Shown here: positions 1 through 64,000 of the stretch, one piece after another
How the letters are laid out: each line of letters begins with the position of its first letter
How positions within the stretch are numbered: the first letter of the stretch is position 1
DNA from: Candidatus Woesearchaeota archaeon
GTDB taxonomy: Archaea > Nanobdellota > Nanobdellia > Woesearchaeales > WAPJ01
Direction of reading: 5' to 3'
DNA length: 64,000 nucleotides
Assembly: GCA_047602885.1 (NCBI GenBank)
Contig: JBLKOQ010000003.1
Location: 464 to 64,463, forward strand
Notes under the pieces: generated by a model
Seen by the model: the letters and a program-made list of their open reading frames with translations, nothing else
Databases searched by the model: none
What the model was told of the DNA's origin: nothing
Translations under genes and position numbers: made by a program

Positions 1-428
1 TCAAAAAACTAGACATATATCATAAGACAGACGTCATAAGAATAAATGAGGAAATCAAAGGCATAATCAAAGTCAATTATCTAAGCCTAAGATACTCCCC
101 AAAATATGATTCTAAAAAGCTAAGCTATTATGGCTTATTTGAATCATGGCGAGACACCCAGTTCATATTCACATTAAACTTTAACAAGAACCTTTTTATA
201 TGGGACTATATTAATGTCGAAAAATCAAATAGAGGAAAAAGACTGGGAACAAAAAGTGTGTTGAGCATAGAAAGGATTGCACGAAAGCTTGGATTTACAA
301 GGTTTAGTGTCGAATATCCTAACAGGGCATACTGGATAAAAAAGCTAAGATATAACATACCATACAAGTATAGGATAGGTTCAGGAAAACATGAGTATAC
401 CCTGGAAGGATATAAGGAAATAATATGA
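1..428 (+). CDS. 3' end of a gene running into the window (C-terminal ~142 aa). A GNAT-like motif suggests an acetyltransferase-fold protein.
   Basis: Open frame from position 3 to a TGA at 426-428. The segment NRGKRLGTKSVLSIERIARKLGFTRFSV resembles GNAT motif A (R/Q-x-x-G-x-G/A). Confidence 0.35.
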   Translation, partial: KKLDIYHKTDVIRINEEIKGIIKVNYLSLRYSPKYDSKKLSYYGLFESWRDTQFIFTLNFNKNLFIWDYINVEKSNRGKRLGTKSVLSIERIARKLGFTRFSVEYPNRAYWIKKLRYNIPYKYRIGSGKHEYTLEGYKEII

Positions 429-454
429 TAGATAAAGGAATAATTGAAATATAA

Positions 455-601
455 ATCAACAACCCCGCCCTAAAGGGCGCGGTATGTTGGAGTTAATGGT
501 CAAACTACTATCGGCCTGAAGACCGAGGCATGTACCTCACCCATTAACAATCAACAACCCCCATCTAAAGACCGAGGTATTTAATCCAACTATTAACAAT
601 C
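455..601. repeat. Dispersed intergenic repeat: one full dimer copy (455-552) followed by a monomer copy (553-601).
   Basis: ATCAACAACCCCGCCCTAAAGGGCGCGGTATGTTGGAGTTAATGG...CGGCCTGAAGACCGAGG...CCATTAACAATC. Near-identical copies occur at 15345-15440 and 19190-19284. It contains the hairpin CGCCC-TAAA-GGGCG. Confidence 0.75.
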
Positions 602-612
602 AAAATATAATA

Positions 613-855
613 TTACCACTTGTTCATCTCTTCTATAAAATCATCAAAATCCATACTATTGCCTTTCCCGGACTTAATCCTCTGATAATCTTCTTCAGTT
701 TCCCTCGCAAAAGAGATATCCTCAGAAAATTTCTTGTCTAAACTGCTCGCCTTTTTTATTATAACACACCTATACAAGTAATATCTTACGATACATAAAT
801 ATTTTGTAACAATAATATAAATACAGTTAAAATAATCCAAGATAACGGCTATCAA
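613..855 (-). CDS. Hypothetical small protein (80 aa). The hydrophobic N-terminus makes the start uncertain.
   Basis: ORF only; the C-terminal half is hydrophilic and plausibly coding. Confidence 0.2.
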   Translation of the reverse strand: MIAVILDYFNCIYIIVTKYLCIVRYYLYRCVIIKKASSLDKKFSEDISFARETEEDYQRIKSGKGNSMDFDDFIEEMNKW

Positions 856-899
856 ACTCTAATTATAAGGAATCTGATAACCCCCATACCAATAGACTA

Positions 900-1196
900 T
901 TATGCCCCCAGCATTCTTAAGAGCTCATAGACAAGGAAGCCCGGCCATAACAGGGCTTTTAATACTCCCAATACGCCCATCCAAAAGCTGGTAGCAGTGC
1001 TAATATAATATATTGCAGCTCCTAAAAAACCTAGGCCGTATATTGCACTTGACATTCCGTCAGCACTAACATTAGCCTTCATCTTGCAGCATTTTAATCC
1101 TTCGTCCTTGAACTCCTTTTCTATCTTAGAGCCTATAGCGCTTCCTATCTCTTCCCATGACGCTTCTTTACCTTTACCAGTCCTCTTTTTTTCCAT
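900..1196 (-). CDS. Hypothetical small membrane protein (98 aa, two predicted C-terminal TM helices).
   Basis: ORF with a charged N-terminal region followed by two hydrophobic helices. Confidence 0.4.
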   Translation of the reverse strand: MEKKRTGKGKEASWEEIGSAIGSKIEKEFKDEGLKCCKMKANVSADGMSSAIYGLGFLGAAIYYISTATSFWMGVLGVLKALLWPGFLVYELLRMLGA

Positions 1197-1313
1197 AATA
1201 ATACACCTCTATAATACGACAAGTGTTGTAGTATTAGCTTGTAATAATAAACCTTTTGGTTACTAAAATAATACACTTATCATAACAAGACTTGCGCATA
1301 ATATTATCTTTTA

Positions 1314-2024
1314 TCAGTCAAGCTCTTTCCACATAAGATATACTTCCACACTGGTTCCACCATCATTATGAGAGCCATTCATTTGTAGTGACTCCAATCT
1401 TACGGTATTGCGGATAGTAAAATCCAGCTTTTCGTGCAGTATTCTTGAAGCTAGACTAGTGCATTCAGAAAACGCATATGAAAAACCCCTTTTACGCGCA
1501 TCAGCCAATGCTTCCTGCAATAATTTTTTTCCTATACCCTTCCCCTCATACCCTGGAGCAACTCCTACTGCAGATACATGAAAACATTTTCCTTCGCCCA
1601 TCATAATATACTGTTTTATTGGACTGCGAATCTCTTCAAGCACTCGCATAAGATAAGATATCTTTTCCTGATCATCTATACTCATAATGTCAGGAATGCT
1701 CTTGTCCCTTACTATTCCAGGATCGTCACATACTATGAATCCAACTTCATTATTCGAGCCAGCCTGCTCCCTTGCAAACCACGACATCCCCTGTATTACA
1801 GGATTATTATTTGTATCGCCATACAAAGACATTGCTACTGATACCATCTGCTTCTTGCTATAACCCAACCATTTAGTCAAAGGCTCCCTATCCTGAAAAA
1901 TATCAACATATAAACTGATTAGATTGTTCATCTCATCAGCCTTGACCTTTACTATAACAATACCAACATTTTCTGTTACCATTCCAAACACACCTCTAAT
2001 AAGATTTATGACGTGCACAGCCAT
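1314..2024 (-). CDS. GNAT family N-acetyltransferase.
   Basis: Acetyl-CoA-binding motif A: GKGIGKKLLQEALADARKRGFSYAFSE. Confidence 0.7.
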   Translation of the reverse strand: MAVHVINLIRGVFGMVTENVGIVIVKVKADEMNNLISLYVDIFQDREPLTKWLGYSKKQMVSVAMSLYGDTNNNPVIQGMSWFAREQAGSNNEVGFIVCDDPGIVRDKSIPDIMSIDDQEKISYLMRVLEEIRSPIKQYIMMGEGKCFHVSAVGVAPGYEGKGIGKKLLQEALADARKRGFSYAFSECTSLASRILHEKLDFTIRNTVRLESLQMNGSHNDGGTSVEVYLMWKELD

Positions 2025-2161
2025 ATTATTCTTTATATTATTATCACTATCCTGACATGCTCTGAGCTACATATAAGATTACCATATATAAATTTGTTTA
2101 GCTTAATAATACAGGAGCCTTAAAGCATACGTTTAAAAAACATTATTCTCCTAATCAATAT

Positions 2162-3847
2162 GTGGCATCACCATTATACATAGAGTTCACGATAATACTC
2201 GTAATAGCTGTTACTATGGGAGTTATATTGAGATGGCTAAAACTCCCGTTAATACTAGGGTATGTAATATCAGGAATACTCGTAAGCCCCGTAATATTTG
2301 GGATAATGGAATCAGAACAGACTATCGAGTTCCTTTCAGAAATAGGAATAGCGTTCCTATTGTTTATAGTAGGCCTAAGCCTTAACCTAAGGGACTTTAG
2401 AAAGACGGGAATGCCAGCTGCAATTACAGGAGCAGTGCAGGTAGCACTGACTTTTGGAATAACCTATCTTATCACTATCCTAATAGGATTCAGCCCTATA
2501 CACAGTGCATACATAGCAATAGCATTATCGTTTTCAAGCACTATAATAGTACTAAAACTATTGTCTGACAGGCATGACTTGGACGCTCTGCACGGAAGAC
2601 TGGCTGTAGGAATACTCATATTCCAGGACTTAGTCGCAATATTTGTCCTAACACTAATAGCATCCATGAATAGCGCATTAGGTTTAGGAAGCTTGATAGG
2701 AGTAACATTACTAAAATTATTGGCGTTCGCCATAGGAATTATTATTATAATAAAAATTGTAATACCGAGGCTTGATAGGATACTAGCACACAGCCATGAA
2801 ATGGTATTTATAAGCGCTATAACATCATTATTATTGTTCAGCGCAGTATTCTCTTATTTCGGGCTTTCTCTCGAGATAGGAGCGTTGCTTGCAGGAATAT
2901 GCTTTGCCTCAAGCAATCACAGGTTTGCCATTAGGGAAAAGACAATACCGTTAAGGGACTTTTTCATAATACTGTTCTTCATACTCATAGGAACATTCAT
3001 AGATTTTGGAGTACTAAAAAAATCAATATTCATAATACTACTACTCTCAGTAATAGCAATAATAATAAAGCCTATTATAATAATGGGAGTACTAGGAATA
3101 CTAAAGAACAGGAGGAGACACACTTTCTATACAGGAACATACATGTCACAAATATCAGAGTTCAGCCTCGTAGTAATATTGCTCGGAATATCTATGAATC
3201 ACATAACTCCTGAAATACTATCAATAATAACCAGTGTCATGATAATATCAATATCAGTATCAGCAATACTGATAAGCAATGTTGACAAAATATTTCTGAG
3301 ACTTTCAGACAAGCTAAAGGTATTTGAGAGAAAAGACATAAAAAAAGAGCCTGAAAAGCATGCAAGTCCAAAAGTGGTATTGTTAGGATATACTAACTTA
3401 AGCTATCGTATATCATTATACCTTAAGAGAAAGTCAATCTCATTTTTAATAGTGGATGACAATCCTGAGAGAATAGCGGACTTGAAAGAAAGAAACATGC
3501 CTGCACTCTTATTGGACTTGGCAGACCCCGAATCATATGACATGATGGATCTTAGCAAGACACAAGTAGCCATAATATGCTTAAAATCTTTTGACGCTAA
3601 AAGGATGATTATCAGCATACTAAAAGAGAACAAGATAATGGTGTTTGTTGAGGCAACATCTATAGATGACGTGAACACATTGTATGGTTATGGGGCAACA
3701 TACGTCCTAATGCCGCACTTGCTCGGAGGAGAGCACATAGTACACCTCTTCGAAAAACACGGATTCTCTAAAAGAGAGTTTAACAGGCACAGGAAAAAAC
3801 AGTTGGATGACATAGAAAGGCGCAAGAGGCTTGGCAATCCTGTATAA
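2162..3847 (+). CDS. Monovalent cation:proton antiporter (CPA2/Kef-type) with a C-terminal RCK/TrkA-N domain.
   Basis: About 12 TM helices, then a soluble Rossmann-like domain (KVVLLGYTNLSYRISLYLKRKSISFLIVDDNPERIADLKE). GTG start with a TATA-like box (CGTTTAAAAAACA) about 25 bp upstream. Confidence 0.8.
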   Translation: MASPLYIEFTIILVIAVTMGVILRWLKLPLILGYVISGILVSPVIFGIMESEQTIEFLSEIGIAFLLFIVGLSLNLRDFRKTGMPAAITGAVQVALTFGITYLITILIGFSPIHSAYIAIALSFSSTIIVLKLLSDRHDLDALHGRLAVGILIFQDLVAIFVLTLIASMNSALGLGSLIGVTLLKLLAFAIGIIIIIKIVIPRLDRILAHSHEMVFISAITSLLLFSAVFSYFGLSLEIGALLAGICFASSNHRFAIREKTIPLRDFFIILFFILIGTFIDFGVLKKSIFIILLLSVIAIIIKPIIIMGVLGILKNRRRHTFYTGTYMSQISEFSLVVILLGISMNHITPEILSIITSVMIISISVSAILISNVDKIFLRLSDKLKVFERKDIKKEPEKHASPKVVLLGYTNLSYRISLYLKRKSISFLIVDDNPERIADLKERNMPALLLDLADPESYDMMDLSKTQVAIICLKSFDAKRMIISILKENKIMVFVEATSIDDVNTLYGYGATYVLMPHLLGGEHIVHLFEKHGFSKREFNRHRKKQLDDIERRKRLGNPV

Positions 3848-3896
3848 TATATAGGCAACCGAACATAATATAAACAGATTATTCTTTAGCCGCAAC

Positions 3897-4631
3897 ATGC
3901 AAGAAATATTATACTATCTCGCTGCACTAATAGCTGAGATAGCAGGGACTATAGCAGGGTTTGGAAGCTCTACAATATTCCTGCCGTTATCATTATTTTT
4001 CATGCCATTCCAGTCAGCACTAATAATGGTAGCAATATTCCACGTATTCGGAAATATCGGGAGGATATCATTCTTCAGGAAAGGAGTAGAATGGAAACTA
4101 ATATTAAGGTTTGGAATACCAGCACTCATCCTCACAGTAATAGGAGCTTTGCTAGCAAGCTATGCCAGTACATTATGGCTATTGCTTGGACTAGGAGCAT
4201 TCCTGCTTGTGTTCTCCATACTTTCATTAACTTTGAAAGAATTCAGACTAAAGCCTAACAATGCCACATTAACAATAGGGGGAATCCTCTCAGGATTGTT
4301 TGCCGGATTATTGGGTACAGGAGGGGCTCCAAGGGCAGCGTCACTCAGCGCTTATAACCTCGAAAAAGAAAAATATATTGCAACCAATGCAATGATAGCA
4401 TTAGGCGTTGATATTACCAGGATAATAGTATATCTTAATGCAGGATTTCTGACACAAGAATACTATAATGCAATAATACCACTATTTATAGTGGCCATAA
4501 TAGGAGCTTATATAGGAAAGAGAATAGTGGATCATATACCGCAATCAGCATTCAGGACGATAGTGCTTACAGCACTTCTTCTTATAGGAATAAAATTCAT
4601 TGTTGACAGTTTAGGGATGATTCTTGGGTAA
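3897..4631 (+). CDS. TauE/SafE (DUF81) family membrane exporter.
   Basis: Internally duplicated 4+4 TM layout with glycine-rich motifs (GGILSGLFAGLLGTGGA). Confidence 0.8.
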   Translation: MQEILYYLAALIAEIAGTIAGFGSSTIFLPLSLFFMPFQSALIMVAIFHVFGNIGRISFFRKGVEWKLILRFGIPALILTVIGALLASYASTLWLLLGLGAFLLVFSILSLTLKEFRLKPNNATLTIGGILSGLFAGLLGTGGAPRAASLSAYNLEKEKYIATNAMIALGVDITRIIVYLNAGFLTQEYYNAIIPLFIVAIIGAYIGKRIVDHIPQSAFRTIVLTALLLIGIKFIVDSLGMILG

Positions 4632-4732
4632 TAAAATCTACATATCTAAAAACAATCTCTATAGAGTTTTTCCGGACTTATATTGGATTTATATACGATT
4701 CATTTATAAGATCTAAAATTATTTCTAGTAAT

Positions 4733-5350
4733 ATGCTAAAATCAGATATGCTCAAGATTGTAAAAGAATTACAATTTGATAAACCTGTAGTGGTTTATAA
4801 AAATGAGGTTACAGAAATAATACTATTAAGACCATCTATATTATCAAACAGGTTTAAGTATTATGATAAAAATAAGAATTTTCAAGTCTGGATTAAACAA
4901 GGAGGAAAAAAATTCAGACCAAATCATTTAAGATTATTGATTGATTTAAACTTAAGAGCAAGATGCAGAGAAGATTTAATTATAGAACTTCTTAGTGCTT
5001 TTGATAACATCTTTTATGGAAAGGACCCTGAAATCGAATTACAAAGATTATCTGAACAAAAGTTCGAACATTATCTTAATGATATTATAACAATTGGAGT
5101 TCTATCTCAAACCTTAATCTTGGAACAAGAATACGGATATCATAAGGAAAGCAAGTACAATCCTCCAAGTTTATATCTGCAGGGTTGGATTAGAGCTTTT
5201 ATTTGTAATATAAAAGAGATAGACATACTATTAGCTAGAATATGTGGAAATAATCCTCCTGAAGTTCGATTTACCTGCCAAGATGACAAAAATCATAAAA
5301 AATATAGTAAAGAAAATAAACCTATCTGGTATTTAGAGGATAATTCGTAA
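4733..5350 (+). CDS. Hypothetical protein (205 aa); positional candidate for the restriction endonuclease partner of the adjacent methyltransferases.
   Basis: Convergent with the two-MTase operon and overlapping its 3' end. No recognisable catalytic motif. Confidence 0.35.
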   Translation: MLKSDMLKIVKELQFDKPVVVYKNEVTEIILLRPSILSNRFKYYDKNKNFQVWIKQGGKKFRPNHLRLLIDLNLRARCREDLIIELLSAFDNIFYGKDPEIELQRLSEQKFEHYLNDIITIGVLSQTLILEQEYGYHKESKYNPPSLYLQGWIRAFICNIKEIDILLARICGNNPPEVRFTCQDDKNHKKYSKENKPIWYLEDNS

Positions 5351-6170
5351 TTACAACTTCATTTACTTTTCCTCTCTTGCTAGCATCAGAATTAATTGAC
5401 CTTGAGGCTTGAACTATTCTAATGTTATAATCTTTATATAGACTTTTAATAAAATCAGTATCACTATTGCTTTTCATAACCAAACAACCCTTTTTATCAA
5501 GCTCTCTAAAAATCTCAAATAGTTTAGTTTGTTCTTCTTCCATGAAAACATCTTTAGTATAGGAGGTAAAATTCTTTCCCTTAGTTATAGGATAATAAGG
5601 AGGATCGAAATATACAAAGTCTCCCTTTTCAGCCAAATTAACTATATTTTCAAAAGGCATAAGACGAATGTCTGTATTCTTTATTAACATTGAAATAGCT
5701 CTCAATTTATCTTCTTGTATAATATCCGGATTCTTGTAATCTCCCATAGGAACATTAAATTTACCTTTAGAATTTACTCTATAGAGTCCATTAAAACAAG
5801 TTTTGTTAAGATAAATAAATCTAGCGGCTTTCTCCACATCAGATAATAAGTTATGATCCTTCTCTCTTATTTTTAAGTAATAACTCTTACCTTCAGATAC
5901 ATGATAGTCTTTGTGTTGTTTCAGTTCTAGAATTAAACTCTCAACATCATCCCTAATAACTTTGTAAGCTGTAATAAGCTCATCATTAATATCTGAGATT
6001 ACTGCTTCTTTAGGACTATATTTCTCTTTAACATAAAAGAATACGGCACCACTCCCTACAAATGGCTCGAAATATCTGTTGAAACTCTTTGGAAACAAAG
6101 GTTCAAACTGGCTTAATAACTGTCCTTTGCCCCCTGCCCATTTTACGAACTTAGGAATTTTATAATCCAT
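5322..6170 (-). CDS. Dam-like (alpha-class, D12 family) DNA N6-adenine methyltransferase.
   Basis: N-terminal motif I (FVKWAGGKGQL, FEPFVGSGAVF) and motif IV (YFDPPYY), the canonical D12-class order. Confidence 0.85.
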   Translation of the reverse strand: MDYKIPKFVKWAGGKGQLLSQFEPLFPKSFNRYFEPFVGSGAVFFYVKEKYSPKEAVISDINDELITAYKVIRDDVESLILELKQHKDYHVSEGKSYYLKIREKDHNLLSDVEKAARFIYLNKTCFNGLYRVNSKGKFNVPMGDYKNPDIIQEDKLRAISMLIKNTDIRLMPFENIVNLAEKGDFVYFDPPYYPITKGKNFTSYTKDVFMEEEQTKLFEIFRELDKKGCLVMKSNSDTDFIKSLYKDYNIRIVQASRSINSDASKRGKVNEVVITNYPLNTR

Positions 6171-6194
6171 AATTCATTGGAATCCGTTCTGTAT

Positions 6195-6980
6195 TTAAAT
6201 ACTCTTTTTGATTTCAATCCTTGCTCTTTTTAAAGTAAGGTCCAAGAAATCTTTTTCTTTGTCTATACCTATATATTTCCTGTTAAGCATTTTTGCAACT
6301 ACACCGGTGGTTCCAGAGCCATTGAAAGGGTCTAGAATAACTGCGTTCTCTTTAGTTGAAGCTAATATTATTCTTTTCAACAATTCTACAGGTTTTTGTG
6401 TAGGATGCTTTCCATGAATCTTTTCACTTTGGGGAGTGAGTGGAATATGCCACAGGCTTCTCATCTGTTTTCCTTTAATACTAAATTTATCATTATACTC
6501 TTTCATTATTTCATAATTAAAATAGTGAGGGACATTCTTATTTTTCCGTGCCCAGAGTATTGTTTCATGAGCATGAGCAAAATATTTGCAACTTAGGTTA
6601 GGAGGAGCGTTTGGCTTGAACCATGTTATTTCGTTAAGCAGTTTATAATCATTCAACTGAAGAGCATAACCTACTTGATAAATATTATGCATTGTTCCCG
6701 ATATCCATATTGTGCCATGATCAGTAAGCACTCGTTTGCACGCTCTTATCCATTCTAAGGTAAACTCAAAATCATCATTTATTCCTTTTGACTTATCCCA
6801 ATCGGCTTTGTTAACAGATACCATCTTACCTGCTCTACAAGAAATACCCCCATTTGATAGAAAGTATGGAGGATCAGCAAAAATCATATCGACAGAACAT
6901 GGTTTTAGATTATTAAGTACTTTAAGACAGTCATCATTATATAGTTTAAATCTTATCGACTTATAGTACAAATCAGGCAT
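6195..6980 (-). CDS. Beta-class DNA methyltransferase (N6-adenine or N4-cytosine); second MTase of the Type II module.
   Basis: Motif IV DPPY (VDMIFADPPYF) lies N-terminal to motif I (FNGSGTTGVVAKMLNRKYIGID), the beta-class order. The ORF caller extends the start to 7154, which overlaps the divergent uvrC start. An ATG at 6980 (MPDLYYKSIRFKLYNDDC) sits 22-26 bp downstream of the TATA-like box TTTATAAT and is the more plausible start. Confidence 0.75.
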   Translation of the reverse strand: MPDLYYKSIRFKLYNDDCLKVLNNLKPCSVDMIFADPPYFLSNGGISCRAGKMVSVNKADWDKSKGINDDFEFTLEWIRACKRVLTDHGTIWISGTMHNIYQVGYALQLNDYKLLNEITWFKPNAPPNLSCKYFAHAHETILWARKNKNVPHYFNYEIMKEYNDKFSIKGKQMRSLWHIPLTPQSEKIHGKHPTQKPVELLKRIILASTKENAVILDPFNGSGTTGVVAKMLNRKYIGIDKEKDFLDLTLKRARIEIKKSI

Positions 6981-7089
6981 GCTAATAGAAGGATAATCAA
7001 ACATTATAAACTTTGCTAAATAATGTCCATAGTATTTACGATTAGTCATATTCCACACATTTTTTAAGTAACTATAGTTTCTTAATATC
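6981..7089. promoter_or_regulatory. Divergent promoter region between the beta-class MTase and uvrC.
   Basis: TATA-like boxes in both orientations: TTTATAAT on the minus strand upstream of the 6980 start, and TTTTTTAAG about 25 bp upstream of the uvrC ATG at 7090. Confidence 0.3.
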
Positions 7090-8676
7090 ATGAAAATCAA
7101 ACTCTCCAATATTCCCAAAGAGCCGGGCATATACATGTTCAAGGATGACAACAAAAAAGTAATATATGTGGGAAAAGCAAAGAACCTCAGGCAGAGAGTA
7201 TCATCATACTATAACAAGAATAATAATGCGAAGGCATTGTTCCTTACAAGACATATTCGGGATGTTGACTTTATTATAATGCCCTCAGAAAAGGACGCTC
7301 TTATACTAGAGAACAGGATGATAAAAAAGCATAATCCAAAATACAATATCAGGCTTAAGGATTCTAAGACATACTCTTATATCGCAATAACCAAAGAAGA
7401 GTATCCAAGGCTTATTAGCACGAGGAGAATACCCAAAGATACTGAGTGGTTCGGCCCTTATACTGAAGCGTTAAAAAAGAAAGAGACACTATTATTGGCA
7501 CAGAAGATATACAATATAAGGACATGCAAGAGGATGCCCAAAAAAGCATGCCTTAACTATCATATAGGGCTTTGTAGCGCTCCTTGCATCAATGCCATTA
7601 CCAAAGAAGAATACAATAATAGCGTAGTAAAAGCACTAAAATTTCTGAGAGGGGACATTAAGGAGACTCAAAAGAAGATCAGTGAAGAAATGCACTATTA
7701 TTCGAGCATGCAAAAGTATGAGATAGCACTCAAAAAGAAGAGACAGCTAGAATCTATAATGATACTGAGCGAGAAACAGAATGTAGAGCATAATATCGGC
7801 GATGACTGGGACATATGGGCGATAATGAGGGACAAGAACACCATACTAATAAGCATACTTACAGTAAGGAAGGGCATAATATCAGGAAAGAAGAACTATA
7901 ATATTGACGATAACAATGATAATGCAAGACAATTCCTAACACAATACTATACTACCAATAGAGTGCCTAAAGAGATAATAGTATCAGAAGAGTTATGGGA
8001 GGACAATGATGAGAAAGATGCGATAATAGAATATCTAAAGACTATAAAAAAACAGAGTGTCAGGATACTATTGCCTTTAAGAGGAGAGAAGAAAAGACTA
8101 TTGGACATAGCATTAAAGAACGCTATGGAAAGCACTAACATAAACAATGCTTCTTTGGAAATGCAAAAAATGCTAAACCTTGCATATCCTCCGAGGATTA
8201 TAGAATGTTTTGACATGAGCAACCTTCAGGGTACTGGAATAGTGGGTGGTATGACAAGATGGATTAACATGGCGCCTAACAAGAATGGTTATAGGAGGTT
8301 TGAGATTAGAGAGACTAAGAACAAGCCTGACGATTATAGTGCTATGAAAGAAACGGTATATAGGAGGTATAAGAGGCTAAAAGAAGAGTCATCCCAATAT
8401 CCCGACCTTATAATAGTGGATGGTGGAATAGGACAATTGAACGCTTCTATAAACGCACTATCAAGCCTAGGAATACAAATACCTATTATAGGAATAGCAA
8501 AGAAGAACGAAGAGATATACATTCCCAATACTAAAGAACCAATAAGAAGCAATCCTAACAAAGAGCCATTATTGTCTATCAGGAGGATTAGGGATGCCAC
8601 TCATAACTATGTATTATCTTATCATAGGCATAAGAGAAGGATGAATTTCAGGAAGGAAACCGGCAAGCAAACATAA
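7090..8676 (+). CDS. uvrC: Excinuclease ABC subunit C (UvrC).
   Basis: N-terminal GIY-YIG domain (GIYMFKD...VIYVGKAKNLRQRVSSY) and UvrC C-terminal nuclease/HhH region. Confidence 0.8.
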   Translation: MKIKLSNIPKEPGIYMFKDDNKKVIYVGKAKNLRQRVSSYYNKNNNAKALFLTRHIRDVDFIIMPSEKDALILENRMIKKHNPKYNIRLKDSKTYSYIAITKEEYPRLISTRRIPKDTEWFGPYTEALKKKETLLLAQKIYNIRTCKRMPKKACLNYHIGLCSAPCINAITKEEYNNSVVKALKFLRGDIKETQKKISEEMHYYSSMQKYEIALKKKRQLESIMILSEKQNVEHNIGDDWDIWAIMRDKNTILISILTVRKGIISGKKNYNIDDNNDNARQFLTQYYTTNRVPKEIIVSEELWEDNDEKDAIIEYLKTIKKQSVRILLPLRGEKKRLLDIALKNAMESTNINNASLEMQKMLNLAYPPRIIECFDMSNLQGTGIVGGMTRWINMAPNKNGYRRFEIRETKNKPDDYSAMKETVYRRYKRLKEESSQYPDLIIVDGGIGQLNASINALSSLGIQIPIIGIAKKNEEIYIPNTKEPIRSNPNKEPLLSIRRIRDATHNYVLSYHRHKRRMNFRKETGKQT

Positions 8677-8678
8677 AG

Positions 8679-9779
8679 TTAAAATAATGTCTTTGACAGC
8701 TTATACTTAGAATAGACCTTGCCAGGATCATAGTCTTTTGATAATGCTATGCCTTTACGGTTATACATTATATTCTTGTTCTCATCCCTAATATAAGGGT
8801 CGTGTATTGGCCTTATTCTCTTATTATACAGGCGTTTGCTAAAACATTTTTTTTCTTCAAGCCTCCTGTTAAGCTCTCCTATAATCTTATGCGCATCACC
8901 CTTCCTCTTCTTATACGCATATCGCAGCTTCAATAACAGCTCATTGCCAGACCTTGCTTTCAACAATCTCCTGCCATATCTTATAGGATTCTTGTCAACT
9001 GATGCTATATAGTATACTTCACTAAAATAGTGGTCAAGACTCGACTCTACAATGTTTACAGGCCTATTGGTAGCCTGTATATTCATCCCCAGAAAAGTGT
9101 CTTTTCCTATGCACAGTCCTGACTGCATGCCAAAATATGATATTGTAGGAATGCTCGTCTTGTAAGAGCCGTCCTTTTCGAGAAAGAATGACAACGCAGT
9201 ATCCTTATTGTCATATCCTGCAATATAATAGTTGCCTCCTTTAATCTCGGAGAGGTCCATTAGTCTTGACTGCATATCATTCATCAATACTATATTGGTT
9301 CTAACCACAGTATTCTTTGATATTATGGGTACTGCTATTGAATATCCACTGTCAGCAAGCTTTCCTCTCACAATATCGACATTAAGCGTAACGCTTGGCA
9401 ATACCACATACACTCCTCTGGCGTGTCTCGATACCATCTTAGAGTATAATCCTCCTGGAGAGGCTGCTGACGCTATAATAGTATAAGCATTCCTCAATAG
9501 TATATCATCACCTATATAGTCTGATATTGGATTGTCGTTAATCATTACTCTATGGATTTCTTTAAGACTGTTTATTTCGAAAGGGATGATAATGTCATTA
9601 TCAAGGTCTACTATATAGCATCCTCTAAGCCTAAGGCCATAACTGTAAGGATCTCCAATAGATGACGACGGCCATGTACTAGGTTTGTATAATACGGCTT
9701 CTCTTGCAGACAGGTGGAGGCTATGATACCTTCTTGGGGATTCTGGAAAAATCCTTTTCATAATGATAATATGATGCAA
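8679..9779 (-). CDS. Hypothetical protein (366 aa); last gene of the ATP-grasp/FGase operon.
   Basis: ORF 10 bp downstream of the FGase gene on the same strand. No motif recognised. Confidence 0.5.
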   Translation of the reverse strand: MHHIIIMKRIFPESPRRYHSLHLSAREAVLYKPSTWPSSSIGDPYSYGLRLRGCYIVDLDNDIIIPFEINSLKEIHRVMINDNPISDYIGDDILLRNAYTIIASAASPGGLYSKMVSRHARGVYVVLPSVTLNVDIVRGKLADSGYSIAVPIISKNTVVRTNIVLMNDMQSRLMDLSEIKGGNYYIAGYDNKDTALSFFLEKDGSYKTSIPTISYFGMQSGLCIGKDTFLGMNIQATNRPVNIVESSLDHYFSEVYYIASVDKNPIRYGRRLLKARSGNELLLKLRYAYKKRKGDAHKIIGELNRRLEEKKCFSKRLYNKRIRPIHDPYIRDENKNIMYNRKGIALSKDYDPGKVYSKYKLSKTLF

Positions 9780-9789
9780 TACTATATAA

Positions 9790-10512
9790 TTATGATGGAA
9801 TACTATCCTCTTTTATGGATGATATATAGTCAAAAGTGTCATTTAACACTCTTCTCAGCCTTTCTATTTTGGCATCATCAAGAACCAATGTATCCTCATC
9901 CATGTAAGCTCTCTTGGCTATCTCAAACTCTACTCCTATAGAACCATTCTCTAACACTCTTTTCATAATATTCGCCTTAAGGCCCTTGTAAGGATAGTCT
10001 ATTTTTACGTCGTAACCTTCAAGCTCGAATAATTCTTTTATCTTCATGACTATCTCTTTGGGACATAACGAGTATTCTCCTGTAGCTATGCATATGTCAG
10101 GCCTTATGGTCCCATGATCCCCTCCTCCCTTATTGCCTTGAGAGTCCATGCTATGACAGTCCCATACAAAACTATTGGGTTTTATCATGTCTATATCAGA
10201 ATAGAAAGGATCATAATATTGTGACAATAATGATTCTGTATCCTCAGGATATTTTTTCCATACATTATTGCCATGCCAGTCCTTCCTAATAATTACGCCT
10301 TGGTCACTGCTGAGATCGTCCCTCTTCCTATTAAGGTCTACTACGAATCTTGAAGCACCAGCCACTATCTTAGGGTATTTGAAAGGCTCGTATATCCTAT
10401 CAACCCCATAATCAATATTTTTTAGGATTGATTCAGGAGCTATCTCATAATCTTTTATCATATTTTCTGGAATGTATGTTGATGAGTGCGGTATTGTAAG
10501 TATAATATTCAT
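9790..10512 (-). CDS. N-formylglutamate amidohydrolase (FGase) family zinc hydrolase.
   Basis: LTIPHSSTYIPE near the N-terminus and WDCHSM (the family iDlHSM motif). Confidence 0.6.
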   Translation of the reverse strand: MNIILTIPHSSTYIPENMIKDYEIAPESILKNIDYGVDRIYEPFKYPKIVAGASRFVVDLNRKRDDLSSDQGVIIRKDWHGNNVWKKYPEDTESLLSQYYDPFYSDIDMIKPNSFVWDCHSMDSQGNKGGGDHGTIRPDICIATGEYSLCPKEIVMKIKELFELEGYDVKIDYPYKGLKANIMKRVLENGSIGVEFEIAKRAYMDEDTLVLDDAKIERLRRVLNDTFDYISSIKEDSIPS

Positions 10513-11405
10513 TGGTTATACCCCCTGTCATTGCTCGCCTTTATTTCTAGAGCAATATCTTTAATGTGCAATAACATCTTTCTTGCAAGCTCCCCTCCAA
10601 AATATTTTGGCATTATCCCGGGAGTAAAATTGGCTTCTATAAACCGTGTGCCATCACTGGTTTCTATAAAGTCTATAGCACATATCGAGAGTCCAAGCAA
10701 TTGGGAGCATGACAGTGCCATTTGCTTAATATCATCAGGAAGCTCAACAATTTCTGCTTTTCCTCCAGTGCTTACATTGGCCCTCCACTCATTCCCACTA
10801 CCTGTTCTCCTAATTCCTATAACCTCTTCTCCTATAACTAATCCTCGAGTATCAGTATTGGCGTTAGGTACGAATGACTGCATTGACAGGAATTCCTCGA
10901 ATACTTGCAGAGTGTCTAGTATAGGCCTTAATTCCTCCTCAGATTTTAATAGCATTACACCCTTACCCCCATAACCCTGCAATAGCTTTAATACTAGTGG
11001 GTATCCTAGTTTTTCTCCAAGGCATAATGCACTGCCAGGGCTTATGGACAGTGAAGAGTCTGGGCTTGGTATTCCTATCCTGGATACTTTCTGGACAGAA
11101 AAATATTTGTGATTGGTAATCTGGTATCCGTCAAGGCATGATGGCATTGCTATGCCCTTAGACTCTAACAAGTCCAATAATATTTCTGCAAACAAAAAGT
11201 CTTTTTGAAACACTCTAATATAAGCGCAGTCAAAAGAGGTTAAGTCTACATTCTTGTATTTTGCCTTAATCTCATTATCCTCCAAGTCTATCCTTACAAG
11301 GTCTATAGGAACGTACAATACGGAATCGAATATCTTCTTAGCCTCTTCTATGAAGATATGTTTTACATCCTCTCCGTCTTGGCCTGATATTAGCGCGAAT
11401 CTCAT
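10509..11405 (-). CDS. RimK/GshB-type ATP-grasp ligase.
   Basis: GYPLVLKLLQGYGGKGVMLLKSEEEL (ATP-grasp core) and C-terminal LGLSICAIDFIETSDGTRFIEANFTPG. Confidence 0.75.
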   Translation of the reverse strand: MRFALISGQDGEDVKHIFIEEAKKIFDSVLYVPIDLVRIDLEDNEIKAKYKNVDLTSFDCAYIRVFQKDFLFAEILLDLLESKGIAMPSCLDGYQITNHKYFSVQKVSRIGIPSPDSSLSISPGSALCLGEKLGYPLVLKLLQGYGGKGVMLLKSEEELRPILDTLQVFEEFLSMQSFVPNANTDTRGLVIGEEVIGIRRTGSGNEWRANVSTGGKAEIVELPDDIKQMALSCSQLLGLSICAIDFIETSDGTRFIEANFTPGIMPKYFGGELARKMLLHIKDIALEIKASNDRGYNQ

Positions 11406-12223
11406 GAACCTTTAACCCTCCTGCCTACAAAATCCAACAGTTTCATTGCAATATCACTCCCTGTAATGTTGCTGTAAACGTCCATGTCAAATGATATCCT
11501 AGCGTCTATAACCTTACCATTGCATGTTATTATGACACCGGCATCCAATCCAAGATTCTTTGCAGCGCCTATAATCATGGCATTATGACTGTCGCTCATC
11601 TTAACCCCATTATAATATGTGCTGTGAGCGCTCTTTGATTCTACCCACGCCTTCTTTATAGTGTATACTTCATCTCCTATAACCAGGTTCTCTTCAATAT
11701 CGCCCCTCTCATAAGACATTAATACTAATACATCATAATTTGTGTCTATTCCCTTAAGATATGATTTCAGGCTTTCTTCAGACTCAAAAATAACTTGTTG
11801 TGTCCTATTAAAACTCTTGTATAATTCTGCTTTTACAGGGTATGTCATGTCTACTATTCCTAGTTCAGGGACTCTTTTACCTGAATATATCCTCATATAA
11901 GGCATTGGTATGCCCTTAGATTTCATCACATAATAAGTGAACGGCCTATTAGCCAGTAGGTTGAATGCTGTGGGCTTAATCTGACTGTAGACTCCCCTTT
12001 CACTAAGCTCCTCTAACATTGGCTCTACAAAGAGCATAAACTTCCAAGGCACCATTATTATTGCAGCATCATAATGGTCAAAAGATAATACTGAAGCCCT
12101 CCCTGACTCTACCATTAGCGATAATGAAGAGATATCAATCTTATCAACCGATAAATCAAGCTTAACAGCAGCATCCTCTAATGTTTTGGGCATGTCATTC
12201 TGGCTTATGAGGGCTATTCTCAT
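11402..12223 (-). CDS. Second RimK-type ATP-grasp ligase paralog.
   Basis: C-terminal KNLGLDAGVIITCNGKVIDARISFDM matches the RimK-type lgLD.aGVD...dG..vlEvN element. Overlaps both neighbours by 4 bp. Confidence 0.6.
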   Translation of the reverse strand: MRIALISQNDMPKTLEDAAVKLDLSVDKIDISSLSLMVESGRASVLSFDHYDAAIIMVPWKFMLFVEPMLEELSERGVYSQIKPTAFNLLANRPFTYYVMKSKGIPMPYMRIYSGKRVPELGIVDMTYPVKAELYKSFNRTQQVIFESEESLKSYLKGIDTNYDVLVLMSYERGDIEENLVIGDEVYTIKKAWVESKSAHSTYYNGVKMSDSHNAMIIGAAKNLGLDAGVIITCNGKVIDARISFDMDVYSNITGSDIAMKLLDFVGRRVKGS

Positions 12224-13824
12224 TTCCTATCATGCTCCTTCCCATTGGTAAGGCTTGGCTTCCATTCAGGCTTATTCTTTTTCTGGGGAGCGGTTTTTGC
12301 ATCAACATAAGGACTGATATAATTATTGACTACTCTTGATTCCCTCATGCTCTGTCTAAGATACCTCTCAAATGCTTTTGATATGCTCTGATAAGCCGAT
12401 ATCTCACCATAATACAATCCCTCATTTATCCTCCATGCTGCAGCAGTCTTCCTCCTCGCAAATACAGTGTATCCTTTTCTTCCTTCCTCTAAATGCTTCT
12501 GGAGTTTCTTGGCGTTGATAAGATATGTGCCTCTCGTCCTCATTACAGGATCCAGTATGACAAGCTCATCCTCTTCTACTCCTGCAACAAGCACATACTT
12601 GTCTTCTTTAGTCTTTTGATCCCCATTACTCGAAGGTATGCATAGTATTATCAGCGCTTCCTGGGTTAGCCATGACTGTATCTCAGACCTAAGATTGTAT
12701 TTGGAATTCCATTCTATAAAAGCGCCTTGAACCTCGTCTTTAGTAAGCTCTTTGGCAGCAATTATCATATTCTCTGTTTCCGTAGAGCCCTTGGATTTCT
12801 TCATGATGCCAATAACATTAGCAGAGTCAGCATCATATCCGAAGAATGATAGTAGCAGTGAGAGTGAAGCTCCTGAACTCTTGGAGGGGAGCGCTACAGT
12901 ATGCTTGGATATTAATGGCTCTAGCCTGTGAATGTCAGTTGATGTTCTTTTGATAAGCAGCGCTTTACGCATGATAATGCTGTTAGGTATCATGATGCTG
13001 TATCCTGAATCGAAAGAGACATAAGCAGCATGGCCTGTGATTTGTGTTACCTCTCCTACTTTTCCTTGTAATTGTATCTTCTGGCCTATCCTAACAACGT
13101 GTTTTGAAACGTAAGGGCTTATCAGCAGGTTGGCAGCATAATCCTTAAAACCGTATCCTATGAAGAATGCCAATAATATCATGAATATTATCATGCTAGA
13201 AACCAATATGACATCAAATACCATGAAAGAGAGCTCAGCATAGTTCATCGCTGCGCTTAGTATTGCAAGGCCGAGGAAAAGTTTTACGAAGCCGAATATG
13301 AATCCTACCAGTCTGGGACTCAACTGGTACTCTTGTAAATGCTTATCTCCCGCTTTTAGTATGAAGTCCCTTACAAGGTTGAGGAAGACTGTCATTATAG
13401 CAGTTGCAAATACTGTGATAAGAACCACTAATAAGAGTCTTGCTGTTAAATCCCTAATGATATCCCAAGTGTCATCAACGATAGGCATTCCTATAACTGC
13501 AAGTGCCAAGAATATGGATATAGATACTATTATTATGGACAATAGCCTGTCAGATCCCACCTTCTTGTTCTCATGCAATCCTAGTGAGCTCCTAATAGTC
13601 CTCACTTTTCTTGATAAGAATCCTGCCAGTATTATACCAAGAGCTATTATGAGCACTCCTACTATGACTTTCCATAATATTATGCCCATACCAATATCAG
13701 ATGACAGCATATCCATTGTTGATTGTATAAATCCCATAAGCATCCCCAAGGAGTCTGATAGAACCAAAATAAGTTTATAAAGATATGTGTATTGTGACCG
13801 GAAGTATGGACAATCGGCCAACAC
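12220..13824 (-). CDS. MscS-like mechanosensitive channel fused to a ~230-aa C-terminal soluble domain (possibly an inactive papain/C39-like fold).
   Basis: Multi-TM N-terminus and the MscS beta-domain signature GEVTQITGHAAYVSFDSGYSIMIPNSIIMRKAL. The C-terminal region KYVLVAGVEEDELVILDP resembles the C39_2-like HyvvvtGyd..v.v.DP terminus without an obvious Cys/His pair. Confidence 0.65.
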   Translation of the reverse strand: MLADCPYFRSQYTYLYKLILVLSDSLGMLMGFIQSTMDMLSSDIGMGIILWKVIVGVLIIALGIILAGFLSRKVRTIRSSLGLHENKKVGSDRLLSIIIVSISIFLALAVIGMPIVDDTWDIIRDLTARLLLVVLITVFATAIMTVFLNLVRDFILKAGDKHLQEYQLSPRLVGFIFGFVKLFLGLAILSAAMNYAELSFMVFDVILVSSMIIFMILLAFFIGYGFKDYAANLLISPYVSKHVVRIGQKIQLQGKVGEVTQITGHAAYVSFDSGYSIMIPNSIIMRKALLIKRTSTDIHRLEPLISKHTVALPSKSSGASLSLLLSFFGYDADSANVIGIMKKSKGSTETENMIIAAKELTKDEVQGAFIEWNSKYNLRSEIQSWLTQEALIILCIPSSNGDQKTKEDKYVLVAGVEEDELVILDPVMRTRGTYLINAKKLQKHLEEGRKGYTVFARRKTAAAWRINEGLYYGEISAYQSISKAFERYLRQSMRESRVVNNYISPYVDAKTAPQKKNKPEWKPSLTNGKEHDRK

Positions 13825-13855
13825 GCTTATAAAAGCAATGTTGATGCCTATATAA

Positions 13856-14674
13856 ATGGTTGCCTATTCTCATTCAAGAATATCAACTTTTGAACAATGC
13901 AGACTAAAGTATAAATACCAGTATATAGATAGGATAAAAGTAGATATTCCTACTACTATAGAAGCTCATATGGGCTCTGCAGTGCACCATGCACTATACA
14001 TATTATATCAGGAGCTATCTAAAGGGAATGTATTGTCAGAAAAAGAGCTTATAAACATTTATGAGGATGCCTGGCAGAAGGACTGGGATCCCAACATACT
14101 GATAGCAAAGCATGGCCATGATGACAGGATGTACTTAGTTAAAGGGAGGTCATACATATCAAGATATTATGCTATCCACTCCCCTTTTGACAGATTAGAA
14201 ACACTGGGCTTAGAAACACAAGACTACCTTAGGCTTAACAATAAGGACAGCTATCATATTAGGATTGACAGGCTTGCAAGAAACAACGAATCATATTTTG
14301 TAATAGACTATAAGACCAATAACAGGGCCAAGACACAATCAGAGATTAATGAGGACAAGCAACTCGCTATGTACTCATTATGGGTTAAAGAGAAATATGA
14401 TGCTAGTGATGTCAGGCTAGTATGGCACTTCCTTACTAACGGCACCACTCTTACCAGCATTAGGAAAGATGATGAGTTATTGTCATTAAAAGAAGAGATA
14501 CTGGACAAGATTAGTATTATAGAATCGGCAGATGATTATCCTCCCAATCCTAGCGGTCTATGCCCATACTGTGTGTTTAAGGAAATATGCCCTGCCATGA
14601 ACATTAATAGTATAAAATCAGAGCATATTATTATACCTAAAAAGATAGAGAGGCAAACAAAGCTTAACTTTTAG
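13856..14674 (+). CDS. Cas4/RecB-like PD-(D/E)XK nuclease (DUF83-type) with four Fe-S cluster cysteines; standalone.
   Basis: N-terminal Cys (RISTFEQCRLKY), a D-x-K motif (VIDYKTN) and C-terminal CPYCVFKEIC. No CRISPR array in the window. Confidence 0.65.
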   Translation: MVAYSHSRISTFEQCRLKYKYQYIDRIKVDIPTTIEAHMGSAVHHALYILYQELSKGNVLSEKELINIYEDAWQKDWDPNILIAKHGHDDRMYLVKGRSYISRYYAIHSPFDRLETLGLETQDYLRLNNKDSYHIRIDRLARNNESYFVIDYKTNNRAKTQSEINEDKQLAMYSLWVKEKYDASDVRLVWHFLTNGTTLTSIRKDDELLSLKEEILDKISIIESADDYPPNPSGLCPYCVFKEICPAMNINSIKSEHIIIPKKIERQTKLNF

Positions 14675-15305
14675 ACGATAATTTGATTCTTCCAAAATAT
14701 TGTTGTAACAAGTACGGTATTCTTCCGAGGAAAGTGGCATATACTATTCCCATGCTGTATGTTATTGCCCAGTGCATTCCTAGCATATACTGCATTATAA
14801 TAACGAATAGTACTATTATTCCCATGCCAAAAAATACTTCTGATTTTTCTGCGTCCCTAGGGTCAAAACTATGTATTATGGAAGTGGTTCTATACAAAAA
14901 CAACAACAAGAGCGCATACACTAAGTTGAGTATGGGAAAAATTAGCAAGTAAAACAATATTCCGCTATGATATGTGAGTATGCTCTCCAGGGCTTGTAGG
15001 CCTATTCCTACGGGCATTATAAGACCGAATATTATTAGGATGTTCTTTTCAAGCCTTGATTTTTTTGCATTGCTAAAAGCATGATACCAAGCCAGAATTT
15101 TAGCAGAGAATAGGAATAGGAACATGAGCAGGTTGAAAGGATTTACAAGCCCAGTAATGGTATCTATTCTCATGTCATAGTCCAGTATGAATAGTACTGT
15201 GAATGTGAAGCTTATAAGGAATACCGTGACTTCGTCAAAATCAGGCGTTATTTTTCCTAAAGTCTTTTCTACAGACAATAATAATGAACTTGGCATAATA
15301 ACCAA
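14664..15305 (-). CDS. Hypothetical polytopic membrane protein (213 aa).
   Basis: ORF with about six hydrophobic helices. Confidence 0.45.
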   Translation of the reverse strand: MVIMPSSLLLSVEKTLGKITPDFDEVTVFLISFTFTVLFILDYDMRIDTITGLVNPFNLLMFLFLFSAKILAWYHAFSNAKKSRLEKNILIIFGLIMPVGIGLQALESILTYHSGILFYLLIFPILNLVYALLLLFLYRTTSIIHSFDPRDAEKSEVFFGMGIIVLFVIIMQYMLGMHWAITYSMGIVYATFLGRIPYLLQQYFGRIKLSSKS

Positions 15306-15344
15306 TACTAAGTGACGAATATATAATGTTTTTGTTATGGATTA

Positions 15345-15440
15345 ATCAACAACCCCGCCCTAAAGGGCGCAGTATGTTGGAGTTAATGGTTAACTGCTAT
15401 CGGCCTAAAGACCGAGGTATTTAACCCTCCATTAACAATA
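15345..15440. repeat. Dispersed intergenic repeat, dimer copy.
   Basis: About 95% identical to 455-552 and 19190-19284. Confidence 0.75.
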
Positions 15441-15467
15441 AAAAAAACTTTTTATTCCATGCACACT

Positions 15468-18008
15468 CTATCTGCCGACATTAATAGTAATATTAGCCTG
15501 AGTAGACTGGCCATAACTATCAGTGGCTCTTGCTACAAAAGTATATCTTCCTTCCCTAAGCCTTGGAAGCTCAAAGTCGTAAGGAGGCTCCATTAATGAT
15601 CCCATCTGAATAAGATGAGTTCGTCTGCTCGCAAAATGCTCATAAAGCGCATAGAAGTCTACCCTTACCGATTCTCCAAGATAATCTCTTGCTTCCAGGT
15701 TAATCAGAGCGGCCGAGAACCTCGTAAATAGGTCTTGAAGCCTTGGAGTAATAAACCTTATTATAGGATGTGGTGTTTCGGGAGGCTCAGGCACATATTC
15801 TTTTACATGGAATTCTACAGCACTACTTGTAGTAGTTGCACCTTCATTGTCAGTAGCCCTAGCCCTTAGACTATATGTTCCTACATCCAATACACCTAAT
15901 GGTAAATTATACGGTGCTTCAGTATCAGTCCCTAATACTTTACCGTCCAACAAGAACTCTACCTTTACTACCTGGCCATCGCTGTCATGCGCATCAGCCA
16001 TAGCCATTATAACAACATTGTCATAATAGACTCCTCCATCCTCAGGATTGGTTACAGCTACTGTAGGAGGAACATTCTCTGCAGGTGGAGCAACCACATA
16101 CACAGTTACTGGTGTTGAAGTAGCAGTAGCGCCCCCATTATCAGTAGCCCTAGCACTAATATCATAAGAGCCTACCATTGCAGGCACCCATGATAATGAC
16201 CAAGGACTCGTAGTTCGCTCCCCAACTTTTACACCATCAGCAAAAAACTCAACCTTTACAACACTTCCGTCAGGATCACTGGCACTTGCAACTATAGTCA
16301 CACTATCACCCAATACAAACTCAGCACCCTCCACAGGACTACTAATTGAAACTACAGGGGGCTTGTTTGGAATGTCAGGAGCATCAATCTTAAAGCTTAC
16401 AGGAGCACTAGTCCTATGAGCATTATCATTGTCTACTGCTCTTGCCCTCAACTCATAAGTTCCAGGCGTCAATGACTTGAATTGTGCAGTGTAAGGCTCG
16501 TCATAGTCAGTATGCACCAAATCTCCATTCAACAAGAATTCTACACGGTCTATGTCGCCGTCAGCATCAGAAGCATCAGCCTCAGCATATACAGTATCTC
16601 CTTCATCATATGATGCACCATCACTAGGCCTAATTAGGCTCACAGTAGGCCTCTCATTAACTCTTATGCTTACAATCGAAGATGCAGTGCTAGCATCATC
16701 ATTATCATATGCTACTGCCCTGAACCTGTAAGCTCCAGGACTCAATGCTTCCTGATTGTACTGGTAAGGCGCATTAGTATCTGTATGTACAAGCTGGTCG
16801 TCCCTATAGAATTCTACTTTAACTATATTACCATCGCTGTCATGAGCATCAACGCGCACTTCTATAGGCTCATCAGACTGGAATACCTCATTATGCTGAG
16901 GCCTAGTAATAGATACTGTAGGAGGGACATTGTCTGGAGGCGGACCAGCAACATTAATACTTACTGCTGATGAAGTAGCAGTAGCGCCCCCATTATCAGT
17001 AGCCCTAGCACTAATATCATAAGAGCCTACCATTGCAGGCACCCATGATAATGACCAAGGACTCGTAGTTCGCTCCCCAACTTTTACACCATCAGCAAAA
17101 AACTCAACCTTTACAACACTTCCGTCAGGATCACTGGCACTTGCAACTATAGTCACACTATCACCCAATACAAACTCAGCTCCAGACTCAGGACTAGTTA
17201 CAGAAACAACTGGAGGCTGGTTAGGAGCGCCCGTAACAATATATCTTCCCTGGACAGGATTGCTTGGAATATGATCCTCACTATAAGCTACTGCTATTAG
17301 AGTAGTATCACCAGTAATCCTAATGGGCTCAGTGTATACCATAGCATCAATGTCGCTGGTCAATATGTCATTCCACTCCTCTAGCAATACCAGACAGGCT
17401 GCAACATCCTCATCATCCTGCTCGCCTATTTCTCCCACCCACTTATTAATATCCGTTATTATGGTCTCATTCATCACTGTAAAAACTTCTATGCAGGCAT
17501 CCACTCCCTTAGGGTCCACTTCTGACAATAGGTATGATAGAGAATCATATTTGGGGTCAGAGAATACGTTGAGAGTATCTAAACATAAGCCCACAGTTGC
17601 CATACGCAGATTCCCTACTCCCACATGAACCATAATTTCATGTGCCCATCCTTCAGAAACATCTGTGATATCACTATATATTGTACGATATACCTCATTA
17701 TATATTCGTCTACAGGAAGCATCATTGCCAAAAGCCTCCCAAAACGATTCTACTTTTCTGCCAAAATCATCAAGGTTCACTGGGCTAGTGCCGTCAAGAG
17801 TGTATAGAATAGTAGCTCCTGGCGTTGGAGTGGTAAGAGTGACATCAACATAGTTTTGTGCAAAGCTATCTGGAGCAGGGCTCATCACAGGATCTGATGC
17901 TCTACCCTTAACAACTATTTCATCGCCAAACAGTGAATCCTCTACATTACAGGATATCAGTGCAAAAGTGACTATAAACAATACTATTATTAGTTTAAGG
18001 TTTGCCAT
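15468..18008 (-). CDS. Large secreted/surface protein with tandem Ig-like (Big/PKD-like) domains; possible lipoprotein.
   Basis: Signal peptide with a lipobox-like LISC; about five repeated ~90-aa domains; two are near-identical (PPVVSxTSPESGAEFVLGDSVTIVASASDPDGSVVKVEFFADGVKVGERTTSPWSLSWVPAMVGSYDISARATDNGGATATS). Confidence 0.7.
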   Translation of the reverse strand: MANLKLIIVLFIVTFALISCNVEDSLFGDEIVVKGRASDPVMSPAPDSFAQNYVDVTLTTPTPGATILYTLDGTSPVNLDDFGRKVESFWEAFGNDASCRRIYNEVYRTIYSDITDVSEGWAHEIMVHVGVGNLRMATVGLCLDTLNVFSDPKYDSLSYLLSEVDPKGVDACIEVFTVMNETIITDINKWVGEIGEQDDEDVAACLVLLEEWNDILTSDIDAMVYTEPIRITGDTTLIAVAYSEDHIPSNPVQGRYIVTGAPNQPPVVSVTSPESGAEFVLGDSVTIVASASDPDGSVVKVEFFADGVKVGERTTSPWSLSWVPAMVGSYDISARATDNGGATATSSAVSINVAGPPPDNVPPTVSITRPQHNEVFQSDEPIEVRVDAHDSDGNIVKVEFYRDDQLVHTDTNAPYQYNQEALSPGAYRFRAVAYDNDDASTASSIVSIRVNERPTVSLIRPSDGASYDEGDTVYAEADASDADGDIDRVEFLLNGDLVHTDYDEPYTAQFKSLTPGTYELRARAVDNDNAHRTSAPVSFKIDAPDIPNKPPVVSISSPVEGAEFVLGDSVTIVASASDPDGSVVKVEFFADGVKVGERTTSPWSLSWVPAMVGSYDISARATDNGGATATSTPVTVYVVAPPAENVPPTVAVTNPEDGGVYYDNVVIMAMADAHDSDGQVVKVEFLLDGKVLGTDTEAPYNLPLGVLDVGTYSLRARATDNEGATTTSSAVEFHVKEYVPEPPETPHPIIRFITPRLQDLFTRFSAALINLEARDYLGESVRVDFYALYEHFASRRTHLIQMGSLMEPPYDFELPRLREGRYTFVARATDSYGQSTQANITINVGR
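16116..16325. repeat. Intragenic direct repeat, copy 1. It is 210 bp and identical to 16971-17180.
   Basis: Exact 210-bp duplication inside the Ig-domain gene; the duplication likely extends with mismatches to ~255 bp. Confidence 0.8.
16971..17180. repeat. Intragenic direct repeat, copy 2.
   Basis: Identical to 16116-16325. Confidence 0.8.
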
Positions 18009-18055
18009 AAGATGGCCAAGACATTATAGCTTTATATATCTTTTGTGAACAAACA

Positions 18056-18334
18056 TTATTTACGTCTGTTCTTTCGTTTAGCATATATTCTCATCGCATA
18101 AAGCAGCAGTCCGGACAATAGATAGTATGAGACTATGTTAAGCATGATACTATTCCATGAGACGAACACTCCTCCAGCATCTCTAAAAAGCCATTTATAA
18201 GGAAATCCTCCTGCACAATCTCTTGTTTCAGCGTCACAAGAGCCTCTAAGAGAAAAGAGTACCATGAACATTATCATAGCCATCAGAGTGTATTTGCTCC
18301 ACAATGCAAACTTATAATCATCCATAAAAAGCAT
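18056..18334 (-). CDS. Hypothetical small membrane protein (92 aa).
   Basis: ORF with two TM helices and a basic C-terminus. Confidence 0.35.
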   Translation of the reverse strand: MLFMDDYKFALWSKYTLMAMIMFMVLFSLRGSCDAETRDCAGGFPYKWLFRDAGGVFVSWNSIMLNIVSYYLLSGLLLYAMRIYAKRKNRRK

Positions 18335-18362
18335 TGTCCAACAGCATTATATTAATATGTTG

Positions 18363-19133
18363 TTATTTACCGTTAGCCTCGTACTGGCCTTCTATAAGAG
18401 TTGTAGATATATCAGGATAATATATTAGCGGTCCCGAGCCAATATCATATTTTTTATTGTTGAGAGTCATCCTTTTAAGCATTCTAGAAGGGTTTCCTAT
18501 TCGCATGGGACTGTTAGGATCATGGCCGAATAGGTGTCCGTGCAAGAACAATAATGCTCCATTATCCCCGTTCCTATGAGCATTATAAAGACTGTCTACT
18601 ATCATTATCGAATAGTCTCTTGGTATGCTATGGTTCCTGTAAGGAAAATATTGTAGAGGGGATAGCACAGTGTTAATAAGATCGTACTGGCCGTTATACA
18701 ATGAGGATAGCATCCTACACTCATATTTTTTAGGATCCTCATTATCCAAAGACCTTAATGACTCAAAACCATGATATTCTCCTATCATCCTAATAATATT
18801 ATTGTCCAGATGCCTGACAACTTTTTGCATAGGATGAGATTCTTCTATAGATGGAGGGATATAATGATAATATTCTGTAACATCCCTATTGGCAAGAAGG
18901 ATAAACTTCTTATAAGACAATATGTCGTGCATCGCTCTTGTCCTATCATCGGTCCTCATAATTGTTTCTAGTTTGCCCGAAATAATACTTGCTGCTATGG
19001 GATTGTATGATGATGCTATTTTAATATTGCTTACAGACCCAAATCCAAGCATCCTGTCTAGTCCTTCTCTTAGAGCATTGGTATACGAGTCTATTGCCCA
19101 TTGACCATCTCCTGGCTTTTCATAGAGAACCAT
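18363..19133 (-). CDS. Hypothetical protein (256 aa).
   Basis: ORF with good coding density. No motif recognised. Confidence 0.5.
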   Translation of the reverse strand: MVLYEKPGDGQWAIDSYTNALREGLDRMLGFGSVSNIKIASSYNPIAASIISGKLETIMRTDDRTRAMHDILSYKKFILLANRDVTEYYHYIPPSIEESHPMQKVVRHLDNNIIRMIGEYHGFESLRSLDNEDPKKYECRMLSSLYNGQYDLINTVLSPLQYFPYRNHSIPRDYSIMIVDSLYNAHRNGDNGALLFLHGHLFGHDPNSPMRIGNPSRMLKRMTLNNKKYDIGSGPLIYYPDISTTLIEGQYEANGK

Positions 19134-19189
19134 ATGATACCTTCCAAAACAATATCAATACTATTTATAAACATTATTTTTTTGATGAA

Positions 19190-19284
19190 ATCAACAACCC
19201 CGCCCTAAAGGGCGCGGTATGTTATAGTTAATTGTCAAACTGCTATCAGCCTAAAGACCAAGGTATCTGCCGTCATTAACAATG
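19190..19284. repeat. Dispersed intergenic repeat, dimer copy.
   Basis: ATCAACAACCCCGCCCTAAAGGGCGCGGTATGTTATAGTTAATTGTCAAACTGCTATCAGCCTAAAGACCAAGGTAT...CATTAACAATG. Confidence 0.75.
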
Positions 19285-19419
19285 AAAAGAAACATTATCT
19301 CAAAGACTATAGTCCCGAACCAACCAAGTTTTAGGAGACCATACTTGAAATGGCATTGCACCTAAATAAGAATAATGATAAGTAATAAGATTTATATTGT
19401 GGTATAAGAAACATTGGTT

Positions 19420-19950
19420 ATGGCAATCAAAATAATAATGGTAATGATGATAACATTTCTGGTGGCAGCATGCACTAGCAGTCATGGAAATCCTAAAGCT
19501 GTAATAGAGACGAACTATGGGACTATGACCCTAGAATTATACAAGGACAAGGCTCCTATTACAGTAGAGAACTTTATGAACTTAACAAGACAAGGGTTCT
19601 ATGACAATCTGACATTCCACAGAGTTATAGAAGGCTTCATGATACAAGGAGGAGACCCTAGAGGTGATGGTACTGGAGGGCCAGGCTATTCTATTCCTGA
19701 CGAGTTTCACCCAGAATTAAGGCATGACAGTATAGGAATATTAAGCATGGCAAATGCAGGGCCGAATACTGGGGGGAGTCAGTTCTTCATAACCCTTGAT
19801 GCTACTCCTTGGCTGGACGATAGGCACAGTGTCTTCGGCAAATTTATAGAAGGAGAAGACGTACTGTTGTCTATAGGAAGAGTAAGTACAGGGGCAAGGG
19901 ATGTTCCTATAGAACCTGTAATAATCAGTACTATTAGAATAGTAGAATAA
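19420..19950 (+). CDS. Cyclophilin-type peptidyl-prolyl cis-trans isomerase, probably a secreted lipoprotein.
   Basis: HRVIEGFMIQGGDP and SMANAGPNTGGSQFFIT. N-terminal hydrophobic segment with lipobox-like VAAC. The ORF caller begins at a TTG at 19414; the ATG at 19420 lies 26 bp downstream of TTTATATT. Confidence 0.85.
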   Translation: MAIKIIMVMMITFLVAACTSSHGNPKAVIETNYGTMTLELYKDKAPITVENFMNLTRQGFYDNLTFHRVIEGFMIQGGDPRGDGTGGPGYSIPDEFHPELRHDSIGILSMANAGPNTGGSQFFITLDATPWLDDRHSVFGKFIEGEDVLLSIGRVSTGARDVPIEPVIISTIRIVE

Positions 19951-19957
19951 TGATGTT

Positions 19958-20482
19958 TTATCGCATCGAAAAATATCCTGTTGTTATGCCACCTGCATCA
20001 TCAGAGAAAACCCTTATCATGTTCCAATCACTCTTTAGGACTTTGTCAAGCACTCTAGGATTCTTCTCTTGCAACAATTGGCTATACTCTTCTCCTAACA
20101 ATCCTTTAACATTAAATATCATGTTATCAAGCCTCTTAGGACTTAGGCATGCTATCTCTACAGCATGATAATTATGCTTTGCATCATTGAATATTCCATT
20201 GTATACTATGCACCTGTCGTGGAGGTATGCTTCATGAGCATAAGATGATATTCCAGGATGAATTATTCCAAAACCATCAGGTATGATATCTTCTGTTATT
20301 ACCCTGCTCCCTTTAAGACAATCATTAACAGACCTGTAAGCTGCTGATACTATTGTCTTGGCACCCTCATTATCTATGCCTTCAATAGTATCTTCTATGC
20401 TCTTGCTATGTAGTTCGAGTCTTGATAGTGAAATCCATTCCATGCCAATATCGACATTAATGTAGTATATATTATTATCCAA
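19958..20482 (-). CDS. Hypothetical protein (174 aa).
   Basis: ORF only. Confidence 0.45.
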   Translation of the reverse strand: MDNNIYYINVDIGMEWISLSRLELHSKSIEDTIEGIDNEGAKTIVSAAYRSVNDCLKGSRVITEDIIPDGFGIIHPGISSYAHEAYLHDRCIVYNGIFNDAKHNYHAVEIACLSPKRLDNMIFNVKGLLGEEYSQLLQEKNPRVLDKVLKSDWNMIRVFSDDAGGITTGYFSMR

Positions 20483-20580
20483 AAAATGATTGTTGTACTA
20501 TTATAATTATTACTATGATAGGACTATAGAATATAATGTATATGGCAAAATAATTAAAGAAGGCATATAAAAGTGAGCTG

Positions 20581-21108
20581 ATGAATAACAACCACATTAT
20601 ACTATTGGGAATGCCAGGATCAGGAAAGAAGACACAAGCATTAGAGCTACAAAGACAGGCAGGATACAATCATATATCATTACAGGATACTATTGATAGC
20701 AGGTCATCTGGTAATCGAAATGATAGTCCTCATATAACACACTCATACCCCGACGATATTCTAAGTACGAGTATAGAATCCCTTATAGCAGGTTATAATG
20801 GAAGCCCTCTCGTATTGGAAGGATATCCAAACAATTTAATGCAGGCACAATATCTTGAAGGAATAATTCCAAACCCTATAATAATGCATCTTGACGTTAA
20901 GAAAGCGTTGGCGGTAGACAGGCTTATTAAAGAGCACGAAGGCAATGATAGTATTATAGATATCGTTAATATGAAGATGCAGTATTATAATGATAATACT
21001 ATGACACTCATAAGATGGTATAGGCTTAAAGGCAAAGAATATTATCGTGTGGATGCAAACAATCCTATAGATAGAGTGCATCAAGACATAATGCGACTTA
21101 TAGGATAA
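20581..21108 (+). CDS. P-loop nucleoside monophosphate kinase (adenylate-kinase-like).
   Basis: Walker A GMPGSGKKTQALELQ. Short (175 aa, no LID domain). Confidence 0.5.
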   Translation: MNNNHIILLGMPGSGKKTQALELQRQAGYNHISLQDTIDSRSSGNRNDSPHITHSYPDDILSTSIESLIAGYNGSPLVLEGYPNNLMQAQYLEGIIPNPIIMHLDVKKALAVDRLIKEHEGNDSIIDIVNMKMQYYNDNTMTLIRWYRLKGKEYYRVDANNPIDRVHQDIMRLIG

Positions 21109-21127
21109 CCTGCTATCATGACTCAGA

Positions 21128-21865
21128 TTATAAATGGTTTTTTATCCAGTCATAACCCCTCTCTTCTAGCTCGTCAGCAAGTTCGGGGCCCTTATGCAAT
21201 ACTATTCTGCCGTCTATCATAATAGCAACACTGTCAGGCTCTATTAGTCCTAATATTCTGGAATAATGGGTTATTATCAGAAAGCTCCTATCATCAGACC
21301 TCATATTATTAACTGCTAATGACACTATCTTTAGAGCATCAATATCCAACCCAGAGTCAGTCTCGTCCAATATGCATATCTTTGGTTTTAAGAGCATCAT
21401 CTGTAGCATCTCAAGCCTCTTCTTCTCCCCTCCGGAAAATCCTACATTAAGATACCTGTTACTAAACGATTCTGGTATCTCTAAGAGTCTCATAGCCTCT
21501 TTTAGCTCTGATAGGAATTCTTTGAAAGCTATCTTTCCTCTCTGGGACTCCATAGCCGCTTTGAGGAATCCGCTGACAGTAACTCCTGGTACTGCTATAG
21601 GATACTGGAATGACATGAATATTCCTTTACGTGCCCTCTCATCAGGCTCCATAGTAAGGATATCCTCACCATCCAATGTGATGCTGCCACTAGACACTTC
21701 ATATTTTGGATTCCCCGATATTACATGGCTAAGAGTGCTCTTGCCACTACCATTAGGACCCATTACTGCTATTACTTTTCCTTTAGGAATCTCTATGTCA
21801 ACACCATTAAGTATCTTCTTGTCCTCTATTCCTGCTACTAATCCTTTTATTATCATAATAGTCAC
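21128..21865 (-). CDS. sufC: Fe-S cluster assembly ATPase SufC.
   Basis: ABC ATPase with Walker A GPNGSGKST, signature FSGGEKKR and Walker B ILDETDSGLD; typical SufC length. Confidence 0.9.
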   Translation of the reverse strand: MTIMIIKGLVAGIEDKKILNGVDIEIPKGKVIAVMGPNGSGKSTLSHVISGNPKYEVSSGSITLDGEDILTMEPDERARKGIFMSFQYPIAVPGVTVSGFLKAAMESQRGKIAFKEFLSELKEAMRLLEIPESFSNRYLNVGFSGGEKKRLEMLQMMLLKPKICILDETDSGLDIDALKIVSLAVNNMRSDDRSFLIITHYSRILGLIEPDSVAIMIDGRIVLHKGPELADELEERGYDWIKNHL

Positions 21866-23074
21866 CTATAATATTTTATTTACGGCATTCTTGTAAGCGC
21901 TAAAAAAACTGGTTATGTCATCTTCATTATTGTAAATGTATGCTGATGCTCTTAGAGTTCCACTAATTTTTTTATGGTTCATGAAGGGCATTGCACAATG
22001 GTGTCCTGTCCTAACAGCAATCCCCATGCTGTCTAGCATTAGTCCAATATCATTATGATGTACTTTAGGATGATATAATGATATTATAGGCAATAATCCT
22101 GTATTATGGCCTGATAATATTCTTGTAGTATCTTTGGGTAGGGAGTCTTCCATGCAATCTTTAATAGTCTTATTGATCATATTGGCATGCGCCTTTATCT
22201 TAGCTCTTCCTATCCTGTTAAGATATGATAATGCCTCGTTAAAGCCTGCTGATTGGGCTAATGGCATCGTACCTGCCTCGAACCTGTAAGGGCTCTTTTG
22301 GAACTGGGTATTATCAATCGTTACTTTGGATATCATCTCACCACCATAAGAGTATGGCATAAGATTGTCCAATAAATCCTTCCTTCCGACCAGCACTCCT
22401 ATTCCTGTAGGGCCTAGCATCTTATGAGCGGAGAATGCATAAAAGTCTGCTTTGGAATCCTCTATGTCAAGCATCATATGAGGGGCTGACTGCGCCGCAT
22501 CCAACAGTGTATAAGCTCCTACCTCATTAGCCTTCCTTACAATACTATGATAGTCAAGTATTTCTCCTGTAACATTAGATGCCATCGTACTGGCTATTAT
22601 TGCAGTATTATCATTAATCATGGACAAGTCATTATAGTCATTGCCCATAACATTAAACTTCATGTTATTCCTTATTGCATGCTGCTGCCATGGAACAAAA
22701 TTAGCATGATGCTCTATTATCGTAGTAGTATACTCTTTTTTATTATTGTCCAGCAATGGACTTATACCATTAGCCACTATGTTGATTGCCTCGGTAGCAT
22801 TCTTTACGAATACAATATCATAATTGTTAGGAGCGTTAATGAAACGCTTAACGTTAATCCTCGCATTCTCGTATATTTCTGTAGACTCATTGGCAAGAGT
22901 ATGGTTACCCCTATGAATATTGGAATTATTATTATTGTAGTATGATGATACTGCCTCTATAACTGATATGGGCTTATGAGTAGTAGCAGCATTATCCAAG
23001 TATACTATCTTATTATTCTTTACAGTTCTTTTTAGTATGGGAAAATCATCGATAATACTATTAGTATTCATCAT
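21866..23074 (-). CDS. sufS: Cysteine desulfurase (SufS-like, PLP-dependent).
   Basis: PLP-lysine region SAHKMLGPTGIGVL; HH...RTGHHCA near the C-terminus. Confidence 0.8.
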   Translation of the reverse strand: MMNTNSIIDDFPILKRTVKNNKIVYLDNAATTHKPISVIEAVSSYYNNNNSNIHRGNHTLANESTEIYENARINVKRFINAPNNYDIVFVKNATEAINIVANGISPLLDNNKKEYTTTIIEHHANFVPWQQHAIRNNMKFNVMGNDYNDLSMINDNTAIIASTMASNVTGEILDYHSIVRKANEVGAYTLLDAAQSAPHMMLDIEDSKADFYAFSAHKMLGPTGIGVLVGRKDLLDNLMPYSYGGEMISKVTIDNTQFQKSPYRFEAGTMPLAQSAGFNEALSYLNRIGRAKIKAHANMINKTIKDCMEDSLPKDTTRILSGHNTGLLPIISLYHPKVHHNDIGLMLDSMGIAVRTGHHCAMPFMNHKKISGTLRASAYIYNNEDDITSFFSAYKNAVNKIL

Positions 23075-24087
23075 GAATCACCTTTGATTAATGAATCTGA
23101 TACTATCCTGGATATTCTCTCCTCATAAACCGTTAGGAGTTCTCTAGGAAAAGAGCCTAGTACAGGGCTAAGAAATGATGATATTAGCATGCTAAGAGCA
23201 TCCTCTCTACTAATGCCTCGGGACATTGCATAGTATAATGTTTCTTCATCCACATTGCTGACAGTAGCGCCGTGACTGCACTTGACATCATGGTTTCCTA
23301 TCTCCAGGTTGGGTATGGGCCTTGCAACAGCATTCTCTCCTAACAGTATGATATCTTCTTGCTGGTATCCATTACTATTATGAGCGTTGGGCTTGATAGT
23401 AACATCGCCTTGTATTATTGCACTGCTATTATCAGATATTATTGCTCTTATCTTCATGTCACTCTCACTGTTACTTGAGTCATGGTCAACATCTGATTCT
23501 GCATCTATCTTACTGTTATTATAGGAGAATATTCCGTGGATAGGATAAACCTTTGCATTATCACCCTTCAATAATATCCTTGACTTTCTATAAGAGTCAT
23601 TCCCGGTAATTACCAGTTCGTTAATAGTAAGTGTTGCATTCTCGCCTATTATTCCTTTAAGAAAGAAAGCAGTCTTCCCTGTAATTGTTTGTTCATGGTC
23701 ATCCTGCACTATTATAAGAGTGATATTCGATGACTTATTACATTTTATTATGATAGCGCTCGATAGTATTCCCAGTATCCTATTATCGTCATGCTTTATG
23801 TGTACTGTAATAGTCGCATTGTTTTTGGCGTCTATTATTATTCCTCTGGAACCCAATGTTATAGTTTTATCAGAATCTATCATAATATTATCGTATTCGA
23901 GTGAGGAGAGTATATGCTTTTCTAATGGTATATCCTCTAATATTTTTTCTTCAGACAATAATCCTATAGCATTATTGTTTGATCGTTCTATAGTAGAAGC
24001 TTTCCTGTCTTCTTCCATAAAAGGGCTTACAACTCCAAGGCCGTATACGAGGCTTGGCTTGATTACTTGAGGGATGCTATTAGCCAT
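23071..24087 (-). CDS. sufD: Fe-S cluster assembly protein SufD.
   Basis: C-terminal beta-helix with VKCSHGATVSNVDEETLYYAMSRGISREDA, paralogous to the SufB C-terminus. Confidence 0.75.
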   Translation of the reverse strand: MANSIPQVIKPSLVYGLGVVSPFMEEDRKASTIERSNNNAIGLLSEEKILEDIPLEKHILSSLEYDNIMIDSDKTITLGSRGIIIDAKNNATITVHIKHDDNRILGILSSAIIIKCNKSSNITLIIVQDDHEQTITGKTAFFLKGIIGENATLTINELVITGNDSYRKSRILLKGDNAKVYPIHGIFSYNNSKIDAESDVDHDSSNSESDMKIRAIISDNSSAIIQGDVTIKPNAHNSNGYQQEDIILLGENAVARPIPNLEIGNHDVKCSHGATVSNVDEETLYYAMSRGISREDALSMLISSFLSPVLGSFPRELLTVYEERISRIVSDSLIKGDS

Positions 24088-24092
24088 TATAA

Positions 24093-25502
24093 TCAGCCCA
24101 GACTCCCTTCCATTTCCAATGCTATTAGCCTGTTTAGCTCTACAGCATACTCTAAGGGAAGCTCTTTTATCACAGGCTCTATAAATCCTGATACTATCAT
24201 CTGGACGGCCTGCTCTTCTCCTATGCCTCGGGACATGAGATAGAATATTTGTTCGTCGCTAATCCTTCCTACAGTGGCCTCGTGACTAATAGTAGCAGTA
24301 TTGTTCTGTATGTCCATTACAGGATAAGTGTTTGATTCTGAATGATTGTCCATCATCAGAGCATCACACTCCACATTTAGTGTTGCATTCTTTGCATTCT
24401 TAGCCACTTTTACTATGCCCCTATAACTTGTTATTCCTCCTTCCATGCTAATGCTCTTGCTCGTAATAGTAGCACTGGTATTGGGGGCCAGCATGAACAC
24501 TTTGGCGCCTACATCCTGATTTTGCATTTTTGATGCGAATGCTATGCTGATATGATCAGATTTTGAACCTCTCCCTCTAAGAATACTGCTAGGATATAGC
24601 ATTGTTACTCCACTCCCAAGATTTCCGCCCACCCATTCTATAATGCCATTATCGTCTACGAGCGCGCTTTTAGTGTTAAGATTATAAGTATTCCTAGACC
24701 AGTTCTCTACACTGCTATATCTTGCTCTCGCGTTCTTCTTGACAAATACTTCTACGCAGCCAGCGTGTATTGATGAAGCGTTGTATTGTGGCGCTGAGCA
24801 TCCCTCAATATACTGCAGTTTTGCATTTTCCTCTACTATTATAAGGGTGTGCTCAAACTGTCCCATCTTAAGGCTGTTCATCCTAAAATATGCTTGTAAT
24901 GGTAGATGAACTTCAACTCCTTTAGGAACAAATATGAATGTCCCTCCACTCCATACCGCATAGTGAAGTGCAGAATACTTATGGAGGGTGTAAGGAACGC
25001 ATTTAGAAAAATATTCTTTTACTAGGCCTTCGTGTTCTTTTAATGCCACATCCATATCCAAGAATATTACTCCCTTGTCTTCCCATTCTTTTTTTAGGGA
25101 GTGATATACTACTTGTGATTCAAACTGAGCTCCTACTCCTGCAAGGGACTTCTTTTCGGCCTCAGGTATTCCAAGCTTGTCATAAACACTTTTTATTTCT
25201 TGAGGAACATCATCCCAGCTATTGGCGTTACTCTTGGCATCAGGCTTAACAAAATAGGTAATATTATCCAAATCGAGTCCTACAAGGCTTGGACCCCATT
25301 CAGGATTAGGCTTGTTTATATAGAATTTTAATGCTTTTAACCTTAAGTTGAGCATCCATTCAGGCTCATCCTTGTCTTTGGAGATCATTCTTACAATATC
25401 CTCAGTAAGCCCTTCTATAGCCCTATACTTATGAGGCCTTAATAATGGTGCGTCAAGCACCTTTTGGAGTTCCAACGATTCTGTAGACTGCATCCAAACC
25501 AC
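24093..25502 (-). CDS. sufB: Fe-S cluster assembly scaffold SufB.
   Basis: 469 aa. ISHEATVGRISDEQIFYLMSRGIGEEQA and conserved core. A TATA-like box (TTTTATAC) lies about 30 bp upstream on the minus strand. Confidence 0.9.
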   Translation of the reverse strand: MVWMQSTESLELQKVLDAPLLRPHKYRAIEGLTEDIVRMISKDKDEPEWMLNLRLKALKFYINKPNPEWGPSLVGLDLDNITYFVKPDAKSNANSWDDVPQEIKSVYDKLGIPEAEKKSLAGVGAQFESQVVYHSLKKEWEDKGVIFLDMDVALKEHEGLVKEYFSKCVPYTLHKYSALHYAVWSGGTFIFVPKGVEVHLPLQAYFRMNSLKMGQFEHTLIIVEENAKLQYIEGCSAPQYNASSIHAGCVEVFVKKNARARYSSVENWSRNTYNLNTKSALVDDNGIIEWVGGNLGSGVTMLYPSSILRGRGSKSDHISIAFASKMQNQDVGAKVFMLAPNTSATITSKSISMEGGITSYRGIVKVAKNAKNATLNVECDALMMDNHSESNTYPVMDIQNNTATISHEATVGRISDEQIFYLMSRGIGEEQAVQMIVSGFIEPVIKELPLEYAVELNRLIALEMEGSLG

Positions 25503-26043
25503 CAGTTAACAATTGTTAATTAGTTTTGGGCTTTAGTATAAAAAGGTTATTGTATTATGGTCAAATTTGTATCAACACAATAAGATACTGCGCAAACCTT
25601 CTATCTCAAATCTCTACATCTTGTACAGACCAAATACTATTAAACCAGTAGTATTATCATGACAGAATGAGCAGAGTATTAATGCTGGACTTAGAAGGAG
25701 TATTAATAGCAAAAGCAATTCCAGGGCCTGGAAGAGATATCGCTGTAAGACCATACGCGCATAGGTTTACGAAAGAAATACCCCCTCTGTTTGACCGAGC
25801 ATATCTAAATACTTGTGTTCTAAAGGATAGAGATTGGACTTGAAAGGTTCGCTCGTTGCGATTCTCTCTCATAATTTTTTCCCTCAGCTCTCAATCACTA
25901 AGTACGTGAAGGAGGATAAAACTTTCCTTATATACGATGACAAAAGAAAAAATGTTTGAAAGCTTTGTATAATAGCGGTTACAAAGGACTTAATCCATAT
26001 ACAATCTCTTATAAAAAATTACTGTTCTAAATGTAAAAAAAAA

Positions 26044-28035
26044 TTAGCGGCGAGTATTATCTTTATTTTCTTTCTTAACAAACAATACTACTGATAAAAA
26101 AATGAGCGTGGCACTAATAATCATCTTTGCAATGCCTAGACCAAATATATGATGGATATCTCTATTGTTAGTTATATTCCTAAGAATTATTATGTCAAAA
26201 TAACCAGATGGACTGTTAACAATAAGTACATAAAAAGTAATCGGAATACGTTTTTCTTCATGATGCGAATAGGATATAAGCGGTATTCTTGCATGACCCT
26301 CTTCATGAGTTGAGATATTTCCCTGTATTAATCGAATGGTTCGGAAATTTATTGTAATCCATCTTATTCTGCTTTTACCAACAGGATCACCTTTTATATT
26401 CTTCAAGTACACATCAGTCCAATATCCTACATCAACCCAACCATGCTTAGAACCAATATCATATTCAGGGTCAAAAAAGGAGACATTATGATGATCAAAG
26501 GTCGTATTTATTAGCCTTACGTAGCCAGACGGACTAGATACTAATAAATCAAAATCATTAGATAATTTACTGTTAATCGTACTATCAGTTATTTCGCAAA
26601 TCTGCGAGTCACTTAAATATGGAGTTATCAGCAAATAAAATCCTCTCGATTGTTTTCCTAGAGTATTAATATTAACCTTACTCAATGAGCATTCAAACCT
26701 CAAATATGAAACGACCATTCCCTCAGAACGGTCTCCAATAGTGCTTATGTTAACCTCATCCAAGTTTAAAGACAATGTACTGGTTGCATTAATACCTGAA
26801 GAAATATTACCTACAGTAATTATACTACTACGCGAAAGACTAAAAGATTTATGTCTGCCGCTCGGGATCATAATCCCACTGGACGACACTCCGGATGTGT
26901 GTATATTAGTATCTTCTACTCTCCAACTTCCCGTAGCTCTTATCCCCTCTGAAAAATCACCAAAGGTAGTCATATTCACGTTCTTAATACTGCCTGCACC
27001 AAGAGCAGCTACAGAATAATTTCCATATGTAATGACAGTAACATCATGCATTTCAAATGAAGAATCTGAAAGAGCTATTCCAGTGCTTCTATTTCCCATT
27101 GTTTTTATACGACTGTCCTGAAGGCTAAGGAAATAGCTAAGAAAAGAAGAATAGCCAGTTGCAGAATCCCCAAGAGTTACAATCTCAGTTCTTTTAGCAA
27201 ATATGCCTCTAGAAACCGATGCAATAGAAAAACCCGCAGAATGTTTACCAGTAGTATGAACAGTGATATCAGTCAAAGAATGGTTACGCGAAATTTGTAT
27301 GTGTACTCCAGTTGCAGAATCACCAGAGGTGTTAACTCTCAAGTTGCTCATGTTCCAAAAACGCGTGTAACCAGTATGAATGCCATAACTATAACTACTT
27401 GCAGTACTTATATTTAGATTGGTTAATGAAACATTATCAACATAAAAAATTATACTATTAGGCTCACTTGGACCAAATACACCTCTTTGAGGACTGCTAT
27501 TTTTTCCAAGACCATATATTGATGGACAAGGATTACTAATAGAACATATATTAGGATTGCTTTGTATAACATTGCAGTTGATTACACTCACATTGTTAAT
27601 ATTTAATGATTGAGACCATATAAGTACTCCATAACCTTCTTCATCTGAACTATAATCAATCGTGTGCCCTTTACAGTCCAAGACGACATCACTTACATTT
27701 ATTTTAAAACAAGTCCCGGAAGCATTTACATTGCTACTGAGAAAGTAAGATCCAGGCCTGCTAAGAACCTGACATGTACTTATATCATTAATAAATCCTA
27801 TATGCTCATCATCATATAACTCACCAATAGCATAATTAACCAAACCATCAAATGAAACCAAATCATTATCAAAATTATACTCAAGAAAACTCAAATCATC
27901 ATCCAAACCAAAAATAAAGCCAGAACAAATAAGAACCATAACACCAAAAAAGATACTAAAAATTAACCACCGATTACCCATACACAACAATTCCAATAAT
28001 GCTATAAAAACCTTTCTGAAACAAGTAAAACCCAC
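26044..28035 (-). CDS. Surface protein with right-handed parallel beta-helix (PbH1-type) repeats; N-terminal TM/signal anchor and C-terminal TM anchor.
   Basis: Periodic ~22-aa repeats (xxTxGxxSxGIxxS), N-glycosylation-like NxS/T sites, and the terminal hydrophobic segment IISATLIFLSVVLFV followed by KKENK. Confidence 0.6.
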   Translation of the reverse strand: MGFTCFRKVFIALLELLCMGNRWLIFSIFFGVMVLICSGFIFGLDDDLSFLEYNFDNDLVSFDGLVNYAIGELYDDEHIGFINDISTCQVLSRPGSYFLSSNVNASGTCFKINVSDVVLDCKGHTIDYSSDEEGYGVLIWSQSLNINNVSVINCNVIQSNPNICSISNPCPSIYGLGKNSSPQRGVFGPSEPNSIIFYVDNVSLTNLNISTASSYSYGIHTGYTRFWNMSNLRVNTSGDSATGVHIQISRNHSLTDITVHTTGKHSAGFSIASVSRGIFAKRTEIVTLGDSATGYSSFLSYFLSLQDSRIKTMGNRSTGIALSDSSFEMHDVTVITYGNYSVAALGAGSIKNVNMTTFGDFSEGIRATGSWRVEDTNIHTSGVSSSGIMIPSGRHKSFSLSRSSIITVGNISSGINATSTLSLNLDEVNISTIGDRSEGMVVSYLRFECSLSKVNINTLGKQSRGFYLLITPYLSDSQICEITDSTINSKLSNDFDLLVSSPSGYVRLINTTFDHHNVSFFDPEYDIGSKHGWVDVGYWTDVYLKNIKGDPVGKSRIRWITINFRTIRLIQGNISTHEEGHARIPLISYSHHEEKRIPITFYVLIVNSPSGYFDIIILRNITNNRDIHHIFGLGIAKMIISATLIFLSVVLFVKKENKDNTRR

Positions 28036-28075
28036 TATACAGTAACAATAAGAGAAACGAAAAGTTCTAACTGAT

Positions 28076-28118
28076 GAACCTCTCCACCCTAAAATCCGAG
28101 GTATTCAGGATATAATAA
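28076..28118. repeat. Dispersed repeat, monomer-form copy (variant 3' end).
   Basis: CCACCCTAAAATCCGAGGTATTCAGGATATAATAA shares CCTAAA..CCGAGGTAT with the other copies and AGGTATTCAGGATATAATAA with the 29538-29625 copy. Confidence 0.55.
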
Positions 28119-28165
28119 GGCAAAAATAAATAGAAGCCCATATAAAAGGAGTCTTCTAAATTAAT

Positions 28166-28900
28166 ATGATGGTTCGTAAAAAATTCTGGGAGGAATGGAA
28201 AGAAAAGACCTTATGGGAAGAGAGAGCCATAAAACATGCGATAATAGCCAAGAGAATAATACTACACAGTATTCCTAAAGATGAGATTCATAGTATATAC
28301 ATTAAAGGGAGCATGGCAAGAAGGGAAATGAACGAGAAAAGTGATGTAGATACACTAACAATAGTAAAGCATTCTGGTATGTTAAGTAAACTCAATAATT
28401 TACATGCTATTCATGGAAAGAAGTATAAGATGGATATAGACTTTAGCGGATACTCTTTATGGGAATTACGACATAACAAGAAAAGCAATCAAGGAAAAGC
28501 CGATAGACCTTCACCAGCAAGAACAATGCATCATATCCAAACATATAAGTTAATATATGGAGAGGCATTGAAGAATAAGACATTTAAGAGCACAACCAGT
28601 AAAAAGAGATTGAATGAGATGACTAAAGTATTCGAAGATAAGTTCCTACCGAATTATGAAAATGGATTATTCAGTTTCAGCGATATCATAAAACAAACAT
28701 TCTGGCTCGTAGAAAATGAACAATCATCTTTAGGCAATAGTCCATTTGGTAGTTGGAAAGAATTGAAAGATAGCATACAAGACAAAAAGCACATAATACA
28801 TGATGCTTACAACCTAAGAATAAATCATACAAAAGATAAGGCTATAAGAACAAGATTTATTCGAAAGCTGAAACAGTACATAGAAAGACTAAAAGATTAA
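28166..28900 (+). CDS. Nucleotidyltransferase (Pol-beta superfamily; KNTase/ANT-like two-domain architecture).
   Basis: Minimal NTase motif GSMARREMNEKSDVDTLTIV and a helical C-terminal domain. Confidence 0.6.
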   Translation: MMVRKKFWEEWKEKTLWEERAIKHAIIAKRIILHSIPKDEIHSIYIKGSMARREMNEKSDVDTLTIVKHSGMLSKLNNLHAIHGKKYKMDIDFSGYSLWELRHNKKSNQGKADRPSPARTMHHIQTYKLIYGEALKNKTFKSTTSKKRLNEMTKVFEDKFLPNYENGLFSFSDIIKQTFWLVENEQSSLGNSPFGSWKELKDSIQDKKHIIHDAYNLRINHTKDKAIRTRFIRKLKQYIERLKD

Positions 28901-29033
28901 CTTACCTCAAAAAAGTAATCCATACTAGTAGCAATGAATTATTGGAAATAAGGGTTGTGTTACAATTAAAAATCATTAAACATTGTTATCAGTAAAATCC
29001 AAAAAGCGTATTCCAGGATAAACCGACTCTATC

Positions 29034-29393
29034 TCATGACTTATCATGCACACAGTTGCTTATTACAGACTGATAAACCTTGATGACATTATCGTAGTGA
29101 GGAACAAAATCTGTTGCTCTTTTACTACCAACTACTGCTAACTGAAGCATTCCTTCTAGCGTAGCTTTTCTTCCACGACCAAAAGAGTTCAGGGATCCTC
29201 TTGGCATTAAAGGAACACTATCATTGTTTGTGTTTGTAATCGTTTCATGAAAATACAATTGATGAGCAATGTCCAGCCATTGGTCTTCTGTTAAACCATT
29301 ATAAGGTTCTTTTGTTGCCATATAACTGTATATTGCCCTTATAATATAATCCGGTAAGATTATTTCTTCTGGTAGTTTTTCCATAAAACCCAT
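29034..29393 (-). CDS. Hypothetical protein (119 aa).
   Basis: ORF only. Confidence 0.4.
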   Translation of the reverse strand: MGFMEKLPEEIILPDYIIRAIYSYMATKEPYNGLTEDQWLDIAHQLYFHETITNTNNDSVPLMPRGSLNSFGRGRKATLEGMLQLAVVGSKRATDFVPHYDNVIKVYQSVISNCVHDKS

Positions 29394-29537
29394 AGTTATA
29401 TGGGCATATTAAATAAATTATTATTAGGATAAAGACTATTAGTCACCAAAATGTAAAGAAATGACAGTGTTTGAATAATTTCAATCCTACTTATTATACA
29501 GGAATAACATCTAAACGCAATGATTCGAAAAAAAAAA

Positions 29538-29625
29538 CACAAACCCTCCCTAAAAGACATTATATGTTAGAGTTAATGGTAAAACTGCTATCGGCCTAAA
29601 GGCCAAGGTATTCAGGATATAATAA
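29538..29625. repeat. Dispersed repeat, degenerate dimer copy.
   Basis: CCCTCCCTAAAAGACATTATATGTTAGAGTTAATGGTAAAACTGCTATCGGCCTAAAGGCCAAGGTATTCAGGATATAATAAAA. Confidence 0.6.
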
Positions 29626-29708
29626 AAAAGAATACTCTAATCACCAACATACAAATAGCTGACCTTTGCAACTATATAATAGTAAATATCATTATATTTA
29701 TAAATAGA

Positions 29709-30344
29709 TTGTATTTCCATAGCATAATGAAAGGAAAGCTTACACAAAAGGAAGTCGAATTGTTATCCCATAGGAACCTAAGACTGTTGTCACCAGACTG
29801 GCAGGAGATTAGGACAGGATATTATCCTAACACTGCATTACTGGATGCAACGAATGTACCTGCAGAATACTTGGGATACCATGTGGGCAGTTCAAACCAG
29901 ACTGTACTTACTGCAACCAAGCCTTTAGAGGAACACCCCGAAATATCATTAAAAAACGTATTCTTCTCCCTAAGAAAAGATGCTCTTGAACACTATCTTA
30001 ATATGAGTCTTGAAGAGTTTTTAGTGTCAGACAATGATGAGATGGTATATTTTGTAGATTATAAGACAGTAAAAGAGGGGCGCGTACAAACATCATATTC
30101 TCCTGCAGTATTGTTTCAAGACAAAATTATGGCAAAAGAAGAAGCTTATGAGAATAATCTAGTAGGACTAGTAGAGTTAATGCAAGAATATGATGACTGG
30201 ATAGAAAATTATACTATAAGATACAATCCTAACAGATATGAAAGATATAACAATAGGAAGAATATAAATTATATCCTGGTAAAAAGTCCCATAAAAGTAA
30301 TACTAGGTTTAAACCCACTCATACCTATAAGATTTACCTCCTGA
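29709..30344 (+). CDS. Hypothetical protein (211 aa).
   Basis: ORF only. Confidence 0.4.
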   Translation: MYFHSIMKGKLTQKEVELLSHRNLRLLSPDWQEIRTGYYPNTALLDATNVPAEYLGYHVGSSNQTVLTATKPLEEHPEISLKNVFFSLRKDALEHYLNMSLEEFLVSDNDEMVYFVDYKTVKEGRVQTSYSPAVLFQDKIMAKEEAYENNLVGLVELMQEYDDWIENYTIRYNPNRYERYNNRKNINYILVKSPIKVILGLNPLIPIRFTS

Positions 30345-30956
30345 TTTAGAGTGCTTTGCAATCCCAAGATACTCCCCTTCTTCATTAAATACTATTCTAT
30401 AAGGACCACGACCACTACCCGCTAATCTAACATCATAAGTTATGATATCCTTATCATGTAGTTGCGGAGCCGGAAAGCCACCATGCCTATGGTATCTGGA
30501 AAGCAGTTCTTTGGCATCAGGACGGTCTAGGTTTTTTTCAATATATTCTGCCGCTGCAACGTCCAGTAGCATTCCTTCTACATCATTTTTATCACGCATT
30601 CTTCTTAGGATACGCCTGCCTTTACCTCCCATAACCTTATTACGAGCATACTCAAGTATTGCATTCTTAACTTCTGGAAGCATAGCTCTTCTATGATGAC
30701 GGTCTGAGAGGTGATTAATGCCTGTACCAGTACGTTTCATAATCTTTTCTAGACCGCCAATATCAGAGCCTGCAGTATTAACAACAAAATACATTGAGAG
30801 CAGTATTAGCAATATACCCACAAAGAAGACAGGAGAAACTGTAGAAGTCCCCGGGCCAATCGCAGCTCCCGTAATGCTCGGAGCACCGCCATAAGACAAT
30901 AATAGTCCTGTAATGAGCAATGCTAATCCAAGAACCCTATAATAAAACCGTCTCAT
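30309..30956 (-). CDS. Hypothetical membrane-anchored protein (two N-terminal TM helices, then a basic soluble domain with a RelE/ParE-like C-terminal motif).
   Basis: GPYRIVFNEEGEYLGIAKH near the C-terminus resembles the yRivY...e..v.vlrigHR element of RelE/ParE-fold proteins. Local GC is higher than the surroundings. Confidence 0.4.
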   Translation of the reverse strand: MRRFYYRVLGLALLITGLLLSYGGAPSITGAAIGPGTSTVSPVFFVGILLILLSMYFVVNTAGSDIGGLEKIMKRTGTGINHLSDRHHRRAMLPEVKNAILEYARNKVMGGKGRRILRRMRDKNDVEGMLLDVAAAEYIEKNLDRPDAKELLSRYHRHGGFPAPQLHDKDIITYDVRLAGSGRGPYRIVFNEEGEYLGIAKHSKSGGKSYRYEWV

Positions 30957-31070
30957 AGAAAACTCTTAAAGAGACTTGTGTTTAATAATCTTTTTGTTAT
31001 AAAATACTGCAAAACAATAATAATAAGGAACAACAAATACCTCATTGCATAAACTCTAATTATATATTAC

Positions 31071-31427
31071 TCAATCATCATATTTATCGATCATTACCAA
31101 TGGCTTCTGATACACACATAGGCTAACACCATGTCTGCTGAGTCTCTTTTCTGACACTACAAGTTCTCTTAACTGCTCTTGGTCTAGTACGGCAGGCTTT
31201 ATTATTCCGCATAGCTCTTTGGATCTTATCTTATTATTACTGCCTTGGAGTTTATATGTCATAACATAATGTCCCAACTTCTTTTCGAGCATTATCCTCT
31301 CATTGTTTACTGCATTATTGGGCAGTACAAACTCTGAACAGTCCAGATCATAGTATATACTATCAGGAATCTCCATAAGAAAAGGGATGGTCTTACGCAA
31401 CTCATCCAAAAAAATACGCTCATCCAT
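31071..31427 (-). CDS. Hypothetical protein (118 aa).
   Basis: ORF only. Confidence 0.4.
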   Translation of the reverse strand: MDERIFLDELRKTIPFLMEIPDSIYYDLDCSEFVLPNNAVNNERIMLEKKLGHYVMTYKLQGSNNKIRSKELCGIIKPAVLDQEQLRELVVSEKRLSRHGVSLCVYQKPLVMIDKYDD

Positions 31428-31491
31428 AATACTGAATAGCTTATACTCTTTAATAGGTTAATGAAAAAACAATAGAATAAAGGAAAAAAGT

Positions 31492-32025
31492 TTAGTCTGA
31501 AGGCTGTAAAACGGGGAAAAGCTTTGATACCAGTCCTCTCTCCCTGACTAATTCCCAGGCTCTCTTATCTCCCCTATTGAGCTCAGTCAGATTATTGTAC
31601 CCTGAGTCTGCAACGTGTATTACTATGTCTTCATCGCTTATATACAGGCTCGGATCAACACCCAACTGTCCTAGAAAACCATATAGTCCTGGAGCCTTGG
31701 TTCTCATATGGAGCCTTTCGGATGGAGATAAGTCTTCTGCTAATACTGAAGCATCAACATCGGTTACTAACGGGACAAACTCACGCTCAGCATAAGTCCT
31801 GTATCTTCCATCGAGATCAAGCTGTTTCGTTCTTGTCTCAACCATCTCTCCTAGTTTTAGGCCTTTATGCTCATATTCTGTTACAACTGTCTGGCCAAGG
31901 TCTATTAGGGGCTCATAGTCTTTCCTTCCTTCAAAGTATGCTTGCATGTCTCTTTTTGCCATGACTGTAGAATAATATAACCCTTTATAAACATTTCTAT
32001 AATTTACTACTTTTAAGTAGCACAT
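31492..32025 (-). CDS. Hypothetical protein (177 aa; GC-richer than the flanks).
   Basis: ORF only. The probable true start is the internal MAKRDMQAYF. Confidence 0.4.
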   Translation of the reverse strand: MCYLKVVNYRNVYKGLYYSTVMAKRDMQAYFEGRKDYEPLIDLGQTVVTEYEHKGLKLGEMVETRTKQLDLDGRYRTYAEREFVPLVTDVDASVLAEDLSPSERLHMRTKAPGLYGFLGQLGVDPSLYISDEDIVIHVADSGYNNLTELNRGDKRAWELVRERGLVSKLFPVLQPSD

Positions 32026-32029
32026 ATTA

Positions 32030-32731
32030 TTATTTGTAAGTCAAATCGGTGTAGACTTTAGGACTTTCCATACGCAATACCATCTTTGCAGGGCAGTCTA
32101 CTATTCCAAGCCTTGGATTACTAAAAGCATTTAATGCGTCCCTTTTAGAACTCCCCATAAATATTAGGAAAGGGATTGCTCCTGCCACTAATTCAACACT
32201 GGCAGTCATCCTGTCCTTGGGAGGCTTGGGACTGTCATCAAGTATTAAGAACTCCTTACCTTTAATAGTAAGAGCTGGATGGTTAGGATAGAGCCCTGCT
32301 ATATGACCATCCTCTCCCGAAGATAATAATACAATATCAAACATTCCACCATAATCATCAAGCACTTTCTTATAATTGCTCGCACCAAAATCATCCTTAT
32401 CTTTATTAACCATAAAAGGATGAAGATTACCTTTAGGAAGAATATTATTATCAACCAAATCTTTAGCAAAAGAATCATAAGAGAGCTTATAATTGCTCTG
32501 AGGATCATTAATACTAACTAGTCTTTCATCAACCATGAATATATGGATATTCTTCCACGCGTCATCTCTTGAATGCCTAAAGTATGATAGTACTTGATTA
32601 ATGCTCCTGCCACCGCATAGCGCTAATGTTACTATATCCTTATTATCCAACAGCTTTTTTGCAGTGTCAATAATATCCTGACCTATGATACTTCCAAGAT
32701 TATCCCTATCTTTTTCGACAACAATGTTCAT
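32030..32731 (-). CDS. 6-phosphogluconolactonase / glucosamine-6-phosphate deaminase family protein.
   Basis: TLALCGGRS...IHIFMVDERLV matches the Pgl/NagB laLsGGsTP...vhvf.gDER signature. Confidence 0.6.
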   Translation of the reverse strand: MNIVVEKDRDNLGSIIGQDIIDTAKKLLDNKDIVTLALCGGRSINQVLSYFRHSRDDAWKNIHIFMVDERLVSINDPQSNYKLSYDSFAKDLVDNNILPKGNLHPFMVNKDKDDFGASNYKKVLDDYGGMFDIVLLSSGEDGHIAGLYPNHPALTIKGKEFLILDDSPKPPKDRMTASVELVAGAIPFLIFMGSSKRDALNAFSNPRLGIVDCPAKMVLRMESPKVYTDLTYK

Positions 32732-32845
32732 ACTACAAATTAGTATATGTCATTTAATAATTTATTGTAAAAAAATGTCACTCTACCAAAAACATTCCGA
32801 AAAAGTGATGAGAGGACTATAAAATAATACTATTATGCAAGGTTC

Positions 32846-34708
32846 ATGGAAAAAAAGACCAATAATAGAATACTGACAATAGGAACATTATTTATTGCAT
32901 TAAGCATTATGCTGATGCAAACTGTTAATGCCGACTTCATAATAACAGAGGTTAGTCCCAGGCCAAATAATGGTACACTGGAATTTGTAGAATTATACCT
33001 TATAGGATATGAAGGCACAGATATTGGAATAGTAGATAATTTTGCGGGCTCTAACATTAAGCAAATGCAACGTTATATTAACGGGACAATAATAGACTAT
33101 GATAATCATAGCTATACTGGTTATGCCATAATAACACAGTATCCCGAACACTTTATTGATACTATGAACACTAATGTTACCGAATGCCTAATTATTGGCC
33201 TTACAGGAAGGATAGGAAACGGTCTTGCTGATTCTGGTGATGAGGTCCACATTACTATTAACAATAATACTAAGTCATTCTATTATACTAATGCTGTAAG
33301 AGGCAAATCATATAATAATCCCTGCGATAGTCATGAGTGCGTATATTATTATCATGACAGCAGCGAATATTATATTGATTATGAGACTCCTTGCTATGGC
33401 CTGATAAGCAATATTATGGATGACAATGACTATCATGATGAAACTGACGATGAATATACTGATGGTGATGAAGAGCATGATGAGAGCAGTGGAGATGAAG
33501 GAATGGATGATGGAAGTGAAGAAGAATATGATAATGACAACCAAAACGGCGAAGAAAACAATAATGGGAATGGTAGCGATGATACTCCTGAAGAAAACAA
33601 TAATGGAGATGATACAGGAGCAGAAGAGCCTGTAGATGATACTAATAATGAAGATGAACACTCAGAAGATGATACTACTGAAGACTCTACTGATGACAGT
33701 TCAGATGATAGTACAGAAGGAAGTGGAGAAGATAATGATTCTAATGAAAATGAAGAGCAAACTGATGAAGAGTATAATGATAATGGCAATGGAGGACAAG
33801 AAGAACAAGATGACAGCACAAACAATAATGAAGAGAATCAGAATGATTGTCCAACAATAACAATAACAGCCAAGGAAACTCCTTACACTACCAGAATAGA
33901 ATATAGGATTATAGGGAACGGGAATGACTATGACTATTGGATAGAATACTATAATGGGAGTATAGCAAGGAACAAAGCAGTATCAAAGACAAACACACAA
34001 AAGACTTACACTCCAAAGCAGGGTTATAGCATGCAAGAATCAATATTCAGGATAATAGCACAGTACCATAATGAATGCGATGGGATAAAGGTCAATGCCA
34101 CAAAATATGTCATGTTCGTCCATGCAGTAAAAGAGGATGCGCCTCAAGAAGAAGAGGAGAAGTGCACTATAATAGTGCCTCCTCCAAACAATCCAGGATT
34201 AAGTAATGCTATGAATAATCCTCAAGTAATAAGATCTTTTTATACCAGGGCGCAAAGACAGTCAGCAGAATACAATTATTTTTATGGCTTAACACCTAAT
34301 ATGACTAACATCTCATTGTATGCCTGCAGTATCATGCCAGTAACCCATCCCAAGGATAACAAGCACGTATTCAGGCATGAGACTATTAGCATTGGAATGC
34401 CAGTATTATTGGCACTCTCAGAAAACAACAGTGTAATAGATATCATGATAGGAACAAAGCCAGGGTTCATAAACGATACTAGTAATGAAGCAGAAGAATA
34501 TGAGGCGATAGTAGAAGAAAAAGCTGTTAATGATACTATTCTTAAAGACACTATAAACAGTGCTGCTATTAGGACTGTGACTCCTAACGAAAATAGCCTT
34601 TTAGGAGTAGATAATAAGAAGCCATTATGGGAAAAAGCCATGCCATATGCCATTCCTACAATGCTAATAGGAATAGTAGGAGTTGCTGCCTTTAGAAGGA
34701 TAAAATGA
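32846..34708 (+). CDS. Secreted surface protein with an N-terminal lamin-tail domain (LTD), a very long acidic low-complexity linker and a C-terminal TM anchor.
   Basis: Signal peptide; LTD signature FIITEVSPRPNNGTLEFVELY; a D/E/N-rich ~150-aa linker; terminal TM segment and RRIK. Confidence 0.7.
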   Translation: MEKKTNNRILTIGTLFIALSIMLMQTVNADFIITEVSPRPNNGTLEFVELYLIGYEGTDIGIVDNFAGSNIKQMQRYINGTIIDYDNHSYTGYAIITQYPEHFIDTMNTNVTECLIIGLTGRIGNGLADSGDEVHITINNNTKSFYYTNAVRGKSYNNPCDSHECVYYYHDSSEYYIDYETPCYGLISNIMDDNDYHDETDDEYTDGDEEHDESSGDEGMDDGSEEEYDNDNQNGEENNNGNGSDDTPEENNNGDDTGAEEPVDDTNNEDEHSEDDTTEDSTDDSSDDSTEGSGEDNDSNENEEQTDEEYNDNGNGGQEEQDDSTNNNEENQNDCPTITITAKETPYTTRIEYRIIGNGNDYDYWIEYYNGSIARNKAVSKTNTQKTYTPKQGYSMQESIFRIIAQYHNECDGIKVNATKYVMFVHAVKEDAPQEEEEKCTIIVPPPNNPGLSNAMNNPQVIRSFYTRAQRQSAEYNYFYGLTPNMTNISLYACSIMPVTHPKDNKHVFRHETISIGMPVLLALSENNSVIDIMIGTKPGFINDTSNEAEEYEAIVEEKAVNDTILKDTINSAAIRTVTPNENSLLGVDNKKPLWEKAMPYAIPTMLIGIVGVAAFRRIK

Positions 34709-34750
34709 GAATACCCAACTTTTTTAAACCCTTATACATATCATGATGCT

Positions 34751-35326
34751 ATGGAAAAAAAGTATCATGGTCATGCAATAATGGAAGTTATGGGAAAGCC
34801 TCAAGAGCATGTAGCCGAGACTATGAGGCTGTTGCTCAAGAAGGCTAAGGACACTAAGGAACTAGAAGTAATAGAACATCATATGGAAGAGCCCCAAAAG
34901 GTAGAGGATGACTCAACCCTCTATTCAGGATTTCTTGAAATGGAGATAAAACTCCTTAACATGGAAACCATATTCGGCTTCATACTGGATTATATGCCTT
35001 CAAGCCTGGAAATATCAGATCCTGACGAAATAAACTTTGACTTATCGACATTCAACGGGTTCCTATCCGATTTTATAGGACGATTGCACGAGTATGACAA
35101 GATAGTAAAAGAAAAGATAGGGGAGAATGTCCAGCTCCAAGAAAATATTGACCTGCTAATAAGGAATCTAATAATAATATCACTCAAGGAGAAGAGTCTA
35201 ACAGCAGAAGAAATATCATCAAAGGTAGGCATAGCAGCAGAATCTTTAAAGCCCTTCCTAAACAAGTTTGCAGACAACAAGACTATAATAGAGACTAACG
35301 ATAAGTATTCATTGCCCGTAAAGTGA
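34751..35326 (+). CDS. Hypothetical protein (191 aa); positionally a possible ScpA-like kleisin partner of ScpB.
   Basis: Immediately upstream of scpB and probably co-transcribed; the C-terminal part is winged-helix-like. The assignment is weak. Confidence 0.35.
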   Translation: MEKKYHGHAIMEVMGKPQEHVAETMRLLLKKAKDTKELEVIEHHMEEPQKVEDDSTLYSGFLEMEIKLLNMETIFGFILDYMPSSLEISDPDEINFDLSTFNGFLSDFIGRLHEYDKIVKEKIGENVQLQENIDLLIRNLIIISLKEKSLTAEEISSKVGIAAESLKPFLNKFADNKTIIETNDKYSLPVK

Positions 35327-35330
35327 TAGC

Positions 35331-35903
35331 ATGATACAAAGAAAACTAAAACATGACATACTCGCATTATTGTTTGCCAGTGCGGAACCTTTAAGCGAAG
35401 AAGAACTGGTAAGGCACAGCAATGCAAAAAACAAGATACAATTAAGAAAGGCAATAGAAGAAGTAAAAGATGAAATTAAAGAACTTCCCATACAAATAAT
35501 ATCTTCTGATGCAAAATACAAACTAACTTTAAGAGCCGATTATGTTGATGTGGTAAGAAGCCTTAATCCTGATACAGAGCTTACTAAGGGAGCTCTGGAA
35601 GTACTCTCAATAATAGCATACAAAGAGCCAGTACTCCAAAGCGATATTATAGGACAGCTAGGCACAGGTGCTTATGACCATATAAGACAGTTATTGGAAG
35701 GCAAGTTCATAGTAAGGACTCCTAAAGGAAGAAGCTATCAGATAAGATTAGGGGAAGAATTCTATAGGTATTTTGAAGTAACCAGTAGTGAAGCCAAGTC
35801 AATATTCGAGCCTGCAGCCCAGAAGAAGCTAAAAGAACTCCAGGAGCAAAAGAGCATATCAGAGTTCGAAAAAGAACAGTATGAGAGTGAAGAAGAAAAA
35901 TAA
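35331..35903 (+). CDS. scpB: Segregation and condensation protein B (ScpB).
   Basis: ALLFASAEPLSEEEL and a tandem winged-helix layout (LTKGALEVLSIIAYKEPVLQSDI). Confidence 0.8.
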   Translation: MIQRKLKHDILALLFASAEPLSEEELVRHSNAKNKIQLRKAIEEVKDEIKELPIQIISSDAKYKLTLRADYVDVVRSLNPDTELTKGALEVLSIIAYKEPVLQSDIIGQLGTGAYDHIRQLLEGKFIVRTPKGRSYQIRLGEEFYRYFEVTSSEAKSIFEPAAQKKLKELQEQKSISEFEKEQYESEEEK

Positions 35904-36332
35904 TCATCTATAATTAAACGGGTTAAACCCCTGCTCTAACAGGTTCTGTAATGGAAGAAATAATGGCAAAGGCATATCATCCCATAAGAACCATTCCCAA
36001 CCCTCACATTTATTAGGTTCCATAACACTTGGTTTTCCTGAATCATAGTCTGCTATAACAAAAACAGTAATATAATGTATTCCTTCTTTTACAAATATGT
36101 CATTAGTGTATGGGCCCTGCCTAATATTCTTTATGGACAATCCTGTCTCTTCTAAGACTTCACGCACAGCGCAATCCTCTATACTTTCATTATAATCCAG
36201 CTTTCCTCCCGGAAAAGCCCATGTACCATCGCCAAGAGAATTTTTTCTTTTACCCAATAACACTTTGTTGTCATTGACTATCATTACGCCAACACCAACC
36301 CTGGGCGCATTCATATTATTAACCATAAACAA
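35904..36332 (-). CDS. Nudix hydrolase.
   Basis: Nudix box GGKLDYNESIEDCAVREVLEETGL. Confidence 0.85.
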   Translation of the reverse strand: MFMVNNMNAPRVGVGVMIVNDNKVLLGKRKNSLGDGTWAFPGGKLDYNESIEDCAVREVLEETGLSIKNIRQGPYTNDIFVKEGIHYITVFVIADYDSGKPSVMEPNKCEGWEWFLWDDMPLPLFLPLQNLLEQGFNPFNYR

Positions 36333-36465
36333 TTAATAAGAGTGCAATAGTATTAAATATTATGCAATGCGTAATATGCAATATGACTATGGTATACAGG
36401 AAATGCAAGGTTGTATGCCTAAACTGCGGCTCTTTTCATGACTGCAGTGATACAGGGTTATGATA

Positions 36466-36603
36466 ATGAGAACATATGATACTAAATGTCCTAAGTGTGG
36501 AAATACACAAAAGTTCCAGTCAATAAAAGGTCTTACAATAAAGTCAAGGAAGAAATGCGTATATTGTGGTAAGAGCTATAATGTCAGGGATTGTCTAATT
36601 TAG
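36466..36603 (+). CDS. Small zinc-ribbon protein (45 aa, C4-type); not in the ORF track.
   Basis: MRTYDTKCPKCGNTQKFQSIKGLTIKSRKKCVYCGKSYNVRDCLI, with CxxC...CxxC. Confidence 0.35.
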   Translation: MRTYDTKCPKCGNTQKFQSIKGLTIKSRKKCVYCGKSYNVRDCLI

Positions 36604-37145
36604 GCCTTAGTCCCATGGTAATACTTTCTTCTAAGACCATTAATCCTGCTCATAATAGGTATTACTATTCCCCTGTCTACTAATATGTCTAGCCTTTCGC
36701 CAATCCATGTTATCCATATATCATTTCCTGATATCCTAATCTGGTTGACTATTTCATCCATTATTATGCTCCAGTCTATGGACGAATATGCTATAGTCAT
36801 GCAGTCATCCAAGTCACCTTCTCTATCAGTCATTGTCTTGAACATAAAAACATCCTCGTTAGAGCATAATGAGAATGACAGTTTGTCCATGCCAAATATC
36901 CTATCGGATCTTGCAATCATACTCTCAGACAGCATGAATTTTGAGCATACACTTTTCTCAAACAAGTCTATTCTATAATCATCCCTTACCAGTATTTGGC
37001 TCAAATTCATATTGGAATAATACTTGTCTGGAATGCGAGGAATAAACCCTATTTGTCGTAGAATCATTACCAATTCATTATACTCTCTTCTTGTTCCTAC
37101 TATTATATCAATGTCCTTGGTAGAAGATTTTAGTCCCCTGTACAA
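36600..37145 (-). CDS. Hypothetical protein (181 aa), possibly a minimal nucleotidyltransferase fold.
   Basis: N-terminal GLKSSTKDIDIIVG resembles the GS-x-n-DhD NTase motif. Weak. Confidence 0.35.
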   Translation of the reverse strand: MYRGLKSSTKDIDIIVGTRREYNELVMILRQIGFIPRIPDKYYSNMNLSQILVRDDYRIDLFEKSVCSKFMLSESMIARSDRIFGMDKLSFSLCSNEDVFMFKTMTDREGDLDDCMTIAYSSIDWSIIMDEIVNQIRISGNDIWITWIGERLDILVDRGIVIPIMSRINGLRRKYYHGTKA

Positions 37146-37247
37146 TAGTGCTGTTCCTCCTATTGCATATACGCTAACCCTATGATTTAGTACAGAATTG
37201 ATTTCTGTTAGCAGTTCTGTTATTCCAATAAAATCGTTTATCGTATA

Positions 37248-38111
37248 TTACACCCTAATATCATACAGCTCTGCCCTTTCCTTAATCTCACTTAGTGAAG
37301 GGTATCCTTTGACTGCACCTCCTTTTAGTATAATATCAATATTCATAATGACTCTGTGGCTGATTCCGAAATTCTTCCTTACCTTAATATAAAACAATGC
37401 AAAGAATATGATGTTTCTTGCGCCGCCCTCCTTTTCTATAACGTACAATGAATGTATCATAATCTCTTTTTTTGTAAGCCTTTTTTTTGGCAGATAATAA
37501 TAGTTCTTAATGCCCCCTATACTAATACCATAATGCTCGTATGCTGAAAAAGCAGTCTTTGCAGCAGGCAACTCTTGTTTGGTTGAGAATACTATATCGT
37601 CGTCTGTCCTATGATAAATGATTGAGCCTATAGGAACACGGTCATCAATATTACTGTTATAGTCTTGCAGGCTCTTTAACAATACTATAATATCAGGCCA
37701 GAGGCGATTGTTAAGAGCGTACTTCTCGTTTGCCGTTATTATGCTTCTTTTTCTTGCTTCTGAGAGCTTATAGAATATCGTAGACCTCTTGTACCCTGTT
37801 ATTGTCTGTATTTCCTCTACCGTTCTATCATGATCGATTAGACAGGTTAGTATTGGTATGCCTGAATTGGACAATAGTCCTGTAATGTTAGGATGGTTTG
37901 ACAAGAACTGGAGCAATAATGAAATATGCAGCTTTGGTTCAATAGTAAGTGTGCCCCTATAAAGCTTTACTATTCCCTTCTTATTCAGATGTGATAATGT
38001 ATGATAGACTTGTTTTTCGCTTCTGTTCATAGCTCGGGCAATGCCTCTTATCCTATTATTTCCTTGGGATAAATGCAATAGCATTGTCAACTCCGGTTTT
38101 GATAATCTCAT
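37248..38111 (-). CDS. Winged-HTH transcriptional regulator-like protein (287 aa).
   Basis: N-terminal wHTH (LHLSQGNNRIRGIARAMNRSEKQVYHTLSHLNKKGIVKL); the C-terminal domain is unassigned. Confidence 0.5.
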   Translation of the reverse strand: MRLSKPELTMLLHLSQGNNRIRGIARAMNRSEKQVYHTLSHLNKKGIVKLYRGTLTIEPKLHISLLLQFLSNHPNITGLLSNSGIPILTCLIDHDRTVEEIQTITGYKRSTIFYKLSEARKRSIITANEKYALNNRLWPDIIVLLKSLQDYNSNIDDRVPIGSIIYHRTDDDIVFSTKQELPAAKTAFSAYEHYGISIGGIKNYYYLPKKRLTKKEIMIHSLYVIEKEGGARNIIFFALFYIKVRKNFGISHRVIMNIDIILKGGAVKGYPSLSEIKERAELYDIRV

Positions 38112-38313
38112 AAGTCCAGTAATATGTAATTTCTTTATATATCTTTCTTATATTATTAGACAATATGATGTTATTAAAGAAAGATTTACATACAATAAAG
38201 ATTTATCGAACCTCATAATGTCTTATCAGTATCACTTGCCAAAAAACCACCAATCCATTTATAAATAAAACACTCTTCTTTTCAGACGACAAACTGATAA
38301 TAATCAAAATAAC

Positions 38314-38329
38314 CATATCTTTATAAACA
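38314..38329 (+). promoter_or_regulatory. TATA-like box of the gyrA promoter.
   Basis: CTTTATAAAC centred about 29 bp upstream of the gyrA ATG (38353), spacing typical of archaeal leaderless transcripts. Confidence 0.35.
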
Positions 38330-38352
38330 ATCCTTGATCCCATTTTAATAGT

Positions 38353-40836
38353 ATGAAAAACAATGATTCTAATGATAATACTCCTGAAAGAGTAATGTTA
38401 AGGCCTATAGAAACTGAGATGAAAAAGGCATACCTAGACTATTCTATGAGCGTAATAGTAGGAAGGGCTTTGCCTGACGCCAGAGACGGCCTAAAACCTG
38501 TTCATAGGAGAGTATTGTATACTATGCTTGAGATAGGACTGCAGCCTAACAGGCCTTACAAGAAAAGCGCTACCATCGTAGGAAACACTATGGCAAAGTA
38601 TCATCCTCACGGTGATTCAAGCATATACGATGCCCTGGTAAGAATGGCACAGGATTTTTCCATGAGATACCCCTTAGTTACAGGCCAGGGTAATTTTGGC
38701 AGTGTTGACGGGGATAGCGCTGCTGCAATGAGATATACTGAAGCTAAACTGTCAAAGGCAGGAGCATTATTATTAGAGGATATAGACAAGGAAACCGTAG
38801 ACTACATAGAGACTTTTGACGGCAGCCATAAAGAGCCATCAGTATTGCCAGCAAAAATCCCTAACCTGCTGATTAATGGGAGTTCTGGAATAGCAGTGGG
38901 AATGGCTACCAATATACCTCCTCATAATGCAAAGGAAACCATTAGGGCGATTAAAGCGCAAATAGAAAATCCTGATATTACTATCAGGGAGATTATGGAT
39001 ATAATGCCAGGACCTGACTTTCCTACAGGCGGCGAAATAGTCAATGCTGACGCGTTGCTCGAAGGATACCATAATGGGAGAGCTTCATTAAGGGTTAGGA
39101 GCGTATGGGATCATGAGGAGCATGACAACAGGAAGTGGATGGTAATAACACAAATACCATTCCAAGTAAACAAGAGCAGCCTGGTAGAAGAGATAGCCGA
39201 GGCAGCAAAAGCAGAACTCGTTAACGGAATACACGATCTTAGGGATGAGTCGGACAAAGACGGTACTCGTATAGTAATAGAACTAAAAAAGGATGTCCAG
39301 ACAGAAATATTAGAGATGCAATTATTAAAACATACCCGTCTAGAGACAACTTTTGGAATGCAATTACTTGCTATAGACAAGGGCCAGCCCAAGACATTCT
39401 CACTAAAAGAGCTTATCCAATGTTTCATAGACCACAGGTTTGAAGTAACAACCAGAAGAATAAGACATGAACTGAAGAAGGCAGAAGAAAGACTCCACAT
39501 ACTAGAAGGACTCATAATAGCATTGGATAATATTGACGAGGTAATAGCAGACATTAAAGGTTCCGATAATAGCCAGCAGGCTCACAGTCTGTTAATGGAA
39601 AAATACTCTCTTAGTGACAGGCAGTCACAGAGCATCCTGGAGATGAGACTCCAAAAACTCGCTGCACTAGAGACTCGCGAGATAAAAAATGAAGCAGAAA
39701 AGATAAGAGAGGATATTAAAGAATACAATATCATACTCAAGGATCCTAATAGAATATATGATATTATTATTAGTGAGCTGGACGATTCTACCAAAGACGT
39801 TGATTCGAGCAGGATTACAGAATTTTCCAACAAGGTATCTTATGATATTGACGAGGAACAGTTAATAGAAGAGCAGACAATGGTAGTTACTATTACAAGA
39901 AAAGGATATATCAAGAGGATACCATTAGACGAGTACAGAGTGCAAAAGAGGGGCGGGAGAGGACTCTCAGGAGCAGGAAGGAGAGAAGATGACAGTGTAG
40001 AAAAGGTAATAGTAGCATCCACCCATGACTATATGATGTTCTTTAGCGATAAGGGACAATGTTACTGGCTAAAAATCTATAAGATCCCATTAGGGAGCAG
40101 GACGAGTCTTGGAAGGCCCTTGGTTAATCTTATAGACATAGAACAGGATGAGAGGATAACAGCTCATATCAATGTTAGGGGTTTTGACGAAGACAAATAC
40201 CTAATGTTTATTACGCGGAAGGGCACAGTCAAGAGGACTCCCCTAAGAGCATTCTCCAACATTAGAGTAAATGGCATTAGGGCAATAACACTGGTAGACG
40301 ATTCTCTAGTAGAAGTAAAGCTTACTGACGGCGAGGATACTATTATGATAGGTACCAGGAAAGGTGCTAGCATTACATTCAAAGAGACTGATGTTAGGAG
40401 CATGGGTAGGACTGCTTATGGAGTTAGGGGAATAAGGCTTACTGACGGAGACAGGGTTGTAGGAGCAGCTCTTCAAAGTGAAGGTTCAACAATACTAACG
40501 ATAAAAGCGAATGGCCTAGGAAAGAGGACACTGCATGAAGATTATAGGGTACAATCAAGGGGCGGTAAAGGAGTTATCAATATCAAGACTGCGGGAAGCC
40601 CTGTAATAGGAATAAAGGCAGTGCATGATGATAACGGATTATTAGTAATAACGAAGAACGGCCTGCTAATAAGAACATTAGTTGATAAGATATCGATAGT
40701 GGGCAGGGCAACTAAGGGCGTTAGGATAATAAGACTGCAAGAAAATGATAAGGCACAGTCAGTATCAATCGTACCGAGAGAAGAGATGAACGGGGAAGAA
40801 AACGGTAACGAGAACGCATCAGATGATTCTCTTTAA
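38353..40836 (+). CDS. gyrA: DNA gyrase subunit A.
   Basis: [12 protein letters not shown] and the active-site tyrosine region [10 protein letters not shown]; C-terminal beta-pinwheel repeats. 827 aa. Confidence 0.92.
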
Positions 40837-42798
40837 TACCACTACACCATAAGGAGCCAATACGCTTAACACTAACTCTCTGTCTAATAATTCAAATGAA
40901 CTGCTCGGATTATTACTGATTATATCAGGGTATGCTATTAGGCCAAAACCGGCATAATCAAAAGAATCACTGTTTAATACGACTTCATAATCGTTATTGT
41001 CAGTTACTCCAACACGATAATCCCTATGGAGCCATGAGCTTGTATTGATTACTATAACATATTTTTCGTTGATTTTGCCTGTCTTCTCCAATACTATTAC
41101 TTTATTATTGTCATCTACATTCAAGAACTTCCTCGTATGACAGTATTCTGGCCAGAATGCGGATTCTCTCATAAGAAGATTAATAGTTTTCTTGTATTCT
41201 AACATTCTCTTGTTTACAGGATTGTATGTAAGATACCATCTTATGCTGCTGTCATGCTCAAAAGTGCCTGGCTGCAACAGGAAAGTCTGCACCAAGTCCA
41301 GTGTGCGTCCTTCCATACAAAAGCTAATGTATGCTTCCATAACCTTTAGTTTTCCTATCGCATGAGGATGATTGGAAGGGTTTAGTGTCATGCACTCATA
41401 AGCAAAAGCTCCTGTAGCCCTTTGTTCCATTAGACCTGCAGCAGCATCATGATTATGGAAATCGGCAATACAACTATTGGATTGTCCCCACTCCTTTTCT
41501 GATGCAATATCCCTAAGCCTCCAAGGACTTATCTGTTCGGCTGATCTTAGCATATAATCCTTATGAAAAAAGTATGTTTCTCTTGAACTATTGTATGCTG
41601 TTGCTCCTAAAGCTCTGCTGTCTGTCTCGTACGGCACTACGAGCATCTTTGCATTATCCCCATAAAAATAGTGTGCCTCAAAATGTATTAGTGCTCTAGG
41701 ATTATAATCATATATTCTGCTAGTCAGTTCCCTCAGAAAAGTTCTACCGTAAGGACGCTCTTCTCCGTCACCATTATCACCATACCTTAGTATTCCGTCT
41801 ACATTGTCTATCCTAAAACCGTCTATCTTATAGTATTTCATGAAGCTAAGACATGATTCTATTACAAACTCTCTTACATGAGGATTGTCATAATGAAACC
41901 TCATAGTGCCCCAAGGAGTATACTCTCTCATGAATACTGGGTATCCTTTCCTGTCAATCCAAACGTGAAGACCATTATCATCACTGTCATAACCAAATAC
42001 CTTATAGTCTTTGTATGGAAGATGGCTTATAACAAAGTCTCCTATGACCGCTATTCCCAGCTTGTGGGCTTCGTCTATCATTCTGCTAAAATCATCTGGC
42101 GTTCCCCAGTTCTTGTTAATAGCATACTGAAATGGAACTAAGTATCTGTACTTCCAATTAGTCCCGTCTATAGACTGCGCAAATGGCAGGAATTGTATGG
42201 TGTTGAATCCTAGCTCCTTAATGTATTCCAGCACTCCTGATACTGCTATGAAATTATAGTATTCTCTTAACGGTACATCCTTTCCTAATCGTCCGTCCTT
42301 ACCCTTATAGTAAGATATCAGTCCGGGAAGATCTGTTTGGCATATAATACAAGGCCTGTTCCTAGTGTCTACAAAATCATTCTTCTGCTTGTATGATGTA
42401 GGATGCTCATGATCCCAGAATAATGAGTTGCCCGCATCATCATAGTATGGCGCTGCAGGGTCCTGGAAGAACCTCTTGTTATTGTCCAATACGCATAATA
42501 TCTTATAAGGAGTTTTATGCCTTAGCTTATTTGTTGTTAGACTAGCATATACGCTATGAGCATCATGCTCAAACTCGTATAGCCTAAGATCATTATTCCC
42601 CCAATCATTAAAAGGCCCTACCAAGTATAATACTGCACTTGGATTGTCTATTAACAGTCTAATGTTTACTTCTAAAACTGTCCCGTCAGCCTTTCTTGAT
42701 ACAACTCTAGGTCCATAATTAGGAGTCCAACCGGCTATATCTTTGCCCTTATCAATCCTTGACAGCGCTTCCCACTGGTAAAAAGGAATTCCCCCCAT
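40819..42798 (-). CDS. GH13-family alpha-glucan branching-enzyme-like protein with an N-terminal CBM48-like domain.
   Basis: [16 protein letters not shown] (GH13 region II-like), [11 protein letters not shown] (region III-like GFRFD) and N-terminal [13 protein letters not shown]. Confidence 0.7.
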
Positions 42799-42866
42799 GC
42801 TAGTGTATAATGAACTAGGGCTTATAAAAGGTTGTGGTTTGTGTCAGATACGAGCAATCATCCATC

Positions 42867-43667
42867 CTAAAAATATAAAAATGTAATCAACAGAATTACA
42901 ATTATCACCAAGGAAGGCAGTACAGAATTAAGAATAATAGCCCGTTTGGTTTGGATTATCACTTTCTCTGAAGGTATTACCATAGGGTAGTATTGTTTCC
43001 ATAAGAAGAAATTTTTCTCTAGATATAATATCTTACTGCCTTCTTCTACTCTCACTATTCCTTCAAGCACTAGCTCATCTCCCTTTCTAGCAATAATCTC
43101 AGCATATCTTACTGAGCTTATCATCTTCTTAAAAAAGCCTGCCTCTTGCGACTTTGTTAACTCTCCTTCATCCTTTGGGCTGATGGATAGACTCGAATAA
43201 TTTCTAATCATTGCAGAGATCTGTTTTGCTCCTTCCCTATTGGTCTTGGGATTCCAATAGTAGTATTCCTTATCAGAAACACTCCGTAAGATATGTGGGC
43301 TTACAGTCAATAAGCCTGTATCATCCGATATTATAAATTGATTTACTGGAAAATTTACATCCTGGACTGACCAAGTTAGGCTGCCGCTTCTTGCACCATA
43401 CAATTCGGTTGCCACTGAATACCAAGCGCAAACAGAACCAGATATAGGGCTCTTAAGGCTATTCTCACTCTTTATCCTTCCGCAAACTCTTACTTTATTT
43501 CCTATACTCAGTTCAGATATCTTCTGTATCTTTCTTTTCTTTATAAGAGAATAAACCTTATAGTAAAAAACCACTTGACCCCCTCCAATAATCCAAATTA
43601 TTATAATAATCATTATAATAACATAATAAAATATTGGATTGGATAGCAAGTCGAACGATAGTACCAT
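42867..43667 (-). CDS. Hypothetical membrane protein (N- and C-terminal TM helices).
   Basis: ORF only. Confidence 0.45.
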   Translation of the reverse strand: MVLSFDLLSNPIFYYVIIMIIIIIWIIGGGQVVFYYKVYSLIKKRKIQKISELSIGNKVRVCGRIKSENSLKSPISGSVCAWYSVATELYGARSGSLTWSVQDVNFPVNQFIISDDTGLLTVSPHILRSVSDKEYYYWNPKTNREGAKQISAMIRNYSSLSISPKDEGELTKSQEAGFFKKMISSVRYAEIIARKGDELVLEGIVRVEEGSKILYLEKNFFLWKQYYPMVIPSEKVIIQTKRAIILNSVLPSLVIIVILLITFLYF

Positions 43668-43995
43668 GACTTGACATTATTAGTATTTCATTTATATTCT
43701 TTTGGTTTAGGATTTCTAGTATATGCTAATTAATTTCTTACTATGAAGGATATCTTATTAACCTAGATTCCGATTCCCCAAAAAAATTATGAAGAGAATA
43801 ATTGCTGGGGTAGAATTGCTAGGGCAGATCAAGTGAGAGGGATGACATCTGTTGGGATAAAAGAATATGACTGGATAATAAGATTCCTAAAATAAAAGAA
43901 GACTAAGTATGATTATTTTATAAGGTTATTTATTATGAAAAGGAACCGTATTATGATCATATCAACAATCTCATCACATGAATAGTTCGTTAATA

Positions 43996-44604
43996 TTAAT
44001 AAGAATACCGTCTCTTCATGAATATTAGCACTGCAAAAACAATAAGCAACAAAACTATTATGCCTATCAATAAGGGTACTATAGGATCATTATCACTTAC
44101 AGGAATGATATGAGTATCACATTCTATGCCATAATATTCAGCGCATCCTATACAAAGACCACTACAAGAAGCATCCTTAAGATCAGCATAATATAATAGC
44201 CTGCCACTATCCTCCTCTTTTATCATCAAAGTAGCTATGTCATAAGATATAGGAAGACGGACCAAGAAGTCATATCCTTCAGGCATAATATCCCCTCCCG
44301 AACCATTACCAAAAGAATCATAATGAAGAATATAAGAAGATATTATACTCTGCGAAAGAATCCTGCCAGAATCATCTGACAACGCAAAGATATATCGCTG
44401 ATCTCCAGAACCAAGAGGAGTAGTCTGGGGACGATCAGATATCGATATACTGCCAATAACAACATTCCCATCATTAAAAATGGTACCATCAACATGAAGA
44501 GTCTGACCATAAGCTACAGGCAACAATAATACTAACACCAAACCCCAAATAATATTATGATATCGCACCACAAACCACCAAAGCATTATACATATCAGAC
44601 TCAT
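43996..44604 (-). CDS. Hypothetical surface protein with a C-terminal TM anchor.
   Basis: ORF; N-terminal hydrophobic segment and terminal LLIGIIVLLLIVFAVLIF followed by KRR. Confidence 0.4.
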   Translation of the reverse strand: MSLICIMLWWFVVRYHNIIWGLVLVLLLPVAYGQTLHVDGTIFNDGNVVIGSISISDRPQTTPLGSGDQRYIFALSDDSGRILSQSIISSYILHYDSFGNGSGGDIMPEGYDFLVRLPISYDIATLMIKEEDSGRLLYYADLKDASCSGLCIGCAEYYGIECDTHIIPVSDNDPIVPLLIGIIVLLLIVFAVLIFMKRRYSY

Positions 44605-46435
44605 ACTTCATATAATCATAACCAGCAGGACCAAATACACCATAAGGATCACAATAGTCCATTAAAAAACCCTTATTATACTCGGGATTAGAAAGACAAC
44701 GTTCAAACTCTTCAGGACTACAAGTATAAGGAGGAACCGAACACCTATAATCGATAGGCTCAGTGCATGATGGCTGGCAATCCTGATGATTAACGCCTGA
44801 ACATGCTCCTGCAGGATAATCAGTATCAATCCATTCTTCTCTAGGATTGCAACTAAGATGATGAAGACCAAAAGTATGGCCTGACTCATGAAGAGCTATG
44901 CTGGCAGCATCTTTAGGCGGCGGAAATTCAGCCATGCTTAACCCAACCCTCCCATAAAGCCGTGCGATGCCACTATACAAAACATCTGAGACTAGCTCAC
45001 CACCAGAATAATAATAATACTCCCAAAAATTTGCAGAGAGTCCAATAACCCTATCAACTCTTCCATCAACATTTCTTTCTGCACACTCTAGCGCTTCACT
45101 AAAACAAGATTCAATGTTTCTTTGCCTTTCTGCATTGATAGCAAAACGATTGTTTGCCACTATCGTATACTGGCATTCTTCAATACACTCCATGTCATCC
45201 ACTATAACAAACCTGAATCCTATTTCTTCATGCGTGCACTCTCTTATAGGCAGTTCCTCACGGAAAGCTTGTATGACTTCATATGCCCTCTCTCGGTATA
45301 TAGAATATAAGTATGAAGGATATCCTAATGGAACAATGACAAATGTAAACTCGTTTCCAGACTCATAACAAGCACCCCTAACAGCATCGAATACCAGTCC
45401 TTCACAGCAAGAAGAAGCATCTCCAGCTTTCATACCTAAGGACGCGCATGAGGTCATGCACCCTAGTCCATCCTCTGTTTCAACACAAAAAGGAGTTTCT
45501 TGCATGCATCTTGAAGAGTCTGTACATGATTCAGGCGGCATTACCTCAAGGGTAGGAATATTATCTGGCAATGATACTCTTACTAAAGCGCCTGATTCTG
45601 TAAAGAAAGTAAGCCAGTCCTCATCAAGCACCCAGTTTCCTTGTGACAGCGGCGTTGTATCACCTATAAGCGCATATAATACTGCATCTTCATGATCAGT
45701 TTGTAATATTTCCATAAAGATCTCCCTAACATTATCAGTACCGAATGCTCCATTGGATCCTTGGCGCCTAAGCAGGCCATATCCAGTATGAATATCTTCT
45801 TCGGCATCATACGTTACAACAAAATGGACTGGATGACCCATCACAGTAGGGTTTGGCCCGAATTGGATTGTCTTGATATCTACTATTATTGCTTCAGGAT
45901 CATAAACAGTGAACTGCCCTTCAGCCAATAATACTTGAGTGCCATTATGAAGAGTTCCTATAACCTGATAAGGATATACTCCTACAGTATGAGTCTCCTC
46001 ATATCTGATAGTAAAAGTCCTATTACCCGCTCCCCCACCATCATCTATCACTCTACCGGTAATAATATCTCGGGGCCTTTGAACTGCTATTGCCCCACCC
46101 GTTCCTCCTGGTACTGTTCCTGATGATGGACTGGTAGCATATATACCCGTACTAGCAATTATTCCTTCAAGGTCATCTACTACTACTTCTACAGGGTTTC
46201 CAACAGCCACCCTATCCGGCACACTAACTCTTACTCCACTACCATAAATACTTCCATCAGACAAGGATCCTGGTATTATGTCACAGTCAAGCCCCCTGCA
46301 CTGGAATACTCCAAGAGTATCACCAAATATAGTCATCTGACCAGTAAAAATCAATACTAATACTACCAACACGACTATCACAATAATCGCTATTATTATG
46401 GTGTTTAACGGCAGTCCCTGAGCCTTACGAACCAT
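44555..46435 (-). CDS. Protein with a class III (archaeal type IV pilin-like) signal peptide and a C-terminal metzincin-type zinc metalloprotease motif.
   Basis: N-terminus MVRKAQGLPLNTIIIAIIVIVVLVVLVLIF; C-terminal HESGHTFGLHH, which is the HExxHxxGxxH pattern. Confidence 0.55.
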   Translation of the reverse strand: MVRKAQGLPLNTIIIAIIVIVVLVVLVLIFTGQMTIFGDTLGVFQCRGLDCDIIPGSLSDGSIYGSGVRVSVPDRVAVGNPVEVVVDDLEGIIASTGIYATSPSSGTVPGGTGGAIAVQRPRDIITGRVIDDGGGAGNRTFTIRYEETHTVGVYPYQVIGTLHNGTQVLLAEGQFTVYDPEAIIVDIKTIQFGPNPTVMGHPVHFVVTYDAEEDIHTGYGLLRRQGSNGAFGTDNVREIFMEILQTDHEDAVLYALIGDTTPLSQGNWVLDEDWLTFFTESGALVRVSLPDNIPTLEVMPPESCTDSSRCMQETPFCVETEDGLGCMTSCASLGMKAGDASSCCEGLVFDAVRGACYESGNEFTFVIVPLGYPSYLYSIYRERAYEVIQAFREELPIRECTHEEIGFRFVIVDDMECIEECQYTIVANNRFAINAERQRNIESCFSEALECAERNVDGRVDRVIGLSANFWEYYYYSGGELVSDVLYSGIARLYGRVGLSMAEFPPPKDAASIALHESGHTFGLHHLSCNPREEWIDTDYPAGACSGVNHQDCQPSCTEPIDYRCSVPPYTCSPEEFERCLSNPEYNKGFLMDYCDPYGVFGPAGYDYMKYESDMYNALVVCGAIS

Positions 46436-46608
46436 AGTAAATACTTATAACATAGAGTTTATTAATTTATGGGATAGAATGAACAGCTATGTAATCATAT
46501 TATCATGCTTCTATAAGTTAGAATTACAGATTAGTGGAGAAATAATCTCTAAATAGTTTACTTATAATATTAATAGATTTAGGACATAGAAGGAATGTTT
46601 ACAGATAG

Positions 46609-48348
46609 TTATTTTATTAGTTCTTTCAACTCATCAACCTGCCTTCTTATTACTTCAAAGCCTTTCTCCCAGAACTCTTCTTCTTCGGGATTGTATCCTG
46701 CTTCTATTAGTATTTCTAAGGGTGGTCTTGAGCCTCCATAGGATAATATTTTTATGTATTTTTCTATGAAATCATCCTTGTTTTCTAAATAATCTTCGTA
46801 TAATGCGAGTACTAGTAGGTTGCCCCATGAGTATGCATAACAGTAGAATGGACTATGATGAATATGCGGGATATAATTCCATTCGTTCCTGAATATATCA
46901 GGAATATCCATGTCTCCGAACTGCTCTTTTAATAATTCCAGCCATTTATCTTCAAGTTCTTGGAGTGTTGCCCCTTCTTTTATCCTATCATGAGCATATT
47001 CCTCAAATAATACGAAATAAGCCTGTCTTATTATAGAAGCGTACTGATCATCCAACATTCTTGTAATTATTGATATCTTCTCGTTATTGTCCTTGGCATT
47101 ATCTAGCATCTGGTTAGACAATAATAGTTCTGAAAATATTGATGCTGTTTCTGCTAATGGCAGTGTAGCATGTTGTAATATGTCGGGCTTATCTTCTGCC
47201 AGTATGGAATGAATAGCATGGCCTAGCTCATGGGCTAGAGTAAATACGTCTCTTAGCCTATTATTATGATTTAAGAGTATGTAAGGGTCTATACTGCGAG
47301 ATACAGTATAACAGTATGCTCCTCCCTTCTTACCCTTCTTAGGATATACGTGGACATGGTCTTTGTCAAATATTCTTCTTGCCGCCTTTTCAAACCTAGG
47401 ATCGAATTCTTTGAACAATCCTAATACCATTCTTTTGGAAGACTCATAATCATATTCCTGTTCTTTCATGTTTATAGGAGCGTACAAGTGGAATCTTGAG
47501 TAAGGATAGTCTTTTTTTGAGATTTCATATTTTAGCTTGAAATATTCCTGGAATACATTGGTATTCTTTCTTATTACTGACAATAGTGCTACTACAGACT
47601 TGTCTGTAACATCATTTCCTACATTCCTCTGGCTTATAGGACTGGTATGGCCTCTTATTAGTATTCCTTCATTATGCCAATCCATTACTATAGCCTTATA
47701 TATTTCTGTTAGGACAGTAGAATATTCTTTGTATCTTGACAATACCATATTATATGCTTTTACTCTCTTATCCTTATCATTACTCGTATACCATGATGTT
47801 AATTGCTCTTGAGAATATGTTTCTTTGTCAATCTCATAGGTGAATCCTGAACAGATTATGGAATATAGGCTTGATAGGGAGTCTTCAGCAGAAGATTTTA
47901 GGTTTATTATCTTTTCTTTCTCTTCATCAAGAGTATATTTTTTCATAATCCTAAGCCTTTTAAAGAAATAATAGTATTCTTTGAGTTCTACAGAATTTAT
48001 GAGCCTATCAGTATTATTGTCATCCAGGTACATGAACCATATTCCAAAGAATATCATCCTGTTAGTTAGGCTATTTGATATCTGGTCAAACCTTGTAATC
48101 CTGCCTAGGATTTTAGGGTCTGATGTATTATCAGAGAATACGAAATAATAGTATGCGTTGATTCGAGAAGCTATGATTCCTATACGCTCTTTTAGCTGGA
48201 TTATTGAGAGCAGTAGTTTAGGATCAATATCAGGCTGCAAGTCAACCCTGTGCTTTTCGAACTCAGATACTAATAGTTCGAGTTCTTGGATTAATTCATC
48301 ATCAGTCTTACCCTGCAGTATGTCGTTAAGGTTCCATATATCTGCCAT
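46609..48348 (-). CDS. pepF: Oligoendopeptidase F (M3 family).
   Basis: HELGHAIH zinc-binding motif and M3B architecture; 579 aa. Confidence 0.85.
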   Translation of the reverse strand: MADIWNLNDILQGKTDDELIQELELLVSEFEKHRVDLQPDIDPKLLLSIIQLKERIGIIASRINAYYYFVFSDNTSDPKILGRITRFDQISNSLTNRMIFFGIWFMYLDDNNTDRLINSVELKEYYYFFKRLRIMKKYTLDEEKEKIINLKSSAEDSLSSLYSIICSGFTYEIDKETYSQEQLTSWYTSNDKDKRVKAYNMVLSRYKEYSTVLTEIYKAIVMDWHNEGILIRGHTSPISQRNVGNDVTDKSVVALLSVIRKNTNVFQEYFKLKYEISKKDYPYSRFHLYAPINMKEQEYDYESSKRMVLGLFKEFDPRFEKAARRIFDKDHVHVYPKKGKKGGAYCYTVSRSIDPYILLNHNNRLRDVFTLAHELGHAIHSILAEDKPDILQHATLPLAETASIFSELLLSNQMLDNAKDNNEKISIITRMLDDQYASIIRQAYFVLFEEYAHDRIKEGATLQELEDKWLELLKEQFGDMDIPDIFRNEWNYIPHIHHSPFYCYAYSWGNLLVLALYEDYLENKDDFIEKYIKILSYGGSRPPLEILIEAGYNPEEEEFWEKGFEVIRRQVDELKELIK

Positions 48349-48438
48349 AATAATAAGAAATGCAAGATTAGTATTTAAGAGTTATTTAAATAGAAGGGTG
48401 AAATGATATAAAGACGAAAGGATATTCATCATAATATT

Positions 48439-48573
48439 ATGGTAGACAACAAAGAAAATAATCCTGAACTAAGCAAAGAGACAATAATCGCTATAGAAAA
48501 AGCAAGAGAAAGAATAAAGAAAGGGCATTTTGTGACAGAGGAAGAGGCAGCGATAAGATTAGGGTTGCATTAA
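48439..48573 (+). CDS. Small ORF (44 aa), possibly an antitoxin-like or regulatory peptide; not in the ORF track.
   Basis: MVDNKENNPELSKETIIAIEKARERIKKGHFVTEEEAAIRLGLH; charged and helical. Lies upstream of the defence island. Confidence 0.25.
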   Translation: MVDNKENNPELSKETIIAIEKARERIKKGHFVTEEEAAIRLGLH

Positions 48574-48723
48574 GATACAACCCAAGAGCTATCTTTAATG
48601 GTACTAAACACTTAACTTTTATATAAAAGCATTGTTCATTTAAATACTATATTGCTATTTAGCATTATTTGGATATAACAATGCCAAAATATAATCAGTA
48701 TAACACAAACTTATTTATATTAG

Positions 48724-49842
48724 ATGTTGTTATTTAACATCATGGGAAAGGGCTCTACTCAGATTCTTATAAGAAGGATAATAGAATCATTAGCTAAATC
48801 TCCAAAATCATCAAGTGAGATAGCAAGAGAGACAGGGCTTGACAGGACTGCAATATCAAGATACCTGGAAGTACTAAATAAAAGTGGTTTTGTAACAGTA
48901 GAAAAGAAGGGTTCTAGCAAGAGATTCATATTATCATCAAATTATCGTATAGACACTTATTTCGGCCTATCTCTAGACTCTAAGACTGATAGGCTGATTG
49001 ATTCCATATACTATTATATTAGCGAAAGATGGAAAGAGAATAGCAGTAGGAGATTGCTCAAGACTACTGCACAAAAAATAATGTATCAGATAATACATGA
49101 TTGTGATCTCAGCATTCCTAACGGATGGTATATTTATGGGGGTATATGCGTAAAGCCTTATGATGCTAATAGTAGTTATGGTCATCGCAGACTGTCACAG
49201 AGTATAATTAATTGTGTGAATGAGACAGTCACAGAATATTCTAAGAATAAGTTTGAGTATGAGAGCAAACAACTCCAATATAAGAAGGCGGGAAAAGAGC
49301 TCTATTATATCAAAGAGGATATTCTAAAGATACTATATTCTAAGAGTTTTACTAAAAAGTCAATGCATGTACTACAAAAACAGTATGCGAGATTAAGGAA
49401 GATAGTACCTTCAGGAGACGCTTTATATTATGAGATTATTAACGATTATGACACTCTCCTTATAGACATTACAAGAGAATGGGATCATTTTGTGGATGAA
49501 AAGGATGATAGGAATTATGCTGAGTTCAAGCACAAACTAGTTTCTTCATTTGAAGCATTATGGAAGATGATAGCCATGCAAAATTTTAAAGAAGACCTAC
49601 TATTAGGAGGATATTATATGGAAAAAGAGCTCTATGAACATTTCAGGCTTGATATAGCCCAGGCTAAAGAGGATGTTATAGAAATCTGTTCCCTGTTAAA
49701 CGAGATGATACCATCAGAAGAGCCCGATGACCCTGATTATGATGAGTTTAAGAGAATTATTAAGGAAGGCCATAAGCTGCCTAAGAAAGAGCAGGCTAGG
49801 CTGATAGAAAAGCTTAATTCAAAGATTAGGAGAAAATCATAA
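48724..49842 (+). CDS. wHTH-domain protein with a large uncharacterised C-terminal domain.
   Basis: N-terminal MarR/ArsR-like wHTH (SSEIARETGLDRTAISRYLEVLNKSGFVTVEKKG). Confidence 0.5.
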   Translation: MLLFNIMGKGSTQILIRRIIESLAKSPKSSSEIARETGLDRTAISRYLEVLNKSGFVTVEKKGSSKRFILSSNYRIDTYFGLSLDSKTDRLIDSIYYYISERWKENSSRRLLKTTAQKIMYQIIHDCDLSIPNGWYIYGGICVKPYDANSSYGHRRLSQSIINCVNETVTEYSKNKFEYESKQLQYKKAGKELYYIKEDILKILYSKSFTKKSMHVLQKQYARLRKIVPSGDALYYEIINDYDTLLIDITREWDHFVDEKDDRNYAEFKHKLVSSFEALWKMIAMQNFKEDLLLGGYYMEKELYEHFRLDIAQAKEDVIEICSLLNEMIPSEEPDDPDYDEFKRIIKEGHKLPKKEQARLIEKLNSKIRRKS

Positions 49843-50241
49843 TAATTGTTCAGGCTTGATTGTGGGGACTTTTGAATTCTTGAAATCATTCGTGTTTCTT
49901 GTCACAATGTAGTCAGCTTTAGCTCTTCTTGCCAGTATGCAGTGTAGCTCGTCCTGGACATTATTGGGATTCTGGCTTCTTGCCATTTCTTCATCCTCTT
50001 CCGTTTTTCTTACTTTTATGGTTTTCTTTTCGAGTATTTTAAGGAGTATTCTTGCGCTTGAAAGCCTCTTTTTTATTTCCAGCTCTTTTAGCGTCCAGTC
50101 AGATATTATCACATTATGCTCGCATTTTGCAGCCCTGAACAATAATACTCTAGAAGATGCTGATATGTCTTTTCCGAATAAGTTCATAGTATCGTCAAGA
50201 GCATACATTATTATGTTCGTATCAATGTAAAGCCTAGCCAC
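49837..50241 (-). CDS. PIN-domain protein (VapC-like ribonuclease fold).
   Basis: LYIDTNIIMYALDD near the N-terminus and C-terminal DYIVTRNTNDF. GTG start. Confidence 0.7.
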   Translation of the reverse strand: MARLYIDTNIIMYALDDTMNLFGKDISASSRVLLFRAAKCEHNVIISDWTLKELEIKKRLSSARILLKILEKKTIKVRKTEEDEEMARSQNPNNVQDELHCILARRAKADYIVTRNTNDFKNSKVPTIKPEQLL

Positions 50242-50360
50242 TTAACCGCCCTGCAATTACTAGAGAAGCAGAATATGTTATTAATAGTATTAATGTAAAG
50301 AAGTCCAGTGGCATTATAAGAAAGGTATGAGATAATAATCCTTATACGATATGATACTCA

Positions 50361-50903
50361 TTACTCATTAGTATAGTCATACAAGCTCTTATTCTTGGAA
50401 TCCTTCTTATCTAAATCTATTAATTCAGTTTCATCATCAATCTCTATAATATCGCCAAATTTTCTTTTCATCTGCTCTAATAATATTTGTGCAATATCAT
50501 CCTTATGTAATATGAATCCGTCACTTGTCATAAAATAATCATTCCTAAAATCCTGTTCAATAACCTCTTTTCTTGCAAATCTCTTATCAAAATAGTCTAT
50601 TTTTAAAGAGCTCATTATATGGCTTGATGTTCTGCTAATAGATTTTGGCTTAATACCCATCTTATCTGCAAGCCCTTTCTGAGACCATTCCTTATCATTC
50701 TGAGCCAAGTAGTTTATAGTAGAATATACCCATAATAGCCCTCCTGCAATAAACTCTGTTTTAGAATTGGTATAATGTTTTCTTAAACGAAAATAAGCAT
50801 CTATTAGCTTTTCGATGTTCTCCTTATCCTCATCAGTATAAGAGAGTGATAGACCAAATACGATTTCTTTTACCTTATCCCTTTTTTCTTTAAAATCGCT
50901 CAT
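50361..50903 (-). CDS. Hypothetical protein (180 aa) with a possible central HTH.
   Basis: ORF; SQKGLADKMGIKPKSISRTSSHI is HTH-like. Confidence 0.4.
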   Translation of the reverse strand: MSDFKEKRDKVKEIVFGLSLSYTDEDKENIEKLIDAYFRLRKHYTNSKTEFIAGGLLWVYSTINYLAQNDKEWSQKGLADKMGIKPKSISRTSSHIMSSLKIDYFDKRFARKEVIEQDFRNDYFMTSDGFILHKDDIAQILLEQMKRKFGDIIEIDDETELIDLDKKDSKNKSLYDYTNE

Positions 50904-51096
50904 ATGAAATCATCTTTTGTGTTCTTATATACTGGTTATTGTTCTCATATTGTTATGGGTAGGCTTATTTCTCTTTTTATGCCTAAGCTAGAGGATTTAC
51001 AGTCCCGCCGAGGCAGGACCATCCTCTTTACACTTTCATTATTAGTGAATAGAAGGGAGTGGTGATTGTTTATAAGGTTGTTGGGGAATAATCATA

Positions 51097-51819
51097 TTAT
51101 GGAGTCCTAAAGCTCTCTTCATTCACCAGGCTAATTACTCCAATACAAGAATCATTGTATTTTGCAAATTCATGTGGATTACTAATTGTTCTGATTAATG
51201 CGAACCCTTTGATTGGGATATTAGGAAAATGCTTTTTTAGTAAGCTAGCACAACCTTGCATTGTGGACCCTCTTGTAATGACGTCATCTATAAGAAGAAT
51301 GCTTCTTGGCTGATGAACTTGTGGTATTACCTTGATGCTATTGTAATGCTCTGTTGGTTTAGGGCGTTCAGATGAAACGGAGTATGATGATTTTTGCACA
51401 GGAATAAAACGTTGTAAACAAGGATAATAATTCCCAAGACCTTGTTTTGATAGTGCTCGTGCAATCCTGTCAGGAACCCACAAAGTATCTTTTTGCATAA
51501 GATGACTTTTAGGCACAGGAACTAAATCAATATCTTCTCCGAAAAAATCTTTGAAAGGAAAACTCTCAATCTTTGTTTTAATCATCTCTGAGATTAATTC
51601 AGATGTAACTCTTGGAGGATTACCTCTAATTGAGTCACTTTTTACATTATTCATTACATTTTTTGATTTCTTTATCTCCTCATTCTTCTGACCTTCAATG
51701 AATCTTGGACAATACGCGAATAAGGAGCCATATTCAAGATTAGAAAGTAACAAGTTGATTACCCCAAACATCCTCTTGGGTTTCGGATAGTTCTTCTGGG
51801 AGAGAATCCAAAAGGACAC
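51097..51819 (-). CDS. Phosphoribosyltransferase (PRTase) domain protein, ComF/ShosT-like.
   Basis: PRPP-binding loop ILLIDDVITRGSTMQG. The 5' end overlaps the upstream gene by ~80 bp, so the true start is probably the internal Met at 51771 or 51654. Confidence 0.6.
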   Translation of the reverse strand: MSFWILSQKNYPKPKRMFGVINLLLSNLEYGSLFAYCPRFIEGQKNEEIKKSKNVMNNVKSDSIRGNPPRVTSELISEMIKTKIESFPFKDFFGEDIDLVPVPKSHLMQKDTLWVPDRIARALSKQGLGNYYPCLQRFIPVQKSSYSVSSERPKPTEHYNSIKVIPQVHQPRSILLIDDVITRGSTMQGCASLLKKHFPNIPIKGFALIRTISNPHEFAKYNDSCIGVISLVNEESFRTP

Positions 51820-52573
51820 TCAAATCTTTGATGCTTAGGACTTCTGCGCCGTACTTTATTAGTTTGGAAGGCCAGCTCAGATTCTTGTTGTTTGCAAGGT
51901 CTTCTAGGATGAACAGTCTTCTACCAAGCCTTAATGCTTCCCAGCCCTGATGCATTGTTCCGCTCTTATCACTTGCCTCTACTATGACTGATACTCTAGA
52001 TATTAATGCCATAGTCCTGTTTCTTGCCGGAAAGTTTGATGGGAGTATTGGACTTCCTATTCTGAACTGGGATATTAGGAGATGGTTATTTTTTATTGTA
52101 TCTTGTAGCTTACTATTTTCTTTAGGATAGCAAGTGTCAAGAGGCGTTCCTATGACTGCTATCGTGTTTCCTTTGTTTCTTATTGCTGATTCGTGAGCTA
52201 TAGTGTCTATTCCTTTGGCTAGGCCGCTTACTATGATGACATTATTCTTAACCAGGAATTCTGCTATTATTCTGGCATTTTCCATTCCCTTGCTTGTAGG
52301 CTGCCTGGTGCCTATTATTGATATGCTCCTGCTTTTTGATGCCAATGCCTTATTTCCTATAATGTATAATTCCTTAGGGGCAAATTTTTGTTCAATATCA
52401 TTTAGATTGCCGATAAGATTGGATGTTTCTATAGTCTCAATATTGTCATCTGCGCTCATACGTAATACCCTATGCTCTGTATTATCATAAGCAATATTAT
52501 AAGCTTTGTTATACATGCTATTAAGGTCGTTATAAACCGTTAATATAGGTAACATGCACAAGTCCAGTGGCAT
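51740..52573 (-). CDS. DprA/Smf-like Rossmann-fold DNA-processing protein.
   Basis: IIGTRQPTSKGMENARIIAEFLVKNNVIIVSGLAKGIDTIAHESAIRNKGNTIAVIGTPLD matches the DprA core G.R..s.yG......la..La..g..vvSGlA.GIDaaAH. Confidence 0.7.
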   Translation of the reverse strand: MPLDLCMLPILTVYNDLNSMYNKAYNIAYDNTEHRVLRMSADDNIETIETSNLIGNLNDIEQKFAPKELYIIGNKALASKSRSISIIGTRQPTSKGMENARIIAEFLVKNNVIIVSGLAKGIDTIAHESAIRNKGNTIAVIGTPLDTCYPKENSKLQDTIKNNHLLISQFRIGSPILPSNFPARNRTMALISRVSVIVEASDKSGTMHQGWEALRLGRRLFILEDLANNKNLSWPSKLIKYGAEVLSIKDLSVLLDSLPEELSETQEDVWGNQLVTF

Positions 52574-52663
52574 AAAACCATCTTATAAAGGGGAGTATTG
52601 AGCGTATAGGGCATTAAGAGTCTTAAAACATACTTTTTTATAGATAAAACTGATTTTTATCTT

Positions 52664-53098
52664 ATGGAGCATCCTAATGAGGAAATCATGCGAAAAGCGA
52701 TAGAATATGGCTATACCAATAGAACAGTCGGCTGCATAATAACAAGAGATGATAAGATAATCGCTAAGGCTGGAGGGACGATATTTTCAGATGAGCATGA
52801 TGCCACAGGACACTCTGAAATAAATGCTATTAGGGCTGCATGCAAGAAACTGGGAACTCATGAACTGAAAGATTGCTGGCTGTACACTACTTATGAGCCT
52901 TGCCCTATGTGCATGTCTGCAATCTGCTGGGCAAAAATGGAAGGGGTTGTGTTTGCAGCAAACCATACTGATAGGAATGAGCGTTGGACTTGGGAAATAA
53001 TGATACCTTCTGAAAAGATAGTTGAGAAATCAGAGCACAAGCCAAGAATAATACCTAACTTCTTAAGAGAAGAATCATTGAAGATACTAAGATTATGA
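52664..53098 (+). CDS. Cytidine/deoxycytidylate deaminase-fold zinc deaminase (TadA/guanine-deaminase-like).
   Basis: H-x-E ...PCxxC zinc ligands (HSEINAIRAA, EPCPMCMSAI). Confidence 0.8.
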   Translation: MEHPNEEIMRKAIEYGYTNRTVGCIITRDDKIIAKAGGTIFSDEHDATGHSEINAIRAACKKLGTHELKDCWLYTTYEPCPMCMSAICWAKMEGVVFAANHTDRNERWTWEIMIPSEKIVEKSEHKPRIIPNFLREESLKILRL

Positions 53099-53118
53099 TT
53101 TGGGTTTAAAAGATATAT

Positions 53119-53700
53119 TTACAGCTTTCTCCATTCCGGCTTTACATGTACTGGAGTATTTAAAGGAATGAATTCTATTTGTTTTTTCTTAGTATCTAAA
53201 ATTGTTACTCCGTTAGGATAAGTTCCATTAGATACTGGAGGGCAGAATATGATGTTTATGTCATTGTTTAAGCCTATTTTCTTGAAACCTGTCTCTGTTA
53301 GGGTGTTATCCTTGTAGTGCATTATTCTGTGGTCATGGCCATGAATGCTTATTTGACAATTATGCTTTTTCATCATGCTTATATGGTTTTTGAAGTCTTT
53401 TTTGTTTTTAGGCTCTGATGTAAGTTGATCCTGCATTGTCAGGATATATGAAGTGGGATAAGAGGACGTTAATGCCATCATAGCTCTTTATGGCGTATTC
53501 TTTTAGTTTGGAGAGGTAGCTCTTTTCATTACTGTTTATTAAAGGGCTAAGTTCTGTTTCTTCATAAAGATAAACCCTGTTTTTTGAAAGCTTTCTTCTT
53601 ATTTCATAATCCAGGCCATACCAGTTCTTAGGATAGACGAAATTGGCCTTATTGTTAGGAAGCTTTCTTATCGCGTAAAGGTCGTGGTTGCCTATAAGTA
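53119..53700 (-). pseudogene. Degraded MJ0936/YfcE-family metallophosphoesterase, N-terminally truncated and frameshifted.
   Basis: Upstream frame 53700-53470 encodes KVLIGNHD (motif III) with an in-frame stop just 5' and no motifs I/II. A second frame (ORF 53119-53481) encodes HGHDH and IFCPPVSNG, which resemble the GHTH and NPGS motifs. The frame switches near 53440-53480. Confidence 0.45.
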
Positions 53701-53702
53701 CT

Positions 53703-54467
53703 TTATTTATCTTTCTTTAATAAATTGTGTTCAATGATTTTAATTTGACTCTTGTTTAGATGATACTGCTTTTTTCCTTTAATTAAATATATGAACTCTG
53801 CATTCTTCAAAAGCTTGCCTTTAATTTTGGTCCCATCAAGAAAAGTGACAGTTACGATTGGAAAATGTGACTTTGACGAACCAAGTACCATTGCGGCATA
53901 TGATAAGTTTACAAAAGTAAGTATCAACACAACAAAAAATCGGTAACTGTTTGTTGATTGAAAAAATGATACTGTTGCATAAATTAGAAAAGTACATATT
54001 AAAAAAACAAGAAATTGATTTTCTAAAGTTCTAAAAAGCTTTGAATAAAAATTATTGTTCATAGAGATATTTTTCTCAACATCCATTTGTTCCGTAACAT
54101 ATGATTTATTTGATTTTTTTAACTCAGTTAGTTTTTTTCTTAATGTTTTATTATATAATTGTTGTATATTAAAAATCTGAATTTCTTTATAATACTTATA
54201 TTTTGAGTAAAACCCGAATAAAACTATCTGAATTGCAATGACTAATAAAAAATTAATTTTATAATTAAGGGTACTAAAAAAATATAGAGCTAAAGACAAA
54301 GGTACAAGAATGTATGAGAGTACAAAGTAAAAGCCTGTAACCAACATACTGTAGTAATCAAAGCTCTGAACTTTCGTATCAGCAATAATTCTCCCAAAAT
54401 AATAAAAACATGCTGATATAATAATGAGAAATGCTGACAAATTACCTATTATACTTGCGATTTCCAT
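53703..54467 (-). CDS. Hypothetical polytopic membrane protein (254 aa) downstream of the Type I RM operon.
   Basis: ORF; N-terminal multi-TM region, central helical region and C-terminal soluble segment. Confidence 0.45.
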   Translation of the reverse strand: MEIASIIGNLSAFLIIISACFYYFGRIIADTKVQSFDYYSMLVTGFYFVLSYILVPLSLALYFFSTLNYKINFLLVIAIQIVLFGFYSKYKYYKEIQIFNIQQLYNKTLRKKLTELKKSNKSYVTEQMDVEKNISMNNNFYSKLFRTLENQFLVFLICTFLIYATVSFFQSTNSYRFFVVLILTFVNLSYAAMVLGSSKSHFPIVTVTFLDGTKIKGKLLKNAEFIYLIKGKKQYHLNKSQIKIIEHNLLKKDK

Positions 54468-54479
54468 CTTAATTATCTC

Positions 54480-54818
54480 TTAACTTAAGTTACTAGCACC
54501 CCAAATTATAACTAAACCTGTAATTATTGATGAAGCTATCTTCCCTGCAGTGTAATAACTTTCAAACAGTTTAAATTTGAATGTATAGCTTATAATTCCA
54601 ACTACACCTAATAATGTCACAATGTTTGTGTATAAAATAATAATAGGAGGTACAATCTCATAAATACCAAAGAATGTTACAAGTGCAATAGCATTAGCAA
54701 ACATTGTAACTCTTCCCGTATAATGTTTCTCAACTAAATAACCAATTAGAATCAAAGACAAAGGTGCTAACAAATGAAAAAACGAATAAGGTAATAAATC
54801 CAGAAGCCAAATATTCAT
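54480..54818 (-). CDS. Hypothetical small membrane protein (112 aa).
   Basis: ORF with 3-4 TM helices; overlaps the hsdS stop by 4 bp. Confidence 0.4.
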   Translation of the reverse strand: MNIWLLDLLPYSFFHLLAPLSLILIGYLVEKHYTGRVTMFANAIALVTFFGIYEIVPPIIILYTNIVTLLGVVGIISYTFKFKLFESYYTAGKIASSIITGLVIIWGASNLS

Positions 54819-56281
54819 GATTCCACCTCAAAAGCTTCCCTTAAAATAGTATTCATCAATGCTTCAGAATTCTTTTGATTTTCCTTAATTCGAGATTCAA
54901 GTTGAACGAAAACATCCATAAGTTGATCGATTTTTTGGACAATTCTCTTTTGTTCTTCCAAAGGGGGAAGAGGGACTATACAGTTCTTAATGGTTCCAGT
55001 GCCAAGTTCTGTTTGCTTAGTACTACCAGTTACTTTAAGATTATCTTGTACATACTTAGAAGATAGCCAAGATAGAACAAATTTATTATACACCAAATCA
55101 TTAACAACTCTAACTATAGTAACATGGGAGTCTACAACTACTCGCTTGTATAGATGTTTTTCATTGTATTCGCATATTCTCCCTATTGTTCCATCGCCAG
55201 TAGAATTCCATAATAAATCTCCACTGATTACGAAACGAATATCTTCATACTTATGTATCGATTGAGGATCAATATATCTTACTTTATTAATGTAAAATCC
55301 ATTCCACTGAACACATTTCTGAGAAATCACAGGATAATCGCTAATCTCTGTGTACTTAGGAGATCTTCCCCTTTGAATGTAACTACTAATATCTCCCAAT
55401 CTCACCCATTCCCATCCTTTCGGTAATTCATAAGGAAGTTCTTCTTTAGATATCAGAGGTAATGGTTTTTCTTTTCTTATCTTCTTTTCTTTTACTAACA
55501 GTTCTTTTTCTTTCTTTATTTTTTGTAGCAGAACTGATGCTGGTTCATCATTAGGATCTTGTGGAACAAGCTTTCCTTCAACTGCTTCAGAAAGGATTGC
55601 TTGACGAAGCTTTGAAACGAATTTTGTGTTCTTTTGTGTAATTGATGATATTAAACTAAGTTTCTCTGATAAAAAATGTACTTTAATAATTTCTCGCTCA
55701 ATTTCTTGATCAAAATACTTCATTGTTTTTAAAGATTCACTAAAAAAATCATCAAGGAAGTTGACTATTCTTAATTGTAACTCTTTATCTTTGCAAAAAA
55801 TAATCTGCTCCTTTAGTAGATATTTGTAATGTCTGCTATACCCTCTTTCTTCAACAGTCAAACCTTTCAATTGATAATAAAAGAATCTTGCATTAAAGAT
55901 ATTTTTAGGCTTTAGTATTTTTACTCCATCAGCCCCTTGAGCGAAATCAAAATCTACATATTTAATTGATTTTGTATGGTCTCCGAAAATTATAAAGGGA
56001 CCATGTATTATTTTTGCATCCTCGTTATTTGTGTAGCCAGCAATAAAACTCTTTCCTTGATCAATTATAGGAATTTTTCCTTTAATGAGATAATCTTTTT
56101 TTTGTATTTTAGAAGGTATTCTGAAGTTTAATCTATCTAACGAATTATTGACAGATATTTTAACTCCAAAATTATTATCCAAGAGGTACTCATTTATTAA
56201 CGCAATATAAGTTTTAATATTACTCATAAATAATAAGTTTTTCATCTTAAAGTTCCTTCTTGATTTGTTCAAGTAGCTCAA
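54815..56281 (-). CDS. hsdS: Type I restriction-modification specificity subunit HsdS.
   Basis: Two target-recognition domains separated by conserved coiled-coil repeats. Overlaps the hsdM 3' end; the true start may be the Met at ~56245. Confidence 0.8.
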   Translation of the reverse strand: MSYLNKSRRNFKMKNLLFMSNIKTYIALINEYLLDNNFGVKISVNNSLDRLNFRIPSKIQKKDYLIKGKIPIIDQGKSFIAGYTNNEDAKIIHGPFIIFGDHTKSIKYVDFDFAQGADGVKILKPKNIFNARFFYYQLKGLTVEERGYSRHYKYLLKEQIIFCKDKELQLRIVNFLDDFFSESLKTMKYFDQEIEREIIKVHFLSEKLSLISSITQKNTKFVSKLRQAILSEAVEGKLVPQDPNDEPASVLLQKIKKEKELLVKEKKIRKEKPLPLISKEELPYELPKGWEWVRLGDISSYIQRGRSPKYTEISDYPVISQKCVQWNGFYINKVRYIDPQSIHKYEDIRFVISGDLLWNSTGDGTIGRICEYNEKHLYKRVVVDSHVTIVRVVNDLVYNKFVLSWLSSKYVQDNLKVTGSTKQTELGTGTIKNCIVPLPPLEEQKRIVQKIDQLMDVFVQLESRIKENQKNSEALMNTILREAFEVES

Positions 56282-57674
56282 TGTTTTCTTTCATTGATTT
56301 TTCTAAAATATCAATGATTTCCTTACTTGACATATGCTCAGTTTCATCTATGTTATTTGGATTGTTAATGTCCAGGTTATAGTTTCTCTTCTTTATTTCA
56401 TCTATACTGACTTTCCAACAGTATTGCTTAAATTCGTCATTCTCTCTGTCCTTCCACCATCTTTTCTCTAAATCAAACTCTTCAATTCGCATTGGTCTAG
56501 TTTTATTGTATGTTTTGTATCCATCAGGAAGAGGATGTTCAAAATACCATATTTCCTTAGTTGGTTTTCCTTTTTCAAAGAATAATAAGTTTGTTCTTAT
56601 TGAAGTATAAGGATTAAACACACCATTAGGCAGCCTGACTATAGTATGTAAATTGAATTCATCCAGCAATTTTTCTTTAATCCTAGTCTTAACACCTTCT
56701 CCAAATAGAAACCCATCAGGAAGTACTATTCCACACCTACCTTCATCACGTAACAATTCCATTATCAACACCAAGAATAGATCTGCAGTTTCTCTTGTTC
56801 TAAATGATGCTGGAAAGTTATTCTCTATACCTACTTCTTCAGCACCTCCAAAAGGAGGATTTGTTACAACTATATCTACCATATCTGAAGGTCCAATATC
56901 TCTTATAGGTCTACTGAGAGAATTATCATGTCTGATATCAGGTAATTCAATATCATGCAATATCAGATTTGTAGTTGCTAATAGATGAGGTAACGGTTTC
57001 TTTTCTATACCTCTAAGACATTTCTCCAACTTTTCTCTTTCATCTACAGTATTAACTGATTTTTTTAAGTTCTCCAAGCTTGAAATAAGAAATCCTCCTG
57101 TACCACATGCAGGATCTAGTATTAGTTCACCTAATTTTGGATCAATAATATCAACTATGAACTGAGTTACAGCCCTTGGAGTATAATATTCTCCCGCATT
57201 ACCTGCACTTTGTAAATCTCTTAATATCTGCTCATATATATCATTAAATGTGTGCCTATCAGCAGTCGTATGAAAATCGACTTCATTTAACTTGTTAATT
57301 ACCTGTCTAATTAACGCTCCGTGTTTCATATAATTATAAGCATCTCTAAATAATTCTCGTACAAGAATCGCTTTCTTATCATCTTCATTAGCTTCTAGAT
57401 TTTTTAACTTAGGAAATAAAACATTATTAATGAATTCAAGCAAATCTTCACCAGTTATTCCTTCATCATCCGTAGCCCAACTTCTCCATCTGAGGTTCTC
57501 AGGTATAGGTGATTTATAATTATCATCTTCTAGCTCCCATTCTTCTTCTTTCGCATCAAAGACTTTTAGAAATATCATCCAAACTAATTGAGAAATTCTT
57601 TGTGCATCTCCATCTACTCCAGAATCCTTTCTCATTATATCCTGTATTGATTTTATTATTGTTGACAAACTCAT
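56247..57674 (-). CDS. hsdM: Type I restriction-modification N6-adenine methyltransferase subunit HsdM.
   Basis: HsdM N-terminal domain (ISQLVWMIFLKVFD), motif I LDPACGTGGFL and motif IV NPPFG. Confidence 0.9.
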   Translation of the reverse strand: MSLSTIIKSIQDIMRKDSGVDGDAQRISQLVWMIFLKVFDAKEEEWELEDDNYKSPIPENLRWRSWATDDEGITGEDLLEFINNVLFPKLKNLEANEDDKKAILVRELFRDAYNYMKHGALIRQVINKLNEVDFHTTADRHTFNDIYEQILRDLQSAGNAGEYYTPRAVTQFIVDIIDPKLGELILDPACGTGGFLISSLENLKKSVNTVDEREKLEKCLRGIEKKPLPHLLATTNLILHDIELPDIRHDNSLSRPIRDIGPSDMVDIVVTNPPFGGAEEVGIENNFPASFRTRETADLFLVLIMELLRDEGRCGIVLPDGFLFGEGVKTRIKEKLLDEFNLHTIVRLPNGVFNPYTSIRTNLLFFEKGKPTKEIWYFEHPLPDGYKTYNKTRPMRIEEFDLEKRWWKDRENDEFKQYCWKVSIDEIKKRNYNLDINNPNNIDETEHMSSKEIIDILEKSMKENIELLEQIKKEL

Positions 57675-57676
57675 TC

Positions 57677-60022
57677 TTAAGCCTCCGCATATAATTGTTC
57701 TTCCAATTCTCTTATTGCTTCAATATAACCTTTCTTTCCTCCAAAGTATTTTACAATCTCAAAAGGAGTGCCTAAATCTCTTAGAGGGTTTACTTTTAGT
57801 ACATTTAAGCTTTCAAGGTCTAGGATGCCTTCATCAGCGTATTTGTCCAAAAGAGCATCAAGTACTACTCTAGCTTTTTCTCCATACTTAGAGAAGTAAT
57901 TCTTTTTCTTTACATTCTTTGCCCTCTCCTGTCTAGTGAGAGGTTTCTTATCAAAAGCAACATGGCATATTAGGTCAAAAGGATCATAATCTCTTCCAAC
58001 TTCTCTTTGAAGTTCATCTAATAGTATGCCTTGCTCTTCTAATTTCTCTATAATAATAGACTTTTTAGTTGAATCATTCCAATCCTTCAAAAATTTACTA
58101 AGAGTCTTATACTCTTGATAAAGAGTTTTCTTTGTAAAATCTTGAAGACTTTCTGTTATCAGTCTCCCTTCACTATCATAAAACAATACCCTCTGATTAA
58201 TTACTTTAACAGGAACTCCTTTGACATAGTATTTTCTAGGTCTTTCTTTAGTATCTTTAATAAAGACTTGTTCTTGTTTAGTTAAACCATACTTGTCCTC
58301 CTTATCTTTTATAGCCTCAGGAATATCTATTTTCTTATTAGGGGGAACTTCATATATTTGAACTGGTTCTCCGTCAAAGTCTGGATCGGCGAACAAATCT
58401 GTAACTTGTCTAAAATCCATTATAGTGAAATAGTACTTCCCATAATCTTCTCTAATTCTTGTACCTCTTCCGATTATTTGTTTAAACTCAGTCATTGATT
58501 GAATGTTAGAATCTAATACTATTAGTTTGCATGTTTGTGCATCTACCCCTGTATTCATCAATTTAGAAGTTGTTACTATAACAGGATATTTAGTCTTAGG
58601 ACTAATAAAATTATCTAATTCTTTTTTACCTAAATCATCATCACCAGTAATTTTCATAACATATTTGGAATTTTTCTTAATTAAATCATAATTCTCGTTC
58701 CTTAATTCTAATCTCATTCTCTCAGCATGATCAATGTCTACACAAAAAACTATAGTTTTAGCGTATCTATCCCCTGAATTTTTAAGGTATTCTGTAATTT
58801 TTTTCGCCACGGTTTCTGTTCTTTCATCAATTGCAAGATTTCGATCAAAGTCTTTAGAATTATAAACACGATCTTCTACAGCGTACCCATATTTATCTTT
58901 TTGTCCTCTACTTGGACGCCATCCTTCAACATCTCTATCTAATGAAATCTTCACAACTTTATAGGGTGCTAAAAATCCATCCTCAATACCTTGTTTTAAA
59001 GAATAAGTATATATTGGTTCACCAAAATAATCTATATTTGAAATATGCTTTGTTTCTTTTGGTGTTGCAGTTAGACCTATTTGTGTTGCTGACTCAAAGT
59101 ACTCTAATATTTCTCTCCAAGCAGAATCTTCTTTAGCGCTTCCTCTATGACACTCATCAACAACTATTAAATCAAAGAAATCTTTTGAGAACTGTTTATA
59201 TATGTTCTTCCAATCATCATTTCCAGACAATCCTTGATATAAAGCCATATAAACTTCATAAGATTTGTCAACTTTTCTATTTGTGATTTTCTTCATTGCG
59301 CCACTGAATATTTTAAAATCATTATTCATAGTTTGATCAACAAGAATGTTTCGATCTGCGAGAAATAAAATTCTTTTTTTGCTTTTTGATTTCCATAACT
59401 TATATATGATTTGAGATGCAACATATGTTTTTCCTGTTCCTGTGGCCATGACTAACAAAACTCTTTCCTGACCTTTAGCTATGTTTTCTACGGCTCTATT
59501 AATTGCAACTTCTTGATAATAACGGGGAGACTTTCCGGTTTGGGAAGTATGATAATTATGCGTTATGATACTTTCATGTTCTTCTTCTATTCCCTTCCAT
59601 ATCTTGTATCTATTCCACAACTCTTCTGGAGAAGGAAATTCATCAAGTAAAAGCTCCCTTTCAATGTATTTTCCTTTACCTGTTCTATCGTGTTCTATAA
59701 AACCATCACCGTTAGAACTGTAAACAAAAGGTATGTCCAAAATCTCTCCATAACTAATCGCTTGCTGTAAACCTGAACCTATTGTATGTTTATTGTCCTT
59801 AGCTTCAATTACTGCAATAGGCATATTTGGTTTATAATACAGGATATAATCTGCTCTTTTTCTTTCACCACGAATAATTCTTTTTCCTCTAACTATTATT
59901 TTACCATCAGTAAATGTTCTCTCTTCTCTAATCTGCTTATCTTTATCCCAGCCGGACTTTAAAATAGCAGGAGTTATGTATTTCGTACATATATCCCGTT
60001 CGGATAGATCTTTCAGATTCAT
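57677..60022 (-). CDS. hsdR: Type I restriction enzyme R subunit HsdR.
   Basis: HSDR_N region ([18 protein letters not shown]...ADYILYY...IEAKD), SF2 helicase motifs ([13 protein letters not shown]) and helicase C-domain motifs. 781 aa, at the short end for HsdR. Confidence 0.85.
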
Positions 60023-60124
60023 AAGTTAGCACCCTAAATCTGTTAAGAAATTACTCAAATACTTAAAAATTCTCTTATTAATAGGTTCGAATCACCAGAT
60101 CTATTTATAAAACCCACTTACATA

Positions 60125-60650
60125 ATGGCTCAGTTGAAAATCTCCGAAAAGTGTGCTATGCGCCACCCCGAAGGGGCCGACCCCCGGCGCATCAGCGTCA
60201 CGCAAGAACATTCGTTCCTGCTCAAGCTGACGGCTACCGCACACTTTTTCTACAGAGCCGTTAACCTGGGCTCTGTAGAAAATCTCCATAGGCGTAAGCC
60301 TATGTTATAGGCTATGAGCCTGCTGAATAGTTCTGCGGTTTGTGTCTTGATGTGTTTGCCGCTAAGACTGGTTCCGAATAGTCTTTTTAGTGCTGAGTAT
60401 AATGATTCTATGATGTTTCTTTGCCAGTACAAGGTGTAGTCTATGCAGTCTCTCATTAGTTTTCTGTGTCGTCCTCGACGACAACCTTTGCGTGCTGGTG
60501 CTATGCTGAACGTGCCGTTTTCTTCTAGCCATTGATGCAGCCATTCTGCATCATAAGCCTTGTCAAGCAGCAGTACTTCTGGTTTTAGACTTGTTCTTTT
60601 GTGAAGTTGTGGTATGCTTCTGGCTTCATTTCTTGGTTTTGCATATGATT
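60125..60650. mobile_element. Remnant of an IS4/IS5-family insertion sequence (3' portion only); GC-rich relative to the flanks.
   Basis: Carries the transposase C-terminal fragment and GC-rich terminal palindromes (for example TTTCTACAGAGCC-GTTAACCT-GGGCTCTGTAGAAA at 60245-60281). GC is about 50% against about 33% around it. Confidence 0.6.
60250..60641 (-). pseudogene. IS4/IS5-family DDE transposase, C-terminal ~130-aa fragment; the N-terminal two-thirds is missing.
   Basis: Minus-strand frame reads ...AKPRNEARSIPQLHKRTSLKPEVLLLDKAYDAEWLHQ...YWQRNIIESLYSALKRLFG. DKAYD is the third catalytic-region motif and YWQRNIIESLYSALK is an exact Y-x2-R-x3-E-x6-K signature. No in-frame start. Confidence 0.7.
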
Positions 60651-60813
60651 TCTATCATTCATAAGCATAGGACAAGCAACTTTATTTATATATGTTTTGT
60701 TTTTTACCACTTTATAGTAATATCATTTTATTGTGACTTAGCAAAAACATAAGAAATCATAACAATTAAAGCAATACAAAACCTATTTATAAGATAATAA
60801 AAAACAGCCAGCT

Positions 60814-62271
60814 ATGAGCATCTTAGATAGGCTTTTTAAACTGGTTCGAAAAGAGAAACTTCCGAAAGAAATTGATGAAGATAATTCTTTAGCATCAGAT
60901 GATAAGGAAAACGATACTGATTCGATAGAAGATTATGAATATCCTGAGGTTCTAGAAGAATTAGACAATGGACAAAAATCAGCAGTAACAACTAATCATA
61001 AAAGAACACTGGTACTTGCAGGAGCAGGAGCAGGAAAAACTAGAGTATTAATACACAGGATACTCCATCTCATAATGAACTGCAAAGTCAATTCTGGAAA
61101 TATACTTGCGGTTACTTTTACAAGAGATGCCACTTATGAAATGAAAGATAGGCTAATATCTCATTTCGAGCCAGAATATTTCGATAAAATTAAAGAGATT
61201 AAAGATAATTATGAAACTTATAAGTTTAAAACAACAATGCAATATAAGCATCCTGAAATAAGAAACTTGGATGTTAAAACAATTCATTCGCTGTGTTATC
61301 AAATATTGAGACTAGATGGCGCAAAAGTATTCAATACGAATTTTCAAGTAATAGGCGACGAAGACAAGAAAACCGATGACACTCAAAAAGGAATATCACA
61401 ACAGAAAATAATAAAAAATATAATTTTTGAGATAGGTAATGAAAATCCAGACTATTTAGAAAAAGTTAAGAAATTCATATATGATTATCTGGTAGATTAT
61501 GAGAAAATTACTCTAGCAAAATTAAGCATTTCGCCAGGTAAATATATGACTTTAGATGGAAAAGAAGTGAGGTCCAAATCTGAACGAGATATAGCCAATT
61601 TCCTAATTCAACACAACATCAAATACGATTATGAACGAGAAGCTACATGGGTAACAAAATCAGATCAAAACAAAAGATATCATCCTGATTTCTATTTACC
61701 TGAATATGACATATACATTGAACATTGGGCAGTAACCTCTTCTGAAGATGCAACAGACAAGAACTTTGAACAAACATTTGATAAGGAAAAATATCTTGCA
61801 GAAAGAAAATGGAAAATTAGCCAGTTTAAAAAACATAATAAAAAGCTAATAGAATCATCTGAAAAACAAATGCGCGGCAATCTAAACGATTATCATCAAT
61901 GGTTATACGGAGAAATCTTCAGACTTACTAATGGAGCCATTAAATTCAATCAAACTTCAAATTTCATTTTAGAGGACAAACGCATGACAGAAGGATTGAT
62001 TTTACTAATCAGAAGTTTCATGAAAATAATTAATCTAGCAAAATCTAATAGAGTATCTGAAGAAACAATAAAGACCAATCTGAAAAAAGAGAAACATGAA
62101 GAGATACTAGAATTCTATGATATATTCTTAACTACATTTGGTGCTTATGAGGAATTCCTTATAAGGAAAAGCCTAATTGACTATAACGACATGATACATA
62201 AAGTTATCGATTTGTTCAATGTAGATAAAAAAATATTATTAAAATACCAAAAAAATATAAGCATATACTAG
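60814..62271 (+). CDS. UvrD/PcrA-family SF1 helicase, N-terminal fragment. It has a Walker A, motif Ia and an embedded PD-(D/E)XK (DUF559/Vsr-like) nuclease-type insert, and ends at a frameshift.
   Basis: GAGAGKTRVLIHR (motif I), ILAVTFTRDATYEM (Ia). The insert reads SKSERDIANFLIQHNIKYDYE...YHPDFYLPEYDIYIEHW, resembling the E...DF...IE.DG.H core of DUF559-type endonucleases. Confidence 0.65.
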   Translation: MSILDRLFKLVRKEKLPKEIDEDNSLASDDKENDTDSIEDYEYPEVLEELDNGQKSAVTTNHKRTLVLAGAGAGKTRVLIHRILHLIMNCKVNSGNILAVTFTRDATYEMKDRLISHFEPEYFDKIKEIKDNYETYKFKTTMQYKHPEIRNLDVKTIHSLCYQILRLDGAKVFNTNFQVIGDEDKKTDDTQKGISQQKIIKNIIFEIGNENPDYLEKVKKFIYDYLVDYEKITLAKLSISPGKYMTLDGKEVRSKSERDIANFLIQHNIKYDYEREATWVTKSDQNKRYHPDFYLPEYDIYIEHWAVTSSEDATDKNFEQTFDKEKYLAERKWKISQFKKHNKKLIESSEKQMRGNLNDYHQWLYGEIFRLTNGAIKFNQTSNFILEDKRMTEGLILLIRSFMKIINLAKSNRVSEETIKTNLKKEKHEEILEFYDIFLTTFGAYEEFLIRKSLIDYNDMIHKVIDLFNVDKKILLKYQKNISIY

Positions 62272-62321
62272 TTGATGAATACCAAGATGTTTCATCAGCA
62301 CAAGTAGAGCTTATAAGTCTG

Positions 62322-63347
62322 TTGCTCTGCAAAGATAACTCTTTATTTGCAGTAGGAGATGATTGGCAAAGCATATATGGTTTTCGAGGTTCCGAAGTCG
62401 AATTCATTGTTAATTTTAATGAAACATTCAAAGATAGTAATGTTATAGTACTTCCATATAACTATCGTTCCGGCAAAAATATCGTTGACGCTTCAAATAT
62501 CGTAATAATGAAAAATCCTAATCAGATCAATAAACACATAAAAGCGTTCTATGAGAATAAAGACGAAAAGATCTTCCAATATAATGCATTAAATGACATT
62601 GATAGTGCTAATTTCATAATAGATGTTACAAAAAAACACTATGCAGAAGGGTATGAATACAATGATATCCTTCTTCTTTACAGAAGAAGCAGGCATATAT
62701 ATCCGTATAAGGAATACTTCAAGAAGCACAATTTTAAGATTAACACCAAAACAATACATGGCTCAAAAGGATTAGAAGCCAAAATAGTTTTCTTAATCGG
62801 AATGACTACAGATGGATTTCCTTTTGTTTGGGAAGATTCGAGAGTAATACAAGTAATAAAGAAAACAGACTTACTAAGAAAAGAAGAGGAAGAAAGAAGA
62901 ATCTTTTACGTTGCAATGACTCGAGCTCAAGAAAGACTTATATTACTATCGGAAAAGAATAATGAATCATCATATTGTTCAGATATACCTTCAGATTTCA
63001 AGAAAGTCAAAGTATCAAAACAAGAGTTTACCGAAGAAATGCTCAGCCCTAAATTAAGAGGCATACTACAAAGATTGGAAGACGGACAAAATCCAGATGA
63101 AATATCAATAGATTTAGATGAAGAACAAACAAATGTTGAAAAATATATAGCCAGATTAATAGAAATGGGGCTTGTTGATGTTAAGAAATTTGTTAATGAA
63201 AAAAATTATGCACTGATTGCTTCTGAAATACCATCTGATGAACAAAGTCCAAGGCTAAACCCAATTAAAAGAGCTCTACCAAAAAGTATAAGCTATGGTG
63301 AAATAAGGTACGTTATAGCCGATTGGAAACACAAACAGAAAGAATAG
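62322..63347 (+). CDS. UvrD/PcrA-family helicase, C-terminal fragment (motifs II-VI) with a C-terminal winged-helix-like tail. Same gene as 60814-62271.
   Basis: In this frame the sequence upstream of the annotated start reads KHILVDEYQDVSSAQVEL (motif II DEYQD). Then GDDWQSIYGFRGSEV (III), HGSKGLEAK (V-like) and VAMTRAQERLILL (VI). The ORF caller starts at a TTG. Confidence 0.65.
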   Translation: MLCKDNSLFAVGDDWQSIYGFRGSEVEFIVNFNETFKDSNVIVLPYNYRSGKNIVDASNIVIMKNPNQINKHIKAFYENKDEKIFQYNALNDIDSANFIIDVTKKHYAEGYEYNDILLLYRRSRHIYPYKEYFKKHNFKINTKTIHGSKGLEAKIVFLIGMTTDGFPFVWEDSRVIQVIKKTDLLRKEEEERRIFYVAMTRAQERLILLSEKNNESSYCSDIPSDFKKVKVSKQEFTEEMLSPKLRGILQRLEDGQNPDEISIDLDEEQTNVEKYIARLIEMGLVDVKKFVNEKNYALIASEIPSDEQSPRLNPIKRALPKSISYGEIRYVIADWKHKQKE

Positions 63348-63483
63348 GTTCAAAGGAAAGAGGAAAGTTGATTATAATCAAAGGAAGATGGAGTTTGAGG
63401 TGGGGTATATAGAATAAAAGGAAAGCACCAAGGAGCATTGAAGGGTCGCAGATTTTATATACTCAATAAGCTATTCTATAATT

Positions 63484-64000
63484 ATGGGTCTTAAGGAAGA
63501 ACTTCTAAGAAATATACTTGGGGGCATTAAAGGAGAATCCATATCTTTAGGAGAGAACTCAATAAAAAACATAAACGAAGTGAAAAGAGTCTATAAACTA
63601 TTACTAGGAACTTCTAACAAACTTCCTTTGCGAATAGGTAACTTTGATATTAAAGTACAAGGAACATACATAGAATTAGATGAGCATTTGCACTTCAACA
63701 GATATAGGTTAATAACTCTCAACTCAAGCATTTATAAGAATACTAAAATATTCAATTTAGAACTATACAAGAAACTCTGCAAAGAACACGAAGAAGATTG
63801 CCTTAAATCAGGAGGATATGGTGGAAAATGGAAGAACAACAGCACAGAAAAATTGTTTGCTAAATCATCACCTTATAAGGATTTAAGAGGAAACGGACCA
63901 TCTAGATGGAGACAAAGAGCATTTTATGATTTTATGAAGGATCTTTATGCAACAGAGAAAAAAATTAAACTTAGAAGGTTTTCAGTTTGGGAAAGGATTG
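63484..64000 (+). CDS. Hypothetical protein, 5' portion (runs off the window end).
   Basis: ATG at 63484 and an open frame to position 64000 (MGLKEELLRNILGG...RRFSVWERI). Not in the ORF track because no stop lies within the window. Confidence 0.4.
   Translation, partial: MGLKEELLRNILGGIKGESISLGENSIKNINEVKRVYKLLLGTSNKLPLRIGNFDIKVQGTYIELDEHLHFNRYRLITLNSSIYKNTKIFNLELYKKLCKEHEEDCLKSGGYGGKWKNNSTEKLFAKSSPYKDLRGNGPSRWRQRAFYDFMKDLYATEKKIKLRRFSVWERI

Follow-up and report, generated by a model that had tools for sequence, protein, structure and literature searches.

Short intergenic hairpin repeats in a Woesearchaeota genome are probably PATEs, transposase-less derivatives of IS200/IS605 elements

A family of short repeats between the genes of a Candidatus Woesearchaeota (DPANN) MAG most probably consists of PATEs, that is, transposase-less derivatives of IS200/IS605 elements that keep the left-end and right-end subterminal hairpins; we put the probability of this reading at about 0.85. 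What is observed is the anatomy of the copies and the homology between their hairpins and the ends of elements that carry a transposase in other archaea. The DNA analyzed, referred to here as the window, is a 64-kb stretch of the MAG with a G+C content of ∼36%. It contains six repeat copies at five loci, all in the same orientation when written on the plus strand and all intergenic, and pattern, repeat, and profile searches confirmed the positions at which the initial annotation had placed repeats. The half-unit pattern CCTAAAGRSCGMGGTAT, searched with up to three mismatches, gave nine matches in the window against 0.43 expected (none of 100 shuffles reached nine), and all nine were on the plus strand. 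Repeat finding recovered four copies of ∼95 nt (family D2) and shorter copies of the 3' half (D4), and a profile search with filters off returned the six elements and no other credible match on either strand of the window. The starts had been set one base too late, the conserved AATCAAC beginning at 454, 15344, and 19189. The features are listed below with the minus strand as the active strand.

454 to 548, minus strand: full-length putative PATE copy, 95 nt (pattern, repeat, and profile searches; fold; boundaries by alignment)
549 to 597, minus strand: putative terminal-only ("monomer") PATE, 49 nt, with the RE' tail (AATCAACAACCCC on the plus strand) kept
598 to 602, minus strand: TGATT pentanucleotide (AATCA on the plus strand) directly 5' of copy 549-597 on the active strand, the putative target or left cleavage motif
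15344 to 15436, minus strand: full-length putative PATE copy, 93 nt, between two minus-strand genes
19189 to 19280, minus strand: full-length putative PATE copy, 92 nt, in the divergent intergenic region upstream of a cyclophilin gene
28073 to 28118, minus strand: degenerate short copy of a candidate second subfamily (profile search E 0.13; D18 repeat)
29538 to 29625, minus strand: decayed full-length copy, 71-74% identical to the canonical copies

The elements measure 49 to 95 nt and lie wholly between ORFs, leaving no room for a transposase gene. The neighboring genes are convergent at 454-597, tandem at 15344, and divergent at 19189, 28073, and 29538, in agreement with the variety of intergenic settings described earlier. 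The three canonical dimers share 84-88% pairwise identity, and on the basis of this divergence there is no sign of recent activity. The copy at 29538 has lost the RE'-side hairpin and keeps its LE' hairpin (TCGGCC-TAAA-GGCCAA) whole, and at its 3' end it has a variant sequence, GGTATTCAGGATATAATAA, which is common to the copy at 28073 and was recovered by repeat finding as family D18. The copy at 28073 starts on the plus strand with GATGAACCTCTCC, a sequence similar to the AATGACTTCCTCC terminus found in the IS200 elements of loci L028 and L018 described below, and the two variant copies appear from their sequences to belong to, or to be chimeric with, a second subfamily.

On the plus strand, each full copy contains the hairpins CGCCC-TAAA-GGGCG and TCGGCC-TRAA-GACCGA, each followed by GGTAT, so that the conserved unit is a stem closed by CC-TRAA-GG and then GGTAT. 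The proposal that the dimer comprises two related half-units thus held, the halves being two hairpin units in direct orientation, and we read each dimer as an IS200-type element reduced to the hairpins of its right and left ends, with the core missing. On the minus strand, copy 454-548 starts at its left boundary with GTTAATGG, continues through the LE' hairpin TCGGTC-TTCA-GGCCGA, and ends as CCATTAAC-TC-CAACATACC-G-CGCCC-TTTA-GGGCG-GGGTTGTTGATT at its right boundary. An extra stem, GTTAATGG/CCATTAAC, encloses the second (LE') hairpin, the left terminus pairing with an internal segment. When folded as single-stranded DNA, the three canonical copies were more stable on the minus than on the plus strand (-21.4 versus -16.7, -18.7 versus -16.4, and -14.6 versus -11.5 kcal/mol, the first pair being that of copy 454-548, with z -4.3), and RNA folding also favored the minus strand for all three (z -4 to -5). 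The minus strand folds better because the substitutions in the second hairpin are G-T or G-U pairs on that strand and C-A mismatches on the other, an effect seen most clearly in the LE' hairpin of copy 19189. In the predicted folds, two adjacent helices have both putative cleavage sites next to each other at their base.

The monomers were described earlier as precise internal deletions, and this was borne out: the 5' end of the first half is joined to the second half. In copy 549-597, which lies head-to-tail with copy 454-548, the RE' tail runs into the LE' half at a junction within the hairpin loop region, and the hairpin is now unpaired. We read this 49-nt copy as a core-deleted version of the longer element. 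The deletion fits the published origin of 52-bp terminal-only PATEs, which arise by repeat-mediated loss of the core between two palindromes (Dyall-Smith et al. 2011, PMC3119063). The copies with damaged hairpins (549-597 and 29538) are probably dead.

A two-hairpin element with the same ends (AATCAAMAAC...AACAAT) was present in five other Woesearchaeota genomes. Full copies of this W type were found in L032, L034, L035, L052, and L030, some with extra internal hairpins, and L014 carried a 50-nt terminal-only copy with an intact hairpin. The outer stem covaries, being GTTAATGG/CCATTAAC in the window, GTTAAAACGYGG/CCRCGTTTTAAC in L032, L034, and L035, and TGTTGC/GCAACA in L052. The hairpin pairs were direct in every locus examined except for one palindromic variant in L030.

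The element ends were compared over 10 W-type copies from six genomes, read on the tnpA-sense strand (the minus strand of the window). The right end was TTGATT in all 10, and the left flank was TGATT in seven and TTATT or TCATT in the remainder, a rule that held even in the GC-rich flanks of L052. Within the window, the left flanks of copies 15344 and 19189 are TTATT (15437-15441) and TCATT (19281-19285), respectively, the former copy lying just past a T8 tract after the Big_7 surface-protein gene. Right flanks were unrelated to left flanks, so none of the 10 copies is bounded by a target-site duplication, a feature for which a check had been suggested. The termini thus follow the pattern TNATT, boundary, GTT...TTGATT, boundary, with GTTAATGG leading to a hairpin at the left and a hairpin leading to GGGGTTGTTGATT at the right. 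The left TNATT is provisionally taken as flank and not as part of the element. On the minus strand, 19-22 nt separate the left boundary from the left hairpin and 8-12 nt separate the right hairpin from the right boundary; the corresponding IS608 linkers are 19 and 10 nt, and the left one is always the longer across the family (PMC3597680), as it is here. The right "linker" differs from that of IS608 in being partly base-paired (CAACA/TGTTG), and no IS608-like pairing between guide and cleavage site was derivable from the element sequences.

The link to IS200/IS605 comes from relatives that carry a transposase. In L028 (Iainarchaeota), L018, and L054, two direct hairpins ∼540 nt apart bracket an ORF of 140-160 aa. 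The ORFs of L028 and L018 matched the Pfam family Y1_Tnp ("Transposase IS200 like") with E 6e-29; that of L054 was identified by tblastn only, with 60-63% identity to the other two. Against the NCBIfam equivalog transpos_IS200, the L028 and L018 proteins scored 101-107 bits and all those scored gave 76-107 bits (cut-off 55). Database homologues named IS200/IS605 family transposase came from Diapherotrites, Woesearchaeota, Pacearchaeota, Thermoplasmatales, and Methanocellales; the Woesearchaeota and Pacearchaeota examples of tnpA have TTTA-loop hairpins before and after the gene, as does a tnpA from Chloroflexi. The gene lies on the TTTA-loop strand in L028, L018, L054, L063, L068, and L040, and in every case the tnpA strand shows a TTTA or TTCA loop and a hairpin preceded by ATACC, for which the equivalent in the window is the minus strand. 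The transposase-carrying elements obey the same rule at their ends, with TTATT, TGATT, or TAATT at the left and ...GTCATT at the right. The search for an autonomous element with the exact W-type termini yielded none; the additional relatives L063, L068, L069, and L070 have TTTA-loop hairpins and different tails. In Iainarchaeum NC_groundwater_1669, elements of ∼100 nt consist of two fused IS ends, AATGACATCCTCC-hairpin-GGTATCCC...hairpin-GGTATTCAACC...CAATAA, and show how transposase-less derivatives arise.

The hairpin itself is widespread. Species-representative genomes were scanned with the degenerate second-half hairpin TCRGCCTRAAGRCCRAGGYAT, which gave 49 loci, 33 archaeal and 16 bacterial. 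The archaeal loci came from Woesearchaeota, Iainarchaeota, Nanoarchaeota, Methanosarcinales, unclassified archaea, and a bin labelled "Thaumarchaeota". Many genomes held several matches, and many matches lay <100 nt from the end of a contig, as multicopy repeats typically do. Most of the 16 bacterial matches look like chance matches in GC-rich coding DNA; genuine hairpin units were present in three (Chloroflexi L040, Patescibacteria L060, and Methylococcaceae L036). A second hairpin was usually found near the matched one, with a different stem in the same frame, NNNNCC-TRAA-GGNNNN-GGYAT, and the hairpin CC-TCGGCC-TRAA-GGCCGA-GG-TAT is near-identical across Woesearchaeota, Iainarchaeota, Nanoarchaeota, Methanosarcinales, and some bacteria. 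Among 28 distinct units, which had been selected for having a stem, both partners vary in five of the eight stem pairs, pairing holds in 90% of cells, and the covariation score was reached in 0 of 500 shuffles; when the stem requirement was dropped and scan-picked units were excluded, a stem was present at 25 of 26 CCTRAAG..RGYAT sites. The exact first hairpin (CCCGCCCTAAAGGGCGCNGTAT) had no match in the species-representative genomes, a set that lacks the window MAG, the central region of the element had none in JGI metagenome contigs, and the second hairpin had none in IMG/VR.

Several of the scanned loci hold further arrangements of these hairpins. In the Chloroflexi MAG (L040:130-950), the frame CCNNNNCC-TGAA-GGNNNNGG-CAT brackets a Y1 transposase gene, and the same frame forms tandem units in the Patescibacteria (L060:5440-5560) and Methylococcaceae (L036:1-80) MAGs; its presence in these three suggests that the IS clade crosses the domain boundary. 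A different two-domain element of ∼170 nt occurs in L023, L024, L027, L033, L037, L043, L044, L045, L049, and L061 (for example, L024:7480-7660, minus strand). Its hosts are Methanosarcinales, Nanoarchaeota, and an unclassified archaeon, in which it has multiple copies, often located at the ends of contigs; it starts with ATAACRAAAA, ends with TTTTCAATAA, and has the identical hairpin ATCC-TCGGCC-TRAA-GGCCGA-GGTATTAC inside long outer stems. Judged by its sequence, this element probably represents a further PATE family within the same IS clade.

For the window copies, mobilization in trans, a single-stranded DNA route, and a link to replication are what we infer. By analogy with IS608 and ISDra2, a Y1/HUH TnpA encoded elsewhere would recognize the two similar hairpins on one strand, here the minus strand of the window, and would cut 5' of the left hairpin after TNATT and 3' of the right hairpin after TTGATT. 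The element would then be released as a single-stranded circle and inserted 3' of a different TNATT where the DNA is single-stranded, as it typically is in the lagging-strand template. The predicted circle junction would join ...TTGTTGATT directly to GTTAATGG..., and the junction within 454-597, where ...TTGATT meets GTTAATGG..., has the same form. Forms of ∼49 nt would arise by deletion between the two hairpin repeats. Such a mechanism would lead to direct related hairpins, to the lack of terminal inverted repeats and target duplications, to a one-sided pentanucleotide, to AT-rich intergenic sites, and to a single orientation. Mobilization in trans is put forward only by analogy because tblastn and Pfam scans of the 64-kb window revealed no Y1 transposase (tnpA) or TnpB gene.

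The head-to-tail pair at 454-597 could be explained by the right end: because its own TGATT equals the target, a new copy would land after the old one, and the TGATT end of copy 549-597 (549-553) is indeed the target adjoining copy 454-548. The same identity may account for an arrangement in L032:230-360, where a PATE copy has the 15-nt sequence GATGATTGTTTGATT, resembling its own right tail, on both sides; this repeat suggests insertion beside the remnant of an older copy and not a target duplication. TTATT targets, such as that at 15437-15441, may be supplied by the T-rich tracts of archaeal terminators.

Insertions of the IS200/IS605 family are biased in orientation toward the lagging-strand template. 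All six copies in the window have a single orientation (p ∼0.06 over five independent loci), which would fit this bias by analogy, and the majority of genes on the minus strand agrees. That majority is 43 of the 61 window genes, on the strand that is also the elements' active one. GC skew was +0.125 in plus-strand genes, -0.163 in minus-strand genes, and +0.03 in intergenic DNA; it tracks gene orientation and was rejected as an indicator of the replication strand.

The initial annotation had left the choice among a MITE-like or REP-like element, small RNAs, and protein-binding sites; its idea of a mobile repeat was right in spirit, whereas neither the classical MITE nor the REP comparison fared well. 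An unlikely, more ambitious form of the PATE reading would make the repeats minimal derivatives of a distinct IS200 clade that spreads horizontally and is self-targeting (its right end being TGATT), retained in a REP-like manner in streamlined DPANN genomes as functional intergenic modules (terminator, insulator, or protein-binding sites) and not as debris. One hairpin type common to insertion sequences of several archaeal phyla does point to horizontal spread.

We consider it improbable that the repeats are REP/RAYT-like, that is, host-maintained hairpins spread by a single domesticated Y1 transposase and serving a cellular role such as transcript stabilization, termination, or protein binding. 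The conserved oligonucleotide ATACC followed by a palindrome resembles REP, the copies are old (as their identities indicate), strictly intergenic, and present in several Woesearchaeota species, and the transposases give weak matches to the REP-associated model REP_Tyr_transpos. These matches are below threshold, however (33-48 bits against a cut-off of 80), in proteins that pass the IS200 equivalog. The transposase gene has a left hairpin on one side and a right hairpin on the other, the arrangement of IS200, and occurs in multiple copies per genome (L018/L022), whereas REPs cluster as inverted pairs around a single-copy RAYT. The hairpin pairs here are direct and not inverted, and the defined element ends with their one-sided target motif fit transposition. 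The repeats do share with the REP/BIME (REPIN) and RAYT systems of Proteobacteria the short intergenic palindromes, the adjacent conserved oligonucleotide, and a Y1/HUH link, but they differ in their IS-like ends and in the failure of the related transposases against the RAYT model.

Still less probable is a family of small structured RNA genes or cis-elements, in which sRNAs, terminators, or leaders would be made from the minus strand and the stem-loops would be functional. The strong strand-asymmetric folding, with G-U pairs only on the minus strand, the covarying stems, and the position of several copies just downstream of a gene or in promoter regions are what such a role would predict, but asymmetry and covariation are equally expected of hairpins recognized in single-stranded DNA. 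The gene context is inconsistent, the same hairpins bracket a transposase gene elsewhere, and decayed copies with broken stems persist. At the gathering score, Rfam 15 matched neither the window nor the elements of 18 related loci, and relaxing the threshold to E up to 10 for the region 400-650 gave only chance-level matches. An RNA role is thus unnecessary to the explanation.

A classical MITE, which has terminal inverted repeats and is moved in cut-and-paste fashion by a DDE transposase, would also be small, dispersed between genes in multiple copies, and without coding capacity, yet this reading can hardly be right and we regard it as refuted, for the first 12 nt (AATCAACAACCC) do not match the reverse complement of the last 12 nt (the end at GTTAATGG), the internal repeats are direct, and duplications flank 0 of 10 copies. 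Several other identities were dropped when the sequences were read. These were C/D-box or H/ACA guide RNAs, hammerhead or twister ribozymes, integron attC sites, CRISPR-like arrays, ORB or origin repeats, IS110 bridge RNAs, and TnpB omega-RNAs. The boxes or motif order that they call for are absent, integrase, Cas, TnpB, and IS110 genes are missing from the vicinity, and an omega-RNA would not fit into 95 nt.

As PATEs, the window repeats belong to a class that is already known, here found in a small DPANN (Woesearchaeota) archaeal genome; the finding is not surprising and leaves the understanding of the family unchanged. Among the IS families of archaea, IS200/IS605 is the most widespread (PMC13343696). 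Published PATEs lack inverted terminal repeats and target duplications and have similar near-terminal palindromes, a short targeting oligonucleotide, and IS605-type ends (PMC3119063), and PATE-like elements mobilized in trans have been reported in Geobacillus stearothermophilus (Meers et al. 2023, PMC10055086). The window elements resemble those of Haloquadratum walsbyi (e.g., HqIRS46, PMC3119063) and the Geobacillus PATE-like elements (PMC10055086) in having no transposase, no inverted terminal repeats or target duplications, and direct near-terminal palindromes, and also in the one-sided targeting oligonucleotide, the terminal-only forms of ∼50 bp, and the ends homologous to IS200/IS605. They differ in their host, a DPANN woesearchaeote of ∼36% GC and not a haloarchaeon or Firmicute, and in their autonomous relatives, which carry tnpA only (IS200 type); the relatives of haloarchaeal PATEs are mostly IS1341-type elements with tnpB. 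Their length of ∼95 nt leaves too little room for an omega-RNA; their left terminus pairs internally (GTTAATGG/CCATTAAC), enclosing the left hairpin; and their target and right end are the same pentanucleotide, TGATT.

With IS200/IS605 elements proper (IS608, ISDra2, and IS200), the copies share subterminal imperfect palindromes on one strand, the lack of target-site duplications, and apparently also an orientation bias and insertion 3' of a tetra- or pentanucleotide, and in the relatives L028, L018, L054, L063, and L068 a Y1/HUH transposase lies between homologous hairpins. Unlike those elements, the window copies have neither tnpA nor tnpB, and their activity and strand specificity are predicted from sequence. 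Conservation of the hairpin loop with its closing pairs (active-strand CC-TTTA-GG) and of the ATACC on the 5' side is unusually high from one archaeal phylum to another. For annotation, the repeats are best labelled as IS200/IS605-derived PATEs and not as sRNA genes or regulatory motifs. If so, even small DPANN genomes retain peel-and-paste elements along with derivatives that have lost the transposase, the conserved ends offer a handle to find the cognate transposase, and in closed Woesearchaeota genomes the orientation of the copies may mark the direction of replication.

The sole orthologous comparison bearing on mobility was with L010, a relative with 86% GyrA identity. The intergenic region orthologous to the 15344 site is 76 nt and contains no hairpin in L010, compared with 162 nt in the window, but the flanks have diverged too far for an empty site to be placed at single-base resolution. 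The relative locus retrieved through GyrA (L001/L002) held no copy, and the FGase-like protein, used as a query for the relative's region orthologous to 0-20 kb, returned only paralogues of ∼23% identity. Local gene content also differs: L010:7577-9999 has genes for an MgtE transporter and a glycosyltransferase between the 275-aa gene and cyclophilin, whereas the corresponding window segment (19134-19413) has the PATE copy 19189-19280 alone between them. Copy 19189 is the site of a break in two independent Logan assemblies of the same organism. Their contigs (L012:1-31 and L013:1-31, equal to window 19194-19224; SRR32456880 and SRR32456869) start at a 30-nt stretch common to copies 454 and 19189, a de Bruijn-graph break caused by the repeat that shows multicopy sequence only. 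The remainder of the genome could be drawn from these two runs. PATE repeats would thus explain assembly breaks in metagenomic contigs of this lineage.

The variant copies at 28.1 and 29.6 kb had been said to flank an anomalous gene cluster, which is loosely right, except that both sit inside it: the segment of ∼6.5 kb at 25503-32029, between SufB (24093-25502) and a 6-phosphogluconolactonase/GlcN6P-isomerase-like gene (32030-32731), encodes a 663-aa protein without a Pfam match, a nucleotidyltransferase, a barnase-like ribonuclease, and small unknown ORFs in addition to the two variants. In a related genome that lacks the segment, the SufB and isomerase-like genes are 66 nt apart, and the segment looks like a strain-specific island. 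Elsewhere in the window, a 300-nt repeat (16038-16337 and 16893-17192; 855-nt spacing, 91% identity) lies inside the gene for the 846-aa Big_7/PKD surface protein (15468-18008) and is, by its sequence, an apparent recent internal domain duplication. A UvrD-like helicase is divided between two consecutive ORFs (60814-62271 and 62322-63347), its UvrD-helicase domain stopping in the first and resuming at profile position 234 in the second, for which a frameshift, a pseudogene, or an assembly error is possible. The regions listed as 54815-60022 and 5322-7154 contain a complete type I restriction-modification operon (HsdS, HsdM, and HsdR) and two further DNA methyltransferases (one of the D12 class, N6-adenine, and one N4/N6), which together make a heavy defense load for a small genome.

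What the first reader, a model, noticed from the sequence alone, without database searches (positions are those of the whole stretch)
8679..13824. Five-gene amidoligase-type operon: MscS-like channel fused to a soluble C-terminal domain, two RimK-type ATP-grasp ligases, an FGase-family amidohydrolase and an unknown 366-aa protein
Seen in sequence: five minus-strand genes packed with 4-bp overlaps or a 10-bp gap, implying translational coupling. Both ATP-grasp proteins carry RimK-type C-terminal elements. The hydrolase has the FGase PH..T and CHSM motifs. The first gene carries the MscS signature followed by ~230 extra residues ending KYVLVAGVEEDELVILDP, which resembles the C39-like or inactive-transglutaminase terminus. 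Established knowledge: RimK-type ligases add amino acids (often Glu) to proteins, cofactors or small molecules, and FGase-family enzymes are amide hydrolases. ATP-grasp plus peptidase plus membrane-protein neighbourhoods have been predicted as peptide-tag or metabolite synthesis-and-turnover systems, but few are characterised. Inference: a ligase and its reverse hydrolase coupled to a mechanosensitive channel suggest an osmoregulated synthesis/degradation cycle of a gamma-glutamyl-type compound or a protein C-terminal tag. The MscS fusion partner and the double ligase make this unusual.
Basis: partly seen in the sequence, partly recalled or inferred. Interest (0 to 1): 0.7.

Follow-up and report, generated by a model that had tools for sequence, protein, structure and literature searches.

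The report
Channel-linked glutamate ligase/hydrolase gene cluster
A few Woesearchaeota archaea carry a tightly packed gene set: a mechanosensitive-channel-like membrane protein fused to a (here dead) peptidase domain, one dead and one working RimK-type amino-acid ligase, and enzymes that undo such ligations. It is an uncharacterised archaeal counterpart of the bacterial RimK/RimB and RloABC systems.

Summary
The five co-directional, overlapping genes are real. They lie on a Candidatus Woesearchaeota contig. Tools change the parts list.

- **g1** is a 5-TM MscS-like protein. Its usual cytoplasmic alpha-beta domain is replaced by a papain-fold C39/phytochelatin-synthase-like domain plus a highly conserved tail. 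In this lineage the Gln/Cys/His catalytic residues are lost, so it is a pseudo-peptidase.
- **g2** is a full-length RimK homologue that has lost the ATP-binding Lys, the Gly-rich loop and the Mg ligands in all nine orthologues. It is a pseudo-ligase, not a second ligase.
- **g3** is an intact RimK-type ligase. It scores far below the cut-offs for MptN, CofF, LysX and S6-RimK.
- **g4** is an FGase-family amidohydrolase, not HutG.
- **g5**, the "unknown" protein, models confidently and contains a gamma-glutamyl-cyclotransferase fold.

Only the g1-g2-g3 triad is invariant across about 12 loci, which span 28-62% GC and go down to 30% identity. The hydrolase partner varies: FGase, MATCAP, or both. 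g5 is a separable add-on.

Best reading: a membrane-anchored, reversible glutamyl-type ligation module. It follows the logic of RimK/RimB and RloABC but is built from different parts. The substrate and the osmotic link remain inferred. Verdict: a new variant of a known kind, of moderate-to-good interest.

The parts
12220..13737 (-). g1: 505-aa membrane protein (NCBI ACMXYL_01035). It has 5 TM helices, an MscS-like pore helix and beta-domain, a C39-like pseudo-peptidase domain and a conserved tail. The mechanical ORF extends to GTG 13824.
12952..13737 (-). g1 residues 1-262: N-out/C-in 5-TM region, MscS TM3-like helix (KDYAANLL) and MscS beta-domain (GKVGEVTQITGH...IPNS).
   Evidence: The family profile hits MscM and MscS chains at E about 1e-3 over the pore helix and beta-domain. 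PF00924 is hit in 5 of 7 family members and reaches the gathering score in L015. Foldseek hits AtMSL10, MscS and YnaI. Topology was derived by hydropathy and the positive-inside rule.
12448..12930 (-). g1 residues about 270-430: papain-fold C39/phytochelatin-synthase-like domain. In this window it is catalytically dead (Gln->Ala, Cys->Ser287, His->Tyr).
   Evidence: Peptidase_C39 is hit in 7 of 7 members, and C39_2 reaches 8e-13. Foldseek hits PeiR, the PCAT1 peptidase domain, Alr0975 and 3erv.
12223..12447 (-). g1 residues 431-505: conserved cytoplasmic tail (WRI.EGLYYG..SAYQSISK.FERYL...R.SR.V..ISP, then WKP.L). It is the most conserved stretch of the family, and its role is unknown.
   Evidence: Invariant columns and the alignment. 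It has low pLDDT and is predicted helical.
11402..12223 (-). g2: 273-aa RimK paralogue without catalytic residues (pseudo-ligase). Its start overlaps the g1 stop (ATGA).
   Evidence: hhalign against g3 gives 99.3% probability. The profile against RimK 7qyr gives 1.3e-10 over the full length. In all 9 orthologues K140->E, the Gly-rich loop is lost and the Mg ligands are lost.
10509..11405 (-). g3: 298-aa intact RimK-type ATP-grasp ligase. Its start overlaps the g2 stop (ATGA).
   Evidence: PF08443 3.4e-28. TIGR00768 scores 143.0 bits against a cut-off of 143.4. Pseudomonas and E. coli RimK structures match at 1e-21 to 2e-19. Catalytic columns are invariant.
9790..10512 (-). g4: 240-aa FGase-family amidohydrolase with no signal peptide. 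Its start overlaps the g3 stop (ATGA).
   Evidence: PF05013 3e-32. HutG TIGR02017 scores 49.6 bits against a cut-off of 279. The PHSS, VVDxNR, DC(H/Q)SMDS and E.E motifs are conserved.
8679..9761 (-). g5: 360-aa orphan-family protein (NCBI ACMXYL_01015) containing a gamma-glutamyl-cyclotransferase (GGCT/AIG2) fold domain. It probably has its own promoter.
13774..13781 (-). TATA-like box TTTATAAA, 31-37 nt upstream of the ATG codons at 13743 and 13737. It is the putative operon promoter (archaeal, short or no leader).
   Evidence: Read from the sequence. Its role as a promoter is an inference only.
9783..9790 (-). TATA-like ATTATATA, 22 nt upstream of the g5 ATG (9761). It is a possible internal promoter for g5.
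   Evidence: Read from the sequence. It is consistent with other genes being inserted at the g4/g5 junction in L003 and L012.

Best explanation
This is a membrane-anchored module for reversible ATP-dependent ligation of glutamate (or a similar amino acid) to a carboxylate.

Shown here:
- The invariant core is three translationally coupled genes.
- g1 is a 5-TM MscS-like protein. Its cytoplasmic side carries a papain-fold C39/phytochelatin-synthase-like domain in place of the MscS alpha-beta domain. That domain looks active in one clade and dead in the window's clade.
- g2 is a catalytically dead RimK paralogue.
- g3 is an intact RimK-type ligase.
- Around this core sit cytoplasmic enzymes whose family chemistry reverses such ligations: an FGase-family amidohydrolase (R-CO-Glu -> R-COOH + Glu), a MATCAP-family metallocarboxypeptidase (removal of a C-terminal residue or Glu), and, in the window's clade, a GGCT-fold protein (gamma-glutamyl amide cleavage).

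Inferred:
- g3, held and regulated by the pseudo-ligase g2, works at the cytoplasmic face of the g1 oligomer.
- The pseudo-peptidase domain no longer cuts. It binds the acidic peptide or Glu-tailed substrate or product.
- The hydrolases take the modification off again.
- The MscS-like part couples this cycle to membrane tension or osmotic state, either by controlling the enzymes or by letting the product or glutamate out.
- My preferred substrate class is a free or carrier-bound oligo-Glu or X-Glu peptide rather than a ribosomal protein.
For: **Gene coupling.** There are ATGA overlaps at three junctions.

**Triad conservation.** The triad is conserved in every locus recovered (L001-L006, L008, L013-L018), despite 30-42% g1 identity and GC from 0.28 to 0.62.

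**g1 domains.**
- The MscS assignment comes from the profile against PDB, Pfam hits in orthologues and Foldseek.
- The C39/phytochelatin-like domain comes from Pfam and Foldseek.
- The Gln/Cys/His residues are intact in P0007, L014 and L015 and replaced in the other seven sequences.
- The C-in topology puts this domain in the cytoplasm with the soluble enzymes.

**Ligases.** g2 is a pseudo-ligase. g3 is an intact RimK-type enzyme.

**Hydrolase partners change while the triad stays.**
- FGase only: window, L001-3, L018.
- MATCAP only: L004-6, L013.
- Both in one co-directional operon: L015/L016.

**Other support.**
- MATCAP-family enzymes are C-terminal carboxypeptidases that also deglutamylate (PMC10499314).
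- g5 has a GGCT fold.
- Analogy: RimK is opposed by the RimB protease. The RloABC system combines an inactive-transglutaminase membrane protein, a RimK-like ATP-grasp protein and a poly-Glu-cleaving protease, and it has a hypo-osmotic stress phenotype (PMC11957051).
- There is a precedent for a non-ribosomally made dipeptide osmolyte, NAGGN (PMC8070244).
Against: - No substrate or product has been identified. No candidate carrier or precursor gene lies in the operon.
- The window's own g1 gives no MS_channel hit.
- Its pore-lining helix is bulky and hydrophobic rather than Gly/Ala-rich as in E. coli MscS (alignment). Conduction, or even a heptameric assembly, is therefore unproven.
- No physical g1-g2-g3 complex was tested.
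- The family is tiny (about 12 loci, all Woesearchaeota-like), so co-occurrence partly reflects shared ancestry.
- g5 is separable. It has inserts at the junction, and a distant homologue stands alone.
- The osmotic link rests on homology and analogy only.
- The amino-acid specificity of g3 cannot be read from sequence.
Confidence: 0.5

Rival explanations
1. Protein C-terminal tagging cycle (RimK/RimB or TTL/MATCAP logic). g3 adds Glu residues to the C-terminus of a specific protein. FGase or MATCAP trims them. g1 is the membrane scaffold or receptor that reads the tail through its pseudo-peptidase domain, possibly feeding membrane-bound LonB proteolysis.
For: The best PDB matches of g3 are the S6-modifying RimK enzymes. 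MATCAP-family enzymes act on protein C-termini. MATCAP sits next to LonB and PAC2 in L004-6 and L013. C39 domains and their inactive relatives bind peptide tails (established knowledge).
Against: g3 scores 70 bits against a cut-off of 331 for the S6 ligase equivalog. Archaea lack bacterial S6 (established knowledge). No candidate target with an acidic C-terminus is encoded in the operon, and the g1 C-termini are basic. The LonB adjacency is confined to one closely related clade and is absent from the window.
Confidence: 0.27
2. Gamma-glutamyl thiol peptide metabolism (glutathione- or phytochelatin-like) coupled to a ligand-gated channel, in the manner of glutathione-gated KefC. g3 acts as a GshB-like synthetase. 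The papain-fold domain binds (or, in the active clade, transpeptidates) the gamma-Glu peptide. The GGCT-fold g5 degrades it.
For: g3 hits GSH-S_ATP at 1e-12. The L015 g1 passes the Pfam Phytochelatin threshold (31 bits against 24.9), and Foldseek finds Alr0975. g5 has the GGCT/ChaC fold. A GCS2 glutamate-cysteine-ligase-family gene abuts the triad in L014.
Against: GCS2 is present in one locus only, is convergent, and is absent from the window. g3 scores 48 bits against cut-offs of 272-299 for glutathione synthase. g5 is not part of the invariant core.
Confidence: 0.1
3. RiPP-type (graspetide-like) peptide maturation and export. The ATP-grasp enzyme modifies a ribosomal precursor, the C39 domain removes a leader, and the MscS-like pore exports the product.
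For: An ATP-grasp enzyme plus a C39 peptidase fused to a membrane exporter is the classic layout of graspetide or bacteriocin clusters (PMC8939145, listed). The C39 triad is intact in three lineages.
Against: g3 is RimK-type (1e-41), while it matches RiPP maturase models only at 6e-6 to 8e-4, with scores of 19-26 bits against cut-offs of 350-425. There is no room for a precursor gene in the overlapping operon. The peptidase is dead in most lineages, yet the triad is retained. The partners are exo-acting amidohydrolases.
Confidence: 0.06
4. Housekeeping cofactor or amino-acid pathway ligase (MptN, CofF, LysX/ArgX) that merely happens to sit next to unrelated genes.
For: The highest-scoring equivalog models for g3 are MptN and LysX.
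Against: All scores lie far below the curated cut-offs. No pathway genes are nearby. The gene order with g1 and g2 is conserved across deep divergence.
Confidence: 0.03

Closest known systems
RloABC of Pseudomonas aeruginosa (PMC11957051) and the membrane-associated RimK-like systems predicted by Iyer et al. 2009 (the latter recalled from memory; the paper was not held)
   Same: A polytopic membrane protein fused to a catalytically inactive domain of the papain/transglutaminase fold class, a cytoplasmic RimK-like ATP-grasp ligase, and a peptidase that undoes (poly)glutamylation, all in one operon. The Rlo phenotype is hypo-osmotic sensitivity, which fits an MscS-type partner here.
   Different: The membrane part is a 7TM protein, not MscS-like. 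The inactive domain is a periplasmic transglutaminase, not a cytoplasmic C39/phytochelatin-synthase-like domain. The peptidase is a secreted retropepsin, not a cytoplasmic FGase, MATCAP or GGCT enzyme. There is no pseudo-ligase. It is bacterial (mostly Proteobacteria), not archaeal.
RimK/RimB(/RimA) ribosomal protein S6 glutamylation system
   Same: g3 is a RimK-family ATP-grasp enzyme, and its best structural-sequence matches are RimK. A dedicated hydrolase opposes the ligase.
   Different: g3 is far below the S6-ligase equivalog cut-off. There is no bacterial S6 in archaea. Membrane anchoring, the pseudo-ligase and the hydrolase families all differ.
Tubulin tyrosine ligase / TTLL enzymes with MATCAP (TMCP) carboxypeptidases in eukaryotes (PMC10499314)
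   Same: An ATP-grasp ligase is paired with a MATCAP-family metallocarboxypeptidase in L004-6, L013 and L015. A TTL/YheCD-like ATP-grasp gene follows g5 in relatives.
   Different: The window itself has neither MATCAP nor the TTL-like gene. There is no tubulin context. The ligase of the core is RimK-type, not TTL-type.
MscS-family mechanosensitive channels (MscS, YnaI, MscK/MscM, MSL10)
   Same: An odd number of TM helices, the TM3b-like motif and the beta-domain with the G.V..I....T....DG....IPN signature.
   Different: The MS_channel_3rd alpha-beta domain and the C-terminal barrel are missing, replaced by a peptidase-like domain. The pore helix lacks the Gly/Ala packing pattern. The window's protein is below Pfam thresholds.
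C39 peptidase domains of PCAT exporters and the inactive C39-like domains (CLD) of RTX exporters such as HlyB (CLD recalled from memory); prokaryotic phytochelatin-synthase-like Alr0975
   Same: A papain-fold domain fused on the cytoplasmic side of a membrane transport-type protein. Active (Gln/Cys/His) and inactive versions both exist within one family.
   Different: It is fused C-terminally to an MscS-like protein rather than N-terminally to an ABC transporter. The partners are ATP-grasp ligases, not bacteriocin precursors.
BtrJ/BtrG of butirosin biosynthesis (ATP-grasp gamma-glutamyl ligase plus gamma-glutamyl cyclotransferase; recalled from memory)
   Same: In relatives of the window, a GGCT-fold protein (g5) is paired with an ATP-grasp ligase.
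   Different: There is no sequence similarity to known GGCT families. g5 is twice as long. The partner ATP-grasp gene is missing from this window.

Membership tests
MscS family (Pfam MS_channel_2nd PF00924 and relatives) | Significant match to the beta-domain / TM3 model | tested here: inconclusive
   The window's g1 gives no hit at E<=1. Five of seven family members hit PF00924 (best 7.6e-5), and the L015 orthologue reaches 20.8 bits against a cut-off of 20.2. The family profile hits MscM and MscS chains at E 1e-3 to 3e-3.
MscS family | Predicted fold resembling solved MscS-type channels | tested here: met
   Foldseek hits AtMSL10 at 2e-5, and MscS, YnaI, MscK and Flycatcher at 1e-3 to 1e-2. 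The model is of moderate quality (pLDDT 69.5).
MscS family | Cytoplasmic alpha-beta domain (MS_channel_3rd) forming the vestibule | tested here: not met
   There is no hit in any member. The region after the beta-domain is the C39-like domain.
MscS family | Tension-gated conductance; heptameric assembly | not testable with these tools
   This needs patch-clamp, reconstitution or cryo-EM.
Peptidase C39 / C39_2 (papain-fold) | Sequence and fold match to the domain | tested here: met
   PF03412 is hit in 7 of 7 members (best 1.3e-6), and PF13529 reaches 8e-13 and 1.3e-14 in orthologues. Foldseek finds the PCAT1 peptidase domain, 6mpz, 3erv and PeiR. The window's own hit is only E 0.1.
Peptidase C39 / C39_2 | Catalytic Gln (oxyanion), Cys and His | tested here: not met
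   In the window Gln->Ala, Cys->Ser and His->Tyr. The residues are intact only in P0007, L014 and L015.
RimK family alpha-L-glutamate ligases (TIGR00768 / PF08443), g3 | Match to family models and intact ATP-grasp catalytic residues | tested here: met
   PF08443 3.4e-28. TIGR00768 scores 143.0 bits, right at the 143.4 cut-off. The Lys, Gly-rich loop, NEWRxN motif and D/E/N Mg ligands are invariant.
RimK family, g3 | Glutamate-specific ligase activity | not testable with these tools
   This needs an enzyme assay.
RimK family, g2 | Homology over the full length | tested here: met
   hhalign against g3 gives 99.3% probability and E 4e-20. The profile against RimK 7qyr gives 1.3e-10 over residues 1-270.
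RimK family, g2 | ATP-binding Lys, Gly-rich loop, Mg-binding D/E/N | tested here: not met
   In 9 of 9 orthologues Lys->Glu, the loop is replaced, and D245, E257 and N259 are replaced.
Defined RimK-type equivalogs: MptN, CofF, LysX, S6-RimK, GshB | Score at or above the curated NCBIfam cut-off | tested here: not met
   Scores against cut-offs are 111/350, 64/300, 104/276, 70/331 and 48/272-299.
FGase family (PF05013), g4 | Match above the gathering score | tested here: met
   113 bits against a cut-off of 28.9. The motifs are conserved among six orthologues.
HutG N-formylglutamate deformylase (TIGR02017) | Equivalog score; hut gene context | tested here: not met
   49.6 bits against a cut-off of 278.75. 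No hut genes are nearby.
Gamma-glutamyl cyclotransferase / AIG2 fold, g5 | Fold match | tested here: met
Gamma-glutamyl cyclotransferase / AIG2 fold, g5 | YGSL-type substrate loop and catalytic Glu | tested here: inconclusive
   There is no sequence-level match. An invariant SPGGL loop after a strand and an invariant Ser171-Glu172 are candidates. No residue-level superposition was available.
RloABC-type / Iyer-type membrane-associated RimK systems | Inactive transglutaminase fused to 7TM; RLAN-type RimK-like ligase; retropepsin-like protease | tested here: not met
   No Transglut_i_TM, 7TM_transglut or Zn_protease hits were found in any of the five proteins. The system resembles this family in logic only.
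Known anti-phage defence systems (PADLOC) | Any component matching a defence model | tested here: not met
   There are no hits at E<=0.01 for any of the five proteins.

The most novel reading that the evidence does not exclude
A mechanosensitive-channel scaffold directly controls an ATP-grasp ligase through two pseudo-enzymes (a dead C39 peptidase domain and a dead RimK subunit). Membrane tension would then switch the cell between free glutamate, which is osmotically active, and oligo- or poly-glutamate or Glu-capped peptides, which are osmotically near-silent, with FGase, MATCAP and GGCT enzymes regenerating the monomer. This would be an enzymatic osmotic buffer that spares the solute loss caused by ordinary MscS opening. 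That could be valuable for tiny, metabolically poor DPANN cells.
Probability: 0.12. Interest if true: 0.85.

Novelty: new variant of a known kind. Interest (0 to 1): 0.55.

Why it matters
RimK-type ligases with membrane partners, such as RloABC, matter for stress tolerance and virulence in bacteria, yet their substrates and the role of the "inactive enzyme" membrane domain are unknown.

This archaeal version is built from different parts: MscS-like instead of 7TM, C39-like instead of transglutaminase, and FGase, MATCAP or GGCT enzymes instead of retropepsin. It arrives at the same layout and adds a conserved pseudo-ligase. That convergence argues that the layout itself is functional: a membrane protein with a dead papain-fold domain, a Glu ligase and a de-ligase.

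The MscS homology also offers a concrete and testable link to osmotic or tension sensing.

In addition, the work:
- shows prokaryotic MATCAP and FGase enzymes as interchangeable partners of one ligase;
- gives a first fold assignment to an orphan protein family (g5);
- provides natural active and inactive pairs of the C39-like domain for experiments.

Tried and rejected
- Exact-sequence look-up of the FGase found nothing.
- Single-sequence PDB search with g2 found nothing; only the family profile worked.
- Sequence-level searches for g5 found nothing useful: Pfam on all nine members, NCBIfam and a profile against PDB. The weak NeqB_N, TRP75 and trigger-factor hits were discarded as noise.
- The weak S1 hit in g1 is the MscS beta-domain barrel, not an RNA-binding domain.
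- The weak 'rSAM_RiPP_HGH', MmeI_C and MlrA hits in g2 were discarded.
- The metagenome scan with g2 patterns found no relative. Viral scans with g1 and g5 found none, so this is not a viral element.
- PADLOC gave no hits, so it is not a known defence system.
- tblastn of the TTL/YheCD-like ATP-grasp, MATCAP, GCS2, LonB, PAC2, ArgRS and a canonical MscS from related loci found none of them in the window.
- The AFDB50 fold library was unavailable.
- Iyer et al. 2009 (PMC3268129) is not held.
- Literature searches for DUF1704 or MATCAP with ATP-grasp, for FGase with RimK, and for GGCT with ATP-grasp neighbourhoods returned nothing.
- I rejected the idea that g1's own C-terminus is the ligase substrate, because the tails are basic and variable.

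Full report
**Where it is and whether it is real**

The window is a contig of a Candidatus Woesearchaeota MAG. The NCBI proteins ACMXYL_01035, _01030 and _01015 are 100% identical to g1, g2 and g5. The window has about 36% GC, and no tRNA or Rfam family was found anywhere in it.

Five minus-strand ORFs occupy 8679-13824. The g1/g2, g2/g3 and g3/g4 junctions are ATGA overlaps.

Two starts need correcting.
- g1 begins at ATG 13743 or 13737 (505 aa), not at GTG 13824. Every homologue starts there, and a TATA-like TTTATAAA (13774-13781) lies inside the longer ORF.
- g5 begins at ATG 9761 (360 aa). An ATTATATA box lies 22 nt upstream of it.

**g1**

On its own, the window's protein gives no MS_channel hit in Pfam. 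It gives only weak S1, Peptidase_C39 and DUF3335 hits.

The family is very small: seven clusters among 5.8 billion proteins, plus three more loci from contig scans. The family as a whole settles the architecture.
- A profile of the seven proteins hits MscM and MscS chains at E 1e-3 to 3e-3, across the pore-helix and beta-domain region.
- Five of seven members hit MS_channel_2nd. All seven hit Peptidase_C39. Two hit Peptidase_C39_2, down to 8e-13.
- The L015 orthologue passes the gathering scores for C39_2, Phytochelatin and MS_channel_2nd.
- An AlphaFold model (pLDDT 69.5, with 80-90 in the C-terminal domain) retrieves two sets of solved structures. One set is papain-fold: PeiR, the PCAT1 C39 domain, phytochelatin-synthase-like Alr0975 and 3erv. 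The other set is MscS-type: AtMSL10, MscS, YnaI and MscK.

Hydropathy and the positive-inside rule give five TM helices, N-out and C-in. The peptidase-like domain is therefore cytoplasmic. It replaces the MscS alpha-beta vestibule domain, for which there is no hit in any member.

The catalytic Gln, Cys and His of C39 enzymes are intact in one clade (P0007, L014, L015). In the other seven sequences, including the window, they are replaced: Ala/Thr for Gln, Ser for Cys, and Tyr/Ser for His.

The best-conserved stretch of the whole protein is a roughly 50-residue tail after this domain. Its role is unknown.

One caveat applies. The pore-lining helix is bulky and hydrophobic, not Gly/Ala-rich as in E. 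coli MscS (alignment). Channel activity is therefore not established.

**g2 and g3**

g3 is a standard RimK-type ATP-grasp enzyme.
- Pfam RimK matches at 3.4e-28, and rimK_fam scores 143 bits, right at its cut-off.
- The best PDB matches are Pseudomonas and E. coli RimK.
- All catalytic columns are invariant.
- It is far below every curated equivalog cut-off: MptN, LysX, S6-RimK, CofF and GshB.

g2 has no Pfam or PDB hit as a single sequence. Its family profile, however, aligns end to end with RimK (1.3e-10) and with g3 (hhalign 99.3%).

In all nine orthologues the ATP-binding Lys is Glu, the GxGGKG loop is gone, the NEWRxN motif is gone and the three Mg ligands are replaced. g2 is thus a conserved pseudo-ligase, not a second ligase. 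Since RimK enzymes are oligomers (established knowledge), a g2/g3 hetero-oligomer is the natural inference. It was not tested.

**g4 and g5**

g4 is an FGase-family amidohydrolase (3e-32). It is not HutG (49.6 bits against a cut-off of 279), it has conserved motifs and it has no signal peptide.

**Comparative context**

The g1-g2-g3 triad, in that order and tightly packed, is present in every locus long enough to show it (L001-L006, L008, L013-L018). g1 identity goes down to 30%, and locus GC ranges from 0.28 to 0.62. All loci with a taxonomic label are Woesearchaeota.

The hydrolase partner varies by lineage:

| Loci | Hydrolase next to the triad |
|---|---|
| Window, L001-3, L018 | FGase directly downstream |
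| L004-6, L013 | MATCAP-family metallocarboxypeptidase, divergently upstream, and no FGase |
| L015/L016 | MATCAP-g1-g2-g3-FGase in one co-directional operon |
| L014 | Neither; a GCS2-family ligase is convergent |

g5 occurs only in the window's clade.
- It tolerates insertions between itself and g4: a UvrD/HNH/RHH block in L003 and an RHH-PIN pair in L012.
- It is normally followed by a TTL/YheCD-like ATP-grasp gene. That gene is absent from this window, where uvrC abuts g5.
- A distant g5 relative stands alone.

The conserved unit is therefore the triad plus at least one "de-ligase". g5 is a neighbouring, probably separately transcribed, module with a related theme.

**Mechanism**

Shown: every soluble enzyme around the triad belongs to a family that makes or breaks amide bonds to glutamate or to C-terminal residues.
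- RimK: R-COOH + Glu + ATP.
- FGase: N-acyl-Glu hydrolysis, which is the chemical reverse.
- MATCAP: C-terminal residue removal and deglutamylation (PMC10499314).
- GGCT: gamma-glutamyl amide cleavage.

All of these are cytoplasmic, as is the peptidase-like domain of g1.

Inferred: g3, partnered with g2, acts at the cytoplasmic face of the g1 oligomer. The dead C39-like domain serves as a binding or sensor module for the acidic product or tail. The hydrolases reset the system. The MscS-like part ties this to membrane tension or provides an exit.

The closest experimentally studied analogues are two bacterial systems.
- RimK/RimB.
- RloABC of P. aeruginosa, which combines an inactive-transglutaminase membrane protein, a RimK-like RloC and poly-Glu-cleaving RloA proteases. 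Loss of the RloA proteases causes hypo-osmotic sensitivity, and that defect is suppressed by rloB or rloC mutations (PMC11957051).

The resemblance lies in logic, not in membership, because none of the Rlo domains is present here. A dipeptide osmolyte made non-ribosomally (NAGGN; PMC8070244) shows that peptide ligation can serve osmoadaptation.

**Confidence in each reading**

| Reading | Probability |
|---|---|
| Reversible Glu-type ligation module anchored on g1 (general statement) | about 0.5 |
| Free or carrier-bound acidic peptide as the substrate | about 0.3 |
| Protein C-terminus as the substrate | about 0.27 |
| Real osmotic or tension coupling | about 0.25-0.3 |
| Gamma-glutamyl-thiol reading | about 0.1 |
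| RiPP-export reading | about 0.06 |
| Housekeeping cofactor or pathway ligase | about 0.03 |

The gamma-glutamyl-thiol reading draws on the phytochelatin-like domain, the GGCT fold and the GCS2 gene in L014. The RiPP-export reading is weak because g3 matches RiPP maturase models poorly, there is no room for a precursor gene, and the peptidase is dead in most lineages. A housekeeping role is essentially excluded. No known defence system matches, and there are no viral relatives.

**Novelty and verdict**

I found no description of this architecture in the literature. The features that are new relative to RimK/RimB and RloABC are:
- an MscS-like protein fused to a C39/phytochelatin-synthase-like domain;
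- an obligate pseudo-RimK;
- interchangeable FGase and MATCAP partners.

The overall logic, however, is the one already proposed for membrane-associated RimK-like amidoligase systems. I rate it a new variant of a known kind, with interest 0.55.

The "unknown" protein now has a fold.

Noticed in passing
window 2162-3847 (+) and 1314-2024 (-): A Kef-type cation/proton antiporter (Na_H_Exchanger plus a TrkA_N gating domain) lies about 5 kb from the operon. In bacteria this is the architecture of the glutathione-gated K+ efflux systems. A GNAT acetyltransferase sits next to it. This may be coincidence, but it is thematically close to the osmotic and gamma-glutamyl-peptide readings.
   Followed up: no
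window 5322-6170 (-) and 6195-7154 (-); uvrC 7090-8676 (+): Two adjacent DNA methyltransferases (D12-class N6-adenine and N6_N4_Mtase) have no obvious restriction enzyme nearby. The long TTG-started ORF of the second one overlaps the uvrC start by 65 nt on the opposite strand.
   Followed up: no
window 15468-18008 (-): An 846-aa signal-peptide-bearing surface protein is built of Big/PKD-like repeats, and two segments of about 80 residues are nearly identical. Local GC is 0.43 against 0.36 for the window. A homologue is a conserved neighbour in L001 and L002.
   Followed up: no
window 13856-14674 (+): A PD-(D/E)XK / Cas4-like nuclease is transcribed divergently from g1. It is a conserved neighbour in L001-L003 but not in more distant loci.
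   Followed up: partly
L001 13052-14023, L002 9974-10945, L003 12032-end, L010 2702-3676: A third, TTL/YheCD-like ATP-grasp gene always follows the g5 homologue in relatives. It has been lost from this window, where uvrC abuts g5. g5 plus this ligase look like a separate ligase/gamma-glutamyl-cyclotransferase pair.
   Followed up: partly
L003 7192-10820; L012 1554-2237: The g4/g5 junction is an insertion hot spot. L003 carries an RHH-HNH-UvrD helicase-PDDEXK block there, and L012 carries an RHH-PIN toxin-antitoxin pair at the same place.
   Followed up: no
L014 11198-12511 (-), 6533-7921 (+), 12526-14148 (-): In this active-C39 lineage the triad is flanked by a GCS2-family (glutamate-cysteine-ligase-like) carboxylate-amine ligase and by two large proteins (462 and 540 aa) with no Pfam hit.
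   Followed up: no
L004/L005/L006/L013 upstream of MATCAP: An archaeal LonB protease is a conserved neighbour of MATCAP in L004-L006 and L013. A PAC2 proteasome-assembly-chaperone-like gene lies beyond it in L005 and L006, and an arginyl-tRNA synthetase follows the triad in L004, L005 and L013. This hints at a link to proteolysis, but it is confined to one closely related clade, and none of these genes is in the window.
   Followed up: partly
L016 10893-11801 (-): The genome carrying the most complete operon also encodes an ordinary MscS (MS_channel_2nd plus MS_channel_3rd, 302 aa) about 6 kb away. g1 is therefore an addition to the canonical channel, not a replacement for it.
   Followed up: no
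g1 C-terminus, window 12223-12300 (-) and orthologues: A short WKP.L motif near the extreme C-terminus is conserved in all clades except the MATCAP-only clade (P0005, P0006, L013), whose tails are truncated.
   Followed up: no
whole window 1-64000: No tRNA gene and no Rfam family at gathering score was found in 64 kb.
   Followed up: no

Follow-up and report, generated by a model that had tools for sequence, protein, structure and literature searches.

A probable two-layer variable region in a Woesearchaeota genome, with a type I restriction-modification operon that carries a membrane protein of an undescribed archaeal family

Genes and defence systems of the region

The stretch of DNA analysed here, referred to as the window, comprises 64,000 nt from a MAG of Candidatus Woesearchaeota, a DPANN archaeon, and the span of interest for defence occupies its last part, at 48.4-64 kb (Table 1). 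Every gene that an earlier note had listed for this span was recovered at the position given there or no more than a few bases away (ORF list, Pfam, PADLOC, NCBIfam), and prediction of defence systems with PADLOC matched the profiles ShosT, ShosA, REase_I, MTase_I and Specificity_I. Two complete known defence systems, type I restriction-modification (RM) and Shosta, thereby lie within ~9 kb, adjoined by PIN, IS and helicase-nuclease genes. According to surveys, defence systems are few on average in DPANN archaea, with RM under-represented, so that two adjacent systems are somewhat dense for this group.

Table 1. Features of the span, in window coordinates
Feature	Coordinates	Strand	Evidence
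44-aa ORF, pepF/wHTH intergenic	48439..48573	+	called as a gene on Logan contig L001
wHTH protein, 372 aa	48724..49842	+	HTH_5 6e-10; N-terminal ArsR/Csa3-like winged helix
PIN-domain protein, PIN_3 family	49837..50241	-	PIN_3 4.6e-6
DUF6398 protein	50361..50903	-	Pfam DUF6398 5e-7, 30.4 bits (cut-off 27.2)
ShosT, short PRTase-only toxin	51097..51819	-	PADLOC ShosT PDLC03962 2.7e-26
ShosA, DprA-like antitoxin	51740..52573	-	PADLOC ShosA 1.1e-73; DNA_processg_A 4e-56
Zinc deaminase, CDA fold	52664..53098	+	dCMP_cyt_deam_1 2e-20
Metallophosphoesterase (MPE)-like relic, frameshifted, 5'-truncated	53119..53700	-	motifs LIGNHD, LLSH, IHGHDH in two frames
TM254, 254-aa membrane protein	53703..54467	-	hydropathy scan: ~5 TM helices and ~55-aa soluble tail
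TM112, 112-aa four-helix membrane protein	54480..54818	-	overlaps hsdS stop codon (ATGA)
hsdS, specificity subunit	54815..56245	-	Methylase_S in two stretches; PADLOC Specificity_I 5e-70
hsdM, N6-adenine methyltransferase subunit	56247..57674	-	N6_Mtase 1.8e-76; HsdM_N 9e-15; PADLOC MTase_I 2e-213
hsdR, EcoAI/FtnUII family (type IB)	57677..60022	-	NF046051 1200 bits (cut-off 550); ResIII, EcoEI_R_C; PADLOC REase_I 1183 bits
IS4/IS5-type 3' remnant	60125..60640	-	C-terminal third of DDE transposase and GC-rich end
UvrD/SF1 helicase with inserted PD-(D/E)xK-like nuclease segment and C-terminal HTH_40	60814..63347	+	UvrD-helicase 2e-36; UvrD_C 1e-27; HTH_40 8e-12
DUF7255 protein, cut by window end	63484..64000	+	Pfam DUF7255 4.8e-47

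The RM genes stand in the order hsdR-hsdM-hsdS-TM112-TM254 with intergenic gaps of 2, 1, -4 and 12 nt, and from this tight spacing and their shared GC3 we infer that all five are co-transcribed. The 4-bp overlap that had been noticed between hsdS and the first membrane protein gene is real: it reads ATGA, with GAGGTG 5 nt upstream. Identified from its profile matches, the system is a complete type I RM system with an apparently intact hsdR; it resembles the EcoAI/FtnUII family (type IB) in the score of HsdR on the equivalog model (1200 bits), in the NPPF motif of HsdM (VTNPPFGG), in the two target-recognition domains of HsdS (476 aa, with the start taken from the gene call on L001) and in its arrangement as one operon, but differs in the two membrane protein genes appended to that operon. 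It would restrict unmethylated incoming DNA.

The DprA-like/PRTase pair described earlier is likewise present and is recognised by PADLOC as a short-form Shosta pair, complete by its profile matches. The match of ShosT spans profile positions 30-223 of 237, and the acidic pair essential to E. coli ShosT (PMC12961424, PMC11961720) is retained in its PRPP loop, ILLIDDVITRGST. ShosA matches PDB entry 9vzo ("DprA-like antitoxin protein ShosA") at 5.6e-21. The intact PRPP loop of the toxin and the overlap of the two genes are as in known Shosta systems; the differences are that ShosT is here a PRTase-only protein of 224-240 aa, whereas the E. coli protein (424 aa) also has an N-terminal pyrophosphatase domain, and that the host is a DPANN archaeon, in which RadA would have to take the place of the RecA partner described for ShosA. 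If the published mechanism applies (PMC11961720, PMC12961424), the pair would kill or arrest infected cells through PRPP-dependent disruption of purine metabolism.

To the left of these genes, the PIN_3 protein, a putative RNase toxin, is encoded convergently with the wHTH protein, whose C-terminal ~300 aa have no domain assignment and whose gene is overlapped by the 3' end of the PIN gene over 6 nt. This convergent pair is conserved and recurs elsewhere: On contig L020, a homologue of the wHTH protein (30% identity, 1e-38) is also convergent with a PIN gene, the PIN proteins being 41% identical. The DUF6398 protein had no match in PADLOC, PHROGs, NCBIfam or PDB, and a literature search gave no mention of it; both statements also hold for the DUF7255 protein at the right end of the window. 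The best PDB relatives of the deaminase are B. subtilis guanine deaminase (1wkq/1tiy, 1e-23), and it is probably a guanine or nucleoside deaminase, that is, a salvage enzyme. It does not look like an anti-phage dCTP deaminase, and its scores fall well under the NCBIfam thresholds for that enzyme (20.9 bits; cut-off 400) and for TadA.

Conceptual translation of the IS remnant (60250-60639, minus strand) matches DDE_Tnp_1 at 4e-8, with DKAYD...YWQRNIIESLYSALKR, and the GC content of the remnant is 46%, as against 36% for the window. The UvrD-nuclease gene consists of two ORFs, split by a frameshift in the A7 run at 62249-62255, in which one extra A would restore ...KYQKKYKHILVDEYQD.... A matching architecture is found in an 810-aa protein of contigs L004-L009 (28-39% identity), which adjoins TraC/TrbC and integrase genes; judged by these relatives, the UvrD-nuclease appears to be a type of helicase found on conjugative-element-like insertions of other Woesearchaeota, and not to belong with Gabija-type systems.

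Composition and boundaries

Low GC3 is confined to the block at 53.7-64 kb, which lies ~2 SD under the rest of the window. Compared with the 41 other genes of the window (mean 0.342, SD 0.05), genes in the right-hand ~10 kb have z-scores of -1.8 to -2.5: GC3 is 0.22-0.24 for hsdRMS and TM254 (z of -2.1 to -2.5; TM254, at 0.23, is like hsdRMS), ~0.20 for TM112, and 0.25 for the two UvrD ORFs (z of -1.8 to -1.9). Genes at 48.7-53.5 kb are within ±1.1 SD of that mean. The right-hand 10 kb is compositionally foreign.

The decayed metallophosphoesterase reported earlier, at the left end of this block, is recognised from motifs only (GNHD, SH and GHDH over two frames), as neither HMM (Pfam) nor PDB searches gave a match. 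Its frame is without the N-terminal motifs and stops where TM254 ends; as read from the sequence, the relic is the left junction of the low-GC3 block, the edge of which cuts the MPE gene. The window stops inside the island and the contig ends at 64,547 nt, so that the right edge lies out of view, and searches of the span for a tRNA, an integrase and flanking direct repeats gave nothing. Its left flank is formed by pepF, a core gene with 5,731 homologues at E <= 1e-30. A genome scan found no close relative of the source genome; the nearest relative found (L024) has a PepF orthologue that is 79% identical and, in the 1.4 kb upstream of pepF to which this comparison is confined, a wHTH-NTase and HEPN pair at the position of the island. 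In the strain variant represented by L001, the arrangement is identical, with zero differences over 48562-60175, and this contig breaks at 60175, at the end of the IS.

The membrane protein families

TM112 belongs to an undescribed archaeal family of four-helix proteins (115 clusters) that recurs inside RM and nuclease operons. It has no match in Pfam, PADLOC, PHROGs or PDB sequences, and its AF2 model, with a pLDDT of 96, has no PDB fold match. Over 66 family members, residues G26, E30, R36, F40, N42, A45, Y78, Y89 and S97 are at least 90% conserved, and the predicted topology is N-out/C-out, which would put the conserved motif VEKxYxGR and a second basic loop in the cytoplasm.

Members of the family lie directly 3' of an RM or nuclease gene in 6/13 independent contexts, in a sample that was grown from an RM-linked query and is thus not unbiased; spacing to the upstream gene ranges from a 4-nt overlap to ~28 nt. 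This upstream gene is hsdS in the window and hsdM on the Methanocaldococcus jannaschii plasmid pDSM2661_1 and six Logan contigs, where hsdS follows (hsdM-TM112-hsdS-hsdR in M. jannaschii) and the RM subunits are just 21-30% identical to those of the window. In the remaining cases it encodes an Eco57I/TaqI_C-type methyltransferase (L014), RE_MjaI (L029), a DUF2779/Cas4-like nuclease with a convergent N6_N4 methyltransferase (L004-9) or an SNase with a convergent methyltransferase (L019). The 7/13 contexts that are not RM-linked hold an integrase, a wHTH-PIN pair, unknown genes and three haloarchaeal plasmids. Distant members carry fusions to secreted GH99/WbsX-like, C39-like and CARDB domains, suggesting a more general membrane role for the family.

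TM254, the last gene of the operon, encodes a near-orphan, with one distant homologue (P0002, 30% identity) among 5.8 billion proteins, and its AF2 model is unusable (pLDDT of 45). The context of P0002 contains no hsd or other RM Pfam domain and gives no sign of co-conservation with RM or with the 112-aa gene. The earlier proposal that the two membrane protein genes are RM-linked is backed by these comparisons for TM112, whereas TM254 would be lineage-specific cargo of the hsd operon.

Origin of the region and possible role of TM112

We consider it likely (probability about 0.7) that the span is a two-layer mosaic variable region beside the core gene pepF, a reading that includes the role of TM112 set out below. 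The left layer (48.7-53.5 kb), of normal composition, would comprise the wHTH-PIN pair, DUF6398, the short-form Shosta pair and the guanine-deaminase-like enzyme, and may be long-resident since it bears no compositional signal. The low-GC3 right layer (53.7-64 kb) would have been acquired horizontally, with the intact five-gene hsd operon landing in, and truncating, the phosphoesterase-like gene, accompanied by the IS4/5 stump, the frameshifted UvrD-nuclease and DUF7255. As in the defence islands of Makarova et al. (2011), RM, toxin-antitoxin, PIN, IS and helicase-nuclease genes cluster with uncharacterised genes and composition is atypical in part of the span; unlike in those islands, the foreign composition covers only part of it, no integrase or attachment site is seen, and the right edge lies beyond the window. 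The ~15-kb defence island originally proposed is retained in part: The two known systems, the foreign block, the cut MPE gene and the different accessory pair in the nearest relative speak for it, but the ordinary composition at 48.7-53.5 kb, the salvage-like deaminase and the disrupted UvrD-nuclease do not.

That there is no island, and that resident genome merely chances to hold an RM system and a toxin-antitoxin pair, would fit the typical GC3 on the left, the unchanged arrangement in the strain variant, and the missing tRNA, integrase and repeats. We judge this very unlikely given the GC3 shift of ~2 SD over 53.7-63.3 kb, the MPE-like gene truncated at the junction, the IS remnant of foreign GC, the pseudogenised helicase of mobile-element type, the other accessory genes at this site in the nearest relative, and the interruption of the assembly at the end of the IS and at the contig end. 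It is also quite unlikely that the UvrD-nuclease and DUF7255 form an active Gabija- or Nhi-type defence, with the split put down either to a sequencing error in the homopolymer or to programmed -1 frameshifting. The gene does share the SF1 UvrD core with GajB/UvrD-type defence helicases, with partial matches to GajB and DRT-associated helicase profiles, its nuclease insert matches the candidate profiles PDC-S68/S69, the shift falls within a slippery-looking heptamer (A AAA AAT), and beyond it the reading frame stays open throughout and includes every helicase motif; but the window contains no GajA-like partner, the nuclease segment sits inside the helicase, HTH_40 is C-terminal, DUF7255 has no PADLOC match, no record of the frameshifted product is found elsewhere, and the closest relatives of the same architecture stand beside TraC, TrbC and integrase genes, in conjugative-element-like contexts.

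The span is ordinary save for an RM operon that ends in a membrane protein of an undescribed archaeal family recurring in RM operons. In the mosaic reading, TM112 would be an accessory with a function in RM and nuclease modules, most likely a membrane partner acting via its conserved cytoplasmic loop (E30, R36), either as a membrane tether or as a caged membrane effector that is freed upon attack on the RM complex. An abortive-infection role for the membrane protein(s) of the operon is plausible by analogy with PrrC or Ronin. PrrC is an anticodon nuclease whose gene lies within the EcoprrI type I RM locus, where it provides a second line of defence; its position within a type I hsd operon is mirrored by the M. 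jannaschii arrangement, but PrrC is a soluble ATPase-nuclease and TM112 a small integral membrane protein without an enzymatic domain. In Ronin (RonA with HsdS/HsdM, E. coli ECOR55), a small membrane gene is likewise tightly linked to type I hsdS/hsdM, and HsdMS cages RonA, a small membrane effector: The methyltransferase complex is proposed to hold the effector inactive until binding of an anti-restriction protein frees it (bioRxiv 10.1101/2023.04.06.535777). Compared by description, however, RonA has 61 aa and one predicted helix, as against 112 aa and four helices in TM112; Ronin is without hsdR, which is intact here; and TM112, an archaeal protein, is also encoded directly after type II and IIG enzymes and plain nucleases. 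With RM partners of so many kinds (type I, II, IIG and plain nucleases), Ronin-like caging is hard to picture.

TM112 and TM254 might instead be unrelated membrane cargo, TM112 being a general four-helix module for cell-surface functions that came to adjoin RM genes through joint travel on plasmids, integrated elements and variable hotspots. Fusions to signal-peptide-bearing glycosidase-like, C39-peptidase-like and CARDB domains are easier to reconcile with a generic anchor than with a defence effector, the haloarchaeal-plasmid copies stand alone without an RM neighbour, further contexts involve integrases and T4SS genes, and the sole homologue of TM254 has a context that lacks hsd and other RM Pfam domains. 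We nevertheless find this possibility doubtful, since a position directly after an RM or nuclease gene in 6/13 contexts, once between hsdM and hsdS, is closer than co-residence alone would give (a rough estimate of p is near 1e-7 for at least 6/13 such neighbours, assuming ~2% RM/nuclease genes), and the invariant polar residues E30, R36 and N42 argue for a specific function. A role purely as tether or scaffold, with no toxic activity, would bring restriction or nuclease enzymes to the cytoplasmic side of the membrane, at the point of entry of foreign DNA. E. coli EcoKI reportedly associates with the inner membrane, many different enzymes could share one tether, the family serves as an anchor in fusion proteins, and the predicted topology would leave its most conserved motif and second basic loop in the cytoplasm; this too is unlikely, as the diverse upstream enzymes show no shared docking domain and many family members are without a nearby enzyme partner.

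The 44-aa ORF between pepF and the wHTH gene has no Pfam match. It holds 10 of the 22 SNPs between two strain variants, yet is intact, with conservative substitutions, and is possibly a small regulator or antitoxin-like gene.

Gene content and layering of the island beside pepF

All of the genes that the earlier note had listed for the island (about 48.4-64 kb) are present, and its reading of the span as a defence island is borne out in part, by a pair of known systems and by the horizontal acquisition of the right-hand block: within 15 kb lie a type I restriction-modification (RM) system, a Shosta pair, a PIN gene, an IS remnant and a mobile-element-type helicase. PADLOC, as a defence-system predictor, recognised the type I RM and Shosta systems in the span. 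Pfam, PADLOC and NCBIfam identify a 372-aa winged-helix protein, PIN_3, DUF6398, the PRTase/DprA pair and a CDA-fold deaminase in the left layer (48.7-53.5 kb), and hsdS, hsdM, hsdR and a UvrD gene with a nuclease-like insert and an HTH_40 tail in the right block (53.7-64 kb); the source MAG carries the locus tags ACMXYL_01250 and ACMXYL_01255. Since the contig ends at 64,547 nt, the island runs into the contig end.

Coordinates of the features discussed, in the window and in loci of relatives
Sequence	Position (strand)	Feature	Remark
Window	4733-7154	Second low-GC3 cluster
Window	5322-6170	Methyltransferase	D12 class, Dam-like
Window	6195-7154	Methyltransferase	N6_N4
Window	7090-8676	uvrC
Window	42867-43667	266-aa gene
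Window	43996-46435	Two membrane/secreted protein genes	202 and 626 aa; no Pfam match
Window	48439-48573 (+)	44-aa ORF	Between pepF and the wHTH gene
Window	48724-50241	wHTH and PIN_3 genes
Window	50301-50314; 52560-52573	Copies of AAGTCCAGTGGCAT	Exact 14-nt repeat
Window	51097-51819 (-)	ShosT
Window	51740-52573 (-)	ShosA
Window	53119-53700 (-)	Metallophosphoesterase-like relic
Window	53703-54467 (-)	TM254	254-aa membrane protein
Window	54480-54818 (-)	TM112	112-aa membrane protein
Window	60125-60640 (-)	IS4/5 remnant
Window	60125-60290	GC-rich patch	Accounted for as IS end
Window	60175	Break of the independent Logan assembly	At the IS remnant
Window	60814-63347 (+)	UvrD-nuclease gene
Window	62249-62255	A7 run	Site of the frameshift
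Window	63484 onward (+)	ORF	DUF7255 protein
L004	1-12900	Integrated element	Example of L004-L009, L016
L020	4447-5959	wHTH-PIN pair	Metagenome contig
L037	96455-110760	TM112 homologue and neighbours	Natrinema sp. DC36 plasmid NZ_CP084473.1

The restriction system is a complete type I system of the EcoAI/FtnUII family. HsdR matches NF046051 at 1200 bits (cut-off 550) as well as ResIII (2e-45) and EcoEI_R_C (5e-33), HsdM matches N6_Mtase (1.8e-76) and has NPPF within VTNPPFGG, and Methylase_S matches HsdS in two stretches, corresponding to two recognition domains. These three genes lie in one operon with gaps of 1-2 nt, and those for the two membrane proteins follow: spacings along hsdR, hsdM, hsdS, TM112 and TM254 are 2, 1, -4 and 12 nt. 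The 4-bp overlap with hsdS that had been claimed for the membrane proteins is real for the 112-aa gene, as an ATGA with GAGGTG five bases 5' of it. The tight spacing, the overlap with its GAGGTG and a common GC3 indicate that all five genes form one putative operon.

Against the 41 other genes of the window (mean GC3 0.342, SD 0.05), hsdR, hsdM, hsdS and TM254 fall 2.1 to 2.5 SD under the mean and the two UvrD ORFs 1.8 to 1.9 SD under it; the TM112 gene has a GC3 of ~0.20, and the wHTH, PIN, DUF6398, Shosta, deaminase and metallophosphoesterase relic genes stay within ±1.1 SD. For the relic, which the earlier note had called a decayed metallophosphoesterase, the motifs speak in favour and the profile searches lend no support: from the calcineurin-like set (DxH, GDxxDR, GNH(D/E), H, GHxH), GNHD, SH and GHDH are kept across two frames and the first two are absent, and there is no match in Pfam, NCBIfam, PHROGs or the PDB. 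Because the N-terminal motifs are lost at the point where the TM254 gene ends, the low-GC3 block appears to have replaced or split a metallophosphoesterase-like gene. Beyond hsdR, the IS element could be confirmed on conceptual translation (DDE_Tnp_1 4e-8; 33.7 bits, cut-off 23): what is left is the C-terminal third of an IS4/5 transposase, at 46% GC and with YWQRNIIESLYSALKR (signature sought: Y-x2-R-x3-E-x6-K). Since the rest of the transposase, its N-terminal two thirds, and the other end of the element are missing, the copy is a remnant, not a functional member.

The UvrD-nuclease gene is split by a frameshift at which one additional A would restore the DEYQD motif, and an exact-protein look-up gave no exact product on record for its first ORF. 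An 810-aa protein of the same helicase-nuclease architecture, 28-39% identical to it, adjoins TraC/VirB4-like, TrbC-pilin and integrase genes in insertions on many Woesearchaeota contigs, and with such relatives the window copy reads as a probably decayed mobile-element helicase rather than a Gabija-type one. A Gabija identity was rejected on the lack of GajA and on these relatives in conjugative-type insertions: matches to GajB are partial only (e.g., 1e-24 over the first 70 residues), and no GajA-like partner (OLD-family ATPase/Toprim) stands among the neighbours in the window. The integrated element of contigs L004-L009 and L016 occurs on many Woesearchaeota contigs, of which the longest has 922 kb. 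It has the look of a conjugative-type element from a DPANN archaeon, and its gene products are a TraC/VirB4-like ATPase, a TrbC/T4SS-pilin-like gene, two tyrosine recombinases, C5 and N6_N4 methyltransferases, a DUF2779/Cas4-like nuclease, a TM112 homologue and a UvrD-nuclease helicase.

In the left layer, the DprA-like/PRTase pair of the earlier note is present and is assigned by PADLOC profiles and a structural match to the known defence system Shosta: ShosA reaches 1.1e-73 in PADLOC and 5.6e-21 against the ShosA structure 9vzo, the two genes overlap, and ShosT reaches 2.7e-26 against the PADLOC ShosT profile, as opposed to 0.003 for PsyrT, by which a PsyrTA identity was rejected. ShosT contains the PRPP loop LLIDDVITRGST with the acidic DD pair kept; in E. 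coli ShosT, D331/D332 in this loop are needed for toxicity (PMC12961424, PMC11961720). The protein here has 224-240 aa and is PRTase-only, whereas E. coli ShosT has 424 aa and an N-terminal pyrophosphatase/hydrolase domain: the match is confined to the 237-position PRTase-type profile, and the window's ShosT is the short subtype that PADLOC models separately. Profile and sequence searches with ShosT gave no PDB match. The two copies of AAGTCCAGTGGCAT are set in a 34-nt similar stretch; on the coding strand, one precedes the PIN start by ~60 nt and the other the called ShosA start by ~18 nt, and the repeat may be a shared regulatory site or due to chance. The wHTH and PIN_3 genes are convergent with overlapping 3' ends, a layout unusual for a toxin-antitoxin-like module, and the pair recurs, 30% and 41% identical, on an unrelated metagenome contig (L020), again beside a TM112 homologue. 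The deaminase reads as a putative salvage enzyme, not a defence protein: it is nearest to B. subtilis guanine deaminase (1e-23), and an anti-phage dCTP deaminase is ruled out by an NCBIfam score far under the threshold.

DUF7255 and DUF6398 had no PDB match in profile and sequence searches, a viral contig scan with DUF7255 returned nothing, and no mention of these adjoining DUFs was found in the papers searched. Rfam (whole window at the gathering threshold; 59.9-60.9 kb in E-value mode) and a tRNA scan gave nothing relevant, neither flanking direct repeats nor attachment sites were detected, and a promoter and terminator scan, using bacterial models ill-suited to archaea, yielded sites no more numerous than in shuffled sequence. 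As an island, the span is unremarkable. It supplies a DPANN case of Shosta, already reported from archaea, adjoining a type I RM system; RM is reported to be under-represented in DPANN archaea (PMC12988326).

The TM112 family and its genomic contexts

What is new here is the RM-embedded family of TM112, which is unnamed, well conserved and of confidently predicted fold. A profile search of 1.84 billion representatives recovered 115 clusters, 81 of them at E <= 1e-10, whose members are mostly stand-alone proteins of 100-140 aa from DPANN, methanogen and haloarchaeal mobile elements; G26, E30, R36, F40, N42, A45, Y78, Y89 and S97 are each at least 90% conserved. The AlphaFold model of TM112 is a four-helix bundle (pLDDT 96, pTM 0.85) for which Foldseek found no match in the PDB (best E 1.4). 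TM112 has no sequence match in Pfam, PADLOC, PHROGs or the PDB, and neither it nor its Methanocaldococcus jannaschii homologue has one in PADLOC 2.0; a viral contig scan with the family and a search of a phage collection with TM112 returned nothing, and the papers searched yielded no mention of the M. jannaschii member.

Independent genomic contexts of TM112 family members
Context	Sequence	Directly upstream	Also nearby
1	Window	hsdS
2	M. jannaschii plasmid pDSM2661_1 (WP_010890089.1) and six Logan contigs	hsdM	hsdS, then hsdR
3	L014	Eco57I/TaqI_C-type methyltransferase
4	L029	RE_MjaI
5	L004-L009, L016	DUF2779/Cas4-like nuclease	Convergent N6_N4 methyltransferase
6	L019	SNase	Convergent methyltransferase; GmrSD gene
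7-13	L010; L020; L018, L021; three haloarchaeal plasmids	No RM or nuclease gene	Integrase (L010); wHTH-PIN pair homologous to the window's own (L020); unknown genes (L018, L021)

In 6 of the 13 contexts, the gene immediately upstream of the family member is one for restriction, modification or a nuclease. If ~2% of genes are RM or nuclease genes, the probability of at least six such neighbours in 13 is near 1e-7, a rough estimate that is indicative only, since the sample of contexts was seeded from an RM-linked query. The RM system of M. jannaschii is 21-30% identical to that of the window and the membrane proteins 43.5%; the nearest relatives of TM112 lie outside type I contexts, which argues for an association that was shuffled from one RM type to another rather than passed down as a single operon. 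A homologue on the Natrinema plasmid (L037) is accompanied by GIY-YIG and HNH nucleases, a nucleotidyltransferase and a 7-cyano-7-deazaguanine synthase, the last reminiscent of deazaguanine DNA-modification clusters.

Four distant members are fusions: one with a signal peptide and a GH99/WbsX-like domain, two with C39-like peptidase domains and one with a CARDB domain. These fusions point to an N-out/C-out topology, by which the conserved VEKxYxGR loop and a second basic loop would be cytoplasmic.

TM254 is made up of some five helices plus a soluble tail. Among 5.8 billion proteins only one, distant, homologue was recovered, and the neighbours of that homologue include no hsd or other RM Pfam domain. 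An AF2 model built from a 2-sequence alignment (pLDDT 45) was discarded, an impression of an Sm-like C-terminal tail found no support, and the 186-aa gene that follows the TM112 homologue in L010, tried as a TM254 relative, is unrelated.

Possible roles of TM112

That TM112 has a functional link with RM or nuclease modules we put at a probability of roughly 0.55. In one, more speculative, reading the TM112 family would be an archaeal restriction accessory, exchangeable between RM systems and not tied to any one type, and TM112 a four-helix membrane effector or guard restrained by the neighbouring RM or nuclease enzyme: a virus that neutralised this enzyme would set TM112 free, and the membrane would collapse. 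Such a caged-effector role is speculative and, in our judgement, unlikely, and the same holds for its wider form, in which the family's swappable effectors would be an archaeal counterpart of the Ronin/PrrC type of backup immunity. That TM112 serves as a tether is about as unlikely, though the fusions show that the domain may serve as a plain anchor. That it is merely co-travelling cargo we regard as doubtful, if less so than either of these roles; the seven contexts with other neighbours and the spread over mobile elements would suit it, and the six RM or nuclease neighbours favour the functional tie.

PrrC is the classical accessory gene inside a type I locus. By analogy, the closest known counterpart of TM112 is Ronin, whose RonA, a toxic membrane protein of 61 aa, is kept in check by HsdMS until anti-restriction proteins release it (bioRxiv 10.1101/2023.04.06.535777). 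Both have a small membrane protein gene tightly linked to hsdS/hsdM, seen here in the 4-nt overlap with hsdS and in the position of the M. jannaschii homologue between hsdM and hsdS. However, RonA (~61 aa) has a single helix whereas TM112 has 112 aa and four, which sets the two apart by description, and Ronin is without hsdR whereas the window's operon has it intact; TM112 is not a demonstrated member of the Ronin or PrrC families.

To our knowledge, restriction-coupled backup immunity (PrrC, PARIS, Ronin) has been described in bacteria alone. The defences of archaea are little explored, many archaeal genomes showing only RM and CRISPR (PMC12988326). The repeated occupation by this family of the last or an internal slot of archaeal restriction/nuclease operons is a testable lead: if the tie is true, archaea would have a membrane component coupled to restriction, layered immunity would no longer be confined to one domain of life, and the relation of RM enzymes to the membrane would become easier to approach.

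The pepF locus and a second methyltransferase cluster

The synteny comparison was drawn from exact-protein look-ups, in which the window's PepF had no exact product on record; the GTDB species collection contained no close genome, and a scan with PepF gave distant bacterial matches only. pepF belongs to the core genes, with 5,731 homologues found at E <= 1e-30, and the nearest orthologue found, 79% identical, is on a 5.2-kb contig (L024) where a wHTH-nucleotidyltransferase and HEPN pair takes the island's position upstream of pepF, 1.4 kb being visible there; more distant pepF relatives have unrelated neighbours. The comparison may fit a variable site beside pepF, on thin evidence. On the other side of pepF, the window has the 202-aa and 626-aa protein genes, the latter with an N-terminus that looks like a pilin-type signal, before the 266-aa gene is reached; since in L024 pepF has a homologue of the 266-aa gene as its immediate downstream neighbour, the locus is variable on that side too.

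A strain variant (L001; Logan, SRR32456880) shares the island, with 99.84% identity to the window over 46265-60175. The 22 differences all lie in 46852-48561 (pepF and the pepF-wHTH spacer) and none in 48562-60175 (11.6 kb), an SNP-free stretch that should not be over-read since the 590 bp left of the SNP patch are likewise identical. Ten of the 22, all within 44 nt, fall in the 44-aa ORF, which stays intact with conservative substitutions (K/R, H/Q, V/L, E/Q, I/K) and is probably a genuine small gene whose C-terminus is recombined or fast-evolving.

The second low-GC3 cluster of the window contains a gene for a 205-aa soluble protein without a family match, convergent with and overlapping the Dam-like methyltransferase gene; the N6_N4 methyltransferase follows, and uvrC adjoins. 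This arrangement of two methyltransferases and a candidate endonuclease is similar to that of DpnII.

Follow-up and report, generated by a model that had tools for sequence, protein, structure and literature searches.

The two overlapping minus-strand genes described here lie in the window (the whole stretch of 64,000 nt from a Ca. Woesearchaeota MAG that was analysed), and they probably constitute a self-contained two-gene toxin-antitoxin or abortive-infection module of the ShosTA family, in a minimal and mainly archaeal form. The first gene predicts a protein with a DprA fold and the gene directly downstream predicts a phosphoribosyltransferase (PRTase), the putative antitoxin and toxin, respectively. 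Assignment of the pair as a defence or toxin-antitoxin cassette, and not as competence genes, is supported. The preference of the earlier note for a ShosTA-like reading over competence is supported by the PADLOC scores, the failure of the competence models, the lack of a zinc finger and the existence of plasmid and phage relatives. Features of the locus are listed in Table 1.

Table 1. Positions of the gene pair, its elements and neighbouring genes in the window.
Feature	Position	Strand	Assignment or basis
DprA-fold gene (ORF up to 52573)	51740..52459	minus	candidate ShosA-like antitoxin
PRTase gene (ORF up to 51819)	51097..51753	minus	candidate ShosT-like toxin
Gene junction	51740..51765	minus	SD-like GGGGT 51761-51765, 7-nt spacer, TTG 51751-51753, TAA 51740-51742
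PRPP-binding loop ILLIDDVITRGST	51262..51300	minus	sequence, family alignment and E. coli ShosT alignment
Leader/promoter candidate	52460..52573	minus	conserved in closest relative (L001), equally far from the start codon
Type I R-M operon, complete	54815-60022		Pfam scan of window ORFs
PIN gene	49837-50241		Pfam scan of window ORFs
Small CDA-fold deaminase gene	52664-53098		Pfam scan of window ORFs

Both open reading frames (ORFs) lie at the coordinates that the earlier note gave, on the minus strand. The PIN, deaminase and R-M genes that it named as neighbours are also present. Its IS genes were not confirmed: a Pfam scan of 40 window ORFs gave no transposase. The same 40 ORFs include no ComEC, ComEA or ComFA gene and no pilus or other competence gene, and no tRNA genes occur within the window. 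An Rfam scan of 48.5-54.6 kb returned nothing above noise, indicating that an RNA antitoxin or retron ncRNA is absent from that region. A retron-associated PRTase effector was considered and rejected, because the PRTase_III-A match reaches just E=0.005, no reverse transcriptase is found among the neighbour genes of the pair, and no Rfam ncRNA is present in the interval scanned.

In the PADLOC profile comparison, the pair was recognised by a ShosA and a ShosT model. The DprA-like protein matches PDLC03961 (1.1e-73, 246 bits) over profile positions 65-287 of 303, and the PRTase matches PDLC03962 (2.7e-26, 91 bits) over positions 30-223 of 237; on the validated E. coli APEC O1-type pair, these two models score 285 and 180 bits, respectively. 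The E. coli-type ShosT model PDLC03012 does not match the PRTase, and the ShosA model PDLC02997 gives only 79 bits with the DprA-like protein. Competence families, which the earlier note had set against its own reading, were not the best matches: the NCBIfam dprA model (TIGR00732) scores 164.5 bits on the DprA-like protein, below its cut-off of 191.15, and comF (TIGR00201), the best NCBIfam match of the PRTase, covers ~110 residues and scores 30.2 bits against a cut-off of 233.55. The PRTase is likewise far under every salvage-PRTase cut-off in NCBIfam. The PADLOC PsyrA model matches the DprA-like protein at 3.6e-27, and in the PsyrT model just the final ~45 positions align with the PRTase (E=0.003), with no helicase. 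Identity with PsyrTA or RqlHI was ruled out, since the RecQ-like helicase fusion is absent.

The DprA-like ORF (52573..51740) would encode 277 aa and includes SGLAKGIDTIAHESA at 52184-52228. The clear DprA core that had been read from this upstream gene was confirmed by Pfam DNA_processg_A (PF02481) at 4.2e-56, and the DprA-specific profile match reaches 190 bits. The start codon is most likely Met39 (52459), which is favoured by family alignment A2 and would give a protein of 239 aa, whereas the NCBI start is Met20 (52516; 258 aa). The first ATG of the ORF (52573) is not kept in the closest relative, L001, where the codon is AAA. The protein is a single-domain DprA (Rossmann/SLOG) fold that begins ~19 residues past Met39, carries no N-terminal SAM domain, and finishes in an acidic tail of ~18 residues with low model confidence, ending ...LVTF. 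The AF2 model of the ORF has a pLDDT of 88, with low confidence at residues 1-40 and 260-277. Foldseek matched this model to DprA (3uqz, 7e-20), ShosA (8zva, 1.4e-16) and LOG enzymes (~1e-6). The match to S. pneumoniae DprA (33% identity) scores above that to ShosA, and the modelled structure is no further from competence DprAs than from ShosA, if not closer. The hhalign match to E. coli ShosA spans E. coli residues 107-306 only, and within it R90 and R184, both family-invariant, align with the ssDNA-binding residues R139 and R234 of ShosA. The third ssDNA-binding arginine of ShosA, R261, aligns with an invariant W211, and R215 and R218 are near.

From the GTG at 51819, the PRTase ORF (51819..51097) would encode 240 aa, or 218 aa from the TTG at 51753, and predicts a single-domain phosphoribosyltransferase with no N-terminal HAD-like pyrophosphatase domain. 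Its Pfam matches are to generic PRTase models, and only around their PRPP loop. The PRPP-binding loop reported in the earlier note is present and its residues are conserved across the family, which retains a DD pair and a TxGxT motif, here TRGST. The invariant residues of family alignment A1 are K60, P101, P103, S105, W114, R137, K143, R152, D179, T182 and G184, with D178 and T186 kept at ≥90%. From a transitive alignment via the PRTase of phage Riah, we infer that K143 and R152 would correspond to K280 and R285 of E. coli ShosT, flexible-loop residues on which its toxicity depends. D178/D179 align with D331/D332 of E. coli ShosT (aligned segment 324-350), and the D331A/D332A mutant of that protein has lost its toxicity (PMC11961720, PMC12961424).

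Beyond the loop, the PRTase is strongly diverged. The solved E. coli ShosT chains gave no direct sequence match, and profile-versus-sequence comparison recovered the PRPP loop only. Searching PDB sequences with the PRTase alone or with the family profile brought up generic PRPP-loop matches but no ShosT or ComFC. With the AF2 model (pLDDT 90.7), the best Foldseek matches were H. pylori ComF (7p0h, 1.9e-5) and then ShosT (8zvc, 1.5e-4), both weak with TM values of 0.44-0.50, so that the modelled PRTase appears about as close to ComF as to ShosT. Foldseek found nothing significant among viral structures. The four-cysteine zinc finger of ComFC is absent, with one Cys in the N-terminal 80 residues of the PRTase and no conserved Cys pairs in the family alignment.

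The PRTase start is most likely the TTG at 51753, which is favoured by the family alignment, by the NCBI 218-aa call and by AF2 confidence, which is low over the first 20 ORF residues (means of 48 and 56 per block) and reaches 90 in the next block. The SD-like GGGGT 7 nt upstream of it also favours this start and is kept in L001, and the junction in L001 is identical, TTG included. Other possible starts are the ATG at 51771 and the GTG at 51819 that opens the ORF. The overlaps of ~80 or ~30 bp given previously hold between ORFs (80 nt from the GTG and 32 nt from the ATG) but not as the true gene overlap, which with the TTG start is most likely 14 nt. A 14-nt overlap of the form NTG-CTN-CTT-TCT-GA is found in 11 of the 71 intact pairs, and in all 71 the PRTase start lies between -12 and +20 nt from the upstream stop. 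Such a dual-coding overlap would imply that translation of the two genes is coupled. Upstream of Met39, the conserved segment probably serves the pair as leader and promoter, with a TATA-like element, AAAGCTTATAATATT, at 52493-52507 and a conserved motif, CCACTGGACTT, at 52560-52570. A second copy of ATGCCACTGGACTT is located at 50301-50314, upstream of the PIN gene.

The gene pair is genuine and occurs widely among archaea. Of 80 species-representative genomes, mostly archaeal, 75 have a DprA-like gene directly preceding the PRTase gene in the same orientation; of the other five loci, four sit at the ends of contigs and the fifth (L048) is an orphan PRTase gene that has no antitoxin gene. Pairing, gene order and the tight junction are kept across archaeal phyla and in some bacteria, and the pair occurs in reduced DPANN and CPR genomes. 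Clustering of all neighbours within ~5 kb at 82 loci revealed no third conserved gene; apart from the pair and its antisense shadow ORFs, the clusters are small (≤8 loci). This excludes the deaminase, DUF6398, PIN and HTH genes next to the pair as components of the system. The PRTase family includes at least 874 clusters at 50% identity (E≤1e-30), and the best 150 family representatives are all 155-243 aa. Both genes are under purifying selection, with dN/dS values against L001 of 0.106 for the DprA-like gene and 0.135 for the PRTase gene.

Distribution of the family is sporadic (~170 of ~186,000 species genomes with the pattern used), and degraded or truncated copies occur. The neighbourhood in L001 includes R-M, HEPN and ParE genes. 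Copies on bacterial plasmids adjoin either repA/parA, AIPR and AbiEii, or repB, and one copy is the terminal cargo of a temperate phage genome. Scattered among the pooled neighbours are genes for Avs2, viperin, REase and integrase; that scan had no control set, so no defence-gene enrichment is claimed. Many loci are surrounded by ordinary metabolic genes.

By homology with E. coli ShosTA, the PRTase would be the toxin. It may bind PRPP and move the phosphoribose onto an acceptor, upsetting nucleotide metabolism and leading to genome damage or stalling. The DprA-like protein would act as a type IV-like antitoxin for which binding to the toxin is not required; it may bind ssDNA and recruit the recombinase, RadA in archaea, so that the damage is repaired. 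If a virus shuts down expression in its host or fills the cell with ssDNA or SSB, the labile or titrated antitoxin could fail, and the PRTase toxin would then kill or arrest the cell. With the antitoxin gene first and the start codon of the toxin gene overlapping it, the toxin would never be made without the antitoxin. The disordered C-terminal tail of the DprA-like protein, the coupled antitoxin-first order and the plasmid, phage and defence settings would indirectly fit this scheme. Against the ShosTA reading, the PRTase has diverged beyond a sequence match to E. coli ShosT and finds ComF ahead of ShosT in Foldseek, and the DprA-like protein scores S. pneumoniae DprA above ShosA. The pyrophosphatase and SAM domains are missing, the R261 equivalent is Trp and archaea have RadA but no RecA. 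Many loci are amid metabolic genes, and an orphan PRTase exists.

There is a tentative possibility that the short pair is instead a distinct, mainly archaeal and RecA-independent system, possibly the ancestor of both bacterial ShosTA and the ComFC-DprA partnership. The DprA-like protein would then work with RadA or counter the toxin otherwise; its SLOG fold might act directly on the PRTase product, or an antitoxin-toxin complex might form, and the acceptor substrate of the PRTase would be unlike that of E. coli ShosT. A sensor-effector abortive-infection pair, in which the DprA-like protein senses viral ssDNA or replication intermediates and activates an otherwise inactive PRTase, is unlikely. 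This model was first suggested by Rousset et al. 2022 (PMC9122126), and is consistent with the DprA fold and its conserved ssDNA-binding arginines, with strict pairing and translational coupling that would suit a complex, with the missing E. coli domains, which mean that the regulatory logic could differ, and with the orphan PRTase tolerated in one genome. However, E. coli ShosT is toxic alone and is neutralised by ShosA without binding between them (PMC11961720, PMC12961424). A shosA deletion was not transformable, for which the authors give toxicity as a possible reason (bioRxiv 10.1101/2022.05.11.491447). An antitoxin gene in first place is, moreover, typical of toxin-antitoxin modules.

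It is quite improbable that the pair takes up or processes DNA in the manner of competence proteins, with the PRTase as a ComFC-like ssDNA handler and the DprA-like protein loading recombinase on incoming DNA. H. pylori ComF is the best structural match of the PRTase, comF is its best NCBIfam match, and the DprA-like protein is nearest to competence DprAs, but both competence models fall short of their cut-offs, the zinc finger is lacking, and the scanned window ORFs include no competence or pilus genes. Sporadic spread with plasmid, phage and degraded copies also argues against this role, as does the overlapping two-gene cassette, which bacterial comFC and dprA do not normally form. A nucleobase-salvage pair, composed of a salvage PRTase and a SLOG/LOG-like nucleotide-processing enzyme useful to DPANN archaea that lack de novo nucleotide synthesis, is very improbable. 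The DprA fold is part of the SLOG superfamily, LOG enzymes are among the Foldseek matches and Pfam gives a weak LDcluster4 match (2e-5, under the gathering score), but the DprA-specific match is far stronger and the LOG motif PGGxGTxxE is broken, reading DKSGTMHQGWEA. The presence of the pair in reduced DPANN and CPR genomes and of some loci among metabolic genes would suit salvage, whereas the PRTase scores far below all salvage cut-offs, plasmid and phage copies exist, and the small fraction of species genomes that carry the pair is a poor fit to a core salvage role.

Standard defence-finding tools already recognise the pair, and the main gain for the window is its correct annotation. To our knowledge, ShosTA has been studied in E. 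coli only, and its mechanism there relies on three things: a fused pyrophosphatase, a SAM domain and RecA. The large family of minimal pairs, mainly archaeal and including DPANN lineages with reduced genomes, lacks all three. DefenseFinder-based surveys already rank 'ShosTA' with the commonest defence systems of archaea, and the minimal pairs would fall under that label. The minimal form could reveal what is indispensable in the E. coli mechanism, and whether RadA can serve as the partner of a DprA-fold protein.

Among known systems, PsyrTA/RqlHI also combines a DprA-like antitoxin with a toxin that includes a PRTase domain, but PsyrT is a large RecQ-like helicase-PRTase fusion and the window PRTase has no helicase. 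ComFC and DprA, which cooperate on ssDNA in bacteria during natural transformation, have the ComF-like PRTase fold and the DprA fold in common with the pair. The window pair differs from them in having no zinc finger, scores far below the cut-offs and no com operon setting, and in being a mobile, sporadic and overlapping cassette.

The original description of shosTA is said to be that of Kimelman in 2012. ShosA of E. coli works through RecA, an essential partner there, and the corresponding host recombinase of the window archaeon is RadA. The comparison with E. coli ShosTA (APEC O1/KTE181) is based on Rousset 2022, Millman 2022, Pu 2025 and Yang 2026, and the validated E. coli locus was located by a cargo-specific stretch of Rousset's insert. 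The start of that insert is a conserved P2 portal gene, which matched 1399 records. E. coli ShosTA likewise consists of two genes, a DprA-like one followed directly by a PRTase gene, and shares with the window pair the PADLOC ShosA and ShosT models, which are broad ones, the acidic pair of the PRPP loop, the DprA Rossmann fold with R139 and R234 equivalents, and a defence or mobile-element setting. The candidate toxin is 218 aa and E. coli ShosT is 424 aa with an N-terminal HAD-like pyrophosphatase domain; the candidate antitoxin is ~239 aa and E. coli ShosA is 327 aa with a SAM domain. Lacking both of these domains, the window pair is a minimal form and does not have the E. coli architecture. 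The pyrophosphatase domain of E. coli ShosT is accessory, as R56A cuts toxicity only marginally (PMC11961720). E. coli ShosA requires its SAM domain to be stable (PMC12961424). E. coli ShosA has a disordered C-terminal tail, as does the window protein, and this tail makes ShosA unstable (PMC11961720). The E. coli genes are 1 nt apart and do not have the 14-nt overlap, and R261 of ShosA is replaced by the invariant Trp in the window family.

Close in architecture are the short, uncharacterised pairs of bacterial plasmids and Pseudomonas phage Riah. These pairs differ from the window pair in their bacterial hosts and share only ~30% identity with it, and the DprA-like protein of Riah, at 311 aa, exceeds that of the window in length and covers ShosA profile positions 22-295 where the window protein covers 65-287. 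Their PRTases are likewise single-domain (201-216 aa), their genes come in the same order with an overlapping or near-abutting junction, and they match the same PADLOC models; the archaeal PRTase profile aligns with the Riah PRTase at an hhalign probability of 96.7%.

The pair comprises two minus-strand ORFs lying where the earlier note had placed them, and both motifs quoted there, the DprA core and the PRPP loop, are found in the sequence. The upstream product is a clear member of the DprA family (Pfam PF02481, 4.2e-56), and for the downstream product, similarity to generic PRTase models is confined to the region of the PRPP loop (Pribosyltran, E=0.003, below the gathering score). NCBI product names are 'DNA-processing protein DprA' (258 aa) and 'phosphoribosyltransferase' (218 aa). 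Homologues of the DprA-like protein begin at the equivalent of Met39 (52459) in the family alignment, the predicted structure is of low confidence before residue ~40, and the first ATG of the ORF (52573) reads AAA in the closest relative locus, L001. Most aligned PRTase homologues (n=33) start with MLLSxLEFGS at the position of TTG 51753, which has an SD-like GGGGT 7 nt upstream, and the same TTG and GGGGT are present in L001. The AlphaFold model of the 240-aa PRTase ORF is confident (pLDDT 90.7), its weak part being approximately the first 20 residues, 5′ of this TTG (10-residue block means of 48 and 56).

As the DprA-like gene stops with TAA at 51742-51740, a PRTase start at TTG 51753 gives an overlap of 14 nt. 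The ~80 nt reported earlier is the ORF-level maximum only, and the alternative of ~30 nt corresponds to 32 nt if the PRTase starts at ATG 51771. The 14-nt overlap, NTG-CTN-CTT-TCT-GA, is common to 11 pairs, including examples from Planctomycetota and Methanosarcinales (at 51740-51753 in the window and at 10 further loci, among them L002, L003, L009, L039 and L062). It is dual-coding: two conserved protein ends, the final Phe of the DprA-like protein and the Met-Leu-Leu-Ser with which the PRTase begins, are encoded by the same nucleotides, so that terminal conservation in each protein may be partly forced by the partner gene.

Features in and around the DprA-like/PRTase pair
Feature	Position	Strand	Details
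DprA-like ORF	52573..51740	minus	277 aa
PRTase ORF	51819..51097	minus	240 aa from GTG
Small CDA-fold deaminase	52664-53098	plus	divergent from pair
Type I R-M operon hsdR-M-S	54815-60022		complete; one side of pair, with two unannotated membrane-protein genes
UvrD/PcrA-like helicase	60814-62271 and 62322-63347	plus	split in two ORFs
ORFs with no Pfam/NCBIfam/PADLOC match	53119-54818	minus	120-aa ORF and two predicted membrane proteins (254, 112 aa), the latter between pair and R-M operon
ORFs with no Pfam/NCBIfam/PADLOC match	42867-46435	minus	266, 202, 626 aa; upstream of peptidase M3
DUF6398, PIN and 372-aa ArsR-type HTH genes	49837-50903, 48724-49842		inserted relative to L001 8360-8450
14-mer ATGCCACTGGACTT	52560-52573 and 50301-50314	minus	114 nt 5′ of likely DprA-like start; 60 nt 5′ of PIN gene start
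Hairpin AGTCCTGCC-TC-GGCGGGACT	51001-51020	minus	G+C-rich; ~80 nt 3′ of PRTase stop

Scanning a single genome for each species yielded 80 loci, overwhelmingly archaeal (Nanoarchaeota/Woesearchaeota, Aenigmatarchaeota, Bathyarchaeia, Nitrososphaerota, Methanosarcinales and Thermoplasmata) with a bacterial minority (Planctomycetota, Acidobacteriota, Myxococcota, a deltaproteobacterium, Eubacteriales and a CPR member). When six-frame ORFs were searched with HMMs, the DprA-like gene lay immediately 5′ of the PRTase gene on the same strand at 75 of the 80, the exceptions being four at contig edges and one true orphan. In the 71 intact pairs, the distance between upstream stop and PRTase start stays between -12 and +20 nt, and clustering of all neighbours across the loci found no conserved third gene. 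An exhaustive profile search with E<=1e-30 yielded 874 clusters of the PRTase family (50% identity), the best 150 of which are all 155-243 aa. Compared with L001 (dS ~1), the window's DprA-like gene has a dN/dS of 0.106 and its PRTase gene one of 0.135. At six loci (L017, L056, L059, L063, L065 and L075) copies of the PRTase or DprA-like gene are truncated or frameshifted, suggesting that the cassette has decayed repeatedly.

The contig is chromosomal, carrying gyrA, scpB and other housekeeping genes. The R-M, PIN and deaminase neighbours named in the earlier note do surround the pair, with DUF6398, PIN, ArsR-type HTH and peptidase M3 genes on the side opposite the R-M operon. The deaminase is TadA-like, scores below every NCBIfam cut-off and weakly matches an anti-phage dCTP deaminase model; because it was not found beside the pair at other loci, it does not belong to the system. 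L001 keeps the order R-M, pair, peptidase M3 with HEPN, DUF7557 and ParE genes instead, and these differences indicate that the flanks are in flux. The three genes inserted in the window sit between the pair and peptidase M3, and the L001 copies of peptidase M3 and hsdM are fragmented. The first ORF of the split helicase beside the R-M operon also matches PD-(D/E)XK-type PADLOC models (PDC-S69, HEAT_CxxC_PDDEXK) and the GajB N-terminus. The split helicase could be a gene that has been disrupted, or a defence gene of nuclease-helicase type.

Elsewhere, a Paracoccus plasmid relative is flanked by repA/parA on one side and an AIPR gene on the other, and an AbiEii-family toxin gene follows after another ~4 kb; an Allochromatium plasmid relative adjoins repB, and a relative lies at the genome end of the temperate phage Riah. 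At some archaeal loci the pair is found among ordinary genes. Among the 148 nearest neighbours pooled from 37 loci, genes of defence systems or mobile elements (Avs2, viperin, type I REase, defence-type helicases, PIN, MNT-type nucleotidyltransferases and integrases) are scattered amid metabolic ones; no enrichment is claimed from this pool.

The window has two copies, and no more, of the 14-mer ATGCCACTGGACTT, which bracket the DprA-PRTase-DUF6398 block, and L001 carries CCACTGGACTT (6878-6889), also 114 nt from its DprA-like start. The motif may serve as an operator or other regulatory site that is shared. The spacer around the hairpin is otherwise A+T-rich; no T-run follows the hairpin and it matches nothing in Rfam.

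Profile comparison, the check proposed in the earlier note, supports its preference for a ShosTA-like module over competence. In PADLOC, the DprA-like protein matches ShosA model PDLC03961 (1.1e-73, 246 bits) and the PRTase matches ShosT model PDLC03962 (2.7e-26, 91 bits, profile positions 30-223 of 237), with PsyrA, PsyrT and retron PRTase models scoring far lower; standard tools would label the locus ShosTA. Competence-like DNA processing is less supported. In sequence and structure, the DprA-like protein resembles competence DprAs no less than it does ShosA. For the PRTase, the best Foldseek match is H. pylori ComF (1.9e-5, TMq 0.44), followed by ShosT (1.5e-4, TMq 0.50) and, behind both, HGPRTs. 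Both proteins fail the NCBIfam competence cut-offs (dprA TIGR00732, 164.5 against 191.15; comF TIGR00201, 30.2 against 233.55), and the PRTase lacks a ComFC-type zinc finger, with a single Cys in its N-terminal 80 residues. Nucleobase salvage by the pair is also less supported.

The anatomy, conservation, active-site conservation and context of the pair are directly observed. It is best interpreted as a ShosTA-family type IV-like toxin-antitoxin or abortive-infection module. By homology with E. coli ShosTA, the PRTase would act as a PRPP-dependent toxin, and the DprA-like protein as an ssDNA-binding, recombinase-recruiting and probably labile antitoxin that would be made first, with translational coupling to the toxin. 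Toxicity, antitoxicity, the trigger and a partnership with RadA are predicted from the E. coli work. A DprA-like sensor that switches on the PRTase is a less supported arrangement of the same two proteins. At L048 (Nitrosopumilus sp. chromosome OZ250186.1), the sole true orphan, an intact-looking PRTase gene (~6015, 238 bits) is present with no DprA-like gene or remnant across the entire 12.6-kb locus, an awkward fit for a strict toxin-antitoxin model if this copy is neither inactive nor protected in trans.

ShosTA is widespread in archaea, and commoner there than in bacteria, in DefenseFinder-based surveys (bioRxiv 10.1101/2024.10.26.620412; PMC11291487). E. coli ShosT consists of an N-terminal pyrophosphatase domain (1-164) and a PRTase domain (165-424), binds PRPP and requires D331/D332 and R285 for toxicity; ShosA joins a SAM domain (1-94) to a DprA Rossmann domain, ends in an unstable C-terminal tail, and binds ssDNA and RecA but not ShosT (PMC11961720; PMC12961424). 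The E. coli locus was found in a chromosome via a cargo-specific part of the APEC O1 insert cloned by Rousset, and ShosA (327 aa) is upstream of ShosT (424 aa), the gene order of the window. The E. coli pair scores 765 and 973 bits with the narrow PADLOC models PDLC02997 and PDLC03012, and 285 and 180 bits with the broad models PDLC03961 and PDLC03962, which also score the window pair and so bridge the long and short forms.

Sequence searches of the PDB with the window PRTase and its family profile retrieved neither ShosT nor ComFC, and the family profile aligns with E. coli ShosT over the PRPP loop alone. The short PRTase of Pseudomonas phage Riah links the two: it matches the archaeal profile (96.7% probability, 126 columns) and is collinear with ShosT residues 213-367 (E=0.002). 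Through this chain of alignments, the archaeal-family invariant K143 and R152 would correspond to ShosT K280 and R285, and D178/D179 to D331/D332. The DprA-like protein aligns directly with ShosA (99.6% probability), R90 with R139 and R184 with R234, and R261 is opposite an invariant Trp. Unlike their E. coli counterparts, the window proteins have neither the pyrophosphatase nor the SAM domain and thus represent a minimal form. The locus itself is not surprising; this minimal archaeal form would have to work without a pyrophosphatase domain, a SAM domain or RecA.
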